From contig QPGO01000029.1 of assembly GCA_008632985.1 (NCBI GenBank), positions 446,874-510,873 on the forward strand: a DNA stretch of 64,000 nt, read 5' to 3'. Positions 1 through 64,000 of this stretch are shown here, piece by piece. How positions within the stretch are numbered: the stretch's first letter is position 1; every line of letters starts with the position of its first letter. Made by a program: the position numbers and the translations under genes. The notes beneath the pieces were generated by a model. It saw nothing but the letters and a program-made list of their open reading frames with translations. It was not told the origin of the DNA and searched no databases. The DNA comes from Psammoneis japonica (taxonomy: Eukaryota).

Positions 1-770
1 GATCAAACATGCCACCCTGTTGTTGCGGTCCCCCTCCACCAAATCCAACCATCCCACTCGATGGTCCCGCCGTTCCGAGTGCTTGTCCGGAAACCAAATT
101 CTGTCGCATTTGCGCAATCTTACCATCGGTAATTTTTTTGGCTTGAAGTTGCGCTTCCTTCTTGGCGGCATCCATCTTGCTCGCTTGCAAGGCGAGATGG
201 ACCTTTTCTTCGTGCGATTCCGCTTGCAAATTGGTATGAATCAACGATAAAGACGCTTCCTCCTTGTACCCACCCGCCGTCAAGACTTCGTCCATGGCAA
301 AAATCAAATCAAACGCCGCCTCGTGAATGGCGATTCGTGCAAATTGCCCGCCACGTCGGGAACGACTTTGCTAAAGTCGCAACGTGCCCAAATCTTGTAC
401 GATATTGGAAGCCTTGGTAGTAATGAGCAACAAATACATTTGTCCCTCGAGGGGTTGATAGACATAACGAACGGAATCCGTCTCGACAAAGGTGTGTTGC
501 TTGGCGTGTCCCACCAATTTGGGAAAGGCCGCGAGTAAACCCTCGACGCGAAGACGGTTCATTTCGACAAATTGACGAGACACCAACGGTTTGCCCGCGC
601 GGGTGCAAATCGAAGCCGATAAGACAGCCTGAGGGGTGAGTGGGTGAATTTATATGAGTGATGTGATGTACCGTATTATAGCAACAACAACATCAATAAC
701 AACAGTTTTCACAGCCACAGAGGCACACAAACAAGCCGTGTGTGACTGACGGCACAATGACGACGACCAT
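1..770 (-). CDS. ARCN1: Coatomer subunit delta (delta-COP), 5' part; gene continues beyond the window start
   Basis: ATG at 770, then an intron with acceptor before 628. The exon reads [66 protein letters not shown], the conserved delta-COP longin N-terminus. Apparent homopolymer frameshifts near 365-375. Confidence 0.9.
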
Positions 771-1376
771 CCCATCACTTGTATTTTCGTCTCGTTCGTT
801 CTGACAACCATCTAAATGAACTTCTTTTCAAATCAACAACATCAATGACAATACAACGCAACGAAAAAGCCTCACCATGGTTGTTTACACACAGCGACAG
901 CACCGACAGCAACAAGGATACTGTTTTTGCGGTGTGAATGTCCGCAATGTCCTTTTTTGTTTTTGGGCCGTGGTTTGTGGTTCTGTGCGTAGGATTTGTA
1001 TAGGATCGTACGCAACGGATGGTGAAGTACTGGGTAGATCGTAGAATCTTGTGCATGTAGAAAGGTACATAACTTTTGTACTGATTTTGCGTTATACGTT
1101 CAATGGACAGATTGAATTGATAAACCACGAAAATGGCCAGGAAAAATGGGTGAAAGTCACTCAGTTTTTTGTTTTCGGACTTTTCTATTATCGACTATAT
1201 TCAGATCTGTATGTATGTATAATACAAAATTTCAGAAATTACAAAAAATTCGAAAAAAGTGCTTCAAGATTTCCTGTAGATTCCTACAGAGATTTTGTAC
1301 CAAGCTCCTCTCCCCTTTTTATGGCGCGACCCAAGCAAAATCGTCTCACTTTTGTTGTCGCACAACAACAACAACC

Positions 1377-4300
1377 ATGTCGTCGTCAACTCTTATGGAC
1401 ATGGATCTCGACAAGGACGAGGATCATCCTCGTCGTCTCGTGTCGTTATCTCATCACATCTTGGCCTATGGAGGAGACAATGGCACCATTTCCATGCTTA
1501 CTTCTTCCAATAAATTCCAAACGGTGCGTCGGTTTGATGATGCGGTACGGGCCGTGGCCGTATCACACGACGCCAAACGAATTGCGGTGGGATTTGAGGA
1601 TGGATCGACCACCGTATTTTGTTATGATGACTATATCGACAAGACAGAGCCACACCCCTTTTGCTCTTCAACAAGCAATGACGACGATGACATTGCCGAC
1701 GCGTTTTTATCGCAACCCGACGACGAAACTCACGAAACATCCTTTCCGGGACCCCGTTTCGATTGTCCTGTACGGTGTTTGGAATTTGATCCACGCAATT
1801 ATCACTTGGCGATTGCATCCGAGTCAGGCTTTTGCATTGTGGATGCCACTTCTGCCCAAGCCTTGCAAGCCTTTGGCCGTCAACTTGCCGACGTGGGTGA
1901 TCAAGAACACGCATCGTGTGGTATACGAGGCTTGGCGTATACGACTACCACTGACAAGATGGTCTTGTTGTTTACACTGGACATGGACGGCCGTCTCTGT
2001 TCGTGGAATGTCACGGGAGACGATGTCGAAGTGGATTGGGAACTCCATCATCGCGATTTGACCAAGTGCATTCCCAAGCCCGATGTTGGTGAAATCAATG
2101 GTGCCGATCCCTACGATCGGTCGTGTTTGCCCATTTGTCAAGATAACAGATTGGCACTGCCGGGACGTGTCGATGTGCAATTGCGTTCTGGTGAATTTAA
2201 AGAATCGCGCATTTTGCCCAGTTTGCCCGAACAGGGTCATACCGATACGATTGTGGCGTGTGCCTTTTCGCCGCAGTCGGATTATTTGGTAACGAGTGGA
2301 CGGGACAGCCGTGTGGTGCTGTGGAAATTAAATGAGGTACGTATGATATATTGATATGCTTGTTGTTTGTGAAGATTGCTTGTAACATTGATTACATACA
2401 CACTCATTCTTTTTGATTGTTTTTCCAACGATGCTTTTACAGGATGATTCGAGCGAAAGCATTGGCAGCTTTGGACGAGAGATTGGTCAGTACAAGTCCA
2501 TTCCGACCTTTTTGAAATGGTGCACGGACGAAAACGACAAGCAAGTTCTCTACATTGCCTTTGCGGACAGCACTCTGGCGGTGGTTCCAAGCGACCAACT
2601 TGTAGCAAGTAGCAGCAGCTCGTCTTTGCAAGAAGCAGCAGAGAGTTCTACTGCTGTAGTCAACAAGAGAGGACGATACAGAGGCTGCCGTGCTTGCCGC
2701 AGTCAAGTCTCCTCAAAAGCGTCCAGAGGACACCTCAAGCGGCTCTCGAAAAAGTCCGGAGACAATCTCAGTGATGACGATTCCGACCAAGGTCTCGGAG
2801 GTGACGACGAGGAGACGTTGGATCACCAAGGAAAAGGCACGCGTGTCCTTTTTGGAGGACGAGGCACAAGAAGACAAGGAGAATGACAGTGTCGTAGAAA
2901 AGGACGACAATGTTGCTTTGGGCGATGACAAGAATGACGAGATGGTCATGAATGACGACGAAGATTTGGAGTTTGCCGTGCAAGACGATTATCAAGACAT
3001 CACGGCGACTTTCATCGTCTCGTTACGTCACCAACAACCGGCTACGAACCCCAACCCGCCTTTGCTCCGTCTTCCACTCCCCTTGGTTTGAGCCGGCGAA
3101 TCTTGTGTTGGAACCACATTGGAGCCGCCACTCTCTTTTCCAATCAAGATGGCCTTTCGCACAATGCCATTGATATCGACTTTACCAATGTCGCGGCACG
3201 CCGGCCCATTAGCTTTACCGACAACATGAACTTTATTCTCGGATCGCTCGGAGAAGACGGGCCGTGTTTTGTACCGATCTCAAAGACGACGAAGACGATA
3301 TGGATAATGATGGAGAAGACTTGGATGGCCTTCACATGTCGGAGGGACCAAGAGCGCTGTCCGGCGCAGTCAGCGCAAGCGATTAAAGGGCGACAATGGC
3401 AATGGGTCGAGCGTGTATTTTTATCGGTACGAAACCTTTGGTGCGCTCAAAGACAAGGATTGGTACCTGACTCTGCCGGACGGAGAGCTGGCCATGGGCT
3501 GTGCCTGTGGCGAAGGTTGGGCGGCTGTCATGACAAGGTGAGTGGCGCGTGTGTACTGTTGATGGCGGTCGATTAGTTTATCAGTACGAATCCTTACCAA
3601 AATACATTTACTGTTCTGTATATTTGCAGCCGTCGCTTTTTGCGCCTCTTTAGTTCCGGTGGAAACCAAGGCGACGTGATTTGGCTCAAGGGAGAACCCG
3701 TGACGATTGTTGGCCGTTCTCGTTTTGTAGCAGTCTTTTACCACGACGGTACTCCGCTCCCGGATGGCACTCAAAAACTGGGCTACTTGTTGCTGGACGC
3801 GGTCGCCAACCGCACCATTGCCACGGGTCCCGTGTCTTGCGTAAGCTCGGGGGCGTCCCTCTCGTGGGCTGGTTTTGGTGACGACTTTTCACTCTCCGCC
3901 ATGGATTCCGATGGCATGCTTTCGACGCTGGTTTGCAAGCCATCCAGTCACGGCGATCCGGCCAGTATGGAGGTTGGTTCGTCGGATTCTTCCTATTCTT
4001 GGCTCTGGCAGCCAATGCTTGACACGGTGGGACGCAAAAAGTCGGCGGATGAAAACTTTTGGCCCGTCACGATTCAGGCTGGAAAGTTTGTGTGTGTTCC
4101 TCTCAAGGGTGGGAACGAGCATCCTGAAGCCGCACGACGCCCCGTCACGCACGCCATGAGCTTGCGCATGCCACTGGCGAGGGCAACGTTGGACAAAAGG
4201 TAAGGGCTGTTGCTGGATTTGCTGGATTTGCTGGCAAGCTTGGAGAAAGGATCATGTAATACTGACCCTTTGTGTACCCTTCGTCACACGCAGTACCCCG

Positions 4301-5073
4301 CTGGAGGAATTGGTGCTTCGTGCTGCTACCGCGTTGAACCAGAAACGCTTCTTGAACGAGATCACAGGCGACGTCGAAGACGAGGATGTCCAAGCTGAGT
4401 ACGCTGCATTGTGTGGCCAAGTGGTGAGTCGCTGAATGATCTGGCAAATTCAATTATTGCACTGAAAGTAGGTACCTTCTGACGCTATTCTTACTTGCGC
4501 CGTCAACAGGACAAGGTGACGCTAAAGCTATTTATAGCCACCGTCAAGGCTGGAAAGCTGGAACGCGCGTTGGACCTTGTCGACAGGCTGCATTTGGAAA
4601 AGAGCTTTGAAATCGCTATGAAAGTTGCCGACACATGCAACCACCGTAACCTCAGTGATCGCATTGTGGATGTTCAGGAGCGCAAGTTTGCCGCCCCCAT
4701 CCAAAGCAGCGACGAGTCCATGGGTGACACTCAGTCGGCTGTGGATTACAATCGTTCGACGCCGTCTTCGCCCTACGCGGAGTCCCTTGGCTCCACACGG
4801 ATTAGTCCCGAGAATCCGAGAAAGCGTTCTTTGGGGGACGCGTACGATAGCGATGCCGAATCGCCGAGCGTAAACCAAAAGATGGAACGCAAGAGAACTT
4901 CGGGGCCAAGCAATCCCTTTTCCAAGACGCGCATTGAGAGCCCGGCTACGCCGACCCGTAACTCGTATTTGTCGGTCACCGGCAAAAGTCCGTCCAAGAT
5001 GTCTCTCTCGAGGTCGTCCACCTTCAGTCTTCAATCTCGCCACGATAGCAAGCTATCCAAACGCATTATCTGA
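1377..5073 (+). CDS. WDHD1: CTF4/AND-1/Mcl1 (WD40 plus SepB domain) replisome factor, multi-exon
   Basis: N-terminal WD40 repeats (GHTDTIVACAFSPQSDYLVTSGRDSRVVLW). SepB-type motifs RRILCWNHIG, DWYLTLPDGE..GEGWAAV..RFLRLFSSGGNQ and DKVTLKLF..GKLERALDL. GT-AG introns, with several apparent frameshifts at 2650-3400. Confidence 0.88.
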
Positions 5074-5230
5074 GTGGGCCGATGATGCCGTCTTTGTTTC
5101 TAGTTCAATGTTTGTTGTAGCATGAGTTTGACTTCCAATTCTAAGTAGTAGGTAAGTAGGAGCTGTCAGCTTGTATTGTTTGAAAACAGAACGTACTGTA
5201 CTATTGATGAAGTGATCCTCTCGGAGTTCG

Positions 5231-8200
5231 CTACGGTGATCCAACATCTGATAACTCCGTCGACGCTTCGATTTCTGCTTTTTCTTCTTGCACATCTGAA
5301 AGTTTTGAATTTTGAACCTCCTCATTGACATCACGGATTTTCCGTTCCACCTGACCTTTCTCAGAAAACAATGGGGCCGTCGATGGCGCCTTGGGTGGCG
5401 TAGGATCTAGCTGCGTGCATTCATCAAAGAAGGCGACAAATCTATCAGCGTAAACATCTGGATGGACACAGCTCGCTTCCGGCCATTCAGAAGTAAACAA
5501 ATCCATAGAAGAATAACTGGGGGGAGGATGGCAACCGGTACTTTGATATTTCCGGAATGACGCTTCAACCTTCTTCCTCGATGAGTACTGCTGTAGAATG
5601 TCGATTATCCCCATGTAGAAGATTTTGCCTTCGCACATCATTGTAGATCCATTCGGGAGTTTTGCTTCAAAGGGAGTCTTCATGCCTTCCACATCCATCA
5701 TCCACCCTCCGTCCTTACGCCTCGACAGAGGTGGCACAAAGGGTGCGACTCCCCACTTATCTAGAACCTCCTTGCCTCCTGCGCACGCGCACTCGACACT
5801 CATACACTGCGAGCACCGCCTCGGGACCATAAGACGCCTACCGTGGATATCGTAAAAGCGATGATAAGGCCAGAACATTTGCTGAGTTGTGATTTCCTTC
5901 TTGAGCTCAATCTCTTCAATCCTTGTGGACAAGTTGGATTCGTCAGCGCATCCGGGGAACAAGTGCGGAGGGTGCCCAGCGATATTCTTGTCTTTGGTCA
6001 CGTGATAGTTCGACGGTGCCGTTACACTTGTCAGCTCGGGGGGAGGCTTTGTTGTGGCCGCATTGGCGAATTCGAGGTAGCTATTCTCGTCGTCTTCATC
6101 AAAGACGAAATCCAGAGTGTGCATGGACGCTGCATCGCTTAACATACCAAAGTCTGAACCAACGGATGCATTTGACGGGCCGGTCGTATGGGAACCTTTC
6201 CGCAAAGACTTCGTGGATTTTTGTACAGGTGTACTCATCCCAGATGCTCCGAGCGGGTGTTCGTGATCCTTACTACCGGCAGAGTGCAGGGCTTTGTCAG
6301 ACGCATTCGAATGCTCCACGGCTCGCTTTGCAACTCCCTTCGAGTCCTCGGCATGCAGAAACCTCCCGCTTCTCTTTCTGCCAGACGCGGACCCAGGAGT
6401 ATCGCGAAAAATGCCACGGGGGCCAGGCTCAACACCGAATTTCGGTTTCGGAGGAATGTAATGGACGCCAACGAGCATCGAATAGTCCATGATTTGCATC
6501 TTCTTGAAAAACTCGCAATCGCGAACGACCTGCTCCCTCAGGCGGGTGCGAACCTCAGGTTTCAATGCAATCACAGAATCTGGCCTTCCTTTTCTGAAAT
6601 CATTGTCCTTCTTCACGTCCTGATGCGGTTTCGCATCTCTACCCAACACTGAGCCTTTGAGGTCGTACAAGGACTTGATTACTTTGTCCGTGTCAAATAC
6701 CGAGTTCATAATGACAAACTTGACATTGCGGCGGAGGTGATAGAGCTTCACTCGATACATTCCGAGAAACTTGGTAATGAGAGTGTTTGGGTTTTGCGCG
6801 CAGTGTCGGTAGTAATGTGGAAGAACTTAGAGTGAAAAGGGCAACAGAGGTGAGGAAAACGTAGCCGCATGCGGGACGAATGCACCATTGCTGGACTCAC
6901 TTTGACGCAAGAACTTGCTCTCGGCATTGGTCATCGTCTTGATCATGTATTTTCCGTCATACGAGTAGAAGAAGAACTGACCGCTCTTTGCATTCGAAAT
7001 GAATTCAATAAAGTTAGCATTCCCGCATACAGATAGCAAGAACTCAAACTCATTGATTCCAAACATGCGACGAAGATAGGCAAAAATCACAGGCGAATAA
7101 TCCTTGAACTTGAAGGTGTGGGAAAGCTGGTGGGGCGGCGTGCGTGGTCCTCCCTATGAAACCAAATGCAGAAAGACACACAAGTGAGTCAACCAGATCG
7201 TTCTCAAGCAAAACAACTCAAACCGCCACTCGTTTGACACATACTTTCGGTCTGAATATGTACTTTTCCGCGTGCGTGAAATCTCGGTTTTCAATCGGCT
7301 TTCGCTTTTCCACGGAATCGTCCATTAGCTTGTTCGTCATGCCAATTGACGTTCGTAGGCCCAGCATAACTGCAATCGACAATGTGTATAACTCATGCTG
7401 GCCATCAATTACCTGAAGGTTTACACAAGGTGGGCAAAGAAGGACGACACGCGTGAAAAGATACCAAAGAGTGACCATGGAGCGGACTGCGGGTGTGCTT
7501 CTTACCTTTCCTTTCACGTACGACTTGCGGTGTTCCTTTTTCTTCTTCGCCTTGCGTCGCTTCCACGCCATAAACTGGGGGCCTGAAAAGGAAAACGAAA
7601 AAGAAGAGCTGTTTGAGAAAGCGTGCCTTTTGTTCTATAGAGTACGTCAACCTTAGACTTACCAATATGTAGCTTATGATGGTGGTGATAATGATCATCA
7701 TCATCATGTTCATGAGTGGTGTGAACCTCGGTTGGGATTCCTTCTGTAGCTGCAAAAGACACGTGTTCCTTTTCCGCGACACCTCCAAGTGGCGAATCAT
7801 GCTTTTTCGGTCGCCGTGTATCGGTCGGCAACCCCGCGGCATTTTCACCGCCTAGCGCAGGCGGAGCAGACTGGATACGGTTTTCATTGTTTTCAACATG
7901 CGGTTCCGAGTCAATCGATGAAATCTCATCATCCTCTTCCTCTAGAGAATAAATGTTGGGCAAGCTGCCTCCGACAATTACAGAATTGTCCGCCCCACGA
8001 AAGGGCGGTGCACGGGGCGGCTTGCCCCTCGTGTGACCACTCTTGCCAATCAATGCCGCTCGCTTGACAAAACGTCGAATGTTCTGTGCCTTGATGCGCC
8101 GAGCAAACTTGGAAACATTCGATACATGTACGTTAGCATTTGCTCGAAGTGCTGCCGCGGCGGGAGTGTCGTCGTCCACGTTGGGGTTGCTGAGCGCGTC

Positions 8201-8875
8201 TAGTAATTCTGGCGAAATACCTGCTTCCGTATCGATGCGGTCTAACCGTTCTGATCCCTCGAGAACACCGGCTGAAGCGGACGAGGGCATTCCAAAGTCC
8301 AAGTGAGCATCAGAATCGTCAAGTTCAAGGTCGAGAGCGGCCAGGTCCACATCGTCCATGGAATGTGAACGTAGTCGAACCGTTTTGGGCAATGGCCCCG
8401 GAAAGCTGCTTGGAAGCGGTGGTTTTCCGAGCGGATGGTTTGGTGGCGGAGGCGGCGGAGGCTTATTCAAGGAGCTTGATGAGCCTTCCTGACTGCCTTC
8501 GTCCTTATCTGTACGTAGCTCGGATCGGCCTCTGGGTGATGTTGGCGGTGTCTCTGCGTTGCTGTCGATCTCCTCGACTTGTCCTTCTACACCACTGCTG
8601 TAGTCAATGCCGTTCATACCGGCGTTTGCGGAAACACTGTTCTCTGTCGTCTCTAAATCAGTTGCTGGATTGATATCGTCAACACCATTTCCTGTAGTAA
8701 CTTCCTCATTTTTCCCTTCTACCACCTTTGAACCGTTCATACCGGCAACGCCTTCTCCGTTGATAGGTTGGGCAGATTTCAAATTCTCCTCGATTTTTTC
8801 AAACCGCAGCAACTGCACCGGCTGTGCGTCCTTTTCTGTACCGATCGAATCCGCTCGTTTTACTATTCCAATCAC
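5231..8875 (-). CDS. Phosphatidylinositol-4-phosphate 5-kinase, multi-exon; start uncertain (first in-frame ATG at 8740)
   Basis: PIP5K motifs FKFKDYSPVIFAYLRRMFGI, AKSGQFFFYSYDGKYMIKT, YDLKGS, IMDYSMLVGVH, YMGIIDILQQY and SCVHPDVYADRF. Long low-complexity N-terminus. Confidence 0.92.
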
Positions 8876-9474
8876 TTAATCGTGTTTCTCTGACGCTCTG
8901 CAATGTGATATCAACGTTGCTCCGACCCAAAAGCAGAGGGTAAGGAACGCAATCGTCGGTGTGTTGATGACGACTCGCTCCGTCGCGGTGATTCGTTGCT
9001 GAAGCGCGAAGCAAGCAAGCAAGCACGATCGGAAATGCAGGCGTCTGGCAGTCGTTGAAATGAACGAAAAATGACTAAAAAAGTGTGAAATGCTGCAGTC
9101 TTGCGAAATCGTGCGATTGACAGACATTAGATGGGCGTGCCGGTACGTACACGTCTTTTTTTTCTCGCTTGCTACCCGATACAAAAAGTCTGGAATATCA
9201 TTCCTGCGTAGAATTTGTACCAGAAAAGCCAATAAAGTCTGGAATAGCGGGATTTTTCGTGTTTTTCTGGATATTCCTGGTACTGACTCTACACCAGATT
9301 CTACGTGTTTTTTGTCAAAATCGGATATTCCAGACTTTTTTGACCACCCTGGTACTGATTCTACGACGGTTTCTACGCAGTTCAATATTCCAGACTTCTT
9401 GTGCAGGGTAGCTTGGTCCTTCTTGTCGTTCATGATGTTGTTGCGTTTGTAGCTTCTATCTGCAGTACCGTAAA

Positions 9475-9518
9475 CTCTCTCTCTCTCTCTCTCTCTAGAG
9501 AGAGAGAGAGAGAGAGAG
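9475..9518. repeat. (CT)11(AG)11 self-complementary microsatellite
   Basis: CT run 9475-9496 is immediately followed by an AG run 9497-9518, forming a 44-bp perfect palindrome. Confidence 0.9.
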
Positions 9519-9994
9519 AAAACACAAAACAGAAGAGAAAAGCCATTTTGTTTCAGTGAAACCGTCGTGAAAGTATGCTAGCTTCTACCCATACTTGAGA
9601 AAAAAACAAAAACCTAATTTAGAGTGCTGAGAGGACAGTACTGCTGCAAGAGCAACACAAATACGCAACAGAGAAGCTACCGGTAGAGAAGTCTGTTTGA
9701 CAATGAAGCATTTTATATTCTTTATTTATATATCAAGGAGAACAACTTATTGTTCTCACGTATCAATTTGAAATGCAAAAGAGGCAACATGTATGACCCC
9801 CTTTTAAAAATGTCGTGTCCTTTCCAATAATATTTTTCTTTTTCTTAATTTTTTTCTTCAATATGTTGCGAGATACACACACACACACCATGCAAGCCCC
9901 GCAATTGGTAATGTGCATATATACGCATGACAAAACGAAAATGCCCAAGGACCATAGGGGGGACACAAGCGTGCGCAACAAACTTGCCCCTCGT

Positions 9995-11714
9995 TTAGCC
10001 AAGAGCCGGAAGAGATCCCGAGCTTTCGCCCGTGTTTCCAAGCAACGCGGAAACAAACGCGTGCTCTTCCATGGGGGTATCAAAGACATCCAAGTCTTCT
10101 CCCATGCCTTCGGCGGACGCTTCCGTCAGCTGACTTGACGAAGTCACTTGCTTCTTCAAGAGAGACTGGTCGGATCCAGTCGAAAAGAGCGATGGCAGCG
10201 GCGGGACGCCAGAAGAGTCTTGGGTGGCAAAGCTCGTCACGGACGAGGTCTGCGCCAGGGCCGTCGTAGATGGAGTTGTGTTCTTCTCCAGGGAGCTGGC
10301 AAGTGGCAGCTGTGGCGCCGCGTCGGCCTTGGGAGGAGGAACCTCTGTTGAAACGGTCGCGGGCGCCGGTGCATTGTACACTTCGTTCAAGTCACCCGTG
10401 TCGGTGAGCCAATCGAGACCATCTGCGACGTCCAAAAGACAGTCCACGTCGGCACCCTTGCCATACCATGTCGGCATGTCCTTGGCATCGGTCCAGGTGG
10501 AGAGCAACGCCGTGTCGGCAACACCTGTGGGGCTGATTTCGCCTCCAGTGGTAGCTTGAGTGTTGGACGGAATCTCTGTCGGTACCGTGATGGGGTTTGC
10601 TCCCGCTTGACGAGCAACGTCATTGACTTGCACAGCCAATGGATCCGAGACTGGAGCAGGAGTCAAAAAGCGGAATCTGCATTGGATTGAACGAGCAAAA
10701 GCGAGGAGTTGTTAGGATGAATATGGCTAAGGTATGCACTGCAGTAAGAGTCGACCGGTAAACTTACAGAGACTCCTCGAGTGCTGCTCCAGAAACAACG
10801 CCGTGCGCTGTCGTAATGGAAGGGATCGTCGAAGTCTTGGAACCGGCTTCTGGCATGACAAAGGGTGCAAGTGCCGGTGCCACCGCCGGTAGAGGAGGCT
10901 TCGGGTTGGCAACACCAGCGGCCGCTTGAGCAGCAGCCATTTTCTTGCCTTGCCTCTGCGCACTGGAAACCACAGAAGAAATTGCCTTTCGCTTTGTCCC
11001 CGTCGTTTGCCGTCTTCGCTTCATTTGCGCACCACCCGAACCACCAACCGCAGAAACCGACGTTGTTCCTCCTCGGCCTTCCATGGCAACATCACCTTCT
11101 TCTCCGTTTTGTCTTGCCTTGGCAAGCTTTTGAAAGTACTTTTGAGCGTGCGTTCGAATCTGTACCACGGTACGGGACTTGATGAGCGACGCAATCTTTT
11201 TCCACCCCTTGCCGTGTTGCTCGAGACCCTGAAGGAACAAGCGGTGTTCCTCGGCGGTCCAGCGACCCGTGTTTTCGCCCTGCGCGCCTTGTGATCCCGA
11301 GGCTGCCGACGGAGCAGTCGCCATGGTGACTGTAGTAGGAGCGCCCTTTTTCTTTTTTGACTTGCTGCTACTCGACTTGGAGGTGGTGGTAGCAGCGGCG
11401 GTAGCGGCTGCAGCCGCGGCGGCGGCCGCAGCAGCTGTTTGAACAGCCGAAGCTGGTGCCGCCGGAGGTGCAGCCGCAACAGCCAGTCCTGGTTTCGGTG
11501 CGGCAACTGGAGCAGCCATGAGCGGTATCTCTGCAGAAGGAGCAGCTGCAATAGGATCTGATACTGCAGGAACAAGAGTTGTCGGGACTGTAGCTGGTTT
11601 GCTGTTGGCAGTAACAGCAACCAGTTCAGGCGCGACCGCTTCTGGTGCAACTGGTGCTTGAATAACTGGAGCAGCAGGAGCTTGAGTTGGAAGACTGACG
11701 GCTGGGTTTGACAT
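9995..11714 (-). CDS. Single-repeat MYB transcription factor, SHAQKYF class (2 coding exons)
   Basis: TGRWTAEEHRLFLQGLEQHGKGWKKIASLIKSRTVVQIRTHAQKYFQKL. Intron ~10677-10765. The second exon is ORF 9995..10666. Confidence 0.92.
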
Positions 11715-12755
11715 GGTGAAATGACTGATATTATGGGTCATTGGTGAGAAAGAGAAGCCCGAAAATTGTGAGAAAACACACTCGACTAGAATGCATCGCC
11801 AACATTTTTTTTCCACCGCCCAACACGAACCCTCTGAGTGGTCGGTAAGTCATGTTTCTTTTGTTCTTGCTCCAGTCGTCAAAAATCAACAGATTTTCTC
11901 GGTAAAGCCTGTCACTGGGTGTGATTGATCCATAAAGGACATGTCTGAACTCATAGGCCGCTTACCTTGTGTCTAAGGAGACTATTGTAAAGGAATTGAA
12001 TCGATAACAAACAACAATGTGACGAGGTGGGGCGATGGCGACCTTCTCTCTCTCCCCACATTTGTTTCGTGCCCCACGTAGGAGTCAGTAGCAAAGCCAC
12101 TTACGCAGGTTTTGAACGGGCAAACAGCCTGGACCAAACGACTTCGGCCGTTTGAATGTGAGTTTACTTATGGGTGCGACCGATTTAGTGGTGAAGGGCC
12201 ATAATGAAAGGCAACGTGCGTAGAACACTGTAGATTTGTACGAGGAACGTTGAAGGGGAGAACGGCATCGGCGGTCTATTATTTGTATACAAACCGTAAT
12301 AAAATTATCTTCAGTTTTTTCTTTCTAGCGACTGTAGTTGAATCATGTAAACGCCATTTCAAAAACCTCTAAGCATGAATAATGTGACACGTTCAAATTT
12401 TCTTAGAGTGACGTGGATGTCTTGCGATCGTTAAGTAAAATCTATGGACAGCTGGCGGTGTCAGAACTTTTTTGTCTTATCTACACAGCTTCTGTACCAA
12501 CTGTGCGTGGGGTTAACAGGTTCGCTCGTAATATAAATAACCCGGAGCAATATGTAAAAGCACAGACGCCGATCATCAACAACTGCGCGCCAAAACGGGG
12601 AACAGAAATCGAGGCATCGCAATGGCTGTGTTCAGTGTGCGTTGAGAACGATCGTATCATCACAGCGGCAGCGACAATTTCGTTGAGACGCTAGCCCTTG
12701 ACACTGTTGAAGCAACTAGGTGTCGTTGTAAAGAAAAGCAACCGCGTCCGTGGCA

Positions 12756-15700
12756 ATGCTTTCAACGACGCAGTTTGGGTGCAACGAGCGCGTCGCCGCA
12801 GCGCATGTGCCAAACAGCAGCCGGCTACTGTCGCAAGACAAAGAAAATATACCACCATCCACACGGGACGCAGCTCAAATGTTGACGTCCATGTCGGTCC
12901 ATTTGATGGCAATAAAGTCGGAAAATGACCAAGTCAAGGACAAGGCAAAGCGAGTCGACGAAATGTGCAACGCGTTGGAGGCAGATTTAGCACTCGCCAC
13001 GACAATGCTTGAGCAAGAACGTTCCGAGACGAGGCAACTACGTTTGGAGCATGACGAGCTTGCACGTCAACTGGAAGAGCTCAGGAAGGCGCGGCTCAAA
13101 ACGAAAAAAACAAAAAAGGACGAGCAACGTTGTACAACAACAACGACAAATCCCATTACGGTCGTTGACGCCGAGGACGTGGATCTGCCCGTGGAAATCA
13201 AGAGTGTATCAAAATCCTTACCGGTACACGAGCAGGCATTTGAGAAGCGAGAAAATGAGACCACCAACAATACTACTTCCGTGCATGATGCTACATCGGC
13301 AGAAAGCTTCTTGGGTGGCGCCAACCAACGTGTCGTCGTCGAAACAGCTTTACAAAGCTCAGAATCCACTCCTAAAGACTCCTCGATACTGCAAGATTTT
13401 TCCACCAGCAATCATGTCGTCAAAAAATTATTGCAAGATGTATCAGAGTCACCATCTCTTCTGCTAGTCGAAGAGCCAGAAGAAGTAACCGAAGACAAGG
13501 ACTCCGAAGATGAAGTCACATGGATTGATAAAACTACCGACGAACAAAAGCGCCTCCAAGAGAGAGAAAAGCAGGAGAAAATACGTGCCGCCCGAAAAAA
13601 GGCCATTAAGGAAGCAGAAAAGGCACGAAGATTAGCAGCCGAAGAACAAGAACTCGAGGCCCGGCAGCTAGATGAACGGAACCGCCGTGAAGCCCGAGAA
13701 GCCAGAAAGCATTCCCAGCAACAAGTATCGGCGGCTGGGCCAAACAAGCAAAAGCCATCTCGCAATCCTACGAGGACACAAATCGACAGGTCTTTATTTA
13801 GGATGACCACGAAGGCTTCTATCAGTCTGGAACGAGAAGCTGTTGCGAGCGCAAAGAAACCCATTCCCTCCAAACCAAAGCCTTCGACCACTGCACCCGC
13901 TCAGCTCGTATCCGCCAAACTATCCAATTACCTGTACCCAACAACGACGGATGGTGGCAATGGCAAAGTCGACTCTACAATCTCGCCGATATTCCACATG
14001 CTTCAAGACAAGTCTACGGTAAAGTCCGCTCGGTTGCTTTTGCAGCTAGAGACCAAGTGCTCACGACTGAAACGAGAGGCGGCGGAGCTGCACCGAGAGA
14101 AGCATGTTCACGATGAAAAAATTGAAGAGCTGCAAAAGGAGAGGGACATGCTTAATGATACTTTGGAGGATAGAAAGAATCGAATCGAAAAGAGCGTCAA
14201 GTTCCTGGTCGACAAGAGGTCGAAATTGAAAGTCTCGAAGGCCCAGATACTGAATACGATAAAGGAGTTGGAGGCGAAAACTCAGACTGATAATGTCAAG
14301 GAGCACCTAAAGGATCAAAGGAGATATCTAAAGGTTTGCGCAACGGCTGAAGAGGCCGAAAGAAGCAAACCTGTCTTGCTAGAGAAGGCAGAGAATTTCG
14401 TTACAGCCGGACGAGAAAGAATCGGCCTGTTGATTGACGAGTCGGAGGAGAAGTCTGAGAATGTGGCGAAGAGATTGAAGATGAAAGTCAAGGTTGTCGA
14501 AAGAATCAGGGACGACATCGTTGCAAACAAGCTCTCCGGTGACAAAGAGGATGATCGATTTGATATCAACGATTCCCGAGACGAGCACGGACACACCTTT
14601 TTGATGGTTGCTGTTTTGAACAACGACGCTGAGACGGCGAAGCTCTGTTTCCAACTCGGTGCAAAACTGCACTTGAAATGCACTGTTGGCCTTACAGCTA
14701 TGGACTTTGTCAAGTACTTTCAGCTTGGTGCTGTGAGCCAACTGATTATAGAGAATGGAGGATCTGTCAGCGAAGACAACACCTGGCGCGGATTTCTTGA
14801 GAACTCGACTAAGTTTCTCCACCCTATTGACTGGGAAACGCAGCTACAAATTGCCGAGCGGTCTGCAATACCAGCTGACACAAAGCTAGCAACAGAAGAA
14901 GATCCTACTTCTGATGATACGACAGTGTTGAGTACAGCGGATAGGACGCGTCAGTTTCCTTGCTTTGATGGTTCCCTTCACGATCCGGATGTAGCCAGTT
15001 TTCGCAGAATGGTCTTGCTTGAGAAAGATGTGCAGTCTTGGTATTGTGAAACTGAAGAAACGACCAAATCCACGTTTTTATTTCTTCTTCGTCGATTGAG
15101 CCAACAGGATTCGCCACGTCCGGTGTGTTGCCACCGGAGATTTGTCATTGGCGTCAAGCGACAGAAGCAATTTGAGGTACTGGGAGCAGAACTGAATCCA
15201 TCGAAATCTTCTGATGGTCCAGTGGCAAACGATTCGTTGGTTGTGCTCTACTCGCCCTTTGTAGAGGCCTACACCAACGGCGTTGCAAACATTGGTGTGC
15301 TTGTATGGGCGGTAACCACAGAGAGCCTTGCGCCCCGCTACCTTTCGCTTGTTGAATCGGCAGAGTTTCTGAGGCACAAACTTGACGACCAAGACGAGCA
15401 ATTCCCAGCACATCGAGATGGTGTTCTCGAGCTCGGCAAGGACATGCACCTTCTCGATCTGAGGACGACTTCTATCTTCACGGGCAGTGCCATGGAGCTT
15501 CACACAGTTGACATTGATAACGGTGATCTCGATCGCATGAAGAATGGCGATTTCACCCCCCCAAAGAGGCTACTTCATCACGAGCGGCAGCTTCATAATG
15601 CGATTTTCCGTTCGAGCAAAGAAGAATCTTGTGAGAACCATGATATTCTCTCCTCGACCCGTCCAGATCTCTCTACGAATCTGTTTGGGGGTGCAGGGAC

Positions 15701-17793
15701 CGGCAAGACTTTGTTACTTATCAAGAAAGTCATTAGCGAGGATGTAGGCAAACGCATTCTTGTAGTGAGTCGCTTGCCCCGACTTATCTCCTTTGTCAAA
15801 TCGACGGTGGAGGCCGAGAGGGGGGTGGAAAATGTATCGTTTCTCACCTATGACGATATGTTGAATCGCCTGTCACGATCCATCAAGCCTGTCGAAAAAG
15901 GAGCACGGCGCACGTTTTCTACTTTCAATCAAGTTCATTTCGGGAAGACGACCGGAACCGGAGCTACGTCGCCTATCAACTTTGTGACTGATTTTGTCGA
16001 AAACGCATTGGAAAGTGGGGAACGTGCTGCGATGAAAACTCAACTCGTTGCACCGATTACGCTTTGGGGCGGATTTCGGGTCATCAAATCAAACGTCAAA
16101 TGCGCCGAAACAAAAGTTTCTCTTACGGAAGAAGAATATCTAAATCTCCCACGCTCGTTTGGCTTGAGCCAGATTCAACGCAAGCTCGTCTACAAATTGT
16201 ACCTTCGATACTCGGAATGGCTTGCTTCGGGGGAATTCAAATGGGACGAAGCTGATAGGGTCCTTTACATTTTCAAGCATGGTCTGAGTGTGTTTTCCGA
16301 AGGAAACTACCTGTCTTGGGAGGAGCGTGTTTATCAACGTGGTGAAGTTGAGCCCCGTTCTTATACCATATGGTCTTTGCGGACGAAGCACAAGACTTTA
16401 GTGATCTTGACATAGCATTGTTCATTCGAATGGCTGGTAGTCTCCGCAACGTTTTTCTTGGCGCTGATCCTGCCCAGAGCGTTGAACTTGGCATTAGAAT
16501 GCGAGTCGGAACCGTGAATAGCGTCTTTCACTCATGCCTTCCCAACGATCAAACGAACGCACAGGTAAGAGACTTCGTTCTTTGCTCTCCCATTCGAATA
16601 TATTTTCGCTCTTCTTATACGGGTCTTTTGCTTGGTGACAATATGCAATGTAGGTCAAGGATGTGCTACAGGATATTCAGCTAAAGACCAACCACCGAAC
16701 GCATGCTAGGAACCTTGAGATTGGAAAAGCGGTGAGAAAGATTCTCTCCCGCTCATTTGGTGTTCCATTGAGTAACGAGAATGCGCTGATGGAAGGCAGT
16801 ATGCCTGAAGCCCTGATGGTGAAGTCATTCAAAGAGGTTGGCGACAAGCAGAAGTTCCGTGGAGCCAACGTAGTTTTTATTGCGCCGGACGAATTGTGCA
16901 CCGATCTTAGGTCTCTGTTTCTTGAGCTTGGAATGGAAAACGATGTCTTTGGGATTCGTGAAGCCAAGGGCCTTGAGTTTCCTTCTGTCGCTCTCGTTGG
17001 ATTATTTGACTACTTTGAAAAGCAGGGAAATCAGCGCGAATGGGAAAACGTTATCCGTTGGCTTTTTAGTTCGAAAGGTGTCTCCTCGACGACGAGTGCG
17101 GAGAGAATTCAAGGAAAGTGTCTGGAGGATTGCGACTACGTTTTGTCGCATCCCGAGGTAGAGGATCAGGCAATGATGTTGTACACTGCGATAACTCGTG
17201 CAAGAGGACATCTATATTTCATCGAGTTGGAAAGGGGCAAGAAACGAAAGGCCAAAGGACGACTCGCTCAGTTTGCCTTGCGCCAGTTCAAGGAACTGAG
17301 GTTGGTCAAGTTGGTTGAATCTATTGACGGTGGAGAGGTGGATATGACGCCACAACAGCACAAAGCCCGGGGTGTGCTCCTTGCTGTTCAGGCCATCAAT
17401 TTGTCTCGCAAATGTGCAAGTACGGATGAAGTCAGAAAGAAATTTGCAGCAGCTGCCAGTCGCTTCCAGACCGACAAGGGAAATGACAAGCATCTACTCG
17501 ATCAATGCAACAAGCACCTTGAAGCGATCGTGATGAAACGTGATCTTGCCGAAATGATTCGCTCAAAGTTTTTCAACCGAATTATGGGGCAGTATGATTT
17601 ACAGGGACACTTCTTGGACGTGCTTATGTTTGAACGAGAGGCCGCTAAATTCTTCCGTCTCTGCGCAAATGATTCTTTCCTAATGGAGGAGATTCAGGAA
17701 ATGCGCCAGTTGATAGAGGAGGTTTTCCTTGGAACGCCATATGAGACTCATTTTGGAGAAATCTGCCGCAAGATCAAGTCCTTCGAGAGTTGA
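12756..17793 (+). CDS. Large coiled-coil / ankyrin / UvrD-like SF1 helicase protein (TRANK1-like architecture)
   Basis: Ankyrin-like DEHGHTFLMVAVLNND..GLTAMDF. Walker A GGAGTGKT, Walker B ADEAQD (after a frameshift at ~16360), GADPAQS, LKTNHRT, AKGLEF and LYTAITRAR. Intron ~16564-16653. Confidence 0.8.
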
Positions 17794-19346
17794 GCACTCG
17801 ATTGATGCACGGCCAGTACAATAGTCGTGATACTTGCAGCACTAGCTAGGAGGGCCCTCTAGAGCTAGTAGCTACCTAGAAGAAGTATGACGTTGTAGAG
17901 AGTTTCGCCGTAGAGATGAAAATGGAGTGGGTAGCTAGTCACTGGTTCCAAACCATCCGAGCTGGTTGTTTACAAGTCTATGACAACATTACTAGACCTA
18001 CGCTGCCTTGTCCTTTATGTCTATTGCTGCAGGACTAAGAAACTGCATCATCAACAAGACGAACTGTACATAATGATAACGGCACTGTAGCTTACACCGT
18101 TTGTACAAACCACCAAATATGTATTCGCCATTACTTTGATTCAATGCAGAACAAGTTTATGCTAGAGATAGAAGTAGTAAATCTCTGGAGTTCTATCACC
18201 GGGGCGGAAACAATGAAGCTGGAGCTCAAAAAGGCGCACACTCTGAGATGCAACACATAGCAAAGGCTTGGAATCGGAAACAAGGCCGTGATAACGTAGA
18301 TTTTGGCAATTTCCCAAATTCTAACATAGCAAAAAAACCACCACCACCTCTCATTTTCATGCACCCACGCATGTCCTTCCCTCCCTCGATTACAACTCGG
18401 CATGCCGGTCTTGTGTCGGCCCTTACCGAGGATGGCTGACGACGAAAATGCAATTTTTCGGCATTTTGACCATGTCGTGTAACCCAAACACGCCTATGAA
18501 ACGGGTTATTTGACCCGCAAGGACAGCACCTTTGCCCATTTCAGTGCCATCGCTGAATCCGGCGTAACAAACTTAGTCGGAAACGACCCTGAGTTTACCA
18601 AGATGGGTCGAAAATGAAGGCGATATCCAAAAAGTGAGTATGCGTTGAATGCCTATGTTGTAAGCCTATTTTGGTGCATGGCGATGCGAGTTGCGAAATT
18701 GGCTGAAAGCAGGAGGGGTAAATATAAGGTGTCGCCATGGTTTCTCACGAAATGTTTCTGGACACGTTTCGTTTTTCAGTTTCGCGTTTCGCTCGCTTCT
18801 TCAGTTCTCAGCTTGAGATTTTTAGAGCTCGTGGCGACCTCGTACGTAAATTCCTACGCGATCTGAACTACTGGATTCGCCAACGCACGAAGCAAACACG
18901 ACTTGTCACTTTGCTTCTCTGCTTGATGGAATCCATGCAGTCTCGGTCAGTCATTTGGTGTGCACGGAAATGGACAGCTTACCGAGTTTCATTTTTGGCA
19001 TGCCAGCAGAAATTCAACATGTTTCTGCATGCTAAAGTTTTTCTCATGCGTGCGTGGCTGCGAACATCTCGAACTCTGCGAGCTCCAACACGAGAATGAC
19101 ACGAAGCACGAAGAGTTTGCGAAAGAGCGAATGGCATCGCTGACACACTGTGAATGCAAAGCAAAAGTGCCAAAACATTGTTGTTGCATAACATGCAGAT
19201 GGTTGGTCTGTCGACAGACAAAACAAATCGTCTTCAAAGCTGGTCAGAAGCTTCGACAGACTGCGCAGCTGTTTGCATGTTGTTGGGTCGCCTGCGTCGC
19301 CCACTTTGAATCATCACTCTCAAATGATTGCCACAGCCAACTCCCC

Positions 19347-19648
19347 CACCAACATTGCTGACAACTTTTCTGCCAAGACACTGTTCAATTCCACCAATGC
19401 TCTCTGCAGCAGAAGAGCAAATGACGAGACTTCCAGCTTGTCCCCAACAAGATGACAACGCCGCCGACTCGACAACTCTCCAGCATTCCCCCATTTCAGT
19501 CACAGACTTCACCAATGTCGCTGATGACTTCTGCACCAAGTTGCTGTTCAACTCCACCAATGCTCTCTGTGGCAGAAGAGCAAATGACAAGACTTCCAGC
19601 TCATCCAACAAGATGACAATGCCGCCGAGTCGACAACTCTCCAGCATT
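19347..19648 (+). repeat. Tandem duplication, ~140-bp unit with ~162-bp period
   Basis: caccaa..gctga..acttc..ccaccaatgctctctg..gcagaagagcaaatgac..acaactctccagcatt occurs at ~19347 and ~19510. Many of the differences are CA/TG or CG/CA/TG swaps. Confidence 0.85.
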
Positions 19649-20521
19649 TTTGTTTCAGTCACAAGTTTGTCATGTGACTGGTTGACATCCACAACCAGTG
19701 ATCTTTTTGGAAGTGTTGCTTGTTTGCATCCACAAAAAAGAGCCCTCTAAACTGCTGCTGCATGGAGAAGAGGACGACAAAGCAACCAGCCACAGTTCCT
19801 TGTCCACATGGAGCAACATTTTCAGAACAAGAGTCCTCCTTGGGCTCGGGCTGACTTCACTGTCAAGCCACCAATTTAAGCTCTGCAAAGTCATCCACAC
19901 TGGTTGTGTTTGTCATGACACTGCCAAAGTGACTTCCAATGTGGCCAGTGTGTCATTTGCGGTTCTTGCATCCACAGAAACACATTCAGAACAAGTGCTC
20001 CTTGGCCTCCAGCCAACTCCACCGTCATGCCACCACATTGAGAACTGCTGAGTCTTCCACACTGCATGCCGACATCACAATGCTGCCAAGGATGCTTCAA
20101 ATGGGGTCAATGCATTGTCACTGTTCCAACACCGACCATTGCATGTCATGTTGATGGGTCCAACGGCATCTTTTCATGTCAAAACAAAACCCCTGGCACT
20201 CGGTCACGACCGGCCATTGTCTTCAACCAATTGTCAGCAATGTTCTAAAACTCCATGGTGAGGGAGATGTGATGCGGCAAGGTCATGTCAGAGTGCAAAC
20301 AATGCCATTGCATGTCATCACCATTGTGAGCGCCGCATGCACGGTGGGTTGCCGTGCAAATTTGAATGAGCTGGTGGGCCCAACTGCCATTTCAGTGCAA
20401 TTGTGCACAGAAACTTGTGTGTGCAGATCCACACAACTTTGCACTGGCATGCCAAAAATGAACTGGGCAAGCTGTCCATTGTTTCATCGTCCACCTCACT
20501 GAAGTCTGCTCTGGCTGCTGG

Positions 20522-22323
20522 TGTCCAGTCTGCCAGGTTTTTTCCTCAATTGAGGCAGCAAAATCTGCCTCAATTGAGGCAGTCAAAATGCACCTCAGAC
20601 AGGAAATAACACGCGGTTTTGGCAAATGACACGAGAGATGACGATGTCAATTCCATTGCACAAAGCAGTTTCTGCAGTGACAATGAAGCCATTGCAACAT
20701 CCGCAACACCTTGCTTTGCATGCGCGGCGCGCTGCTTGCACCAAATTTGAATCTTGAGATCCACAAATTGGCCACAAACGTGGGACATGAAAATGGCCCA
20801 TCACTTTCATCACAACCCTTTGACAAGCTTTCAACCACTGCACCATCTTGCATTTAATGCCTGTCAACACATCATGTGATTGTCATTGTCAATTGTTGTG
20901 TTTTGGTGGCACAAATCAACACAAAGATTGGTGATCTTGGTTGTTTGTTGCGACAGCAATTCTGATGCTGCGATCGCAAAAAAAGCTCCTTGAAAGCTCC
21001 ACACACAATGCAGCAAGCTTCTCTTGCACAGAGAAGACATCCTGCAGCACATCCAGCCCACATTTGCCATCGTTGCAGACCCGAATTTTTCAGGTGCCGT
21101 TTTTTGTGTTTTTTGCTTGAACCCTCCTTTTCTCGACTGTCGCTTTGATTTCAAGACTTGGGCTGCCATGACAAGGTTGTCCTTGTTGTGTTTCATGATT
21201 TTGTCTGAGGGTGGGCTGTTGAGAGAGTCCCAGAGTTTGTAAAATGGTGGTTGCATCATCGTCAAAGTCCCAAAATTCACACATTTTTGGGGTGCGCTTG
21301 TTTGCATGCTGACAAGGTGAAGAAGAAAATGTGTGGTCGACGGCAAACAAAGAGCCCAGTCATTGCCCCAAGAGGTCCCAAAGCATGGAGAACAACACCC
21401 CAGTGTCACTTGGGGGCTGCCATTGCCCCAAGAGGTTTTAAAGCATGGAGAACAACATTCCAGTGTCACTTGGGGGCTGCAACAGTTTTAGCGATCTGGC
21501 AAGGGGGGTCAAAAACTCCCTCAATTGAGGTTTTTACCTCAATTGAGGTGCTTGGTGCCACAAATTTTGGGACTTTGACGATGATGCGACCGCCGTTTTA
21601 CAAATTCTGGGACTCTCTCAACAATCCACCTTTAAATGAAATCATGAAACACAACAAGAATGACCTTGTCACAGCAGCGCGAGTCTTGAAATCAAGGTGA
21701 CAGTCAAGAAAAGCAGGGCTCAAGTGCAAAACACAAAAAACAGCACCCAAAAAACTCGGGTCTGCAATGATGGCGAATGTGCACTGGATGCACAGCAGGT
21801 GTCTTCTCTGTGCAAGAGAAGCTCGCTGCATTGTGTGCGGAGCTCGAGCATTTTTTTTTGTCGCAGCATCAGAATTGCTGTCGCCACAAATGACTGAGAG
21901 ATCACCAATCTTTGTGTTGATTTGTGTCACCAAAACACAACAATCAACAACAACAAGCACATGACATGTCAACATGTGTTAAATGCGAGACGGCGCAGTG
22001 GCTGAAAGCTTGTCAAAGGGTTGTTGTGAATGTGATGGGGGCCATTTTTGCATCACATGTTTGTGGCCAATTTGTGGATCTCAAGATTCAAATTTGGCAC
22101 AAGCAAGCGCATTGCGCGCGCAAAGCAAGGTGAGGTGTTGTGAGCATTGCAGCAGCTTCATTGTCATTGCAGAGACTGTTTCGTGCAATGGAGTTGACGC
22201 CATCATCTCTCGTGTTGTTTGCCAAAACAGCGTGTCATTTTCTGTCTGCAGCATGTTTCGCCTGCCTCAATTGAGGTGGATTTTACCACCTCAATTGAGG
22301 AAAAAACCCGGTGGACTGGACAC
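20522..22323. repeat. Long inverted repeat (arms ~20522-21277 and ~21562-22323, spacer ~285 bp)
   Basis: The arms are diverged reverse complements (e.g. gtcaaagtcccaaaatt vs aattttgggactttgac; ccaaatttgaatcttgagatccacaaattggccacaaac vs gtttgtggccaatttgtggatctcaagattcaaatttgg). The spacer holds a 60-bp tandem pair at 21361-21480. Confidence 0.9.
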
Positions 22324-23699
22324 TCTGTGAGACTGGAGTGGGGCCTCATTGGTTGGTTGGTCGTTGGTCTTGTGATTTTTGCCCGGTCATGCCGGTCATC
22401 CATCTCTTGGGTGACACATCTGGACAGAATCTGTTGAAGAACACTCTGTCCTCCAGGGTCCATTTGGTTCTAAAAGGGTCTAAAATGGGGATGTTGAAAA
22501 TGGAACACAGATGTCCACAAAACACAGCTTTTTTGAACGCTTTTGTTGCAGTGGGAAACAACAGAGTCTCTTTTCTTTTTTTTCTCTTTTCTTCTCTCTT
22601 CTTTCCTTTTCTTTCCTTTTTCTCCTCTTCTTTCCCTTTTCAGTCTAAAATGCGCTCCAGTGACATGACAAAAACCGTCCATTTGAGGTGCTTTGTAGCA
22701 GGTGCAGCTCTCACATTGCACAGGCAAACAACACGCAGTCTGTCCTGCGTTCATTTCCAATCCCCAGCGCACTGATTGACAGACAGAATTGGTTCCTCCT
22801 CTTTCAGGTGGAACTCTCTAGATCGAAGTCTGAAACCAAAAGATTTTGGATTGCCGCCCTCGCCACTGTCAGAAAACAGAGCCATGACGATTGCCTGCAC
22901 CAATCATTTTGCTGCATTTTGCGCCGGGCGTTCGAACAATTGCAACACATGACGGTTGTTTCGGTGCACACTTTTGCGCGACCCACGCGACATGACCAAC
23001 ATGCGTCAGTGCGTGGTGCTGGTTGTTTTGCTTCTGACCGTTCTGTCTTCTGTGAGGTTTCATGAGGCTGTCTGTGTGCATTGATGTTGTCCAGTTGTGC
23101 GTGTTGATGTTGTCCAAGGCAAGCTGCGTTGGATTAAGTGAGTGTGGAAATGTACGAAATTTGCGCATTGTTGCAGTTTCTTTGCCAAATGGTTGGTCCT
23201 CATTTGTGGCCACACTCAATCCGCGGCGGCTCAAGTGAAAGTCCATGTGTGTGTGTTTTGCGCAGACGCGTTCCAGGTCTAGGTGGGACCTCGCACTACT
23301 GAACTGTGACATCGACAGTTTTTTGAGTCTCGTCGTATGTCGCGCACGTAGATTTCTACGTGATTTTTTCGACATTTTGTGTCATTTTACGGTACACTTA
23401 TTGAGCGATCCGTCCAACAACTTTTGACATTTTTTGTTACAGCGCGATTCTACAATGTCTTAAGAATCGCGTAGGGCAGGCGAAGTTGCAAAAACGTCGA
23501 GTGGTAAGAGGCATAATTGTACCACAAACTTGGCCGTTTATTTGATGTTGAAGATAAACATATCCATTAATTAAATTCTCGTACTACGGAGCTCGCACGT
23601 AGAATTCTACGGGCCCAATGTCACACGGAGTCCCACCTAGGGCTGGAACGCGTCCGCATTGATGCGGTTGTCTTTGCCAAATGGTTGTTTGTAATTTGC

Positions 23700-24170
23700 T
23701 CAATTCCATTCTTTCTGGCCACACTTCTTCTGAAGGGACTTTGCTTGCTCCTTCTCCTGCTCCGCCATCTCCTCCTCGGTGAAAAATCTCCCCGACCGCT
23801 GTGGAATCGCCGCTGCACATGCTGCCTTTAGCTCCTCCATGGTTGAACCATCCTTGGGCACGACCGTTGTTTCCACATGATGACTGTCCACTGTCGTGTT
23901 GTCTTGCACAAGTACAGAAGTGACATCAAAATTTCCCGAAGCAAGGTCAAACGCCGCTCTTGCTTCTTCCAAGGCAATCTCCTCTTCGTCTTCCTCACTC
24001 ATCAATGACTGAAGAAGTTCCGCATGTGTCTGCACCTTTTTCTTGTCCTCACCAGTTTTCTTTGGCTCGTCTGCCTTCTTTGTTTGTTGTTGCAAATCCA
24101 TGTTTTCTCTGTTGCTGCGTTTTCTGTGACGGTTGCGTTCGCGTTTCTTGGTTTGTTGGTTAAAATCCAT
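23700..24170 (-). CDS. Small charged hypothetical protein inside the Helitron block
   Basis: 156-aa ATG-initiated K/E/Q-rich ORF, no motif recognised. Confidence 0.35.
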   Translation of the reverse strand: MDFNQQTKKRERNRHRKRSNRENMDLQQQTKKADEPKKTGEDKKKVQTHAELLQSLMSEEDEEEIALEEARAAFDLASGNFDVTSVLVQDNTTVDSHHVETTVVPKDGSTMEELKAACAAAIPQRSGRFFTEEEMAEQEKEQAKSLQKKCGQKEWN

Positions 24171-24235
24171 TCGACGTTGTGTGGCGCATGTGCAGATTTC
24201 TGCGCAATGTGCTGATCTAATCGAAATGTTTTGTT

Positions 24236-27200
24236 TTACGAAATTTCCGCATTTTCACGGTTGGGGTCGCCAAATGGTTGTGCAGTGGTTGAGCATCCTA
24301 GTCCAATGTTTGCACACCACATCAACATTTCTGCGCACTGTTGCTGAGAAAAATGCGTGGCGCTTCTCTCCTTCATGAGTCTTGCCAAGGCTTCGCAGCC
24401 TTCTGGGACCTTGCATTTTCGCAGCTCCTTGCTCAGTGGCTTTCGCATGAACAGCCCTTCTCTGGTCTTTACTCTGGAGAGCACAACATGCACCCAATTC
24501 TGAGTGCAGCTCCAAGAGTGTGCAAACAACTGCGGGACTCCACTCCCTTGCAGTTTGTGCCCTGCAGTGGCATTGTTGATGACAAACGGCAGCTGGGTTG
24601 CCTTCAGTTGGAAAGTGTGCCTTTGTTTGTCGCCTTCTTCTAAAATTGGGCTGGGCTTGGCGATGCAAGCCCTGAAAGCATTTGTTTTTGGCTCAACTAA
24701 AAACTTCGCGGGGTCGATGCTTTTGTTGCAGTGTTCCAGTGCAACGTGGTCTGCCTGGCCAGCAAGTGCAGCAGGAATGCCAATGTTGTTGTCTAAAGTC
24801 ACCAGTCTTGGTTCCTGTCCTGGTTTGAGAACGACCTTGTCAACAGTGGCTTGCGTTCTGTTTGCTTGACCGTTTGCTGCATTTTCGTTGAAAGGTGTCA
24901 TGACTCTGCATCTTCTGCAAATTCGTAAGACTGGATCCATTCTTCCTGATTGCATGACAATGTCTCCTTCACCACAGTTGTTCCAGAAGCTGTTGCAAAC
25001 TGGAAATGGTTGGCAGAGTCTCGTGCCATTCTGCACCTGCAAGTCGTCACTGAAAATCAACATTGAGTCAAGGACGTCTCCATCTCTTCCATGCAGTGTC
25101 TCCACTCTTTTTTCAAACAGGCCAGTGTCAATTGCATCTCTGTCCTTATTTGCGTGCGTGGCACAGCGGAGGTCACTGGGCAGATCATCTTCGTTCTGAA
25201 CTGCTCGTTCGTTGATGTGCTCTATGTCGTCAACTGCAATCTCACCAGTGCGGAATCTCTCAAGCAGTTTTCCCCATGATGGATCGTCTTTAAACCTGTG
25301 TATACCACGAAGTTCTATGCAGCAGTTGATCCACTCGTGAAACTCGGGACACACATCTTTGTACAGTGGTTTCACTCCTTTTCCGACTGGTTCTAGTTGC
25401 CTGAGGTCACCTGCGAAAACAATGTTCACACCACCGTGCGGCTTGCTTGATTCGCTCTTCAATGCTGTTAAATTCTCATGGAGTTTTTCTAGTTCTCTCT
25501 TGCTTGCAAAAGAAATCTCGTCTACCACCAAAAGTCTCGTGTCTGACCATGCTTCAATTTGCTCTTCGGCCATTTGCTTTCTTCTCATGAGGCATGCAAC
25601 TCGGTGGATTGTGTCCCCTTTGAGAACAGTCACAGCCACTCCGGTCAGTGCAGTCACTCTGATTGTGCTTGTTGTGAACGGCTGCTCAATGAGCGAGCAG
25701 TGCTCTCTTCCGTGTTCCACGACGAGGTCCATTGTGGTTGATTTGCCACTTCCACCTGCACCATGTAAAAAACACACAAGTTGCAATGTTCTGCGTCTTT
25801 GCACTTCCATGAGTTTCTTCAATCGGTGAAGGTTTGTTGCGAACTCGTGTCTGCCATTTCTCCTGTTGAGTCCATTGCGTGACGTCTCATCTTGAAGAGT
25901 GTCTTGGCAGTGAGTGAGCACAAAGGTTCCTGCTAGAATTTCAAAGGCACGCTGCTGTTGCCCATCCAGTCTTGCTTTCCTGGCCCAGTCTATGATGCTT
26001 GCTGCAGATCCGTTTGCTTGACGTACATCGACGTGTTCTTCCAAACCTGTTGTGTCCTCAAACGACCTTCTTGTTCTTTGCGTTCTAGTTAGTGTCACTT
26101 GAACAATGTCGTCTCTTGACAGTGGTCTGCTGTGGATGTGTTGTTGCACTCCTTCATTCTGGTCTTCCTCGTCGGTGTCATCGCCGCCCTCTAGATTCTC
26201 AAAAAGTTGTCGTTCATCAACCTGGCTTTCCTCATTTGGTGGGTCAGTGTGCATGTCTGCCAAGCATTTGCAACCACCCATGTGTGAACCTTTCTGTCTT
26301 GCACGTTTGCCACTCAAATGCGCAGGAACAACTGCTTGGTCGCTCAACCCAATGTCATCGTCTTCTGGCTGCTCTGCCATTTCTTCCAAGAGTGCATCCA
26401 GTGGTTGACCCTGAATGGCGCCTGAAAGACCTTCTTCCTCATCACTTTCGCAACAGTCAAACGCAACGTCAGCAGGTCTAAATTGCTCCGTCTTTCTTTG
26501 CAGATCTTCAGATGCACTTTTGAGACGAAGGCAGTTGGACTCAGCATCCTGCAGGTTCTGCAAGAAGTTCAAGTTTTCCTCTGTGACAACACCGGCTGCT
26601 GCGGAGAGTTGGAATTCAAGCAGGCATGTGTGGGCCATTGGCTTGAGTTCCGTCATTGTTCTGCAAGGCGCAAACAAGGCCAATGCCAACTTGCAGCACA
26701 ATTCTTTGTCCAGTGTTGTTGGTTGCTGCGGATCTACAAGGCAACTGCCAAACTTGGCTGCATCAGGAAAATCACACTGAAGTGCTTTTGACAATCGCGG
26801 TTGCTGTCGCTGTCTGACACCTTGAAGAAACTTGTTCTTCATTGAATTGTGAGACGGGTGCCTGTGTGCTCTGTTGTCGAACATCATCATGCCGTGTTCG
26901 TTTTTCCTTGTGTTGCAAAGAACTTCGCACTCACTAAAAAATGCAAACGGACTGAGATTCTCCAGTGCTGTTGGATGACATGGGCAGTGCAAGGCCTGGC
27001 ATTGGAAGAATGGTGCATCGCCAAAATGGGCTACAGTCGCAGACACTTCGTCTCTTTCTAGTGTGCTGACAATGTCTTTCAAGGGGCACCATGCGGTCAA
27101 ATGAGATTCGATGAAACGGCTTCCGTTCCTTGTTGTGTAAGATGCAAGTGGTGGTCCAATGATGTTCGTCTTGTTGTGCAAGCAAGCACCCCATGTGAGA

Positions 27201-27274
27201 CGTCTGATTGCTTCCGATGCATCAGATGCATGTTTCCGTAATTCCGTCGCCATCCTGTTCGTAGTTCGAAGCAC
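24236..27274 (-). pseudogene. Helitron PIF1-family helicase region (hypermutated)
   Basis: LHGAGGSGKST (Walker A), LLVVDEISF (Walker B), GGVNIVFAGDLRQLEPV, HRFKDDPSWGKLLERFR, GHKLQG and WVHVVLSRVKT. Only ~2 Tyr in 1012 aa. Confidence 0.92.
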
Positions 27275-27280
27275 TTCGTC

Positions 27281-29516
27281 TTACGATGCAGTGTCATCTT
27301 TCTGGGCATCTTTTAGGATGTGCTCAATCGTGCATTGAGCAGACGGTCCAGGCATCAACAAAGCAATGTTTGTGTTGCATGTCAGCTTTGATCTGCTTGT
27401 TGCAGGGCACGACACGTTTTGAAAAGCATCGCACTTTCTCCTCTTCGGAACAACTTCCTTCACGCACCGATGCGCAAAAGTTCCATCCCAGCTGAACCAC
27501 TTTATCTGAGTGTCATCTGCATTCCTTGCCAAATTGTTTGGACACGAAGCAGCTGGTTGCCTGTGACGGCAGTCACCTGGTTTGAGCTCCTCTCGTTTCC
27601 TTTTCCTTGACAGCGCGTCCAGTTCCTCGTGTGGGGTTTTTTTGCGCATTTTACGTAACTCCACGCATTTGGGAAAACACGACTTCGTAACGTGCATGTG
27701 ATGGTTGTAAGCTGCGTCCGGTGTGTGTGCCTCTGTTGTCCCTTGCGGACCACTTCGCTGGTGTTGCACACACATTGCTTTTAGTCACTTTGCATGGTTG
27801 TCTGGACAGCGAGTCAGGCCAGGTGCACGGTGCCGTGACTGTAAAAAGCTTTCTACAAACTCGACGTTTGTCCAGCACTTGGTGCAGTGACGACAACAAG
27901 CAAACATTCCGTTCTTCGACTGCTGGCTGTCTTTGTGCCTCAGGTTTCTTGGCTGTTGGTCGTCTGCCACTTTTGGAGAGGTGCGACACATTTTTGGTGC
28001 TGTGCAGTCATGATCGAATGCTTCACGCAACGCGTTAGTGCTGAAGTCCTCGCTGCAGATTAATTCCGTGCTGCAGATCTTCTGAACTGTGTTGGCAAGG
28101 TGCTCAGCACCTTCGCATCGGATCTGTCTCATTGGCAAATGCAGTTTCTCTCTTGCATTGTTGATCGATGCGAACCAGATCTGCATGTGTCCGTGTGCTG
28201 TTGGACGTCCCTGCTCCTCAACTGCGGCTAAAAATGCGGCTGGCCTGCCAATGCAGAAGTTAAAGTTTTCTCTTGGTTGGTCAGTGCTCAGATCCCAACC
28301 CACTGCCTCTTCTGTTGCAATGTCAAACAAGCACTCGAATGCAAAGGCTGTTAGACCGGGAAACTTTAGACGCAGTTCATTACGTTGCTTGGCCCTGCCA
28401 GCAAGAATTTTGTCCATCAGTTGTGTCACGTCTTCGTTTGGGTCCAGGATGACACCCGAGTGCAGTTGCACAAGAAATGAATTTGCATCGTCTGGACTGA
28501 CGGTTAAGAAAATGCCACCCTGACCAAAATGATGCTGACAAGTTTTGGCATTTCTCCTCATTTTCTTTGCTGCTTCGTCACTGTGTGGCAGAGACGCAGA
28601 CACAACGTCGAGTGCACGCAAAAAGTGGTGCCCGAGTCCACAATCTCTTCTCTCGCCCAAGTTGCGATCACAAACAGCTCCATCCACATCGTCCACTGTT
28701 GGTTCGTTTGCAAACTGTGCAGCCTGATTCTTGTCCCTGACTTTCCACCCTGCGCTCTGTGGCATCCTTTGCTTCATTGTCAAGTTGCAGCACATTAACA
28801 CGAAGAGCTGCTCGTGGAAGTGAGGCTGGGAAATCCGTGCCAAGTGGTCGGCACAGTGTGCAAGGTTGGCGCCATCTGCAAGACTTCCATCTTTCTTCAT
28901 TCTCGTCTCATTGATTCCTCCTCTGCCAAAAGGAAACTGCAGCAGACACGCATCAATGAAGTTGTTGCCTTTGAAATCACTCGCAGATTCTTCAGACAAC
29001 TGTGCTTGCACCTCTAAATCAAATCCGTTGGCAGCAGCTTCGTGTGCAAGATCTTTGAAGCAGTCCAGGTTGCGCTGACCACCGGTCGCAGGAGACATGG
29101 TTCCATCAGGAAAGCAAACATGAAATGACTCTGAGGTCTCAACATTCGTGTTTTCTCCTTCTTCTTCGCTGGTGCCATCGACAAGCATGGGATTCCGCAG
29201 ATTGCGCCCAACTTCGTCCAGATTTGTCTGTTGGTGCACCCACTCTTGGTTGTGGTGCAACAGCCATTCCATCACCCTTGGCATGCAGTGCGTCCTAATT
29301 CTGTTCTTTGAACGCGCAAGTTGTCTTTGCTCCGGAGTCATCTTTCCAGTCATCAGCGCAATCACACTCTGATGTAAATTCAGTGCGTCGAAGTGCACAA
29401 CAGTTCTTACGATGCTTTGCATCTTGACTTTGCAGTGTGTCAGACTTCCCTGAAGCTTCTTCTGTTTGCCGCCAAGGCAACTGAAGCAGTGTCCGCATGT
29501 TTTCACTGGTGTGAGC
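27281..29516 (-). pseudogene. Helitron Rep (HUH/Y2 endonuclease) region (hypermutated)
   Basis: LQFPFGRGG, HFGQGGIFLTVSPDD, VEEQGRPTAHGHMQIW (HUH motif) and HMHVTKSCF. The expected YxxxYxxK motif reads CTIEHILK. No Tyr seen in the 573-aa ORF. Confidence 0.88.
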
Positions 29517-29792
29517 TGACAGGATTTGAACAGGATTTAGGTGCGCGCGAAGCATCGCGCGCTGTTTAGTTTACCGTGCACAGTTTTGTGTGCTTTAGTT
29601 CCGCGCGTTCACGCGCGATGTAGTTTGCTTTCGAGCCACAAGGCTCACAAGAATGACAACAGTGGCCCGATTGTACCGACTCACACGTCTTTCGGCTCCT
29701 GTGACGGTCTCTGAGCGGAGACTCATCTGCTATTTAGACAGCAGTAAGGAGTCATTGTTTGAATTCTTGCCATTTGCCTTCATTTTCTGTCA
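29517..29792 (+). repeat. 5' LTR
   Basis: Direct repeat of 36351-36626, with TG...CA ends and a 6-bp terminal inverted repeat. Confidence 0.97.
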
Positions 29793-30732
29793 GATTAACA
29801 GTCTTGCTCATTGTCAACCCATTGAGCAACCGCCATCGTCGTCGTTGATTTACCAACGACGCTATTTTTAATTCTACGTGGACCTCCGTATATATTCTAC
29901 ATACATCGGCAAGTCTACGCGCATTCAATACCAGGGCATCGGCAGGAAGTTAACGTCACCGTCAAGTCTCCTTACCGCTGGATATCTGGATCGATTATAC
30001 TACCTTTGATCGCTGAAGACATACATTCAACGGTCATATCCAAGTCTATCCTTGATCCTCATCCCTTGATATACCTATTCATCGGTTAACGGTCAAGAAC
30101 CCTACATATTCAAGGATCTTCGTCGCTGAAGACATGTGTATATATACATGTCTTCACGGCCAAGAACCTGTACCCACTCTTCGGACTGCGGTTTTGCTGC
30201 CACTCTACAAGCACACCGAGTCCATTGTGCCTGATCTACCCCGGACTGCTGGTGCTCTACAGTTCCACTGGGTCCACGAGGATGACTGTGAGAGCAAGCA
30301 GCCGTGATTGCAGCCTGCGTTGGGGCGAGGGTGCTTTCCCGCGTTTGTTCGTTCGTCCACAGCGCCCAACGCCTGCGTCAACTGGCCAGCCTGATTGGGA
30401 AATCCAACCGACACAAAATAAGAACGGTTCGGGGGTCTTGTCCACCTCTGGTCAGCTTGCCTGCAGGGGTTTGCAACCCGCTGCTCCGCTCGCAAGCAAC
30501 CCAAAGCGCCGCCAGCTGCGGGTTCGGACGTGCCGGCACAACTCTACGGACCGGATGGGAAGTTTAGCACTTGACAACGAACGGGACAACAAAGCCCGGC
30601 GACTTCTGATTTTAAGACAGTTCAAGATTTCAAGTCAAGTCTGTTTCAAGTCAAGTCTGTTCTCACCCAAGTTTCGAGTCTGCCTTCGCTTCCCAACCAG
30701 AATTGATTGTCCTGACACCATTTTTGTCTGCC

Positions 30733-33700
30733 ATGGTTCTCACTCGTCAGCAACAAACCGATGGTTTTGAGCACGTGGTTGGAACCGTGCTTGCCCAAGG
30801 TGCTGGGAGTCCTCTTCGTTTGGCTTTGGCCCAAGACGGCACGGACTCATGTCAGGAACCATTCACGTTTTCACACCGTCCCAAATCGACTCGCTTGAGT
30901 GCGACAACGGCACCAATGCAATCCCTTTGCCCGGTGGTCATAAGAACATGTTAGCAGCACCCAGTCAGTCTGTGCATTGTTAAAGCACACAAAGGTCTTG
31001 ACGTTGCCAACGACTCCTCTTTGTTCACGCATGACGAGTTCCTTGCCTGCCGCCTCAGCCCCGACTGCATGTCTTCTGTGTCCATCGGCAGCTCACCCCT
31101 TGCACCTCCACATGTCACCAACCCGACCAAGGCACGCGACCCGGTGCGGGACTTCAAGCGAGGCATCAAGCGTGATCCCACCGCTTTCACGGCTCTCAAA
31201 TCCGACAAGCAGTGGCACACTTGGCACACCTCACTTGTGGCACAAGCCCGTGCCCAAGACGTCGAGTGCATTCTAGACTCGTCGTACAAACCGACCAGCC
31301 CCGAAGACAAACTGCTCTTTGCTGAACAGCAAAAGCACATGTTCGCCGTCTTCGAACGCATCCTTCTCACCGACAAGGGCAAGGCTCTCATTCACGAAAA
31401 TGTGGGGTCTTCTGACGCACAGACCGTCCACCGCTCCTTGTCTGAGTGCGCGCTTGCCTCCACCCGCGCATCTGTCGAGTCCTCCACCCTGCTCACGTGC
31501 CTCGCCACCGCGCGTCTTGGTGATGGCACTTGGAAAGGTCCGACCCACGGGTTCATCCTTCATTGGCAAGATCAGTTGCGCAAGTGCGAGGCACTCATCC
31601 CGGCCAGTGACCACTTCTCTGAAGGACAGAAGCGCGTCATGCTCGAGAATGCCGTGCACCCTGTCGAGGAACTCCGTGCTGTCAAGAACCAAGCTGATCA
31701 GCATCGCACGCAGAGTGGCAAGAGCCTCACATGCGATCAACACTGTGGCTTGCTCCTCTCCGCGGCAGCTCAGTGCGACAGCACGTTTCAACCCAAGACG
31801 ACACCTCGAGCTCCCCGACGCGCCACACACGCACACGACGTCCACTCCGAGGAACCGTCCGACGATGTGTTCTGCGACATTGACAGCGACGTTGACGTCC
31901 TTCAAGCCAATGCTGCCCACACCCGCGGTCCCAGCCTCACCGGTGTCCAATGGAGACGTCTCCCTCCCGACCACCAACGGCTCTGGGATTCGTTGCCCGA
32001 TTCCTCCAAGGCGATCATCCTTGAGCATTCTCGTCCACCTCCCCGCAACCCGCGAGCCAGCAACTGCCATGAGTCTGTTACGGCCAACCTTCACGACCAA
32101 CGCCTTGGGAGTGACGGTGATGTCAACTTGTCCAACACGACTCCTGCGGACTCTGGTGACTCCGCCCCACATGTGGATGCCACTTCGGATGATCCCATCC
32201 TGGCGCACCTCACCAAGCGCAAGCCACTGCCACCCGGTGATCTGCAACGTCTGTTGTCTCCTAACCAAGCCCCCAACGCCAGTCGACCGGGGCCATCCGC
32301 CGCTTCCTCTACCCCGCCAGCTTCCGCAGATAACACAGAACTTAACGGCCGCACTTGCCGCCGCGTTGACAACCACAATGTCATTTGCTCTGCCTCTGCT
32401 CATCGATCCACACGCACTGGCGCTCTAGTCGATCGTGGGGCCAACGGCGGCATTGCTGGCGACGACGTTCGCGTCATTGCACGCACCTCTCGCCAAGTCG
32501 ACGTTCAGGGCATTGACGATCATCAATTGGTGGACATCCCCATTGTCACCGCTGGTGCCGTCATTGAGACCCAGCGTGGTCCCGTCATCGCCATCCTCCA
32601 TCAGTGCGCACACACGGGAAAGGGCAAGACCATCCATTCCTGCGGCCAGCTCGAATGGTGCAAACAGGATGTCAACGATCGCTCTGTCAAGGTGCCCAAC
32701 GGCTTGCAACGCATTGCCACTCCTGATGGCTATGTCATCCCCATTGACATCAAGGCTGGCCTGCCTTGTGTTGCCATGCGACCTTGCACTGACGCCGAAT
32801 GGGACACCCTGCCCCATGTCATCCTCACCGGTGATGACACATGGGACCCTTCCGTCCTCGATCACTCTGTCACTGATGACGACCAGTGGTGCGACGCGAT
32901 CTCTGACCTGCAGGACGATCCCACTGCCAACCTGTTTGACGAATGCGGCAACTGCCGTCATCGTGTCGTTGTCAACGAGACCATCTTGTCCGCTTCCTTG
33001 TCTGCCGATCACGCGTCCGCCCTCGATGATCACCTCATTCCGAACGACGACGTGTTCTGCGAGTGTCATCTGCATGCGATTGGCCCCCAGGGCGATGACG
33101 TTCCACCTCCGGAGCGCACTGTACAGCCCAAGGACCCCCCCTTCGAGTCTCTTCGGCCTTGCTTTGGCTTCCTACCTGCCGATGCGGTCCGTCGTACTTT
33201 TGACTGCACCACGCAGTGCGCCCGCATGCCCGCCGGCACACACCTTCGCAAGGCCCACAAATCACCCAACCCCGCCCTTAATGTGCACCGCCGCAACGAG
33301 CCTGTCGCCACTGACACCGTTTGTGCCGACACCCCGGCCGTCGACTCTGGTTGCACCAGCGCCCAACTGTTTGTTGGCACCGAGTCTACCGTCACTGACG
33401 TCTGCGGCACTAAGACGGACAAAGAGTTTGTCAACACACTCGAGGATCAGATCCGTGCACGTGGTGCCCCATCCAAACTCATTGGCGACCGTGCTCAAGT
33501 TGAGATCAGCAACAAAGTGCTCGGGATCCTGCGCGCCCTCTTCATCTCTAGCTGGCAAAGTGAGCCTCACCAGCAACACCAAAACTTTGCCGAGCGTCGA
33601 CACCAGACCGTGAAGCGCATGGCGAACACTGTCATGGATCGTTTTGGTTCGCCCGCCCACACATGGCTGCTGGCGCTCATGTGCGTGTGCTTCATGCTCA

Positions 33701-36350
33701 ACCATGCAGCGTCCCCACGTCTCCACTGGCGCACGCCCCTCGAGACTCTCACTGGCTCCACCCTGGACATCAGCCCATTGCTTCGCTTTCACTGGTGGGA
33801 ACCCGTGTGCTTCCACCTCGATGACTCCGATTGGCCATCTGAATCCCGTGAGTTGCGTGGACGCTTCGTTGGCATTGCTGAGCACGTCGGCCACCAGATG
33901 ACCTTCAAGATTCTATCTGACGAGACTCAGAAGATCCTCTGCCGGTCCAACGTCCGCTCCGCTACCCCCGATCCTGCTGTTCGAAACCTGCGTCTTGATC
34001 CTCCTGATGGGGAGCCACCTGAACCCATCATCAAATCTCGCCATGACGACAACCCCGTCGACTCTCCTGATGGGGAGATCAGGACACCCAAGATGCCAGT
34101 TTTCGATCCGCAAGACATCATTGGACGCACCTTCCTCATGCAGCCACAAGAGGACGGACAACGCCACAGAGCTCGCATCGTCAAGGCCGTCGAAGACCAC
34201 GAATGGAAAGTGAACGGCAATCCCGAGCTCACTAAGTTCGTCTGCTCTGTCAACAATGACGAATACGAGGAAGTCCTTGCCTGCAATGACATCATGAATC
34301 ACATTGAGCAAGAAGACGAAGACACCACTGTTTGGAAATTTCGACGCATCGTGTCACACGAAGGACCTCTGAAGCCTCACGACCCAACCTGGAAAGGCTC
34401 CAGCTACAACATCATGCTTGAATGGGAAAGTGGGGAGATCACGTCCGAGCCTCTTGCCATCATCGCCAAGGACGACCCCGTCACCTGTGCCATCTATGCA
34501 CGAGAGAACGGACTCCTCGACACGGATGGCTGGAAGCGGTTCCGCACCATCGCGAGGCACCAAAAGAAGCTGTTTCGCATGGCCAACCAAGCCAAGCTTC
34601 GCTCCTTCCGCACTGCACCCCGCTACAAGCATGGACACGAAGTTCCCCGGAACTGCAAACACGCCATGTCACTAGACGAACGCAACGGCAACCACAAGTG
34701 GGGAGACGCAACCAATCTCGAGATGGACCAACTCGACGAATACGAAGTCTTCCATGACTGCGGGCCCTTCAAGTCTTCCACTCCTCCTGCGGGACACAAG
34801 AAGATCCGAGTGCACCCAGTGTACGATGTGAAACACGACGGTCGCCACAAGGCACAACTCGTAGCCGACGGGCACCTCACGGACGCACCTGTCGACAGTG
34901 TCTACTCCGGAGTAGTCTCCCTCCGTGGCCTTCGGCTGATGATTTTCCTGGCCGAACTCAACGAGTTGGAGACATGGGCCACCGACATTGGCAATGCCTG
35001 CCTTGAAGCCACCACCAAGGAGAAGCTTTACATTGCAGCTGGGCCCGAGTTCGGCAAACTCGAAGGGCACATCCTTGTCATCCACAAGGCACTGTATGGA
35101 CTGCGCAGCTCCGGTCTCCGCTGGCACGAGCGCTTCGCCGACTGCCTGCGAGCTGAAGGCTTCTTCCCCTGCCGTGCCGAACCCGACATTTGGATGCGCA
35201 GGAACGGCGACCACTGTGAGTGCATTGCCGTTTATGTGGATGACCTCGCCATTGCCATGAAGGACCCTCAATCTTTCGTCGACACTCTCACGGAAAAGCA
35301 CAAGTTCAAGCTCAAGGGTGCAGGACCCATTGAGTTCCATCTGGGTTGCGACTTTTCCCGGGAACCCGACGGAACCTTGTGCCTGTCTCCGCGCAAGTAC
35401 ATCGAGCGCATGGTCGACAGCTGTGCCCGACTGTTTGGGGAGAAACCTGCCACCAACGCCCTGTCACCTCTAGAGAAGGGTGACCACCCCGAACTGGACA
35501 CTTCCGAACTGCTGGGACCCGATGGCATTCACAAGTTCCAGTCTCTTGTTGGTTCACTCCAATGGGCAGTGTCCCTTGGTCGAATTGACATTGCCACGGC
35601 CGTCATGTCACTCTCTAGCTTCCGAGCTGCGCCCCGTCAAGGCCACTTGGATCGTGCCAAACGCGTCTGTGGGCACCTCTCCAAGATGCGACACGGTGCT
35701 CTCCGCGTTCGCACGGAAGAGCCCGACTGTTCGGATCTCCCTGCTCCGGCCCATGAATGGATGCATTCCGTGTGTGGTGAAGCAGAAGAGATGATCCCGA
35801 AGGACGCTCCACCGCCCTTGGCAAGTTCGTCACTGCCACCCACTACGTCGATGCAAACTTGCACCATTGCATGCTCACCGGACGCTCTGTCATGGGAATG
35901 CTCCACTTCCTCAACAAATTCCCGGCTGATTGGTTCTCTAAGAAACAAGCCACCACAGAGACTGCGACCTGCGGGTCTGAATTTGTTGCCGCAAGGACTT
36001 GTGTTGAGCAGATTGTCGACCTGCGCATCACCCTGCGCGCCTTGGCGTCCCGATCCGTAACGTTAGTTACATGTTCGGTGACAACAAGTCGGTTGTAGAC
36101 AGTGCCACCATCCCGCACTCCAAGTTACACAAGCGACACACCGCACTGTCGTTCCACCGTGTGCGTGAGGCAATTGCCTCTGGCCACCTTGAGTTCCACT
36201 TCATCGAAGGCTCCCGCAACCCTGCTGACATTCTCAGCAAGCATTGGGGTTGCTCCCAAATCTGGGACCTTCTCCGCCCCCTCATGTTCTGGAACTTCAT
36301 TCCATCCGAAGTCGAATCTGTTTCTGTGGCTCCTCAAGCAAACTGGGGAG
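30733..36350 (+). pseudogene. Copia gag-pol polyprotein (frameshifted near 30850-31020, ~35820 and ~36050)
   Basis: Protease ALVDRGANGG. Integrase VATDTV..LIGDRAQVE..QNFAERR. RT WATDIGNA, KALYGLRSSG and YVDDL. RNase H KKQATTETATCGSEF, MFGDNKSVV and NPADILSKHW. Confidence 0.95.
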
Positions 36351-36626
36351 TGACAGGATTTGAACAGGATTCAGGTGCGCGCGAAGTGTCGCGCGCTGTT
36401 TAGTTTACCGTGCACAGTTTTGTGTGCTTTAGTTCCGCGCGTTCACGCGCGATGTAGTTTGCTTTCGAGCCACAAGGCTCACAAGAATGACAACAGCAGC
36501 CCGATTGTGCCGACTTGCACGTCTTTCGGCTCCTGTGACGGTCTCTGAGCGGAGACTCATCTGCTGTTTAGACAGCAGTGAGGAGTTGTTGTTTGAATTC
36601 TTGCCATTTGCCTTCATTTTCTGTCA
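36351..36626 (+). repeat. 3' LTR
   Basis: Direct repeat of 29517-29792, preceded by the PPT. Confidence 0.97.
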
Positions 36627-37083
36627 TGAGCATTGCCAACTCTGCTTTGGTTAGAGACAACAGTTTGTGCGGTGGGGTGCCGAAACAGTGGTTGTTCGCT
36701 GTCGCATGCATTGGCGTGACGGCTCTTCCCAGGCTTCTTCGGCATTCGCTGCAGCAAGTGAATCCATCGACGTGTCGTCTGTCTTCCTGCACTGCGCATT
36801 GGGCACGGGGAGAAAGCAGCAGGTCTTTGATCCAATCAGCATCTTCATGCTCTACAGCGCAGCAGGACTTGAGACGATCAGATGCGCTGTTCCAGTCTGA
36901 AGGGGTGAGCAAGTTTCTTGCTGATTCCAATGTTTCGAGCGGCAAGCAGCAAACTTCTCCAGGTTTCAGCAGAACGTCACAGACTGAACATGCGTGTGGT
37001 CTAAATTCTCCATCTCCATGCAGACAAACCATCTCAAACTTTCCATTGATTGCACTGCAAACACGGGAGTCGGCCTCGTCCAT
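36627..37083 (-). pseudogene. N-terminal part of the Helitron Rep ORF, split off by the copia insertion
   Basis: CSVCD...CCSECRRSL..PMHATANNHCFGTPPHKLLSLTKAELAML joins in frame, across the TSD, to TPVKTCGHCFSCLGG at ~29511. Confidence 0.85.
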
Positions 37084-37179
37084 TTTGATTTAAGCTGACA
37101 CTTTGACTCAACAAATTTCAAGAAGTCACTCAGCAAAAACAGTTGTTTTTTCAGTGCGATCACCGTGAAGCTGCGATCG

Positions 37180-37850
37180 GTGCCATCCAATCACCACAGC
37201 GATGTGTGTTTTCTCACCACCTGCAGCACTGCGACTGGTGTCGTCCAGTCACCGCAGTGGTTCTGTCCAGTTGATCAACGAACCGCATCGGTGCCACCCG
37301 TTCACCACAGCACTGTGTCATCTTCTCACAACCTGTGCAATCAGGTCACTGTGAGTGCTGCGACTGGTGCTGTCCAGTCACCGCAGCCGAGTTAATTGGT
37401 TGCTTGACGAACTGCGTCGGTGCCACCCGATCACCGCAGCATTGTGTCGTGTTCTCACAACCTGTGCGATCAGGTCTCTGTGAGAGCTGCAACTGGTGTC
37501 ATCCAGTCACCGCAGCTGAGCTTGTGCATCATCTCACAACCTGCGTTACGAGGTGCAGCGCTGTGTTGTTTGCTCACAACCTGTGCAATCAGGTCGCTGT
37601 GAGAGCTGTGACTGGTGTCGTCCAGTCACCGCAGCCAAGTGAATTGGTTGCTTGACGAACTGCGTCGGTGCCATCCGATCACCGCAGCGTTGTGTCGTGT
37701 TCTCACAACCTGTGCGATCAGGTCTCTGTGAGAGCTGCGACTGGTGTTGTCCAGTCACCGCAGCTGAGCTTGTGCGTCATCTCACAACCTGCGTTGCCAG
37801 GTCACTGTGAGAACTGAGAACTGCGATCGGTGTGGCCCAATCACCGCAGT
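37180..37850. repeat. Minisatellite-like tandem array (~120-130-bp subunits, ~248-bp higher-order unit)
   Basis: ctcacaacctgtgc.atcaggtc.ctgtgag.gctg..actggtg...tccagtcaccgcagc recurs at ~37325, 37454, 37573 and 37701, plus partial copies. Confidence 0.9.
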
Positions 37851-38006
37851 TGGATGCTTTTCGTTTCCCTTTGCGCAAAGGTTCTGTCACAAAAAAGTGA
37901 GACGAAAGTGTGCCTCTTTCACCTCGACGGAAGAGTGACGTGTGCGTTCCTCCCACGTCCTTCTTCATGCCAGACGCATGACGTCCCACTTAGTTTCGTT
38001 GACGTT

Positions 38007-38107
38007 GAACATCCCATGGGATGAGATTTGGATCTTGTTCAAGTTGTTTCGACCATCTGCTCTGAACATTCCATGGGGTGAGATTCGGATCTTGTTCAAG
38101 TTGTTTC
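38007..38107 (+). repeat. ~45-bp direct repeat pair
   Basis: tgaacat.ccatggg.tgagatt.ggatcttgttcaagttgtttcg occurs at ~38007 and ~38063. Confidence 0.85.
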
Positions 38108-38654
38108 GGCAATCTTGGTGGTGGGCGCAGCTTTGCGCAAATTCCGTGGAATCACGCTTTAATGAGTGGCAGGGCAGTTGAGTTAGTCGTGTGGCAACAA
38201 CAATGCGATTGACGTCATTCGTGTTTCCAAAGTGCGCGCGAATCCTCCAAATGGGTGATGGGCCCACCTCAGCTAACTGTCGGCACAGTGTGCAGTGACA
38301 GCGATGGCGTCGACCGTTTGGCGACTAGATTTCGTGCACGATGGCCGCGCGGCAGTGACGGCTGAAATGCACACAAAGCACGGACGGAATTGCACGTGAT
38401 TTTACGCATTTTCAGCAAACTCAGTGCAACTTTGCGTGCTCCGATCCTTGCATCTGTTTTGTTCAAATTGAATCCATGCACCACTTGCAAGTGCTGACAC
38501 CTGGAAGGTTGCCTTGTTGCAGTTCGACGTGTTTGGATCTAGTTGCTGACATTGCCAGTTCTCCTTGGTGTGATGCACACAGCTCTGCTGGGTCTTTCTT
38601 GGCACTTCTGAACGATCGCACTTTTTGTTCCCACAATTTCTCTCCGACTGATTC

Positions 38655-39528
38655 GATGGCACGCAAAAGAAACACAACGACCTCCCCGGCTGCGAAAGCC
38701 AAAGTCGCCAAAACCAAACAGAAGAAGGCAAAGACGAAGTTTTCTGATGCTCTGTTGAAGAAGCTAAGTCTGCCCCGCAAGACCAACGGCTTGACCGATG
38801 ACAACCTTAAACCGGAAGACTGCCTTGCCAAGCACGGGTTCAAGCTTTCCAAATCTGCCGGTTCTGACGATGGCAGCCATTCCGACAAGGACGCCCTCCT
38901 GCGCTGCACCACCGTCACTGTCGGCCGCAAGAAAGGCGTCGTTTTTCGTCTCCAAGCCAAGAATCCCCTTTCAACCAATGTTTGGTCGGAGAAGGTTCTG
39001 TTTGATGACCTTCGCAGCAGGACTCCGTGGGCGGTTCAAGTCGGATTCCACCCTTGCACTGGCAGGTGGGTTCACGAAGGCGAGTTGCAGACGAACGCCA
39101 AGAACTGCGCCGTGCGTCTCTTCTTCATCTTCCTCGAAGAAGTCCCAACCGATGCTAAAGCAAGCGGCCTCGGGAAGCACATTGCGAAGCAGCTCAACGA
39201 TGACCCTGAGAACAACACCAAGGTCTTCGTTGAAGACGACTTCTTCTGGATGAAGGATGCTGTTTGGTCCGAAGTGATCGGCAATGAGGCGGCGCTTGCC
39301 GAGCTTCAGAAGGAAGGTGGTCAGCTTCACATCGGTTGGTGTGCCCAAAACAAGAACTTGCTTCACAGTCACTTCTACGAGGGGTCGTTGCCTGTGGAAC
39401 TCTGTCGTCTCATTGGAGCTCCGGTGGAAGAAGCTGGAGAAGAGGCCGACGATGATGTCGAGCTCAACTGCGAAGTTGACCTGAACGTCGATGACGACTT
39501 GGTGCTTCAGGACAGCGACGAAGACTGA
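38655..39528 (+). CDS. Hypothetical protein (basic N-terminus, acidic C-terminus), putative Helitron cargo
   Basis: Coherent ORF from MARKRNTTT with gene-like codon use; Tyr nearly absent; no family recognised. Confidence 0.6.
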
Positions 39529-39751
39529 GTTGTTTTTTTTTTTTGCCGGTGCAGTGTAAATTTGCAAATGTTTGGTGAACTGAGTGTCGATTGCAACTCA
39601 GCTTTCCTCTGTCTCTTCAAGCATGTGCCATCTCCGATGACAACTTTACGTTACCGCGAAGCAATGGCGAATTGAGTGGAGCAACTGGCGTGTGACGTCT
39701 AGCACAGTGACAGCAAAAAAACAGTTCAGTTGAGTTCTTAAGCAAAATTGG

Positions 39752-40552
39752 CTATTTCGCGATGGGTGAATGCTTCCGTTCCAAGTGTGTCGGAGTGGGA
39801 CGTCGCATGTGCTGGCTGGTTGACTGAGAAGTCTCCTCTTTCTTGGTGCACTTGTGGAAGACGAGATGTTTCACGTCTCCGCTGTGCCACAAAAAGTCGC
39901 CATCATGGTGATCCGCCGTGAAGGACTCGCACATCCACTCTCCCGCGTACGACGCGAACAGCGGATCTAGCGCCACCACCACGGTCCCAGCACGACACAA
40001 CTTCGAAAGCATCGCCTCTGCCTTCTGCAGTGTGTTCTTGTCGTCGACCATGCGGGAGTTGCAGTTGTTGAAGAACACCTTGAGTCCTTTCTTTTTCCAC
40101 AAAGGAGCCAGCCTCTCATCCAAGAATGACTTGTTGATCAACTCTAACCCGCCGTTCGAGCAAAGGCCAGCACGATGAGCCCAACGTACAGCCTCTTGGT
40201 GACGATCGTGGTCGGCCTCGATGCTCACCACGGTGCAACGGCGACGAAGTAACTTGAGCCCGATGCTGGGTCCGGCAACTCCCCCACCCATGTCGACAGA
40301 TGCATCGCAGGTGTGATTCACGCCAAGAAGGCGTTCGTTCAAAAACACTTCGCTGCTCAAAGCGAAGCCAACTTCGCCGCCGTGCGAAGATCCGCTTCCG
40401 TCTCCGGAGACACGCCTGCTCTGGAACGCGGAGTCCGGAGCCGTTTGAAGACAAAACTCCCCAACACTTCTGTGACGATGGTTCATCGCATCCAACCTTG
40501 TGGCAACATCAACCTTGCTTGCAGCGGGTTCGACCAGATGTCGCGTTTCCAA
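39752..40552 (-). pseudogene. SAM-dependent methyltransferase, DOT1-like (hypermutated)
   Basis: SHGGEVG (cf. DOT1 YGE), VDMGGGVAG (motif I), VVSIEAD (motif II), VFFNNC (cf. DOT1 xxxNNF) and RAGTVVVALDPL (cf. GxxIVS). Confidence 0.6.
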
Positions 40553-40933
40553 ACCAAACTGTGACGTGCGCAGAATGTGTAAAATTACCGTCGCGCCCTC
40601 TACGCACGCGAAATTTTCAAACGCGGCGTGCTGCCTCTACCTGCGCATGGAGCGACGTACAAAGTCATTTTAAACAGACATGCAGACGCGTTGAAATGAC
40701 AAGACGCCTTTGGGCGGTAAAACATGTTTTGAATCTCGGCCTGCTTCTCATCGCCACTGCACTTGTGTGTCCGTGTAATTCAAACGCACGAGCTGGCACG
40801 GCACGCAACACACTTCTACGTGAGAACTCGCACTGAGATTGCCGTGGGATGATCCTCCCTCTGCGGAGACAAAAACAACGCGACAACACTTCCGTCATTG
40901 TGTTTTGAAACACATTTCAAATTGAGACACACC

Positions 40934-42367
40934 ATGTCGCAACTGCCTCGTGCCTCGCTGCATCGTCCCACCAATGACAAGCACTTGTCGCGATCGAGCT
41001 ACAGCCGGTCTCGACAGTGTGGGGGTTTGGGACGTGCAGCTCGCAGCCCGACAACAAGCAAATGCTTCTCGCGATTAGGTTTCGACCCCACTCCCCTGGA
41101 GTCCGCCGGTCCCTGTCAACAGAGTTTTGCTTTGGGTGCTCTTGAGGCAACGGAAAGCAGACACATCTCTCGATTGGGTTTTGACCCCACTCCCCTGGAG
41201 TCCGCCGGTCCCTGTCAACAGAGTTCTGCTTTGGGCACTGTTGAGACGACAGCGACAGTGTCAAGCAGCGGAACATTTGCCGGCAAGTTCGCACACACGT
41301 TCTCTGCAAACACCGCATCATCAATGCGCACCAGGACACACGAGAATGTGTTGAGGGCTCAACCGCCACTTCGTAAGGCCCACCGCAGCCGCAGGCGAAT
41401 CCGCAGCCGCGCCAGTGGGAAAACATCCAAGATCACTCGCCTCGTTCCACTCGCACCGTGCGCCACCAAGAGTCTCTCCGTACACTGCGTAGCCAACCGC
41501 ACTCTAGTTTATGACGGCGACTGCACTCAGCCTGCACCACCTTGTCTTGCTGACATTGACTTTGCCGAATTGGCTCCTCTGGTCGTCTGTGACCCTGTGC
41601 TCGATCTGAAGCCTTTCTTTGGCTTGGACGGTTGCCGCTGCGACAACACCTGCACCCTGCTGCCGCGTTCTGCTGTGGTGTTCAGCTCCCCCAACCCAGC
41701 AGAACCAGTTGCTCAGTGCCGAGCGCTCGAAGCACTAGAATCCTGCACCGCCCAGTCCACCGTGCGCAGCAAACAACGCGTTACCTTCATGGAGATGGAC
41801 AGGAGCAAGTGTTCCACGATTGGCCTGGCTGCCACAAGGGATGCTCAAATTTCTTGCAAGCAGCCTGGCACAGCCGACCAACACACTCACCACCTCACCA
41901 GACTTCTTTCACACATGGAGCACCTTGTCAATGAGTGCGTGGACCATGCCATCCTTGAGGGTGTCGCTCGTGTCAAAAAGTTTCACAACTGGAAATCCCT
42001 GGTGCAGTCAGATGGCATTTTCTCCTCTCTGGCGGCTGGGCGCAATGTCTTCCTCAACGCCCATCGGGGCCAGGACTTCTTCCTGTCAGCAGTCACCGTG
42101 GTGGGAGTCCCTCCGTCCAGCAGCTGCACCATGAATGACGGGATTGTGGCACACTTCTGCTTCCCCACCGAAGGCATCTCCGTTGCACTCCGGCTTGGTG
42201 ATGTCATCATTTTTAACCCCACCAAGTGCCACTGCATCTCCAGCAGGACAAACTCAAACGACGAGTTCTTCTGCATGTCTCTCCACCTGAAGAGTGCTGC
42301 AGTGGGCAAGAACAACAATTCAATCCCCCTTTCTCTAGAGGAAGAGACCATTCTCAGGCGACTGTGA
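40934..42367 (+). pseudogene. 2OG-Fe(II) dioxygenase, TET/JBP-like (hypermutated)
   Basis: C-terminal FSSLAAGRNVFLNAHRGQDFF (degenerate HxD), FCFPTEGISVALRLGDVIIFNPTKCHCISSR (distal His) and MSLHLK. The true start is uncertain. Confidence 0.6.
41066..41236 (+). repeat. ~70-bp direct repeat pair
   Basis: cgatt.ggttt.gaccccactcccctggagtccgccggtccctgtcaacagagtt.tgctttggg occurs twice; differences include TA vs TG and TG vs CA. Confidence 0.9.
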
Positions 42368-42589
42368 CAGCACAAAATAACTTGCTAAATTTGTGTAAAT
42401 TTACTGACTTTCTGTACTCAGGCGACTGTGCAGGTGCCTGCTAATTTGCTAGATTTGCGCAAATTTACCGACTTTCTGTTCTTCCTCGTTCCCATTTTTC
42501 GAACCACAACTGGGGCTACGCCTTTCCAACTAATGCTGCAGTTTCGCTGAAAAACACCAACACACTGTGCTGCTAATTTAGAGAGCACA

Positions 42590-43228
42590 CTACACGGCAA
42601 ACGTTTTGCCAGACGTAGAGCTTCTCCCCCCTGACTTGGGGAGTAGACGCGATTTCTTCTTCCAATTCATGGCACCCGACGTCGCCTTCCTCTTCTTCTT
42701 CTTCTTCTCCGATTCATCCAAGTTGCATCTGCAGAGAAATTCCTCCCCGGGCATGATTCGCTTCGTGACTGCCAAGCACCCGTCGTTGTAGAACTCGCAG
42801 TTGTTGTCCGCGTGTTGGCTTGCCTTGATCTTCTTCTTGTCCTTGAACGACTCGGTGGCATCGTTCACGCAGTGCATTCCGAGGTAGAGTGGATGGGAAT
42901 TCTTGTTCCCTGGACCACTAAAATCAAGCGGTTTTGGCTCCACTGTGATGCAGTGGCCCTCGCTGTCATGGATGGTGGAGCAGCACACGCTGTGGTCTTC
43001 TCCAAACTTGCTGTCGTGGTCGTACCACCAGCAGCTCCTCGTCGCACCGGGCACCCTGGGGCCCACGTAGATTCCAACCGTGCTGCCTTTCTGGAACTGG
43101 CACAAAGCAAAAAAACCAATGCCTGCGCCCCTCCATTGCGATGCGCGCAGCTCGCCCACCTCCACCTCCTTGGGGCCTGCGGAGCGAACGGACTTTTCGA
43201 GGCAAAACAACGCAGGTTGAAGTGACAC
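42590..43228 (-). pseudogene. SET-domain lysine methyltransferase (hypermutated)
   Basis: RASQWRGAGIGFFALCQFQKGSTVGIYVG (SET-N GxGxFA..I.EYxG), MHCVND (cf. RxxNH) and VTKRIMPGEEFLCRC (cf. RDI.xGEEL..DY, with the terminal Tyr replaced by Cys). Confidence 0.85.
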
Positions 43229-43234
43229 GGCGCC

Positions 43235-44050
43235 TCATCCAAACATGCACACTTCTGCACTTACTCTCTTCACGAGACAGACCAGTGCGAGCAACCACCC
43301 CACTTCAAAAGCCTCGACGGCGGTCTTGAACACTTTGTTGCTCTTCGGCGCCGAGTCTGGGATGCCCCTCTCGCCGACTTCCGTGCGGTGCCTCCACACC
43401 CACTTGCAGTGTTCGCCGCGAGCATTCGCGACGGCTTCAGGGTCGCTCCTGATGCACCCCAGTTCTCCCAGCACGGGGAACCAGAGGTCGGGATCATTCG
43501 GCGCATCCTTCATCAGGCACATGGACTCCTGGAATTTATCAGATTTTTCGTGCCGCAACACCCAGCCCCACAAGTCGAATGACGGATCGTTGGGGTCCGG
43601 AAATTGCTTTCCTTCTTCTTCCTCTTCCGCCGTTGCTTTCGCGACCACTTTGGCCACGGGCTTGGCTGCCTCCTCGCTTTTGCCGCTGCAAAAAGGTGGG
43701 ACCTCCGGTTTCACAAAGGTGGCCTGATCACCCACCAACTCGATCTTGCAACCGGCCTCAAGGAGCTGCTCGGCGGTGTGACCCAGCTGCTGTGCTTCGT
43801 TCCAACCACAAATTTGAAAGGTTGGCTCCGGCGGCACGGCTTTCTCCCTCTTTTCAGTTTGGGACTGCGACGGCTTCTCCGACATCCTTGCGTGTTCGGA
43901 CTCGACGGACACACCCTCGGCACTTCCCTCGGCGCCAAGTGCAGTCATGGCAGCTGCCGCCGCGCCTTCGGCGCCCATGAGTTCTGCCATGACTTCCGGA
44001 GCTGCTACATCCTCTGCTTTGCCAGACGCAACGATGTTGTCCTCCGCCAT
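43235..44050 (-). CDS. Hypothetical acidic/Ala-rich protein, putative Helitron cargo
   Basis: ORF from MAEDNIVASG with a Trp-rich C-terminal part; no Tyr; no family recognised. Confidence 0.5.
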   Translation of the reverse strand: MAEDNIVASGKAEDVAAPEVMAELMGAEGAAAAAMTALGAEGSAEGVSVESEHARMSEKPSQSQTEKREKAVPPEPTFQICGWNEAQQLGHTAEQLLEAGCKIELVGDQATFVKPEVPPFCSGKSEEAAKPVAKVVAKATAEEEEEGKQFPDPNDPSFDLWGWVLRHEKSDKFQESMCLMKDAPNDPDLWFPVLGELGCIRSDPEAVANARGEHCKWVWRHRTEVGERGIPDSAPKSNKVFKTAVEAFEVGWLLALVCLVKRVSAEVCMFG

Positions 44051-44415
44051 TCTAGCGCCGTGATGACAGAGCTGCACTCACTGCTGTGTGGTGTGCTGCT
44101 TTATTCCAGCCGTTGGCGATCCACATCCTTCTGCGCACGTAAACGTGTGACACTTCGCACCAAATTCCACGTAGCGCGTCTGCACCTGTCTACGTCCGTC
44201 TTCACTACTGTACGCACTACGGTACTGCAGCGCACCCTTTCAAACCTTCATTAATGTTTATTTTTTCCTTCCTTTTCCTTTTCTCTTCTTCTTCTATCTG
44301 GCTGGGAGGAACTGCTGGATAGCCGGCCTTATCAGTACAAAAAGATGAGAAGTTCGGAAGTCCCCAAGTTCCCCTTGTCTCGTCATTTTCTTCTTTGCAA
44401 TGGACTGATGGTGCA

Positions 44416-46241
44416 ATGTTGTCGTCGACCGCTTTGCTCTCCGTCCTGCTGCTAGCTTTGTTAGGCTCATTAGTGCTTGCCCAAGAATGTATTGATAAGG
44501 GCGTATGCGATAGTCACGAACGTTGTCCTGTGTGGGCAGTAGAAGGCGCATGCATAGAGGAGTCGGCTTACATGCTGAAATTTTGCCCCGTGAGCTGTAC
44601 CTTGCCTACAAAGGCCTCCAACGAAGAATGCGTTGATCATCATCCTCGGTGTGAGCTCTTTGCCTCTACTGGAGAATGCAGAAGTAAGAACTCTTATCAG
44701 ATGCGCAAATTTTGTCCGAAGAGCTGCAAGTTGTGCGGTCAGAAAAAAGAACAAGAAGGAGGCTGCGTTGATAACAATGAAGACTGCGGTTTCTGGGCGT
44801 CACGAGGAGAGTGTGACGGGGAGAATTCCGATTTCGTTAGAAAAATTTGTCCGAAGAGCTGCAATTTGTGTTCACCTCTCAAAACCCGCGTCACAGCGTC
44901 AAATCCAACGCTGAACGCCAACCATGAGCTGCTCAAAGCTACTCAAGATTTTGGAAAGCAGCAAGAGGCTACGGGAAGCGAAGCTGCAAAGATAATCGAT
45001 GTGATTAAGAAAAGCATCGCCTACATGGAATCAGAGGCAATGGATCTGCCTGTGGAAGTGTTAGAGAAGTGTCTGAACCGCAACAAGTTGTGCTCATTCT
45101 GGGCAACTATCGGTGAGTCTTGGAATTTTCTCCCTGGGATTCGCTCCTTTTGATATTAACTCCTGTCTAAACGTCTATTCAGGGGAGTGCGAAGGAAATC
45201 CAGCCTACATGACTACAAATTGTGCTCCGGCTTGTCGAACTTGCAATTTGATTGATATGGCGTTGCGTTGCCCTCCGCTGGAAAACGCTCAGCCAGCGTT
45301 GGTGCCGGGAGCGCTAAACAAGATGTTTGAAACCATTGTCAAGACGGCACCTGGAAACCGCACCTTATCACCCGAGGAACGAAAGGAGCTTGAAGAGCAA
45401 GAGATGCCAGAATATACAGTCAATGTTATTTCACGTCCACCTCCAGATGGAGGAGATACATTGCCATGGGTGATTGTCTTTGACAATATCACAACACCTG
45501 AGGAGTGCCAGCACCTAATCGACATTGGTCACAAAGTTGGCTACGAACGGTCTCGGTAAGTTCCAGAGCAATGGGACGATCGCTAGCAGTGGCTTCTGTA
45601 AGATCACAGAGTCCTCACAATCTAGCCTCTTTTCGATGCGTCAGTGATGTTGGTACAAAGCAGTTTGATGGGACATTTGATGGGGTAGAAAGCGATAGAC
45701 GAACATCAGAAAACGCTTGGTGTTCTGTAAGGAATAATTGTCGCACCGATGAAGTAGTGCAAAGGATTCAAAATCGGATTGGAACCGTAACGGGCATCAA
45801 ACCTGAAAACAGCGAGGATCTGCAAATACTCAAGTACCAAGAGGGTCAATTCTATAGATCCCATCATGACTACATTTCTCACCATCGTGATCGACAGTGC
45901 GGACCGAGAATTTTGACCTTTTTTCTTTATCTCAGCAATGTAGAAGGCGGCGGGACTCGATTCAATAAGCTCAACAAGGTTGTCGAACCCAAAGTAGGAA
46001 GGGCGGTGTTGTGGCCCAGCGTCTTAGACAGTGATCCGCTCCAGCGGGATCCCCGTACGATGCACGAAGCCGAACCTGTAAAAGCAGGGAAAAAATACGC
46101 TGCAAACGGCTGGGTGAGTTATTCAATTGGTGTAGACCGTGCAACCGTGAGTCGTTTTTAGTAACTTTCTCATGTATTTTTCCTCCTACACAGATACATT
46201 TGTATGACTACGTCGCTGCCAGCGAGAGGGGTTGCACTTGA
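44416..46241 (+). CDS. Secreted prolyl 4-hydroxylase with ShK domains, multi-exon
   Basis: Signal peptide and ShK repeats (C.D....C..WA..GEC......M...CP.SC..C). P4H motifs RTSENAW, LQILKYQEGQFYRSHHD, RILTFFLYLSNVEGGGTRF and HEAEPVKAGKKYAANGW. Confidence 0.93.
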
Positions 46242-46373
46242 TTTGTACCCTTCTGTGCAAGCTAGACTGCATACTTCAGTATTTAAAAACATAATCTCTA
46301 TAAGTTTCTAGATAACGAGTGAGACAAACATAATGCCCCAGGAATAACAGCCGTCGGTTCGTAGAGAGTGAGT

Positions 46374-48611
46374 CTACCACTCCAAATCTCCATCTGCGCA
46401 ATACTTTGTGAGAACGTTGGAATAGTGCTCCTTCCAGAGCTTGTCGCACTCGTCATCGGTCAGGTCCGCCACGTTGCTGCATTCTAATCGCGCGCTTCGC
46501 CGTAATTCGTCAAACTCAACCACAAATGGGCGAATGCCTCCATCCTCGGCATTAGCGAGATGCTCGTACTCTCCGTGTGTATGCCAGTCGCCCAGAGAAA
46601 ACAATCGAAGCATGGCAAGTCCTTCTTCCGGGATCATTACAGAGTTGTGGCGAAGCATGTGATACATGTACTCTGGTCCCGTCCAAGTAAGGAGGACATT
46701 GTCGAGGCCACAATGCATCTCATACATGCCTTGCGGAGAGTTGTACTGATCGTCAGACTCATCGGGGTTTAGATGGCGGAACTCACCAAAGGAAGCTCTT
46801 CCGGGTGCAGAACAGCCAACCACTCGTGCTCTGGAAGCAATAGTCCAGTCAAAATCATCGTGATCCAAGGTAACATTTGCAGTGACTATCCGGTTCACAA
46901 CGACGCCGAGTTCATGCCTGAAGCAATAGGGAGCATTGAAAGTACAGAATATCAGCAATCGGTCTTCAAATAATGCATACGTCCAGAATTCGTCAGAAAA
47001 ACAACAAGAGTACACTACTTACACTAAAGCGACAAGCTGCATCCAGTCGGGAAGACCTGCGTTTCTAGCAGCCTCTGCAGTTCGAAACTAAGATGGTAGC
47101 AAGCAATACAGCCACAACGTAAGAAAACGTTCTTCCTTTGAATCGCTTTAGCCATACGCACAATTTTCATGACTTACGCAGAGAGTACGGATCGATGGCC
47201 CACAGTAGGTATCGTTGTGGTCCAGCAAGAAGGGATGACAGGGAATGGCTCTCACCATGTTGAGCGCCTCGCGCAGTCCCATTTTCTTCAGGCCAAACTT
47301 GAGGTACCGATCTCGCATGGTCCTGACATATTCAACGGTCTGCTTTTGCCAGCTCTTGCGGTAGTGCTGACGACGAGGAGGGGTGTCACTCGTGCACAGC
47401 AGACAAAGGTCCCGGCTGCTTGCCTGCCAAAAAGCAGGGTCCTTGGAGGTTGTTAGGGTATGAGTGACAGAGTCGGTTCGCAGAAAGGTTCCATGACATG
47501 TCTGTAGCATCCACAGTTCCTTTCGTCGATCGGTTTCTTCGCGTTGCTCATCCGTGTCGGCGACTCTGAGAAGTAAAAAGTTGGACCATTCTGCTGCAGC
47601 CTTGTCTAAACTCGTCGATTCTTCCGTCACGTCATACTCGCTTCCAGAGAGAGCCATGCATCGGCCATTGGGTTCAACCACAACACAGTGTCCTTGTGTG
47701 GTACGGAACTGAATATGGCCCTCTCCGTCGTCGACAATCAGCCACTCGCTCCGTCTCCGTCCTGGAGCAATTCCCACGCGAGTGCCCTCGGGTTCCAAGA
47801 GTTTGACGGGAAGAAAGGAGAGCTGCTTGTCTTGCGAGGATCCGTCACAAAAGATTGGATCGCTTCGATCGTGGCGTCGTGCCCGAAGAGCAATCTGCAT
47901 TGGTACTTTTCGATACGTTTCACCGTCATTGTTGTTGATGTATTGTACCTTTGCCTTTGGCTTCACGCTGCATCCTAGCTGTTCGTAAAAACCAACAAGT
48001 TTATTGTACCGCCGGAGATCCTCTTCTGCGTCCAATTGGCATCGAACTGACTGCGATAATGATGCAGGTCCAGATGATCCATCACTGGTATACCCATATT
48101 TATGGCGAAGTACTGCAGCGGCTTCTGAAAACAACAAGCCACCCAAGTCGCATCCTCTGTACTGCTCCTTGACATCTAAAACGTGAATTTTTGCCTGAGA
48201 CATTCGTATGAGCTCTGACTCGTCTCCTTTAGTTTCCTCCTGCTTTGATTCTGTAGTGTTTTCAGGAGCAGGAGTGCTCGAGAAAATAATCTTTGCAATC
48301 GCACCTGCTCGATCCGATCGAAACAACAAAATGCGTTCCTCCCCCCGATGACGAGCCATGGGACCACCTTCTCTATGTTCCATTCGCAAGGTAAAGAATT
48401 CATTCTGAGCGGAGGATCCTAGAAAGGAGCGTTGTTGTCGACTGTCCTCCTGACTTGAATTATTATGCCCAAACAACTCTGCCAATCCCACCTGGTTCTC
48501 ACCGCAACCCATCACACACTTATGCAGCAAAGCTTCCCACGAACCGAAATGTCGAGCCTTCTTGGTCGTATGGCCACCTTCCAGTGTTCCTGTGCACACC
48601 ATGGACTCCAT
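46374..48611 (-). CDS. Fusion protein: GNAT-like N-terminal domain plus myo-inositol-oxygenase-like C-terminal domain, multi-exon
   Basis: GNAT-like IHVLDVKEQYRGCDLGGLLF...LVGFYEQLG. MIOX-like QTVEYV..M.LREAL, RTAEAAR..PDWMQLVALVHELG, GMYEMHCGLDNVLLTW and EGLAMLR....WHTHGEY. Confidence 0.8.
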
Positions 48612-49029
48612 TGTGGTAAGCTTGTTGCGATTGCACTCTCTTTTCTAATTGCTATCGTTTATAGTTGTCAGATGTCAACGATTGCCGACCATTGCTTTCT
48701 CGTTTCGCGTTTCGCTAGCGCTAACACTTCATGTCCGCATTTTTGTCTTTTTGTCCGAAGAGCTCGTGGAGTTGAAGTATCTGGTATATTTGCTGTAGAG
48801 TTCTACATACACATTCCTACATGACACCTGTACTGAAGGATGGGTGACACGGCTGTTCGCGGAAGTGTCAAAAGTGTGCGCTGGCAAAATTTTAGGAACA
48901 GTTGAAATTCTAATATAATTATTATACATGGAAACACCAATTGTTTGAATAAACCTTGTTCATTCAGATGGATGGCGCGGAGAGAGGTCGTATGTACGTC
49001 GTCCGTGTCGGTAGAGCTCGCGTACCGAT

Positions 49030-49330
49030 ACTCTATCTCTGTACTGTAGAGCTAGGTACAGCAGGGCCCTACTCTAGACTACTCTAGCTACTCTAGAGCT
49101 AGCTAGAGTAGAGTCTACTGTACTCTCTCTAGTAGCTAGCACTCTACTCTCTCTACTCTACTAGCTAGCTAGAGTAGTAGCTCTACTCTAGAGAGTAGCT
49201 ACCGGTAGACCTGGTTCTAGCTAGAGTAGTCAGAGTCGGTCATGGTGATTGAACTGACATCTCTATCTCTCCAACCTTTCTTTTTTCTAGCTCTAGAGAG
49301 AATCCAGTACAGCATTATAAACCTTTCTTT
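49030..49330. repeat. Low-complexity CTAG/CTCTAG/TAGAG-rich intergenic tract
   Basis: Dense actctag, ctagctag and agagtag words. Confidence 0.8.
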
Positions 49331-50085
49331 TTCCTAGGTCTAGAGAGAGACTCCAGGACAGTATTTTTTTAATTTTAGCAACAAGCCTCTCCGCGAGGCG
49401 AGAGCCGCCTCCGCCGCTTTCTGGATTCTGGAATACAGAAAGTGGATAGTATAGTTCAAGAACAGGTTGGGACATTCTTGAGAGACTTCAGTAGCTTCGT
49501 ACATAGGTAAATCAAACTCGCTTGAACCTAAGGACCTTTCGTCTTTCGTCTATCTGTAGTAGCAGAATGAAATATCCGAAACAAGAGGAAGCATCCACTC
49601 CACCATGGCGTGCATTTTTCGGGTAGCGAACTCCATTAATGTGTCAAGCTCTATATCTTATCCAAAGCCAGTATTATGCATTGTGGTTTCACCATCGTTT
49701 CCAATACCGGTATCCTTTTGTGAGAGCCAAGGGGGAGATGCTCAATCAGAACAAGCTACATAAGCGTTCATCAATACAGTTTGAAGTTAGTACGACTAGT
49801 GTAGAGCTAGTTAATTACGGATTGTTCGCCTGAGTTTTTTTCCACAATAGGCACGAACAGAACTTCACTTGAAACAAAAAGATCTATACATAGTTGCTAT
49901 ACTAACTAGCTGCTGTCGACATTTCTGGTACATTTTCAGCTCAGGCTGACCACATTAAAAAAAAAGAATACAAGCCACTCGTGCAAAGCCACACGGGCAA
50001 GGCAAACTTTGCTGGGCACGTTTCGATGTGAAAGCGCCTCATTATACAAAGCCACTACCAACAACACAGATGAACATGGTCAATT

Positions 50086-51793
50086 CTACGCATCGCCCTT
50101 AAAGTCGCCAACCGGAGTGACAACACTCCCACCCCACGCCGCACTCGACAAGAGCTGCAGAGGAGAATCGTCACGATAGGCCTGGATCCGTCCATGCGTA
50201 TTTTTGCATTCAATCAGTTCCTCAACAAACTTGTCAATTTTGGCACGTGTTACATTTGGCATGACAACCACGTGAGCAATATCCTCCTCACAAGCCAACT
50301 GCCACCTCTTGATCAAGGTGTCGTCCATGGGTCGCTCCAAGACAACCGTGGAACTCAAATCGTTGAGGCGACAAGACAAACCAGCCTCTGTGATTTTATC
50401 ACGAAGGTATCTAGCCGTCTCCATGCAATGACTGAAAAGCAACAAGGACAATTGAGACACTATTCATCAATTCAGCACTCGGCGCATTTCACTCTTTCAA
50501 AATCAAAACTTACATGACATCTCGCTCAATTCCACCAATTCCCTTCTTCCGGAGACTGTACCATAGGTAGAGTGCCGCTTGTCCGTTTCGGCTTCCCATA
50601 ATTGTCGTATCGACGCTATTGAGGTAATCAATACGCTGCTCCACCTTTTTCACGTGCTCCTTTCGGCTTAGCGCAATACCACAAGGCATGGGACAACCCA
50701 ACATTTTGTGTCCACTCACGGCAATGGAATCAATCGGCTTGCGAAATGACACTTCGGGGGCAAAATCGACAAAGGGCATCATCATGGCAAACAGAGCGCC
50801 ATCGCAGTGAATGTGGTATCGTTCACGAGGGATATCCAGCATTTTGAGTATCCTCAAGATGCGGTCCAGGTTATCCACCGCACCCTTGACTGTCGTACCG
50901 ATATTGACATTGATAATGACGGGCCGGTCTCTGTTTTTCTCAATTTCTTGAGCCAACAAATCGTAGTCAATCTCGCCCATGGGAAGCGTGGGGATGGATT
51001 TGGCATCCATGCGATAATAGCGAGCAGCCTTGAAGATGCTGTAGTGCGTCTCCTTGGAGGAATAAAGAATTCCATCCGGGTGGCACTCTCGAGCCAACAA
51101 AATACCGTGGAGATTTCCTTCTGTACCACAGGTCGTGACGTAACCCCAGTAAGAATCGGGTTCCATCTTCCAGAGTTTCGCAAAGAAATCAATAACAGCG
51201 CACTCAAACTGACGAGAGTGAACTCCGTAGTTGGACGTGATGAAGGGATCACCAAGATTGTTGATGGAGTATTTCATAAACTCGTAAAGCTCCTCGTGGT
51301 TGTACATGAGGTTGTAAGGGTATCCAAAGTGCACAGACGACTTTCTCTGAAGCATCCGATCATAGGCGGATAAAATGTCGCTTTCATCCGGAATCGACAG
51401 CCGTTCATCCTCAGTCGTGGGAATACGGACCGAATCGGTCGACAGCTTGGCTTCTTCCTCGGCTGTAAGTGGGTCAACAATGCCTTCTCCGGCACCCCAC
51501 GCGTCAAACACGGCCCAGGGAGACGGAGTTCCGGATTTAGATTTGTTGGAGGTAAAATCCTGCACTTGCTCGGCCGTGTTGTTGTCGAGATGAAACTCAT
51601 TGTCATGACTCTCCTCTTCTAAAATTGACTCTTCTTCTAAAGGAGCGGTGGACTTGGTTCGTGTTTGAGTCAGGCCGGCCAATGACCGAACAAATGCTGA
51701 AGAAACGCTCGCGGGACTTGCGGCAGCCACGGCTTTCGGAGCAGACAAGGCGGTTCTTGCCGCAGCGCGGCGGAGTAAAGCGGCAGGAAGCAT
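50086..51793 (-). CDS. PLP-dependent group II decarboxylase (serine/histidine decarboxylase family), 2 exons
   Basis: HFGYPYNL, INNLGDP, YWGYVTTCGTEGNLHG, HCDGAL, SGHKMLGCPMPCG (PLP lysine) and TIMGSRNG. Arg/Ala/Ser-rich presequence. Intron ~50433-50512. Confidence 0.93.
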
Positions 51794-52513
51794 GATGGTC
51801 AAAAGGCTACAAGTGAAAGCTTCTTTTGATTACAAGTCACAACGCTGGAGGTGCGTATGGAATTTCTTGAGCGTGGTAAAAGATTGCAGAGGTAACACTG
51901 CATGCAGAGCAATGCGTCGTCAGCGTTTTGTGAGGTTGAAGAGGTGCTTGGTGCTTCGCGTGATGACCCGGCCGATTTGATCGGCCAGCATCGAATGCCG
52001 CCAAGCGGGAGACGGACGTACTCCTACGATGACTCTCTACCGGTAGTTCCTAGAGATAGATAGATAGCTTAGAGAGTATTCCTTCTATCATACAGTACTT
52101 CTATCTACGGAGCTGGTGCTTCCGTCCGGCACTTACTGGTCCGGCACGTGGCACACCTTGGTCATTCCCGCCATTTTTCTGCTGAATCTGATTGGACATT
52201 CGACGTCATTGGTCGCTCTGTGAGTCGTGCCCAATTTTTAAAAATTGCCAATCAGTTGCCAAGAGCAAAAATCCATGATCATTTCATTCGCATCATCTTT
52301 GACTTTCCTTGGACATCCGAGCAAAATACTGTATACACTGTTTTTGACTTCAGAGTCTTGCAGTCAGAGATTTCTCTCCGAGGCGCTCTCTCAGCAGAGA
52401 GGAACTCGCATCAGGGTTCGCATCGTGATGCGCGTTGGCACATTTCCTGCGCGAGGCTTCTCATTTTCGAGCATTGTCCTGTTTCTTGCTTTTGCATCAC
52501 CAGCTTTGCGACG

Positions 52514-53434
52514 ATGCGTGTACCTCGTTTCTTTTTTCTTATTCTACTGTGCCTGTCGGGTTCGCATGCCAGTGTGATCTTTAAAGCGGCATCTTTGACC
52601 GATGCCCAGCGAAAGCCGTTTGTCGTCGACAAGCAGAAAGTCGTTTTGGCAAGCAAGGGGACCAGCGCTCATGAGAGCGTGATGCAGCTTCGCGGAGGCG
52701 CGGGTCCTCTCGATCCACTCAAAACGGCCAAGTTCTTGACGTATTTCATCTCCTCCCAAGCACTCTTGATGAACCTTACGCCGGGCTTTTTGTTTGATTG
52801 GTATGGCGGATCTCCAAGTCCGTTGAACCTTCGTTTGGTTCAGACATATGGTGTTGGCATACTCGGCGTTCTCATCATGGCTTATTGTCTCTTGATACGA
52901 GACACTCCGTTGTCAACAGCGTATCGAATGTCAGAAATACCGTGGACTTTCGAGTGTCTTCGTAACCTTTGGAAGGAAGATCATGGTTCTGCCGTGGGGT
53001 TTACGACGAGTGGGCAGGTCGTGGGCTTGACGACATCCGCATTGATCATGTATGCCACGACCCAAGACTACGCCGAAACTGTATTGAAAGCCGCCACTGT
53101 GTTTTGGGTGTTAAACGGAGCATACTTGATTGCACAGCCAGAGCAAGCGGCCAAAATGTTGTGGGGGACGTTTCCCACCTTTGATGCCACGTCCACTCTC
53201 ATGACGCGCATGATCGGATTCAACATGTTGGCCCACAGCGGATTTGCGGGTTCCATACTGTTTCAGAAGCTTGATAAATTGACAGCATTTGGTATTGGAT
53301 ATTCCAGTTGGTTTATCAAACTGATCAGTCTGCAGCTCATCACTCAGGACGTCCGAAAGGCTGGATTTGACAGCCGCTGGATGTATTTCTGGATATTGTT
53401 TCACGGTGCAATCGTTGCTACGATCTTGCTCTAG
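52514..53434 (+). CDS. Signal-peptide-bearing multi-pass membrane protein
   Basis: MRVPRFFFLILLCLSGSHAS signal, QLRGGAG motif and ~7-8 hydrophobic segments. Confidence 0.75.
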   Translation: MRVPRFFFLILLCLSGSHASVIFKAASLTDAQRKPFVVDKQKVVLASKGTSAHESVMQLRGGAGPLDPLKTAKFLTYFISSQALLMNLTPGFLFDWYGGSPSPLNLRLVQTYGVGILGVLIMAYCLLIRDTPLSTAYRMSEIPWTFECLRNLWKEDHGSAVGFTTSGQVVGLTTSALIMYATTQDYAETVLKAATVFWVLNGAYLIAQPEQAAKMLWGTFPTFDATSTLMTRMIGFNMLAHSGFAGSILFQKLDKLTAFGIGYSSWFIKLISLQLITQDVRKAGFDSRWMYFWILFHGAIVATILL

Positions 53435-53792
53435 AGATGCCAAGCCTGGCTCTCCAGAACTAGAGAGCGTGTAGGTAGAAAGATTACCAAGACTTTTACT
53501 CTTAGCCTGTTTTTTTTCCTTTAGAGTAGTTAAAGCCAGGGGACTCGCTTCATACCTTCCTTCCGATGAGTCGATTTAAAGGCCGGGAGGAGGAATGGGG
53601 CGGAATCGCTACTACAGCGAGAGGGCGCGGTGAGTTCCTGTGAACGCCAGCCTCTTCTACAATAATCACCTCTAGTTCTCGCTGATTACATGCGGCAGCA
53701 TTCGGAACAGATATCTTCCAACAGAACCAATCGAGAAGCACACTTCATAGTAACATCTACCGTTATTATCCAATTACACGACAGCTCACTGT

Positions 53793-55871
53793 CTAACGGT
53801 ACCTCACTGGCATGAAAGCCATGAATCGATCCAGTAGCTCAGGTTGATCTTGCAACAGTTCCACAAGCGATTCTTTTAAATTGGGGATCGAGCGATAACT
53901 CTTAATGCAAGACGCAATTTGAACCATAACATCCTGGCCCATCTTTTCCTTAACATCTAGCAGCAACTCCTTTGCGGAGACACGTCTCTCCTGGGTATCC
54001 CCAATCAGCTCCGATGTACTTGTCTTGGACCTGTGAAACAACATGGCACAACCATACAGGAGAATGTAAGAAAAGAATCAGAAGTGCGACCGAACAAGAA
54101 AACGACATTGCCGTACCAGTCACCAGTTTTCTTGTCGTCGCCACTTGTGCTTGCCCCGCTGCTCTTCTCAATACGACTGGGAGCAATGCTATCAAACTGC
54201 CTTCGATTTTCAATGCATTCCATCATGCGTACTGCCAGCTCCCGTTTCTGTTCCTTGTATCGGCGAAATTGGTCGGGTATCATGAACCGGTAGTGATAGT
54301 CAACGACATCCTTGAAGGTCTTTGTGCCCGCCATGCTTTGCTTCCCAATTTGCCTTAGTGAACCGGAATAACGCCGAAACCCAGTCTCAAACATTTCCTT
54401 CTCATGCGAGGTCCAGATCGTCAAGGCGTCTTGGGGGGACGCCTCCAAGGCCTCCAATGCCGCCTTTGTGTCGAAATTGTGCTTGACGAGCACCGACATA
54501 ACGACGTCCACCTTACACGCCCTTGTGAACTTTGCTTTACCTGTCAAAGAGGACTCAATGTCGTGCGGTGGATACGAAACATCTTTCGTAATGTCGTTTT
54601 GATCCAAATGTTTCCTCAGGATGCCCGACGCTTCTTCAAAGAAGACCTCCAATGAATCATCCTCTATCGCGTCTCTTTTCCACATCAACACCGGATTCCT
54701 CGTCGTTCGTGGCTGATCTGGATTACATGTCGGAACCGCAGCTTGAAACTCTGGTCCAACATGAATTCGACCCTCCGTAGTACTACCCTCTGTCTCCATT
54801 GGCCTATCATCCTCGCCCGATGAGCTAATGTCATCGTCGGAAGATATGGTATCGTTCGTTGGACTGCTACTGGCGCTGATCGGATCCTCAGCACGAATGG
54901 GAGAGAAAGTCGACCCACCACTCTTTTGGTGGCTCCCCATGTAGAGAGGCGAGCTCACAAAGTTGCTACGCTTGGGGCTGACAAGAGATCCGCTCTTGCC
55001 GTCTTGGTCAATGCGAGCCTTCTTTGGCGAAAGGTACTGCGTTGCCGAATCGCCAGCTGGACGCTTGCGCTGCATCGCCTTGGGAGTTCCTATCATGTTG
55101 GATGATGGCCATTGATCATTTTTTCCGCCGTAGGGCGTCAAGAAAACTTTTCCTAGATCGGATCCTTCCCCAAACGCAATGCTGTACCTACAAACAAAAG
55201 TTCCGTAGGGAAGCGAAGGTACCGGGTCCAAAGCATCATCTGCTACTGGTTTACGTTGCAAAACAGTGCACTTTCCGAGAATTGTAAGCACGTCGTTTTC
55301 ATCAGCTTGATTACTGAGGATGAGTTCTCGATTCGTCATGGACGAGAGCAACTGCTGACGCGTGACGGAGGTGCCTGAAAATGTGGTGGGCAGCTTGCTA
55401 ACATCGTCTTTCTGCGTTTGGGCGAGAAGCGAGGATTAAAGTGAGGGTACGCCCATTTTATATTATGAATCTTGTAAAAACCGAGAATGTGAATAACCTT
55501 ACCTTGAAGAACCATGTTGTTCGAATCCTCATGCACGCCTCTTCATCATCCGGGGATCCGGCTTTCGGATCATGCCACATGCGATCTACCCTCGCCACAA
55601 ATGCATCCACCGTTTCCCGTTGTTGTTGACGTGGAGAGTAGCAAATAATCTCGTCCGCAGTTCCGTAGAGCGACCGCTCTTTAGAGTCTCCTTCATCCCC
55701 ATTCTTCAATAAAACGCAATCTCCCACCCGCACAATCGACTTGATACCGTCTACTATCACTTCCAGCCCAAAGTGATCAAGGAGTCCATCGGACTTAGAA
55801 ACAACGCCTTTACCAATCCAAGAAAACGAAAGCTCGGTCCCTGACGAGGTAGTAACGCTACCAGGGGACAT
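53793..55871 (-). CDS. BAH + ELM2 + SANT chromatin co-repressor-like protein with a C-terminal PAH-like helical domain, multi-exon
   Basis: VRVGDCVLL..FVARVDRMW..IRTTWFFK (BAH), IHVGPEFQAAVP (ELM2), WTSHEKEMFETGFRRY..DVVDYHY (SANT) and ELLQDQPELLDRFMAFMP. Confidence 0.85.
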
Positions 55872-56229
55872 ATTCTATCAGTTTAGCTTCTAGTTGGATC
55901 CACCTAAAGCACTTCAGGAAGGTTTCTCTCTACCGTAGCGAGGTTATCACCGGTGTCATACCCAATACCCACAGCGGCACAGCGGCTCTTCGAGTCGGTA
56001 TTTCTCGTGGCACAAATTTGCGTAGTTTCTACACAAATTCCCCTCCGGGCCAATGCAACACGCCCGGACGACACAACTTAAAACTCCGGCTTGGGACAGG
56101 TCGACCGACGACACCCGGACGAGAACCGAGAACCCCTTCTTGCGACACACGGCCGCTCGACCGAACACTGTGCACCGTTTTCATCCATGAGGCATGTCTT
56201 GTTTTTGGTGCTTTATCCCGTACAATCAG

Positions 56230-57190
56230 GTGCCACCACTGGAAGCTCTAGTGCAAGGCATCGAGGAGGGAACCGCAGCAGCATCATGCGCAACCCCGAC
56301 CGCTCCCACAAAGATTGCACAGCAACAGCGGCGATGATGCTTCTCCCATCTTTGGGTCACTCCCATCATCACAGAGGGTTCAATCAGATGCCAGGGAAGA
56401 AACAAGAAATGACAGCCCACAGGGCGGAGCCAGGTGGGATCTACGAAGTGCTTCGACACCTGGCAGACCTCTGCGAACGGTGTGAGATCAGGAAAGGAAA
56501 CAAGGCAGTTGTGGGGTGTGGCTGTGACAATGGTCTGTGGACATGCTTCTACAACGACTTCAATGACCCAAAACAATGGAACCATGACTTGATGCAACCC
56601 ATGTGCAGAATGATCCAGACCCTGCCAATGCTTGCAGTGCCAGAGGAGGTGGACGGCCACAAAGACAAGGAAGCGCCGCTTCAAGAACTTGCTCCGATGG
56701 AACAACTGAACGTGGAAATGGACCTCCCAGCAAAGGTGCCTGGGAAGCACTTCACACAGAACTGGAGTTTAGATGCTGTGAAATGCTGGAACAACAAAGA
56801 TGGCACATGTGTCTGTGTGGTGGAGTTCAAACAACCTGGGATCATCAATGAATGATCGGACACATCTGCAGGCCCCCGGATGTGCAACACTGGATGGAAA
56901 AGCCAGGGTGTGAACCAGCACACCCTCCCACAGATTGGGAGGCACTTGGCAAAGCCATGCAAAGAGTGCCAACCTTTTGGAAACTCTGGCAACCCAAATG
57001 GGCAACCGGGTTTGCATCTGTCAATGGGGGCATGGAAAGGTGGAAGACTCTGCACACCTCAGCTTGCCCAAGATGTGGGGAACTGGAGGTGAATGTTGAA
57101 CATTTTCTTCATTGCCCAGCTTCATCAGCATTGTGGACAAAAAGATGGATGCGCTGGACACATGGTGAGTGTGGTGCATCAAAAAAATGA
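56230..57190 (+). mobile_element. 3' remnant of a non-LTR retrotransposon (RNase H plus CCHC zinc finger)
   Basis: MTAHRAEPGGIY..L..LC...GCDN and VDGHKD...EQLNVEMDLPAK (RNase H), followed by CPRCGELEVNVEHFLHCP. TpA-depleted. Confidence 0.75.
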
Positions 57191-57199
57191 GGCCACTGC

Positions 57200-60100
57200 C
57201 TGCCTTGCCAGGTGCTTGCTCAAAACCTTTGGAAATCTCTGCCAAGTGTGTTTTTAAACCAACCCAGGGGTGGCCAGAGCAGCCCATTGACACCTTGGAA
57301 AATTTGTGCTGAAGCTGCTGTTCCTGGCAGCTTGCATGCAACTGTCTGGGAAAATTTAGGATGCGGCAGTGCTGCAATTTGGGTGCAGGTGCAAGTGGCC
57401 ATCTGCTGACTTGGAGACTGTCAGTGCATTCATGGACTTGTTGTCTTTTCCTGCCAGCAGCAGACAAGCCAAGTTTCACCCCATTTGTGGGCTTTCGTTG
57501 AGTTTGCAGAGTTGTCTGGCCATTGCCAGAAGTCAAAAAGAACTTTCTGTGGATGGTGCCAGGAAGAAACTGGTGAGTTGGCACACACTGCTGGTGTGCA
57601 CAGAGCTGACATGACAGATTCTCAAACAAACAGAGTTGGGCAGCTCATCTGCTTTGCAGCTGCACTTTGCCAAGAAGCTTTGAGGAAAGCTTTTTGTTTG
57701 TCATGAGTGGAGAAGTTCACAAACACATGTGTGTGGAGCAATCATGCAGCTCACACAGCCAAGCATTTCTCAGCAATGAAGTGCACTTTTGCTGACTCAG
57801 AGATGGTCTTACAATGGTTGTCAACAGCAATCTTAGAAACTGCCCTCAAGCTCATCTCTGAACTCATCATGTGAGGCACTTGGCAGCTGGTGCTGTCTCT
57901 GTTTTTTTTTTTTACTGCCATGCTCCCCTGCAAGGGTGGCTTTCTTGCTGAGACAAGGAATCTCTCACACCTGTGTGCTGCTTTGGTTTCTTGCTGTTTC
58001 ACGTGCATGTGTCCCTTTCCAAATGATGATCTTGGAGCCATCTCCAGCCAAGTTTGGAGCTCTTTCATGTGAAGCAGCTTCTCTCCTTGCAGAATGGCAC
58101 CCCTCCTCAGATCCCAAGTGTGCTGGCATGGCTCATCTGCACTTGCCCCTTTTCCTCTTCTTTTTCAAGGGCATGGGTTGTTGGCACACCAGCAACCCTC
58201 TGACGTGACTGAGGTTGGTTGGGCAGCCCCTTTCAAGCATTGTCAACTGGAGCTTGGTGGCAAAAAATGGGGTTTGCAGATTGTGTGTTTGGGGCTCAGA
58301 GAAGATTGGCTCCTGTTTGTTTTTTGTTTCTGCACTCAAGCTGTCTCTCTTGTTGTTGCCACCAGCACAGCACAGTGCCAATTTCTGCACTGTGGTGTGT
58401 CTCCATCAAGGGGCTCATGGAACCACCAAATCCCCAGCTCTGTGACTTTGCACAGGTGTGCATTGCTGAGGCAAACCAAGGGTGGCACACATGTGAGTTC
58501 ATAGATTGGAAACCTGCAGAGGTGATTTTGGACATGTTTTGTGTGTGCTCTGATGTGTGCACAGTTCCAACCCAAGGAAAACCCTGTTTGATGCTGTGGT
58601 CACACTCATCAGTCAGAGCAAGCAACAACTCCAAAGTCAAGAAAGTCAACCCTCTGAACCCAAAAGTCAACCCACAGGACCTGAGCTTCCTGCTGGCAGA
58701 GTTTGTCTTGCACCTTGTGTGACCAGCTCCAACTTGAGCTGCAGAACATCAAGGTGAGCACCAACACAAAGGGGTGCCTTCCGCAGTGTTGCGGCAATTG
58801 CCAGTCTTTTGTTTGGGCTCACCCACCAGGACAACGTGCACTGAGGCCCACAAACCACCTTGAGCCATTTGCTCTCAAAATGCGCCAGGCCTGGCAAAGC
58901 AGCAACCCACCAAATTTGCTCAGCACAGCCCAGAAGGTCTCACAATCAGCCCAGCTGGTGGCTGGTTTGAGGCTGAAGTCATTGTGGGGAGTGCACCATG
59001 ATGGGTGGTTTTGCCAAAGGAAAAACTCTTTGTTTGCTTTGTTTCTTGGAATCATCTTTCTTGCCCTGCTTGGCTGCCAATCATTGACACCTTTGCCAGC
59101 TGACAAGGCTGTTCTTTTGTTGTTGTTGTTGTTGTTGTTGTTGCTGCTGCTGCTGTTGTTGTTGTTGTTGTTGTTGTTGCAACAAGAACACAACAAGCAG
59201 GTGGCCAAAAAGAGGTGATTGGGTCTGGAGCTCCAGCTCAACAAATGTGTTGAACTGACAAGCCAATGTCACCAAAAGGGAATCCTTTGAGGTTTCCTGT
59301 GCTGCTTCTTGTTGCACTTGCTTTGGTTCCCATGGCAGTCATGGTTTGTCTGCAAGCTCTTAACAAACTTTGATCTCAGTGCAACACAAAGGGTGCCTGC
59401 TGACACCACAATGCAACTTGTGTGAACCAGATGATTCACTCCAAAGAGTGAGATGCAAAAAGGTTGGTGAGATCAGTGATGGGTGCACATTTGTTTCCAA
59501 ATTGTCATCCCATCCACCATGTCAGGATCCAAAGCATCTTCTTTTCGGCTCAACAAATCTGCTTCTGGGTCTCTCACATTTCCCACTCATTCCAGATGCT
59601 CCAACAGGCTCCTGATGCTCGAAATGATGTTCCACTGTTCATGTGGTCCATGTCCATCAGACTCATTTTGGTCTTGTGGCTCACCAGTCTGCTCAAGACT
59701 CTTGGTGTCACCACTGCCACTTGCTTCAGGATTTTCAACATCCTGTGACTCACATTTGTGTGTGCTTGCCCTCATTGTTGTGGTCAATCATGTCATCCAA
59801 TGCATGTGCAGCTCTGTGTGGACTCTCCACAAAGTGCTCCACATGAGCACAACAACATTTCTCTTTCTTGTTCTTGTCTTCCATGTGCTCAAGCTGGTCC
59901 ATGACTCAACTGTTGATTGTCTCTGGAGTCAAGTCCAGATGCACCATGTCAGTGCAATGCCACCTCTTGAGGAGATGTGGCTGTCAGGTCTCAAAGCAAG
60001 AAAATGTTGCCAAGTTCCTGGCATCACAAACAACTCCTTCAGCATCCATCACAATTCTGCATCAATCTCGTGCATTGACAGGATCCAGCTCCTGGAACTT

Positions 60101-60950
60101 CAGGAGGGGACCACAAGTCCCATTCTTGCTCACACCAAAGGTGGTGGGAAATCTGATGTGCAGTTTCCAACATGACTCATTGATGTCAGTCTTGTCAAGG
60201 TGGAGCTGATCTTTTCCTCTTGCTCTGGCTGGCCCACCACTTGGGCTCTAAATGCTTTTCACCTGCTGGAGGTTGATCCTTCACACAGGTGCAGAAGTTG
60301 ATCTGCCTCTGGGAATCAGCTCCCAGGACTTGCCAAAAATCTTCAGTCTTGTGTGCCTTGGTGGCACGCTCCAGTGTTTGGGGTGCAATGCCAAGGACAG
60401 AGAACATTGGTGTGGCACCAGCAGTGAGACATTGTCTTGCACTTCATGACTGGCATCCATTTCCATCAAAGTGCCCACCAGTTTCTTCATTTTGTGGCAC
60501 CTCTGCAACCACAGGGCTCTCCATGGGCCCTTGTCTTCCCAATCTCCACACTGGGAAAACTGATTTGGATCCTTGACCCTCATCCTCTCACACAGTCTCT
60601 TGACTTCACATGCATCAGCAGCATTGCAATGAATGTGAGGACTGGGGTGGAATGAATTTCCCTGTGCATTGCTCTCATGCAATCCTTGGATGTGCTCCTC
60701 ATTGCACTGTGTCAATCTCTCATGTTCCTGCAGCTTCTCAAGGTTGTGGAACCTGCCCCAATGGTCCCACGGTTGCTGCTGTGTGTGGATCTCATCTCTG
60801 TCTCCCAACAGTTGTTGACCACCTTGCAGGATTGATCTAAAATCATGGTTGTCAATCATCTTTGTTGATTGACTGCAGCCACATGTTGTGGTTGACAATG
60901 AACCATTTGGTTTGGTGTGCCAGGGATCTGCCACCCACGTGTGTCAGAAT
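57200..60950 (-). mobile_element. Highly degenerate retroelement-like remnant (possibly DIRS-type RT near 58300-58700)
   Basis: Extreme TA and CG depletion. Weak RT-like trace SAGFQSMNSHVCHPWF...WGFGGSMSPL. Confidence 0.35.
59117..59180. repeat. (TTG)n/(CTG)n trinucleotide microsatellite
   Basis: A run of ttg with a central ctg block; reads as poly-Q or poly-N on the minus strand. Confidence 0.9.
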
Positions 60951-61019
60951 TCTTGTTTGATGTCACAAAGAACAAGACTCACACCTGTTGTGCTTGACGT
61001 CAACAGCCCAAGATGGCTT

Positions 61020-64000
61020 GTTTGAACTTTTGGAACTTCTTGCCTTGCAGCAGCTTGGTCATGAAGTCCCCCAGCATGTCATTGGCAGGAGAACACTGAA
61101 CTCTTAAGTTGCCCTTCTTTGTCTGATTGGCAACAAAGAAATGCCAAATGTTGAGTGCTTGCAATTGCTTGCCGGCACTCTTGTGCCATCAGCTTCCATT
61201 GGGGTGGTGGCACTCTTGTTGTCCTGGTGCAGAATGCTCTTGTCAATTGGATGCCCTTGGTGTTCCATGAACAGCTTGGTCCACCGTGTCACATTCATGG
61301 CATTGTCAACTCCAACAAGTTCAGCTTCTGTGCTGCTTTGGGTGTTGAGCTTCTGGTGCTTCAAAATGGCCTGCACTGCTCCACCACCCATTGTCACAAC
61401 TCCTCCAGTGTGACTCTTGAATCTTGGAGGAATGTGCTGCAAATGATGTGCCCACGTGCCACTTGACAACTCTGAGGTCCTTCGTGCTTGAGCTCTCACT
61501 TGTGTGCACAATGCAGTGATGGTGAGATGTGCATCCTTTTTGCCTCTCTTGGACAGGAACAGTCCCTTGGCCACCCATTTGTGGAAGGTCTGAGCATTTG
61601 CATGAGACAGTCTTGCACCACCAGTTTCAAATGTCTTCTCTCTGGCTGGCACCACAGCAGAGTCCATGCTCTTTGTCTTTTTTGGAAGCTGGTCAGTCAT
61701 CTTGCAATTGCAGTCTGCCATGTCCACTTTTGCTTTGTCCTTCTGGCTGAAGTCTGGGGTCACACTGAGACAGTCATGTCTCTCCCCTTGCACAGTTGCA
61801 ACTTCACCATTGCTGCCATGCACCTTGTTTGGCCAGCTCAGGAACTCTCATCATTTGCTTTTGGTGGGCTCTTGTGGCTTGACAACAGGTTGTCCACATG
61901 GAATTGAATGGCATGCTGCTTGCCATTTGACTGTGTGATTGATTGGCAATGGGACAGATTGCATGGGTTGAACTTAAACCCTGTCTTTTCCAAGTCTTTG
62001 CAGAGCTCATTGCACTGCAGTGTGGCCATGATTGACATGCCATGGATGGCTCTGACAACTTGGATGTAAAGGACTCTCTTGCCTTTCTCCAGGAACACAT
62101 GATGTCCATGCAGGTTGGGATCGATGCTCACTGGCATGTCCACTGACACTCCTGTGATCTTCATCACAATCCAGTCTTTGCCTTCTCCAGCATCTCAGTC
62201 TGCACAAATGCACCTGGAACATTGGTGCTCATTGCTCATTTTGTCATGTCCTTCATGGTTGTCAACAATTGCCATCATCAACAACATCCACTTGGGGGAT
62301 GCAGCAGACTGGCTGACTTGTCTTTGTCTGGCCATTCTTGGGTTGGTTTGCCCCATCACAGACCATCTGCTTTTTTGTGTGACCGTCTCATTTCTTGGCG
62401 CAAGGCCACCATGGCCTTGATCCTTTCAGTTGGAGCCATGTTCTTGACCAATGCTGGTGCAAAACACATGTTGTCATGCAGCTGTTTGACTTCTTTCTCT
62501 GAGGCATCATGCCCCTTCTGGCCAAATGCTTTGAGGCACACTCATGAAGCAAATGTTGCTGGGCAAAGCATGAGCCCTCTCCACTTCAGAGTCTGTCATC
62601 AACCTCACACATGAAGTGTGTGAGCACCATTGCTGTTCATGCATCACACTCTACATTGAACTTGGGTTGGGACTCAGGTTGGCATGGGAACAAAGGTGCA
62701 CTTGCAGGGATTCAATGACTTGTCCATGTGCAGGTTCACAGCACAGTGACTGCTTTTGGGAGAATCAACAAAACATGGTTACAGGCAGGTGCTGTTGACA
62801 CCAGGTGCTTCCAGGGCCATTGTGTTTGTCTTGTCATTCTCAATGGAAATGACAAGTTTCCCAAACTTGAGCTAAATGTGTTTGTTGCAGTCCAGGTTTC
62901 TTTGTTGCATGACAGTGTGTGAACTGCAGGTGTCAGAAATCCCTTCTTTTGCTGGTGTGCATGTTTGACATGATGACAGTGTTCTTCATTGTGGCTTGCT
63001 TGCACATCAGTTTGGGTGTCGTCATGTGTGGCATGTGGTGTGTGGTGGCTCAGGTTTGCTCCTTGATGGTCTGAATGCTTCACCAAACTTTGGGAACATG
63101 ATCCTTGGCATTCACAGAGATGAGCTCTAGATTTGCACAATTTGCAGCTTCTGCTGGCATGTCCTTGAACTTGGGATCACACTCAATGAAGTCAATCTTA
63201 AAGCAATGGGGCCATGTTGCACTGTTGGAGCATCACATTGTCCAAGGCTTTGCAAACATGTTCATGCTTCTTGGACTTAAGTGTCACACTCAATCAGGGC
63301 TTGATTGTCTTGCCAACCGTGTGCAGCATCAGTGCACTGCTGCATGCTTCCACAATGTCGGTCATGCCTTCTCTCTGCTTTTTGCATGTCTCAGGTGGCT
63401 GGCATGTCAATGATGTTGTTCCTCTCATGAGAATGCTGCACATGCTTGGTCTTGCCTTTGAGTGCATGCATTGGTGGATCCCACATCGCCACCATTCTGT
63501 CCACATCCTCAGGCAGGATGGGTGGGTTCTTCAACTGATTGGATCACAAAAGCAATTTGAAATCCCTTGCACTGGGTGTTCCAGCCTTGCTGCATGGTCT
63601 CAATGCTTCCTCAGCATTCACCACCTCTTGTTCAGCGCAGCCTTTCATGCTCTGTTTCACAGTTGAAGCAACAGCTCCCAATGCACTCCTGTGCTTTTCG
63701 TTGGTCTTTTTCACAACCTTCTTGTCCTTTGACAGCATGCTCACATGCAACTCATCTTCTTGGAGTTCTTTTGCATGGTTGAAGAATTGCTGGCTTGGTG
63801 CAAATGTGTGCAGTCCAATGCTGTTGACTTTGAACACTCTGACCTGTTTGCCAGCAGTCTTCTCATCCAGTGGACGGAACTCATCTGCCACTTGGTTGTT
63901 GCACACAATGCAGCACTTGCTCTTCACATCCTTGAGACTCAGGATGTTGGCTTTTGTGTTCTGCAATCTGAGCTCCTTGTCACCCCACACTGGCACAGTG
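61020..64000 (-). mobile_element. Degenerate copia pol (second family), running off the window end
   Basis: ANILSLKDV, AGTPSARDFK, KAFGQKG..KEVKQLHD, VLYIQVVRAIHGM, FHVDNLLSSH (RT), KSHTGG..QKLNTQSSTEAELVG, HQDNKSA and MLGDFMTK.LQG (RNase H). Confidence 0.88.

Follow-up and report, generated by a model that had tools for sequence, protein, structure and literature searches.

What has removed nearly every TA dinucleotide from about half of a 64,000-nucleotide stretch of DNA (hereafter the window) and left the genes beside it untouched? The host is a diatom-like stramenopile, and about half of the window is a nest of mobile elements. The original prediction, made from the letters alone, was that TpA is converted to TpG or CpA in transposons of unrelated classes, on both strands, by a host process for which no described pathway was known. 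On closer analysis the observation stands and the interpretation stands in part; the claim of novelty does not, and one of the element classes that the prediction named was not recovered.

Extent and composition of the depletion

TA is close to absent between about 18.9 and 44.2 kb and again between about 56.2 and 64 kb, as had been noticed by eye. The observed/expected ratio (o/e) of TA is 0.125 in element DNA (229 TA in 31,504 bp, pooled over positions 18950–23200, 23750–29500, 30250–44000, and 56250–64000) vs 0.575 in host-gene DNA (1163 TA in 30,901 bp, pooled over positions 1–18900 and 44200–56200). At the host ratio, the element pool would be expected to hold 1050 TA rather than the 229 seen (Poisson log10 p of approximately −206). 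Values of 0.25 or lower are found in 29 of the 64 1-kb segments, every one of them within 19–44 kb or 56–64 kb, and the edges of the blocks are sharp at 250-bp resolution. The earlier count of about 18 TA in positions 57001–64000 proved exact (5, 1, 1, 2, 2, 4, and 3 in successive 1-kb segments).

The depletion is graded among blocks: TA o/e is 0.04 in block D (56.25–64 kb), 0.08 in block A (18.95–23.2 kb), 0.15 and 0.22 in the two parts of block C (36.7–40.7 and 40.7–44 kb, respectively), 0.17 in a Helitron, and 0.18 in a copia element. The rise of TG and CA parallels the loss of TA (o/e 1.30–1.95 in the depleted blocks vs 1.08–1.16 in host DNA), and TAA and TAG are almost missing from the blocks, the GC content of which is 0.47–0.58. 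TC is not depleted (o/e 1.01–1.15); neither are AA/TT and AT, and there is therefore no general drive from AT to GC. The original prediction was silent on a second depletion, that of CG, the o/e of which falls to 0.11 in block D, 0.52 in block A, and 0.68 in the Helitron. The copia element shows no such loss: about three quarters (~75%) of its TA has gone, and its CG o/e is still 0.91. Part of the excess of TG and CA in blocks A and D, which are older, comes from ordinary methylated-CpG decay.

All host genes recognised by Pfam are in DNA with normal TA; the two recognised elements are both in depleted DNA. In this one 64-kb window, the host genes adjoining the elements are spared, and the loss of TA is confined to mobile-element DNA. 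Within that DNA, the loss follows a flank rule that is identical in all five blocks: TA with A before it or T after it (A-TA or TA-T; sensitive contexts) converts first; ATAT has disappeared, and TTAA survives.

Elements in the window

Block A (18950–23279) is repeat-like and unclassified and has large inverted repeats in its interior (20521–22323). A spacer of about 410 bp (23280–23692), in which TA is near-normal (26 TA, six in an A-TA or TA-T context), lies between block A and the hypermutated Helitron (23750–29516, reverse strand). The Helitron is recognised by the Pfam families PIF1, AAA_30, and Helitron_like_N, and its helicase and Rep ORFs (24239–27280 and 27788–29536) have Tyr contents of 0.2% and 0.0%, respectively.

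The copia element lies on the forward strand between two perfectly matching copies of a 5-bp target-site duplication, TGAGC (29512–29516 and 36627–36631). Its LTRs are 276 bp long each; the 5′ LTR (29517–29792), with TG...CA ends, is the less mutated of the two (nine TA left, one of them in a sensitive context), and the 3′ LTR (36351–36626) is the more mutated (five TA left). The gag-pol ORF of 1701 aa (30955–36060), which matches Pfam RVT_2, is open and carries many changes of Tyr to Cys or His, and pol runs on past this ORF, crosses two frameshifts, and reaches about 36.3 kb, as followed in HMM frames. The leader (29793–30258), 466 bp long, has escaped conversion: of its 35 TA, 20 are in sensitive contexts. 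It is fully unmutated, and a simple model in which the whole element is targeted leaves it unexplained.

Block C (36632–44000), unclassified TA-depleted DNA, contains tandem repeats of 129 and 248 bp at 37.2–37.8 kb and three ORFs that have no Pfam matches. Block D (56250–64000), the most decayed (TG and CA o/e 1.80 and 1.95), extends past the end of the window. It carries an ORF of 118 aa (61841–62194, reverse strand) that resembles a copia-type reverse transcriptase: in the Atlas, a protein-language-model look-up, it falls with RVT_2 clusters (score 0.96; 17 of the 30 listed matches), and it has no Pfam match at E ≤ 10. Of the read-through frames of blocks A, C, and D (35 in all, nine of them from block A), none has a Pfam match at E ≤ 0.01, and no LINE, one of the classes initially named, was found among them. 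Of the unrelated classes expected, copia (RVT_2) and Helitron (Helitron_like_N and PIF1) are recognised, and a second copia-type reverse transcriptase is supported by the language-model look-up only. From their context, blocks A and C are probably mobile elements as well.

Direction of the change

The copia LTRs diverged after insertion. They differ at 12 positions, all transitions, with no indels; these positions fall in eight dinucleotides, four of them TA vs TG/CA and four CA vs TG, with no others. For the latter four, we infer that the ancestral state was TA; in principle it could have been CG. Nine repeat pairs (1420 bp compared) differ at 173 positions, which comprise 37 CA/TG double swaps, 10 cases of TA vs TG/CA, 31 of CG vs TG/CA, and 22 transversions along with 36 transitions of other kinds. 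The effect extends to non-coding repeats, both tandem and inverted.

The proteins of the elements record the same change. It had been proposed that conserved Tyr codons now read as TGY or CAY, and this can be quantified. Among 814 conserved columns of an alignment of the copia protein with 60 homologues, 11 of 44 conserved Tyr are kept; the 33 others have become Cys (TGY, 20), His (CAY, six), Phe (four), Gln (two), or Ser (one), and TGY or CAY consequently makes up 26 of the 33 losses. By comparison, 656 of the 770 non-Tyr columns (85%) are kept. The Tyr content of this protein is 0.76%; 120 homologues have a median of 3.83% and a lowest value of 2.86%. The Helitron keeps one of 12 conserved Tyr, having changed seven to Cys, three to His, and one to Phe (Cys or His in 10 of 11 losses).

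LTR pair, repeat pairs, and Tyr columns agree with the predicted polarity: the direction of change is TA to TG or CA (T:A to C:G transitions), on both strands, after insertion. The genetic code is such that TpA conversion cannot create stop codons, except TGA from TAA, and for this reason the frames remain open and the proteins are ruined by replacement of Tyr with Cys or His. Background substitution and CpG decay are both far slower than this conversion.

Relatives and independent cases

Related copia elements at 79 loci in public metagenomes have ordinary TA (o/e values of 0.31–1.07); TA depletion is not a trait of the family. At one of these loci (L061), 14 of 35 reference Tyr positions are occupied by Cys or His, mostly at sites other than those altered in the window; at the other 77 loci, the proportion is at most 10%. 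Among 93 Helitron homologues, four, from ENA metagenome assemblies, have at least 30% of conserved Tyr columns changed to Cys or His. Judged by their sequences, L061 and these four Helitron proteins appear to be independent cases of the same damage.

Alternative explanations

No special mutator would be needed if the pattern reflected an intrinsic composition of the elements, selection against TA, GC-biased gene conversion, or CpG decay alone. TA is indeed under-represented everywhere in the window, host DNA included, and CpG decay in blocks A and D is real; however, the TA o/e range of the relatives, the replacement rather than recoding of conserved Tyr, and the loss of TA from a copia element that has kept its CG all speak against such an account, to which we give almost no credence. 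We likewise regard as barely conceivable that transcripts of the elements were edited by an ADAR-like enzyme (A to I, with U preferred before A) and that reverse transcription then fixed the edits. The 5′ U preference of ADARs (10.64898/2026.01.13.699255, Discussion) fits TpA, and former Tyr codons of the copia element and the Helitron are skewed on the sense strand (27 Cys vs nine His; binomial p 0.004). Against this, TG and CA are enriched almost equally, non-coding repeats are affected, and the Helitron is as depleted as the copia element. Helitrons are DNA-only elements without an RNA intermediate, and the change must therefore occur at the DNA level. Furthermore, the editing route needs a reverse-transcribed RNA copy and therefore LTRs that were identical at insertion; the divergence of the LTRs post-dates insertion, and they differ at TA-type sites only. 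To our knowledge, ADARs are confined to animals.

An artefact of sequencing or assembly, in which C or G is called where silenced DNA carries a modified base at TpA and the true sequence is still TA, is highly improbable. The public runs found represent one sample, which may be the assembly's own source, and with TA at the differing LTR sites the copia element would look very young and intact. Yet the LTR differences are clean transitions, the gradation of the depletion among blocks tracks CpG decay, the same Tyr damage recurs independently in metagenome data (one contig and four ENA proteins), and Illumina mutation-accumulation data show real mutations of this kind in Bigelowiella natans (10.64898/2026.01.13.699255). 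Better founded, and still on the unlikely side, is the proposal that a TET/JBP-type dioxygenase oxidises the thymine of TpA in silenced elements, with 5-hydroxymethyluracil or 5-formyluracil mispairing with G and T thereby becoming C. 5-Formyluracil does pair with G. According to PMC11572971, dinoflagellate homologues of these enzymes make 5-hydroxymethyluracil and have a role in silencing transposable elements, and the replacement of thymine is preferentially in TA and TC; TC, by contrast, is not depleted here. An ORF of 504 aa in block C (40853–42367, forward strand) has two homologues with HTD followed, after about 55 residues, by PHCISSR, an HxD...H...R pattern like that of 2OG/Fe(II) dioxygenases; in the window copy, HRG replaces HTD and the HxD pattern is lost. 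The Atlas look-up of this ORF returned, at rank 8, a cluster with PF12851 on 16% of its members (score 0.92), but neither the ORF nor its two homologues match Pfam Tet_JBP (PF12851) at E ≤ 10, a PDB profile search of the ORF yielded a single unrelated match at chance level, and its structure model has a mean pLDDT of 31.5, too low to give a fold. As a candidate TET/JBP-like gene, the ORF may be considered a lead.

Comparison with known systems

The pathway is not undescribed, contrary to what had been supposed, as the same mutational signature has been measured in B. natans. Mutation-accumulation lines of this organism undergo hypermutation at TpA where giant-virus and virophage DNA has integrated (Mettrop et al., bioRxiv 10.64898/2026.01.13.699255), at a directly measured rate that is episodic and raised roughly 1000-fold. 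In two hypermutable regions, 230 of 231 mutations were A to G or T to C, all of these on TpA, and reverse-transcriptase and DDE domains are over-represented among TpA-poor coding sequences (10.64898/2026.01.13.699255). As in B. natans, nearly all changes in the window are A-to-G or T-to-C transitions at TpA, and the strand decides whether TpG or CpA results; they form local clusters of TpA-poor, CpA+TpG-rich DNA; and they strike foreign or mobile DNA and spare host genes. The cut-offs of the preprint select 18 of the 64 1-kb segments, with runs at 19–22, 24–28, and 56–63 kb, and the copia element passes them on TA only. The count of eight TA-type sites and no other differences between the two 276-bp LTRs is at most an indirect sign of a raised rate in the window. 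There are also differences: B. natans is a rhizarian and the host here a diatom-like stramenopile; viral insertions are the targets there, a Helitron and copia elements here; and the depletion here is far deeper (o/e 0.04–0.22 vs 0.45 in the B. natans virus region). The loss of ATAT and sparing of TTAA is a further distinction, the main text of the preprint containing neither ‘trinucleotide’ nor ‘flanking’. This 2026 preprint is the sole matching signature found in the literature; none was found for diatoms or with flank rules.

Fungal RIP (of Neurospora and others) is similarly transition-only, dinucleotide-specific, two-stranded, sharp-edged, and confined to mobile or repeated DNA, but its direction is the opposite. 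RIP changes CpA to TpA, raises TA and AT content, and creates stop codons; the present process destroys TA without lowering GC and makes no stops except TGA from TAA. Sequence duplication sets RIP off, and a RID-type DNA methyltransferase is required for it. The RIP signature is absent from the window, given the depleted TA, the GC content of 0.47–0.58, and the near-absence of TAA and TAG. RIP targets highly homologous sequences, with strong C to T mutation (10.64898/2026.01.13.699255, Discussion).

Methylated-CpG decay also yields TG and CA, and blocks A and D bear its mark, but it consumes CG rather than TA, and the copia LTRs keep 20 CG each. It was rejected as the sole cause: the loss of TA exceeds that of CG in blocks A and D, and the copia element has lost TA without losing CG. 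In the diatom Phaeodactylum, passages of PMC2806351 describe cytosine methylation of all LTR retrotransposons tested and, for the Blackbeard element, preliminary unpublished bisulfite data that suggest a CpG context.

The APOBEC3 and ADAR systems of animals resemble the present case as enzyme-driven, context-specific bursts of transitions against genetic parasites. However, they act on cDNA or RNA during parasite replication, whereas an integrated DNA transposon and integrated LTRs are struck here, and the product of APOBEC action is a C-to-T rather than an A-to-G change. The 5-hydroxymethyluracil marking of dinoflagellates (PMC11572971) likewise alters a base of TpA enzymatically in repeat DNA of another SAR-group alga; it is an epigenetic mark rather than a mutation and also occurs at TpC, which is undepleted here. 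Unlike in that TET/JBP system, TET/JBP membership was found for no gene in the window.

Proposed mechanism and significance

We consider it probable that TpA is converted to TpG or CpA at the DNA level, in elements that have already inserted and on both strands, by an enzyme aimed at silenced or foreign DNA. The chances are roughly even that the chemistry is adenine deamination, in which an ADAT2/TadA-type deaminase would act on the adenine of T-A and the resulting inosine would pair with C. Deamination and thymine oxidation yield identical products. The signature, observed here in a Helitron and a copia element of a diatom-like stramenopile, points to a little-known genome-defence process.

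TA depletion in the mobile elements of the window

TA dinucleotides are scarce in the mobile-element DNA of the window and common in its host DNA. Bar one kilobase, the host portions (1–19 kb and 44–56 kb) have observed/expected (o/e) TA ratios of 0.32–0.74 per 1-kb window, whereas 29 of the 64 1-kb windows fall to 0.01–0.25, every one of them within 19–44 kb or 56–64 kb. Pooled host DNA (1–18900 and 44200–56200; 30,901 bp) contains 1163 TA (o/e 0.575), and pooled element DNA (18950–23200, 23750–29500, 30250–44000, and 56250–64000; 31,504 bp) contains 229 (o/e 0.125), where the host ratio would predict approximately 1050 (Poisson log10 p ≈ −206). In the depleted blocks, TG and CA rise to o/e 1.30–1.95, TC is not depleted, and the boundaries are sharp at 250-bp resolution. 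The original prediction had placed near-absence of TA at about 18.9–44.2 kb and 56.2–64 kb, with TA common in the flanking host genes; the per-kilobase and pooled ratios agree, and its by-eye tally of about 18 TA in 57001–64000 proved exact (18). The signature is real, strong, and was correctly read. Absent from the prediction is the accompanying deficit of CG in block D (56250–64000, to the window end; o/e 0.11), block A (18950–23279; 0.52), and the Helitron (0.68), which the copia element does not share (0.91).

The host open reading frames (ORFs) encode Pfam domains of WD40/Mcl1, PIP5K, Myb, ShK with 2OG oxygenase, MIOX, PLP decarboxylase, and BAH/ELM2 types. The best named relatives of the PIP5K are all from diatoms (39–45 per cent identity; top match, an unnamed one, 46 per cent), which identifies the host as a diatom or a close relative of diatoms and sets it apart from Bigelowiella. 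A plus-strand region at 12732–17793, of either host or element origin (a 1227-aa ORF lacking Pfam matches, then an ORF that ends in a UvrD-like helicase C-terminus), adjoins block A directly, yet its TA content is normal. A CTAG-rich, low-complexity intergenic host stretch at 49000–49400 is locally repetitive yet unconverted (TA o/e of its kilobase, 1.15).

Two of the depleted elements are assigned by Pfam. The Helitron (23750–29516, minus strand) matches Helitron_like_N and PIF1, and the copia element (29517–36626, plus strand) is complete, with 276-bp long terminal repeats (LTRs) ending in TG...CA (29517–29792 and 36351–36626), RVT_2, and 5-bp target duplications (TGAGC) that match perfectly. 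In blocks A, C (36632–44000), and D, none of 35 read-through frames has a Pfam match at E ≤ 0.01, possibly because the proteins of these blocks have drifted beyond the reach of the models; a copia HMM built from 60 homologues finds no match there, and in tblastn searches the copia and Helitron proteins match themselves alone. For one 118-aa ORF of block D, language-model look-up alone indicates a resemblance to copia-type reverse transcriptase (score 0.96). Of the classes originally named (two copia families, a Helitron, and a LINE), one copia and the Helitron therefore stand on Pfam evidence and the second copia on the look-up only; Pfam, tblastn, and HMM searches found no LINE.

Block A also contains, at 20521–22323, four co-linear pairs of inverted-repeat arms (67–237 nt, 80–88 per cent complementary), an arrangement like that of a foldback element or of two copies joined head to head, and block D carries a (TTG)21 microsatellite at 59117–59179. 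Within the window, there is no tRNA and no Rfam match, and a scan of viral contigs with the copia alignment found no relative. The sequencing runs found were three of DNA type from one sample (shares 0.77, 0.16, and 0.01), with no RNA run.

Loss of tyrosine codons and the direction of change

The direction of change is recorded in the element proteins. Aligned with 60 homologues (57–70 per cent identity; 814 conserved columns), the copia protein retains conserved Tyr in only 11 of 44 columns vs 656 of 770 columns for other conserved residues; the lost Tyr have become Cys (TGY, 20), His (CAY, 6), Phe (4), Gln (2), and Ser (1). Its Tyr content is 0.76 per cent (median 3.83 per cent, minimum 2.86 per cent among 120 homologues), and its Cys content is 3.23 per cent, compared with 0.96 per cent in homologues. 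The Helitron ORFs, at 0.2 and 0.0 per cent Tyr (median 3.49 per cent in 30 full-length homologues), keep one of 12 conserved Tyr, the others being replaced by Cys (7), His (3), and Phe (1). Helitrons do not pass through RNA, and so the substrate of the process is DNA.

By the genetic code, TA to TG/CA creates no stop codon except through TAA to TGA, which explains why the copia gene, though ruined, still has an open frame of 1701 aa. Two frame breaks, the only ones observed in this element, lie near the C-terminus, where pol past 36060 runs on in two other frames (36000–36350), implying two frameshifts.

Conversion after insertion

The two LTRs of an element are identical at the moment of insertion. 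Those of the copia element now differ at 12 positions, which resolve into eight dinucleotides without any further difference: four sites are TA in the 5′ LTR and TG or CA in the 3′ LTR, and the other four are CA vs TG. Conversion is therefore later than insertion. Each LTR retains 20 CG. In nine repeat pairs, which total 1420 bp and differ at 173 positions, we counted 37 CA/TG double swaps, 10 cases of TA vs TG/CA, 31 of CG vs TG/CA, 36 other transitions, and 22 transversions. Many of the CA/TG swaps are as expected if a single ancestral TA (or CG) had been converted separately in each copy, on one strand here and on the other there. Together, the LTR and repeat-pair spectra indicate a process that greatly outpaces background substitution and also outpaces CpG decay.

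One segment of the copia element has escaped. The leader just inside the 5′ LTR (29793–30258, 466 bp) is wholly unmutated, retaining 35 TA (20 in the most sensitive contexts), and the adjacent 5′ LTR carries fewer mutations than its 3′ counterpart, which argues for local control (by chromatin or small RNAs) or for later insertion. The leader includes a palindrome around a TATATA core (about 30128–30157).

Influence of flanking bases

Survival of TA, calculated per tetranucleotide relative to host DNA, depends on both neighbours. TTAA is retained almost fully (0.98), followed by CTAA/TTAG (0.60), CTAG (0.35), GTAA/TTAC (0.30), CTAC/GTAG (0.17), and GTAC (0.13); survival in ATAN/NTAT is 0.03–0.07, and ATAT has disappeared (0.00; 0 vs approximately 140 expected). 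These values fit one parameter per flank, with the base 5′ of TA ranking A>>G>C>T. Taking 77 unmutated copia loci as the baseline instead, all five blocks have the same extremes of the order, and the middle classes vary by block. A-TA or TA-T contexts account for 511 of 1163 TA in host DNA vs 20 of 203 in depleted DNA.

Relatives and independent cases

Among 79 metagenome loci with related copia elements, TA o/e is 0.31–1.07, and none is as low as 0.18; judged from these sequences, TA depletion is not a trait of the copia family. With one normal homologue as reference, 37 of 61 Tyr positions read as Cys or His in the window copia and 14 of 35 in L061, a 2759-bp metagenome contig with a copia relative (TA o/e 0.31); in the remaining 77 loci, the share is ≤10 per cent. 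L061 and the window copia are 58 per cent identical in protein and mostly differ in their converted sites, from which we conclude that L061 was mutated independently.

The Helitron family provides further cases. Of 93 further homologues, each with at least five conserved Tyr columns, four have Cys or His at ≥30 per cent of these (5/7, 4/7, 7/13, and 2/6): the proteins designated P0302, P0301, P0378, and P0343 (33–71 per cent). Tyr amounts to 0.3–1.5 per cent of these four and of three more homologous proteins (P0389, P0365, and P0333); the sources of the low-Tyr set are metagenome assemblies in ENA and one Logan assembly.

Precedents and candidate chemistry

The original prediction knew of no described pathway, but one exists: in the literature searched, the signature of a T:A to C:G defence at TpA in eukaryotes was found only in a 2026 preprint on one rhizarian alga, Bigelowiella natans (bioRxiv 10.64898/2026.01.13.699255). 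As reported there, 231 of 302 nuclear point mutations in mutation-accumulation lines lay within integrated giant virus and virophage DNA, and 230 of these 231 were A to G or T to C, all at TpA, at a rate per site and generation of about 6e-7; clusters poor in TpA and rich in CpA and TpG number 124 in the genome, RT and DDE domains are enriched among TpA-poor coding sequences, and an ADAT2-like adenine deaminase is the authors’ candidate (10.64898/2026.01.13.699255). The words ‘diatom’, ‘trinucleotide’, and ‘flanking’ are absent from the main text as available (10.64898/2026.01.13.699255). Compared with B. natans, conversion in the window is far more complete, and the targets are ordinary transposons, including a DNA-only Helitron. 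For diatoms, the accessible text on Phaeodactylum reports cytosine methylation in all LTR retrotransposons tested, mentions bisulfite data, preliminary and unpublished, that suggest a CpG context at one element, and contains nothing on hypermutation or dinucleotides (PMC2806351).

In this one window, TA is converted to TG/CA on DNA, after insertion, in elements only, on both strands, and under the control of flanking bases. The probable agent is an enzyme directed to DNA that is silenced or foreign. Adenine deamination would fit, since ADAT2 and TadA act on tRNAs in which an invariant U precedes the edited A34. Former Tyr codons in copia and Helitron are Cys or His at 27:9 (p 0.004), which, if read as A to G, hints at a preferred T-A-Y site, although a transcription-strand bias could produce the same ratio; the repeat pairs offer eight polarised sites, too few to decide on the strand, and comparison of tetranucleotide gains and losses is confounded by the higher GC content of the copia element. 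There is also a small probability that the signature is an artefact of modified bases misrendered in the assembly.

The main rival chemistry is oxidation of thymine at TpA, for which the window itself supplies a lead: a plus-strand ORF in block C (40853–42367) with only two homologues, an ‘unknown protein’ of Seminavis robusta and one ENA protein. Both homologues contain GRNVFL..HTD.DF and PHCISSR, which together make up the HxD...H...R pattern that typifies 2OG/Fe(II) dioxygenases, and the Atlas protein-language-model look-up for the ORF lists a cluster with Tet_JBP on 16 per cent of members (score 0.92). However, the ORF has no Pfam or PDB match, the structure model of the homologue family is unusable (mean pLDDT 31.5), and the window copy reads HRG instead of HTD. 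The ORF may represent a family of diatom dioxygenases, as yet undescribed, that a mobile element carries; even if it is a dioxygenase, it is element cargo and itself inactivated. Convergent with it lies a minus-strand ORF (42590–43234) with a weak SET-domain match (E 0.085), and in 300 bp between the two, TA is flank-resistant (1/16 in sensitive context). In dinoflagellates, TET/JBP enzymes produce 5hmU in transposons, replacing thymine preferentially in TA and TC, according to the available text (PMC11572971). By analogy with this 5hmU, one could imagine an old pathway common to stramenopiles, alveolates, and rhizarians in which a TET/JBP-type enzyme, possibly of the 40853–42367 family, marks TpA thymine in silenced mobile DNA, with the T:A to C:G change of diatoms and Bigelowiella as a mutagenic by-product or deliberate outcome of that mark in place of adenine deamination; we consider this improbable.

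Implications

The phenomenon is of a known kind, described once (in 2026); new here are its occurrence in a diatom-like alga and its transposon targets, together with the dependence on flanking bases, the pace compared with that of CpG decay, and the independent environmental cases. A second lineage with the TpA signature makes it more than a one-species curiosity. Any enzyme proposed is now constrained by hot ATA/TAT and immune TTAA, by a rate above that of CpG decay, and by an unmutated island within a mutated element. Elements so damaged retain long open frames and appear ‘intact’ to annotation pipelines, and tallies of Tyr to Cys/His replacement are a simple screen of protein databases that could reveal more cases. 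Because some diatoms are amenable to culture and genetic modification, the enzyme question is accessible to direct test.

Follow-up and report, generated by a model that had tools for sequence, protein, structure and literature searches.

The transposon islands of the window, i.e., the whole 64-kb stretch of DNA that was analysed, are very probably subject to a fast, context-specific mutation that converts TpA steps to TpG or CpA after the elements have integrated, a claim that is made at the level of the process and not of the enzyme. The host is probably a diatom, and the process is of a very recently described kind, known from one unrelated alga; the apparent diatom host and the copia and Helitron targets are what is new here. 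The coordinates of the features are collected in Table 1.

Table 1. Features of the copia element and of the surrounding islands in the window.
Feature	Positions	Strand	Remarks
5' LTR	29517..29792	+	276 bp; TG...CA ends; 9 TpA remaining; less mutated copy; an estimated 40% of ancestral TpA gone
3' LTR	36351..36626	+	276 bp; 5 TpA remaining; altered at 8/8 differing sites; an estimated 67% of ancestral TpA gone
Target-site duplication, left copy	29512..29516	.	TGAGC, 5-bp
Target-site duplication, right copy	36627..36631	.	TGAGC, 5-bp
Ty1/copia polyprotein region	30700..36370	+	RVT_2 at ~34786-35421
Leader 3' of 5' LTR	29750..30250	+	still TA-rich: 34 TpA vs ~37 expected; least mutated part of the element
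Putative polypurine tract	36340..36350	+	purine-rich, adjoins 3' LTR; read from the sequence only
Island 1	19000..44000	.	TpA-depleted, CpA/TpG-enriched; edges sharp at 250-bp resolution; CpG partly depleted (0.45-1.17)
Island 2	56250..64000	.	continues past the window end; from 57 kb TpA 0.01-0.08, CpG 0.04-0.12, CpA/TpG 1.8-2.0
Helitron remnant	24236..29506	-	Helitron_like_N and PIF1-type helicase ORFs; interrupted by the copia element

The two LTRs align over 276 columns without gaps and differ at 12 bases, exclusively by transitions, which group into 8 dinucleotide sites (one TA/CA, three TA/TG, and four CA/TG); this reproduces exactly the positions and states of the eight differing sites named in the original prediction, together with its claim that no further differences or indels separate the copies. 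The remaining YpR sites are equal in both LTRs (20 CG/CG, 5 TA/TA, 18 CA/CA, and 21 TG/TG), and the 20 unchanged CpGs bear out the claim that CG sites are identical in the two copies. All 12 differences fall at TpA-derived sites, and none falls at the 20 CpGs or at the 250 other positions, which amounts to about 0.4 hits for each TpA base, whereas the 95% upper bound for any other base of these LTRs is 0.006; the excess is at least 70-fold per base, in agreement with the predicted rate far above background. Changes between TA and CA or between TA and TG make up only 21-22% of the possible LTR transitions, and 8 of 8 such events are expected by chance with P ~6e-6. In five related elements of other hosts, such changes account for 11 of 74 events between paired LTRs, as opposed to 8 of 8 here (Fisher p = 1.9e-6, computed with a denominator of 75), a comparison to which this host contributes one pair. 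The LTR divergence of 4.3% is entirely TpA-derived and the non-TpA divergence is zero, so that LTR dating fails here and the warning that it would overestimate the age of the element holds.

The element at 29517-36626 is a Ty1/copia LTR retrotransposon, with paired LTRs, a target-site duplication and an RVT_2 domain (Pfam, E = 5.9e-27), and the matching TGAGC copies at both flanks indicate a single insertion. RVT_2 is its sole Pfam domain at E <= 0.001, and an integrase upstream of the reverse transcriptase is implied only through collinearity with relatives: 33 full-length relatives align collinearly with the polyprotein along ~1,700 residues, at 44-61% identity. The open reading frame at 31021-36060 has a TpA observed/expected ratio of 0.17, and Tyr makes up 0.8% of its residues. 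The homology shifts frame near 35815 and near 36040, and other copies show indels at 35814 and 36037-36039; the frame changes indicate that this copy is defective, despite its 1679-codon open frame. No further LTR copies are present within the window, whose tRNA and Rfam scans were empty, and a degenerate LTR pattern had no match among the metagenome contigs. A search of the protein collection found no close family member: a 271-residue query from the reverse transcriptase reached at best 75% at the DNA-locus level and 73% at the protein level, and a 91-residue query aimed at short contigs reached at best 71%.

The original prediction took TA as the ancestral state of the differing sites, and this is supported by the fit of the pattern, by outgroups, by other family copies, and by composition. 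Specifically, a TA origin fits the pattern well: 5 sites are unaltered in both LTRs, 4 are altered in a single LTR, and 4 have been altered in both but to different states, with a best P of ~8e-3 and fitted mutated fractions of 0.40 (5' LTR) and 0.67 (3' LTR). The outgroup comparison of codons, based on the 33 full-length relatives, covers 666 conserved codons with 60 differences in the element, 16 of which are changes of conserved Tyr (TAY) to Cys (TGY; 11) or His (CAY; 5) and affect half of the Tyr positions (16/32). Tyr is retained at 11 of 32 positions and Arg (CGN) at 49 of 52, with 3 changes of Arg to His or Gln, and the reverse transcriptase domain compared with 120 relatives is concordant (6 of 11 Tyr). 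Moreover, the TpA observed/expected ratio of the copia element (0.27-0.29) lies below those of all 80 related elements and loci (0.33-0.99).

The copia family is high-copy, with 14,547 contig pieces in one sequencing run (X1); the runs that contain the element come from one sample of one study, possibly the source of the assembly, and thus do not confirm the base calls independently. Its copies differ from this element by 319 transitions and 31 transversions and carry TA where this element reads TG or CA; they are also mutated in the leader, at 29869 and 30238. Among the 29 events listed, 28 lie at YpR steps, with TA as the usual third state. The TA that was expected in family members at the four CA/TG sites of the LTRs is seen at one of them, 29664. 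For linked changes between CA and TG with unequal counts, among those listed, the extra state is TA in 7 of 11 cases and CG in 1 of 11; this third-state evidence covers the 40 listed of 359 differences and assumes that, within each linked pair, the copies of the smaller count form a subset of those of the larger.

The same composition extends over the islands, where TpA falls to 0.01-0.24 and CpA/TpG rises to 1.3-2.0 at 19-23, 24-29, 31-44, and 56-64 kb, the latter ratio being strand-symmetrised and possibly computed differently from that published for Bigelowiella natans. The edges of these domains, at ~19.0, ~44.0, and ~56.2 kb, are sharp in both 1-kb and 250-bp maps, and the flanking genes (PIP5K, WD40, Myb, and PLP decarboxylase) are spared, with TpA at ~0.5. 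The Helitron remnant has TpA of 0.11-0.24 and Tyr contents of 0.0% and 0.2% in its two ORFs; the ORFs at 12750-17793, considered as a second Helitron for comparison with it, show no similarity to it at the DNA or protein level, so that both the label and the comparison were rejected. TAA and TAG occur at 3.0 and 1.3 per kb in the islands vs 12-22 per kb in genes. CA and TG outcomes do not cluster by strand (z is 0.0 for 57-64 kb and 0.26 for 19-23 kb), no strand-coordinated tracts are found in four of the five island segments, and in the 37-44 kb segment CA/TG runs are below expectation (z = -3.4). The depletion is patchy within the island, since hardly any change is seen in the leader or in the TIR element at 23262-23657. 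CpG in older DNA ranges from 0.04 to 0.6, and the composition at 57-64 kb is the end state of the TpA process plus CpG decay.

An origin of the eight sites from CpG, in which methylated cytosines deaminated on either strand or on both to give TG, CA, and TA, is extremely unlikely. It would require 20 CpGs to be untouched in both LTRs, none to be changed in one only, and 8 to be changed in both, a pattern with a best P of ~4e-9, so that the TA origin fits about a million-fold better; moreover, three hits would be needed at each of the four TA-containing sites, the Cys and His positions correspond to Tyr and not to Arg in the outgroups (16 Tyr>Cys/His vs 3 Arg>His/Gln), and the depletion of TpA is left unexplained. 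These points outweigh the fact that all three states can be reached from CG through C>T, that CpG-type differences are common in the older repeats of the window (13 CA/CG and 13 CG/TG in the inverted repeat at 20521-22323) and among the family copies (6 of the 29 listed events), and that the older islands are CpG-depleted. Fungal-type RIP is usually recognised by TA/CA and TA/TG differences among the copies of a repeat; in this reading, ancestral CpA/TpG would yield TpA by C>T. TpA is depleted and not enriched (0.17-0.29 in the element and 0.01-0.24 in the islands), which rules out this direction; Tyr is lost rather than gained, no new TAA or TAG stops are made, both being rarer in the islands, and the four CA/TG sites are unreachable through C>T alone, so that RIP is almost certainly not the explanation. 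In the established replication of retroviruses and LTR elements, a single template gives rise to the two LTRs of each new insertion, and ADAR-like A-to-I editing of the element RNA before reverse transcription, inherited through retrotransposition, therefore cannot make them differ. Such editing yields A>G on either strand, and ADAR prefers U before the edited A; it could account for some coding-region changes older than the insertion, but it is a highly improbable source of the signature, which is also found on the Helitron, a DNA transposon, and on unclassified DNA, has domain-like edges, and is strictly restricted to TpA (12 of 12 changes, none at ApA, CpA, or GpA).

A sequencing or assembly artefact, through base-calling errors at modified bases of heterochromatin or through the mixing of copies in the assembly, might be suspected for a family of very high copy number whose runs all derive from one sample, with no record of the sequencing technology. 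It is nevertheless very unlikely: sites with tens of identical surrounding bases are read differently (CA, TG, and TA), unlike a systematic error, numerous distinct contigs carry the variant states with high word depth, the matching target duplications favour one real insertion, and the mixing of copies would leave the spectrum among copies the same. Furthermore, an unrelated metagenome contig (L039) carries the same signature, with Tyr replaced by Cys or His at 8 of 11 positions and a TpA of 0.33. Lastly, the same process may have acted while the LTR differences themselves were imported by gene conversion from differently mutated copies, for which thousands of related genomic pieces are available and with which the patchy depletion along the element would agree. 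This is unlikely, as the LTRs show no tract of conversion, and no non-TpA variant lies beside any of the 8 sites, although the copies also differ at CpG and other sites. The 8 sites extend across 216 bp, with unaltered TpA in between.

In the favoured reading, post-integration mutation of TpA, the palindromic TpA step is converted to TpG or CpA (A:T to G:C on either strand) inside the integrated DNA of the islands, each site being hit independently and, once hit, ceasing to be a target. The copia element inserted once with identical LTRs and then lost roughly 40-67% of its TpA, the LTRs staying otherwise unchanged. The process never makes TAA or TAG and erases existing ones, which explains how a long open frame persists in a functionally dead element. 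The data show the spectrum of the changes, their direction, their timing after insertion, their confinement to these domains, and their excess rate, and the chemistry is inferred. A second, slower process likely acts on the same domains and converts CpG to TpG or CpA, with the decay of methylated cytosine as the simplest account, and the oldest island DNA ends nearly without TpA and CpG. As to the chemistry, enzymatic deamination of adenine after T in silenced chromatin is the preferred guess by analogy, a tentative one held at somewhat less than an even chance; TpA is self-complementary, and an adenine-directed and a thymine-directed route would therefore look the same in the sequence. It is conceivable, though improbable, that a genome defence specialised in DNA editing and directed at chromatin domains exists in diatoms and possibly in many SAR protists, in which one machinery (e.g., a deaminase of both adenine and cytosine) erases TpA and CpG, the two self-complementary pyrimidine-purine steps, into CpA/TpG, RIP-like but preserving GC content and ORFs, and active in vegetative cells. 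If so, standard transposon dating and ORF-based annotation would be systematically wrong in such genomes.

These results would carry a discovery only months old beyond a single chlorarachniophyte to an apparent member of the diatoms, which are ecologically very important, and TpA hypermutation from viral inserts to ordinary transposons, and the footprint in the metagenome contig hints at a still wider spread. LTR pairs offer an uncomplicated internal control, usable on any assembled genome without experiments, for finding such systems. Since TAA and TAG are removed and never made, long ORFs in transposon islands are misleading and no evidence of an intact or active element or gene, and the systematic recoding of Tyr to Cys or His makes homology searches less sensitive. 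If the process is enzymatic, its enzyme would represent a natural sequence-specific A:T>G:C editor of DNA and would be worth finding.

Among known systems, APOBEC- and ADAR-type editing of retroelements in animals acts on RNA or single-stranded cDNA before integration and leaves strand-coordinated clusters. The process in the islands resembles it as a hypermutation against mobile or viral nucleic acids (deaminase-driven in APOBEC/ADAR), but the changes occur after integration, on both strands, and without strand runs. With fungal RIP it shares a defence-like burst of transitions at the DNA level that is confined to transposons, context-specific, and disabling for coding capacity; RIP is, however, opposite in chemistry and direction, as it converts C to T, mostly CpA to TpA, and gives AT-rich, stop-rich DNA, whereas here TpA disappears with little change in GC content and without the creation of stops. 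Transposon methylation occurs in diatoms, according to the accessible part of PMC9998398, and the decay of methylated CpG accounts for the CG>TG/CA component in older island DNA and between copies of the family, but explains neither the LTR pair, in which 0 of 20 CpGs are altered, nor the TpA depletion.

For B. natans, the accessible part of a preprint (Mettrop et al., 2026, bioRxiv 10.64898/2026.01.13.699255) reports that, of 231 new mutations in two integrated viral regions, 230 are A>G or T>C and lie without exception at TpA, at ~6e-7 per site per generation, a signature measured in real time in mutation-accumulation lines as de novo changes at fixed chromosomal loci of clonal lines. The same part of the preprint describes TpA-depleted coding sequences enriched in reverse-transcriptase and DDE-type domains, proposes adenine deamination after T in silenced chromatin, and reports a single-copy target in vegetatively growing cells (Mettrop et al., 2026). 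To the extent of that text, the two systems share an identical signature (TpA>TpG and TpA>CpA only), an extreme excess of rate relative to the rest of the genome, measured here within the LTR pair, a long-term footprint of low TpA combined with elevated CpA+TpG in clustered 1-kb windows, and the targeting of foreign or mobile DNA, which here comprises copia, Helitron, and unclassified island DNA with host genes spared. Diatoms, LTRs, and retrotransposons are not mentioned in the accessible part of the preprint, and a literature search found no report of TpA hypermutation in a diatom. The host is an apparent diatom (stramenopile) here and a chlorarachniophyte (rhizarian) in B. natans, and the evidence consists of an LTR pair as internal clock and of outgroup polarity instead of mutation-accumulation lines. 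Moreover, that text describes single-copy giant-virus and virophage inserts as targets, while those documented here comprise a Helitron and a copia family of high copy number. Finally, the depletion is far deeper here, with TpA down to 0.01-0.2 vs the 0.45 given there for the NCLDV region of B. natans, and the near-total loss of CpG that accompanies the loss of TpA in the oldest DNA sets these islands apart from B. natans.

The two LTRs of the copia element (29517-29792 and 36351-36626) align over 276 ungapped columns with 12 mismatches, all of them transitions, which resolve into eight dinucleotide sites (one TA/CA, three TA/TG, and four CA/TG). The alignment reproduces every differing site at the coordinates of the original prediction, as well as the absence of other differences and indels and the identity of the CG sites, the remaining pyrimidine-purine steps being identical between the LTRs (20 CG/CG, 5 TA/TA, 18 CA/CA, and 21 TG/TG). 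The LTRs have TG...CA termini, and the target duplication on both flanks indicates one insertion rather than a recombinant of two elements. A search for flanking direct repeats in the 80 related copia loci on metagenome contigs gave one in 17 of them. Changes between TA and CA or TG represent 21-22% of the possible transitions on these LTRs, and eight events of eight of this type have a chance P of ~6e-6. Moreover, in five related LTR pairs with at least 90% identity and at least 8 differences (L001, L017, L043, L047, and L052), TA/CA, TA/TG, or CA/TG account for 11 of 74 events, with transversions, CpG changes, and transitions of other types making up the rest; compared with 8/8 here, this yields a Fisher p = 1.9e-6, computed with a denominator of 75 (mismatched bases) rather than 74. 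On these two tests, the pattern is not due to chance. Excluded from the comparison are L018, which is a tandem duplication of 8 kb, L009 and L062, whose repeats at 65% and 78% identity are not credible as LTRs, and nine pairs that have only 0-2 differences.

As to the direction of change, the eight sites could derive from CG through C>T on either strand, but this origin implies 20 sites untouched in both LTRs, none touched in one only, and eight touched in both (best P 4e-9), and it is further opposed by the retention of Arg at 49 of 52 positions in the outgroup comparison (one Arg>His, two Arg>Gln). They could also derive from CA or TG by C>T, as in the RIP (repeat-induced point mutation) of fungi; in that direction a higher TpA is expected, whereas the observed/expected TpA is 0.29 in the element, 0.27 in its interior, and 0.17 in the long ORF, the element lying below all 80 related loci (0.33-0.99). 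A TA origin with independent hits accommodates five sites unchanged in both LTRs, four changed in one, and four changed differently in both with a best P of ~8e-3, at fitted mutated fractions of 0.40 (5' LTR) and 0.67 (3' LTR). In the reverse transcriptase (RT) domain, the element differs from 120 relatives (59-72% identity) at 15 of 188 conserved columns, and six of these differences, among 11 Tyr columns, turn a conserved Tyr into Cys (TGC/TGT) or His (CAC). Against 33 full-length relatives from metagenome contigs, 60 differences at 666 conserved codons include 11 Tyr>Cys and 5 Tyr>His, with conserved Tyr retained at 11 of 32 positions, and the long ORF contains 0.8% Tyr, 3.2% Cys, and 4.7% His. 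The fit to the LTR counts, the Tyr replacements seen against outgroups, the TpA depletion, and the other copies of the family support TA as the probable ancestral state at the eight sites, as originally proposed.

Public contigs of one sample contain 51-70% of the sampled words of the element, and in run X1, a public contig set with copies of the family, 14,547 pieces map to it, as expected of a very abundant family. Between X1 and the window there are 319 transitions and 31 transversions. The 40 of 359 difference rows listed, read in context, give 29 events, 28 of which are at pyrimidine-purine steps: 18 are unlinked (11 with TA, 6 with CG, and one other, at 30721, outside such steps) and 11 are linked CA<>TG swaps. 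Where linked counts are unequal, the excess is TA at 7 of the 11 sites and CG at one, while counts are equal at three, assuming that the smaller contig set is nested inside the larger. At 29664, one of the CA/TG sites, 20 contigs have A and the matching T>C at 29663 is absent among the rows listed, which suggests that other copies have TA there and lends support, at this site, to the expectation of family members with TA at the four CA/TG sites. A contig end at 36583 reads CA where the LTRs read TA and TG, giving three states at one site. Conversely, 29869 and 30238 are mutated in other copies and still TA here, so that each copy has its own subset of hits.

Since a single template serves for the two LTRs of any new copy, the 12 changes arose after integration, or at least after the last reverse transcription, in agreement with the proposed timing. 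Outside the 13 TA-derived sites, none of the 250 LTR positions has changed (95% upper bound ~0.006 per base per copy), while the fitted TpA loss is ~0.4 hits per base per copy; by arithmetic on the LTR counts and the model fit, TpA changes exceed those at other LTR positions at least ~70-fold, far faster than background as predicted, and those at CpG (0/20 sites changed) at least ~10-fold. LTR divergence is 4.3% when read conventionally and zero once TpA sites are excluded, so the warning that LTR dating overestimates age also holds.

The element interior encodes a copia-type polyprotein (RVT_2 at E = 5.9e-27) in a 1679-codon open frame. The frame in which homology to the full-length relatives runs shifts twice, near 35815 and near 36040, both places where other family copies have an extra base, and the RT domain has other residues in place of near-invariant Tyr; the element is evidently dead despite its frame. 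The frame persists because TA>CA/TG removes TAA and TAG and never creates either. Counted over the two strands, the element has 6.3 TAA and 7.7 TAG per kb and the stretch at 57-64 kb has 3.0 and 1.3, versus 12-22 per kb in gene regions, and TGA increases. This loss explains many long island ORFs with no Pfam match. Several ORFs of 266-489 codons lie in TpA-depleted DNA at 38476-44077; a Pfam scan of those at 38476-39528 and 40898-42367 gave no match, and they are probably artefacts of stop loss rather than genes.

Features within and around the transposon islands
Feature	Position	Strand	Details
Helitron-like ORF	27785-29506	minus	broken by copia element
Target duplication TGAGC	29512-29516 and 36627-36631		flanks both LTRs
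Inverted repeat	20521-21277 and 21563-22323		~760 nt arms, 82.5% identity, 285 nt between
MITE-like element	23262-23657		396 bp; 28-nt terminal inverted repeats, 89% complementary

In 1-kb windows, gene regions (1-19 and 44-56 kb) have TpA of ~0.4-0.7, CpG of ~0.9-1.2, and CpA/TpG of ~1.0-1.3. TpA is mostly 0.04-0.24 at 19-44 kb, with CpA/TpG of 1.3-1.9, and 0.01-0.08 at 57-64 kb, with CpG of 0.04-0.12 and CpA/TpG of 1.8-2.0; at 250-bp resolution, the island edges are abrupt (~19.0, 44.0, and 56.2 kb). The 57001-64000 stretch is ~7 kb of complex non-satellite DNA that includes, around 59120-59180, a run of (TTG)n/(CTG)n. The Helitron around the copia element has TpA of 0.11-0.24 and two ORFs with 0.0% and 0.2% Tyr, and its deeper depletion fits a longer residence than that of the nested element. 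CA/TG sites are numerous in the older island repeats. The inverted repeat, which looks like a foldback transposon remnant and contains an internal 60-nt tandem at 21361-21480, has 24 CA/TG sites between its arms, 26 CG/CA or CG/TG, and three with TA left. In the regions analysed, TpA is heavily reduced even where CpG has dropped only a little, as in the copia element, and CpG falls to its lowest only at 57-64 kb, together with the lowest TpA; our reading is that TpA is lost in a fast process that reaches saturation, with slower CpG decay following. The latter is more likely ordinary methyl-cytosine decay than a further effect of the machinery that acts on TpA, and transposon methylation is documented in diatoms (PMC9998398).

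Two island patches keep normal TpA, namely the copia leader (29750-30250) and the MITE-like element, which has 12-14 TpA per 250 bp amid almost TpA-free DNA and either inserted recently or is not targeted; the process is patchy or episodic, or the patches are young. Along the islands, CA and TG follow one another in random order (z = 0.0 and 0.26), and run statistics give no sign of long single-strand CA/TG tracts. The exception is 37001-44000, with fewer CA/TG runs than expected (z = -3.4), which could reflect the coding-strand bias of an element or strand-biased hits. Tandem repeats with spacings of ~129 and 248 bp (65-92% identity) lie at 37171-37802, inside the island to the right of the copia insertion. 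A pair of long ORFs at 12750-17793, one of 1221 aa and another of 376 aa that has a UvrD-like helicase C-terminal domain, were considered as Helitron kin and have no relation to the element at 24-29.5 kb; a strong A-over-T skew at 12-14 kb coexists with normal TpA.

The host is probably a diatom and not Bigelowiella natans, judging from two genes of modest identity: among the 120 homologues listed for the PIP5K ORF, the only organism names are diatoms (Cyclophora, Cylindrotheca, Fistulifera, and a Bacillariaceae MAG; ~38-43% identity), and the nearest Atlas cluster of the PLP-decarboxylase ORF is mostly Bacillariophyta. At the 11 conserved Tyr positions, 78 of the 80 related loci have 0-1 Cys/His, as do 104 of the 120 protein relatives, a few of which have 4-8. 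L039, a different copia element on a 2363-bp metagenome contig (RT 67% identical), has Cys/His at 8 of 11, the lowest TpA of the 80 (0.33), and normal CpG (1.02). Its footprint suggests that the process acts in another host too, and more than one species is probably affected.

Taken together, the observation is confirmed and its interpretation supported: the sequence footprint demonstrates a process that converts A:T to G:C exclusively in TpA context, in chromosomal DNA after integration and on both strands, and that is domain-restricted and self-limiting per site. The chemistry may tentatively be deamination of the adenine after T in silenced chromatin, a reading we hold at somewhat less than even; alternatively, a modified thymine at TpA could mispair with G, or a methylated adenine could be deaminated. 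As TpA is self-complementary, sequence cannot tell an attack on A from one on T. A search of the literature for the TpA>TpG/CpA signature found one report, on B. natans mutation-accumulation lines (Mettrop et al., bioRxiv 10.64898/2026.01.13.699255). In that report, 231 of 302 nuclear mutations fall in integrated giant-virus and virophage regions, 230 of the 231 are A>G or T>C, every one of them at TpA, with a rate of ~6e-7 per site per generation (~1000-fold over background), the effect is limited to some lines, and an ADAT2-like adenine deaminase is proposed; a term search of it returned no diatoms, LTRs, or retrotransposons. A process of this kind has thus only just been reported from another lineage, and what is added here is a new host group, new targets, the internal-clock demonstration, and an end state without TpA and CpG, in a genome whose genic TpA is about half of the B. 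natans value in the same report (bioRxiv 10.64898/2026.01.13.699255).

Follow-up and report, generated by a model that had tools for sequence, protein, structure and literature searches.

Transposable elements in the window

The window, by which the whole 64 kb stretch of analyzed DNA is meant, belongs to a diatom nuclear genome and contains host genes and blocks of TA-depleted transposon DNA. One DNA sequencing run contained 95% of the sequence words of the window; it probably represents the sample from which the window derives and lends no independent support. The host gene region at positions 1–18000, which together with 44001–56000 served as the host baseline, had TA observed/expected ratios of 0.4–0.9 and a CG ratio of ~1. 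Its genes included WD40, PIP5K, and Myb, and the nearest relatives were found in diatoms. The edges of the affected blocks were sharp, lying within 250–500 bases at ~19000, 44000, and 56250, and the host genes were spared. Depletion was specific to TA, and AA, CA, and GA were not depleted.

An inverted-repeat element (20521–22323; arms at 20521–21277 and 21563–22323) was located inside a TA-depleted block at ~19001–23000. The arms shared 82.5% identity, and 48 of their 122 differing columns formed 24 CA/TG double differences. A TA-depleted Helitron was found on the minus strand at 24236–29536. Pfam identified a PIF1-type helicase in its ORF 24236–27280 and Helitron_like_N in its ORF 27785–29536, and these two ORFs contained 0.2 and 0.0% Tyr, respectively.

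A copia element on the plus strand was bounded by a 5′ LTR (29517–29792) and a 3′ LTR (36351–36626), which were aligned over 276 bases with 95.7% identity. All 12 differing columns fell in eight sites derived from TA and all were transitions, so that the 276 columns comprised eight mutated TA sites and no other change. The 5′ LTR had kept TA at four of these eight variable sites, and the 3′ LTR read TG or CA at all eight. The CGs of the LTRs were intact despite the TA changes. Since the LTRs differed solely at TA-derived sites, and since the Helitron, which has no RNA stage, was equally affected, the change occurred after insertion and at the DNA level. Between the LTRs, a frame of 1701 codons (30955–36060, plus strand; RVT_2, E-value 6e-27) was hypermutated and nevertheless open. 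It encoded 0.8% Tyr, 3.2% Cys, and 4.8% His, compared with medians of 3.9, 0.9, and 3.55% among 120 homologues. Changing TA to TG or CA creates no stop codons, which explains frames that are open but poor in tyrosine. Further TA-depleted repeat DNA (TA observed/expected 0.16–0.25) extended from 36627 to a sharp end at ~44000.

A strongly erased block spanned 56251–64000 and continued past the window end. Both TA and CG were nearly erased from it, and CA and TG were doubled. At its left edge, at ~56250, the TA observed/expected ratio fell from 0.45–1.13 to at most 0.09 in 250-base bins. Positions 57001–64000 contained 18 TA against 450 predicted by base composition (observed/expected 0.04), 31 CG against 413 expected, 757 CA against 374, and 892 TG against 497. 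A second process, slower than the first and probably the decay of methylated cytosine, accounts for the CpG loss at this place. A runs test on TG and CA in the block gave z = −0.03 and thus no indication of long patches mutated on one strand, although many overlaid events would mask them.

This block included a degraded Ty1/copia polyprotein remnant on the minus strand (61006–63999), which reached from the integrase to the end of RNase H and was split over several frames. A phmmer search with its ORF 61104–61847 (minus strand) matched 3101 proteins at E ≤ 1e-3. RVT_2 was present in all five tested homologues, four of 1100–1750 aa and one of 722 aa, and tblastn matches of 29 homologues of at least 1000 aa tiled 61006–63999. 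Pfam returned no convincing family for 18 ORFs of the 57–64 kb element, a profile made from the window's other copia family did not match it, and tblastn with five proteins of that family found nothing at 57–64 kb. The copia identity of this element was recognized only by a full phmmer scan.

Bases flanking surviving and mutated TA steps

The 18 TA steps at 57001–64000 lay between 57255 and 63279, with their first bases at 57255, 57357, 57810, 57834, 57913, 58502, 59361, 60249, 60838, 61105, 61975, 62067, 62652, 62780, 62873, 63128, 63199, and 63278. Twelve of them were YTAR (six TTAA, three CTAA, two TTAG, and one CTAG), four were YTAY (three TTAC and one CTAC), two were RTAR (one ATAG and one GTAA), and none was RTAY. 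The initial annotation had counted these classes by eye, and its figures were exact. It had also described the survivors common to both LTRs as mostly TTA, which was true of four of the five (TTAG, TTAC, TTAG, GTAG, and TTAG), and had called the preference not absolute; the 3′ LTR indeed read TCAG where the 5′ LTR had TTAG (29538).

Two baselines were used for comparison. The host baseline contained 1122 TA steps (15.8% YTAR, 53.1% mixed, i.e., YTAY or RTAR, and 31.1% RTAY). The copia baseline contained 20,539 TA steps (17.9, 50.5, and 31.5%, respectively) from 80 unmutated metagenome loci, which were relatives of one copia element of the window and belonged to a different family from the copia element at 57–64 kb. 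The YTAR share of 67% at 57001–64000 differed from that of the host (binomial p = 1.7e-6; chi-square p = 1.2e-8) and from that of the copia loci (binomial p = 7e-6; p = 2.3e-7 for the split into classes). The most extreme of the 80 loci had 34% YTAR at the maximum and 18% RTAY at the minimum.

The survival of TA was predicted to depend on context when transposon and host DNA were compared, and this was borne out within the window in all six TA-depleted segments, which were shifted in the same way across different types of element. Their YTAR/mixed/RTAY counts were 5/5/0 (the 10 TA left at 20401–22400), 13/17/7, 27/25/4, 28/44/26, 30/34/6 (the 70 TA of 36627–44000; binomial p = 7e-8 against the host), and 12/6/0 (57001–64000). 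Binomial p-values for YTAR over the six segments ranged from 0.012 to 1.4e-8 with the host as reference and from 0.021 to 2.2e-7 with the 80 copia relatives as reference, and heavier TA loss went with stronger YTAR bias. All these data came from one 64 kb window, with host DNA and related elements of other organisms as baselines. The YTAR excess among the survivors is not due to chance.

Survivors alone cannot separate a pyrimidine after the mutated A from a purine two bases upstream of it, but the products of mutation can. Conserved tyrosine codons were therefore informative, and since this test does not depend on survivors, it lends independent support to a preference for TAY. In total, 76 of 85 conserved Tyr columns were used, and the nine in which the residue is now F, W, S, or Q were left out; 54 conserved-Tyr columns were taken from the copia ORF, and the 19 from the Helitron now read Cys in 13 cases, His in five, and Tyr in one. 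Cys or His was found at 63 of the 76 sites. The columns were sorted by hand according to the present-day 5′ base, which may itself have mutated. On this basis, YTAY columns comprised 24 Cys (TGY), three His (CAY), and eight retained Tyr, whereas RTAY columns comprised 19 Cys, 17 His, and five retained Tyr (Fisher p = 0.0027 for the Cys/His split). The 24:3 split corresponded to a rate ratio of ~8 (95% interval 2.4–41). With a stricter conservation cut of 80% and copia alone, the splits were 9:0 and 9:4 (p = 0.11).

Conserved codons starting with A behaved similarly. When T preceded the codon, A had changed to G in nine of 10 informative cases with a pyrimidine next and in three of seven with A next; without a preceding T, the change was seen in 11 of 211. 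Single mutations at mixed sites in non-coding DNA, taken from the LTR and inverted-repeat pairs, were divided: two of the four followed the TAY rule (CTAT>CTGT and GTAA>GCAA) and two went against it (GTAA>GTGA and ATAA>ATGA). Three mixed-context LTR sites were mutated in both LTRs with opposite products. Mutation on the disfavored strand is therefore not a rare event, with the proviso that such a comparison reveals opposite products only.

A decay model gave a purine/pyrimidine rate ratio of 0.30 with the copia baseline and 0.185 with the host baseline, and two rates were favored over a model without context (likelihood-ratio p = 6e-25 and 2e-28, respectively). Four rates fitted better still (p ~1e-12 over two rates), with T:C:G:A = 1:0.42:0.25:0.13 or 1:0.46:0.24:~0. 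The initial annotation had proposed that the mutator prefers TAY. The products at YTAY upheld this, and a refinement was needed, because the preference was graded in the order T > C > G > A for the next base. A pyrimidine was favored over a purine roughly 3- to 8-fold, and the rate at a purine-flanked A was roughly 0.1–0.3 of the pyrimidine rate. TTAA was the best survivor and CTAG was mostly lost; with the six segments pooled, CTAG survived at 0.40 of the baseline compared with 0.06–0.08 for any class containing TAT. Relative to the host rate, survival was 0.33 for TACG, 0.18 for TACC, 0.09 for TACT, and 0.06–0.23 for TAT followed by any base. The step from T to C is based on counts of survivors compared with borrowed baselines, and the Tyr codons of the copia and Helitron columns did not differ in this respect (~8 of 48 TAC and four of 17 TAT survived).

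Proposed mechanism and alternative explanations

We propose, with a probability of about 0.65, that a process changing TpA to TpG or CpA with a preference for TAY acts on the inserted transposon DNA of this diatom nuclear genome. Transposon copies already inserted would be altered directly in the DNA, with either A of a TA step undergoing an A:T to G:C transition. The process would read the nucleotide that follows the target A on its 3′ side, with 5′-TAY-3′ attacked several-fold faster than 5′-TAR-3′; the base two positions upstream had no visible effect. A TA step has one target A per strand, so that both targets would be good in RTAY, only one of them in YTAY or RTAR, and neither in YTAR. 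Such a difference in the number of good targets would leave mostly YTAR, and TTAA above all, among late-stage survivors. We infer that an enzyme deaminates adenine to hypoxanthine within the DNA, and the pocket of one enzyme may set both the preceding T and the following pyrimidine.

Judged from the sequence alone, deamination of A in TAY and a change directed at T in RTA on the opposite strand would look the same. The attacked base might thus be the T of 5′-RTA-3′, modified (e.g., by a TET/JBP-type enzyme to 5-hydroxymethyluracil) or wrongly excised and repaired, and then read as C. All the observations are strand-complementary, TAY>TGY being RTA>RCA on the other strand, and in dinoflagellate DNA hydroxymethyluracil is reported to occur preferentially at TpA. 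However, we know of no T-directed pathway that yields clean T>C transitions at such a rate, and all 12 LTR changes were transitions. In the chlorarachniophyte Bigelowiella natans, moreover, 230 of 231 mutations in hypermutable regions were A>G or T>C, and deamination of adenine was the explanation preferred by the authors (Mettrop et al., bioRxiv 10.64898/2026.01.13.699255), as far as the parts of that preprint considered here go. We regard an attack on T as improbable.

Error-prone repair synthesis at silenced chromatin, by a polymerase-eta-like enzyme with a WA hotspot and without any base-modifying enzyme, is a far less likely source. Polymerase eta is prone to A>G errors at WA, of which TA is the hotter form. 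Nevertheless, AA was not depleted at 58–64 kb (observed/expected 1.06–1.38), transversions were absent from the LTR changes, and the erasure was extreme, with 96% of the expected TA gone.

The flanking bias might also have arisen without a mutator, if the survivors were TA steps remade from CA or TG, or if they reflected original composition or selection. The sample at 57001–64000 was small (18), its baselines were borrowed, one from host DNA and one from related elements in other organisms, and the dinucleotide make-up of the block itself, taken as a first-order null, already predicted 30% YTAR. The observed share still departed from that null (p = 0.0014). TA remade in the NCAN/NTGN contexts of the block would be 24% YTAR (p = 1.7e-4), and newly made TA was rejected as the origin of the survivors on this ground. 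In addition, six segments of different element types shifted alike, none of the 80 unmutated relatives exceeded 34% YTAR, and the polarity of Tyr to Cys or His was independent of survivor counts. An origin of this kind is very unlikely. Relatives with erased TA were also sought in metagenomes, and none of the 80 loci had a TA observed/expected ratio below 0.48. Both search peptides held tyrosine, which selected against hypermutated copies, and this result therefore carries no inference about other diatoms.

If a purine at the second position before the mutated A (5′-RTA-3′) were the determinant, and not the next base, identical YTAR survivors would be predicted, and the two non-coding cases that go against the TAY rule would fit. 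Such a rule would nonetheless turn YTAY into YCAY (His), which was found in only three of 27 mutated YTAY columns, and the loss of RTAY (36 of 41) was no more than two TAY targets predict, with no added upstream effect. Provided that the ancestral calls made from homologues are correct, product polarity at the Tyr codons rules this determinant out, and we consider it highly improbable.

ADAR-like editing of double-stranded transposon transcripts, fixed by reverse transcription, is the least probable of all. ADARs favor G after the edited A, whereas TAG was relatively spared here. A U before the edited A is preferred by ADARs according to the B. natans preprint (10.64898/2026.01.13.699255), but the LTRs of one inserted copy differed at TA sites alone with both products present, and the Helitron and the inverted-repeat DNA element were equally affected; the LTR and Helitron data rule out such editing of double-stranded RNA for the bulk of the signal.

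Relation to known systems and implications

To our knowledge, a single report of hypermutation that erases TpA exists, a 2026 preprint that deals with an unrelated alga, and we know of no enzyme responsible for such hypermutation. In the parts of that preprint on which we draw, integrated giant-virus and virophage DNA of B. natans undergoes hypermutation restricted to TpA, the A:T>G:C signature at TpA only was measured in real time in mutation-accumulation lines, and the rate measured across generations was about 1000-fold above background. Reverse transcriptase and DDE domains were overrepresented among coding sequences poor in TpA, and an adenine deaminase was the proposed cause (Mettrop et al., 10.64898/2026.01.13.699255). 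As there, TpA was solely mutated in our window, to TpG or CpA and on either strand, the change was confined to certain foreign or silent regions with normal genes untouched, and integrated DNA rather than an RNA intermediate was affected, as indicated here by the LTR divergence, the Helitron, and the inverted-repeat element. The host is a diatom (stramenopile) in our case and a chlorarachniophyte in theirs, and the targets here were transposons. The TA observed/expected ratio was 0.04 here compared with 0.45 in the NCLDV region of B. natans (10.64898/2026.01.13.699255). The type of hypermutation is thus already known from B. natans, and the flanking preference is the new part; the main text of the preprint makes no mention of neighboring bases (10.64898/2026.01.13.699255). 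Neither an account of a flanking preference in TpA hypermutation nor a report of TpA hypermutation in a diatom was found in the literature.

Like the process described here, fungal RIP makes dinucleotide-specific transitions in the DNA of repeats, has sharp edges, and destroys mobile elements. However, it works in the reverse direction: CpA becomes TpA under RIP and TA is enriched, whereas the present process erases TA, and RIP makes stop codons whereas the present process makes none.

The initial annotation had likened the context to that of TadA/ADAT substrates. This likeness was weakly borne out, by the T before A; TACG was not favored and TAG was relatively spared. Fungal ADAT2/3 editing likewise has U before the edited A. 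As described in the sections of the report used here, fungal Tad2/Tad3 (ADAT2/3) with Ame1 edits mRNA in RNA hairpin loops and prefers the UAG triplet, and it represents a eukaryotic tRNA deaminase that gained a second class of substrate (Feng et al., 2024, PMC11087585). In contrast, the TAG rate here was about a quarter of that of TAT, and CTAG and TTAG were among the survivors (cf. PMC11087585). Bacterial TadA, in the portions of the report consulted, edits tRNA-Arg and mRNAs at TACG in an RNA loop, and not at TAT (Bar-Yaacov et al., 2017, PMC5630033). It shares with the present process the T before and the C after the edited A and the frequent recoding of Tyr (TAC) to Cys (TGC). Unlike TadA, the process acted on chromosomal DNA, TACG was among the better-surviving TAC contexts, and the loss of TAT was no smaller than that of TAC (cf. 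PMC5630033).

The rule of neighboring bases (T required before A, a pyrimidine favored next, and the position two bases upstream without influence) provides a sequence fingerprint that can be compared with the in vitro preferences of candidate deaminases. It is evidence against ADAR and against the idea that a TadA-like activity, or an ADAT2/3 activity of the fungal type, is simply moonlighting. It also offers a better detector for other genomes, in which RTAY should be lost before YTAR and, as a second sign, Tyr>Cys should outnumber Tyr>His except where the codon follows a purine. Long open frames retained in hypermutated elements can mislead gene callers, and the chemistry that makes no stop codons explains them. 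It is possible, although we hold this only tentatively, that diatoms and chlorarachniophytes share an undescribed DNA adenine deaminase that is directed against silenced mobile DNA and has a pocket for 5′-T-A-pyrimidine-3′. If so, its specificity would match neither TadA (TACG), fungal ADAT2/3 (UAG), nor ADAR, and the TAY fingerprint would be a handle on the enzyme of an ancient and widespread eukaryotic genome defense based on A>G editing.

TA-poor blocks and mutation of inserted DNA

The window comprised gene-dense eukaryotic DNA, and its encoded host proteins were nearest to those of diatoms. The named matches of the PIP5K ORF were solely diatom (Cyclophora, Cylindrotheca, Pseudo-nitzschia, and Fistulifera; 40–46% identity), and the nearest atlas cluster of the PLP-decarboxylase ORF was Bacillariophyta. 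Three blocks, at about 19001–23000, 24236–44000, and 56251–64000, had little TA and abundant CA/TG, with edges that were sharp within 250–500 bases. They contained an inverted-repeat element, a Helitron, a copia element with 276-base LTRs (29517–36626), and other repeats. The stretch at 57001–64000, inside which lay a degraded Ty1/copia remnant on the minus strand (61006–63999), had 18 TA (450 expected), 31 CG (413 expected), 757 CA (374 expected), and 892 TG (497 expected).

The ~1.2 kb separating two of the erased blocks (23001–24200) had near-host TA (observed/expected 0.43–0.50). A long (TTG)n/(CTG)n microsatellite within an erased block (59110–59190) read as poly-Leu, poly-Gln, or poly-Asn depending on the frame, and 45 ORFs of at least 80 aa overlapped within the 8 kb of 56000–64000. 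Tandem repeats of ~125–250 bases (37171–37802) and ~99 bases (41056–41250), and two ORFs without a Pfam family (38359–39528 and 40853–42367; Tyr 0.3–0.4%), were found in TA-depleted repeat DNA. A 44-base perfect palindrome was detected in host DNA by self-BLAST (9475–9519).

The copia LTRs differed from each other at 12 of 276 columns, and all 12 fell in eight TA-derived sites: four were TA against TG or CA, and four were CA against TG. CG sites, numerous in the LTRs, were untouched. The copia ORF (30955–36060, plus strand) was open over 1701 codons. Its Tyr, Cys, and His contents were 0.8, 3.2, and 4.8%, compared with medians of 3.9, 0.9, and 3.55% among 120 homologues. TA>TG/CA never creates a stop codon, whatever the frame, and this accounts for the abundance of long ORFs in dead elements. 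Helitrons have no RNA stage in their life cycle, and the Helitron in the window displayed the same pattern of TA loss and amino acids as copia; therefore, RNA editing was excluded as the main source. TA was lost through mutation of the DNA itself after the elements had inserted. CG was strongly depleted only in the oldest blocks, at 19501–22500 and 56251–64000 (observed/expected 0.07–0.6), and the younger copia, Helitron, and LTRs kept CG at ~0.8–1.0 despite heavy TA loss. This indicated that CpG decay is a separate process, much slower than that acting on TA.

Flanking bases of the surviving TA sites

The initial annotation had counted 12 YTAR, 4 YTAY, 2 RTAR, and 0 RTAY sites (Y, pyrimidine; R, purine) in 57001–64000, and a full listing of the 18 gave an identical split. 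Host DNA of the window (1–18000 and 44001–56000; 30 kb, n = 1122) comprised 15.8% YTAR, 53.1% mixed (YTAY plus RTAR), and 31.1% RTAY, from which the survivors differed (chi-square p = 1.2e-8; binomial p = 1.7e-6). Within this baseline, at 12732–17793, a 1227-codon ORF that matched no Pfam family preceded an ORF encoding a UvrD-type helicase C-terminal domain. TA content there was normal, and the region could represent a mobile or viral element that is unmutated.

Because host coding DNA might poorly represent transposons, a second baseline was added, comprising 80 metagenome loci related to the copia element with LTRs and not to the copia of 61006–63999. All 80 had ordinary TA content (observed/expected 0.48–0.96), and their 20,539 pooled TA were 17.9% YTAR, 50.5% mixed, and 31.5% RTAY; none exceeded 34% YTAR or fell below 18% RTAY. 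The survivors departed from this baseline (p = 7e-6) and from a null built on the block's own dinucleotides (p = 0.0014). An origin of the survivors as fresh TA from CA/TG was rejected (p = 1.7e-4). The YTAR shift was present in all six TA-depleted segments tested singly and grew with the depth of TA loss. Thus, with borrowed baselines and all mutated-element data from a single window, the YTAR bias is real and not due to chance.

The metagenome search used tyrosine-containing peptides, so hypermutated relatives were beyond its reach. Four of its loci (L003, L004, L008, and L022) had the lowest TA (0.48–0.53), with low CG (0.20–0.44) and high CA+TG (1.44–1.56, all observed/expected), and L004 had the lowest RTAY share among them. 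This pattern could be mild hypermutation or CpG decay alone.

Product polarity and graded preference

Survivor classes alone cannot separate a pyrimidine after the A from a purine two bases upstream of it, since both spare YTAR, but the reaction products do. Homologues were aligned to the copia frame (n = 60) and to the Helitron helicase (n = 27), and 150 distant ones were mapped onto the degraded copia; Tyr columns were those conserved in at least 60, 60, and 50% of homologues, respectively. Among 85 such columns, 76 now held Cys, His, or the original Tyr, and nine (F, W, S, or Q; three in the frame-shifted tail) were dropped. Sorted by hand on the preceding base, YTAY sites had 24 Cys (TGY), 3 His (CAY), and 8 retained Tyr, and RTAY sites had 19, 17, and 5 (Cys vs. 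His, Fisher p = 0.0027). This split is the one predicted by TAY>TGY on whichever strand has TAY; the upstream-purine rule predicts the opposite. Judged by the 24:3 split, A was changed about 8 times faster before a pyrimidine than before a purine (interval 2.4–41).

Conserved codons starting with A and preceded by T showed A>G in 9 of 10 informative cases if the next base was C/T and in 3 of 7 if it was A; without the preceding T, the figure was 11 of 211. The few polarised non-coding changes at mixed sites were divided (two agreed with the TAY rule and two contradicted it), and three mixed LTR sites, changed in both LTRs with opposite products, count against it. At an 80% conservation cut, copia only, the split was 9:0 vs. 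9:4 (p = 0.11). The product polarity supported the earlier proposal that the mutator prefers TAY and spares YTAR, which was then refined to a graded preference.

A simple decay model was fitted in which both A's of a TA contribute additively to its loss rate. The purine/pyrimidine ratio came to 0.30 against the copia baseline (p = 6e-25 over a context-free model) and to 0.185 against that of the host (p = 2e-28). A four-rate model gave T:C:G:A = 1:0.42:0.25:0.13 or 1:0.46:0.24:~0 for the next base and beat the two-rate model (p about 1e-12). The NTAN comparison of mobile elements with baseline, which the initial annotation had suggested, revealed context-dependent survival within the window. 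In the pooled table, survival relative to baseline was 0.06–0.08 for every class with TAT, 0.16 for GTAC, 0.23 for CTAC/GTAG, 0.31 for GTAA/TTAC, 0.40 for CTAG and for CTAA/TTAG, and 0.47 for TTAA. In the two blocks with the deepest erosion, the ratio of TTAA to CTAG among surviving YTAR sites was 10 to 1. The T-over-C ranking was not seen at Tyr codons. An A at the second position downstream may also be protective: Tyr codons followed by A were kept in 7 of 18 cases vs. 6 of 38 with another base (hand count), and TA-N-A contexts had the best survival.

Known systems and the proposed enzyme

Mutation-accumulation lines of Bigelowiella natans undergo a TpA-only A:T>G:C hypermutation that the process in the window matches, and an ADAT2-like deaminase was proposed for it (10.64898/2026.01.13.699255). 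That preprint remarks on the ADAR preference for U before A; its main text holds no treatment of neighbouring bases. A literature search for a diatom report of TpA hypermutation found none. The phenomenon is of a very recently described kind, here in a new lineage, and the rule for neighbouring bases seems to be new.

The reported TadA motif is TACG (PMC5630033), which was not favoured in the window, and fungal Tad2/Tad3 mRNA editing reportedly prefers UAG (PMC11087585), whereas TAG was relatively spared here. The fingerprint fits known adenosine deaminases no further than T before A, and the TadA/ADAT likeness drawn earlier was reduced to this weak analogy.

No strand-coordinated TG/CA runs were found along a strongly eroded block (runs test z = −0.03), so the sites look independent. 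Modification of the T of RTA on the complementary strand, instead of A, would also be compatible with the sequence data, an option we consider unlikely. The best reading is that an enzyme would convert the A of 5′-TAY-3′ in chromosomal DNA, on either strand, and would be directed at silenced mobile DNA. Gene callers would mistake hypermutated long frames, such as the 1701-codon copia frame with 0.8% Tyr and the 45 overlapping ORFs of 56000–64000, for intact genes, and the neighbour-base rule is directly useful for finding the enzyme.
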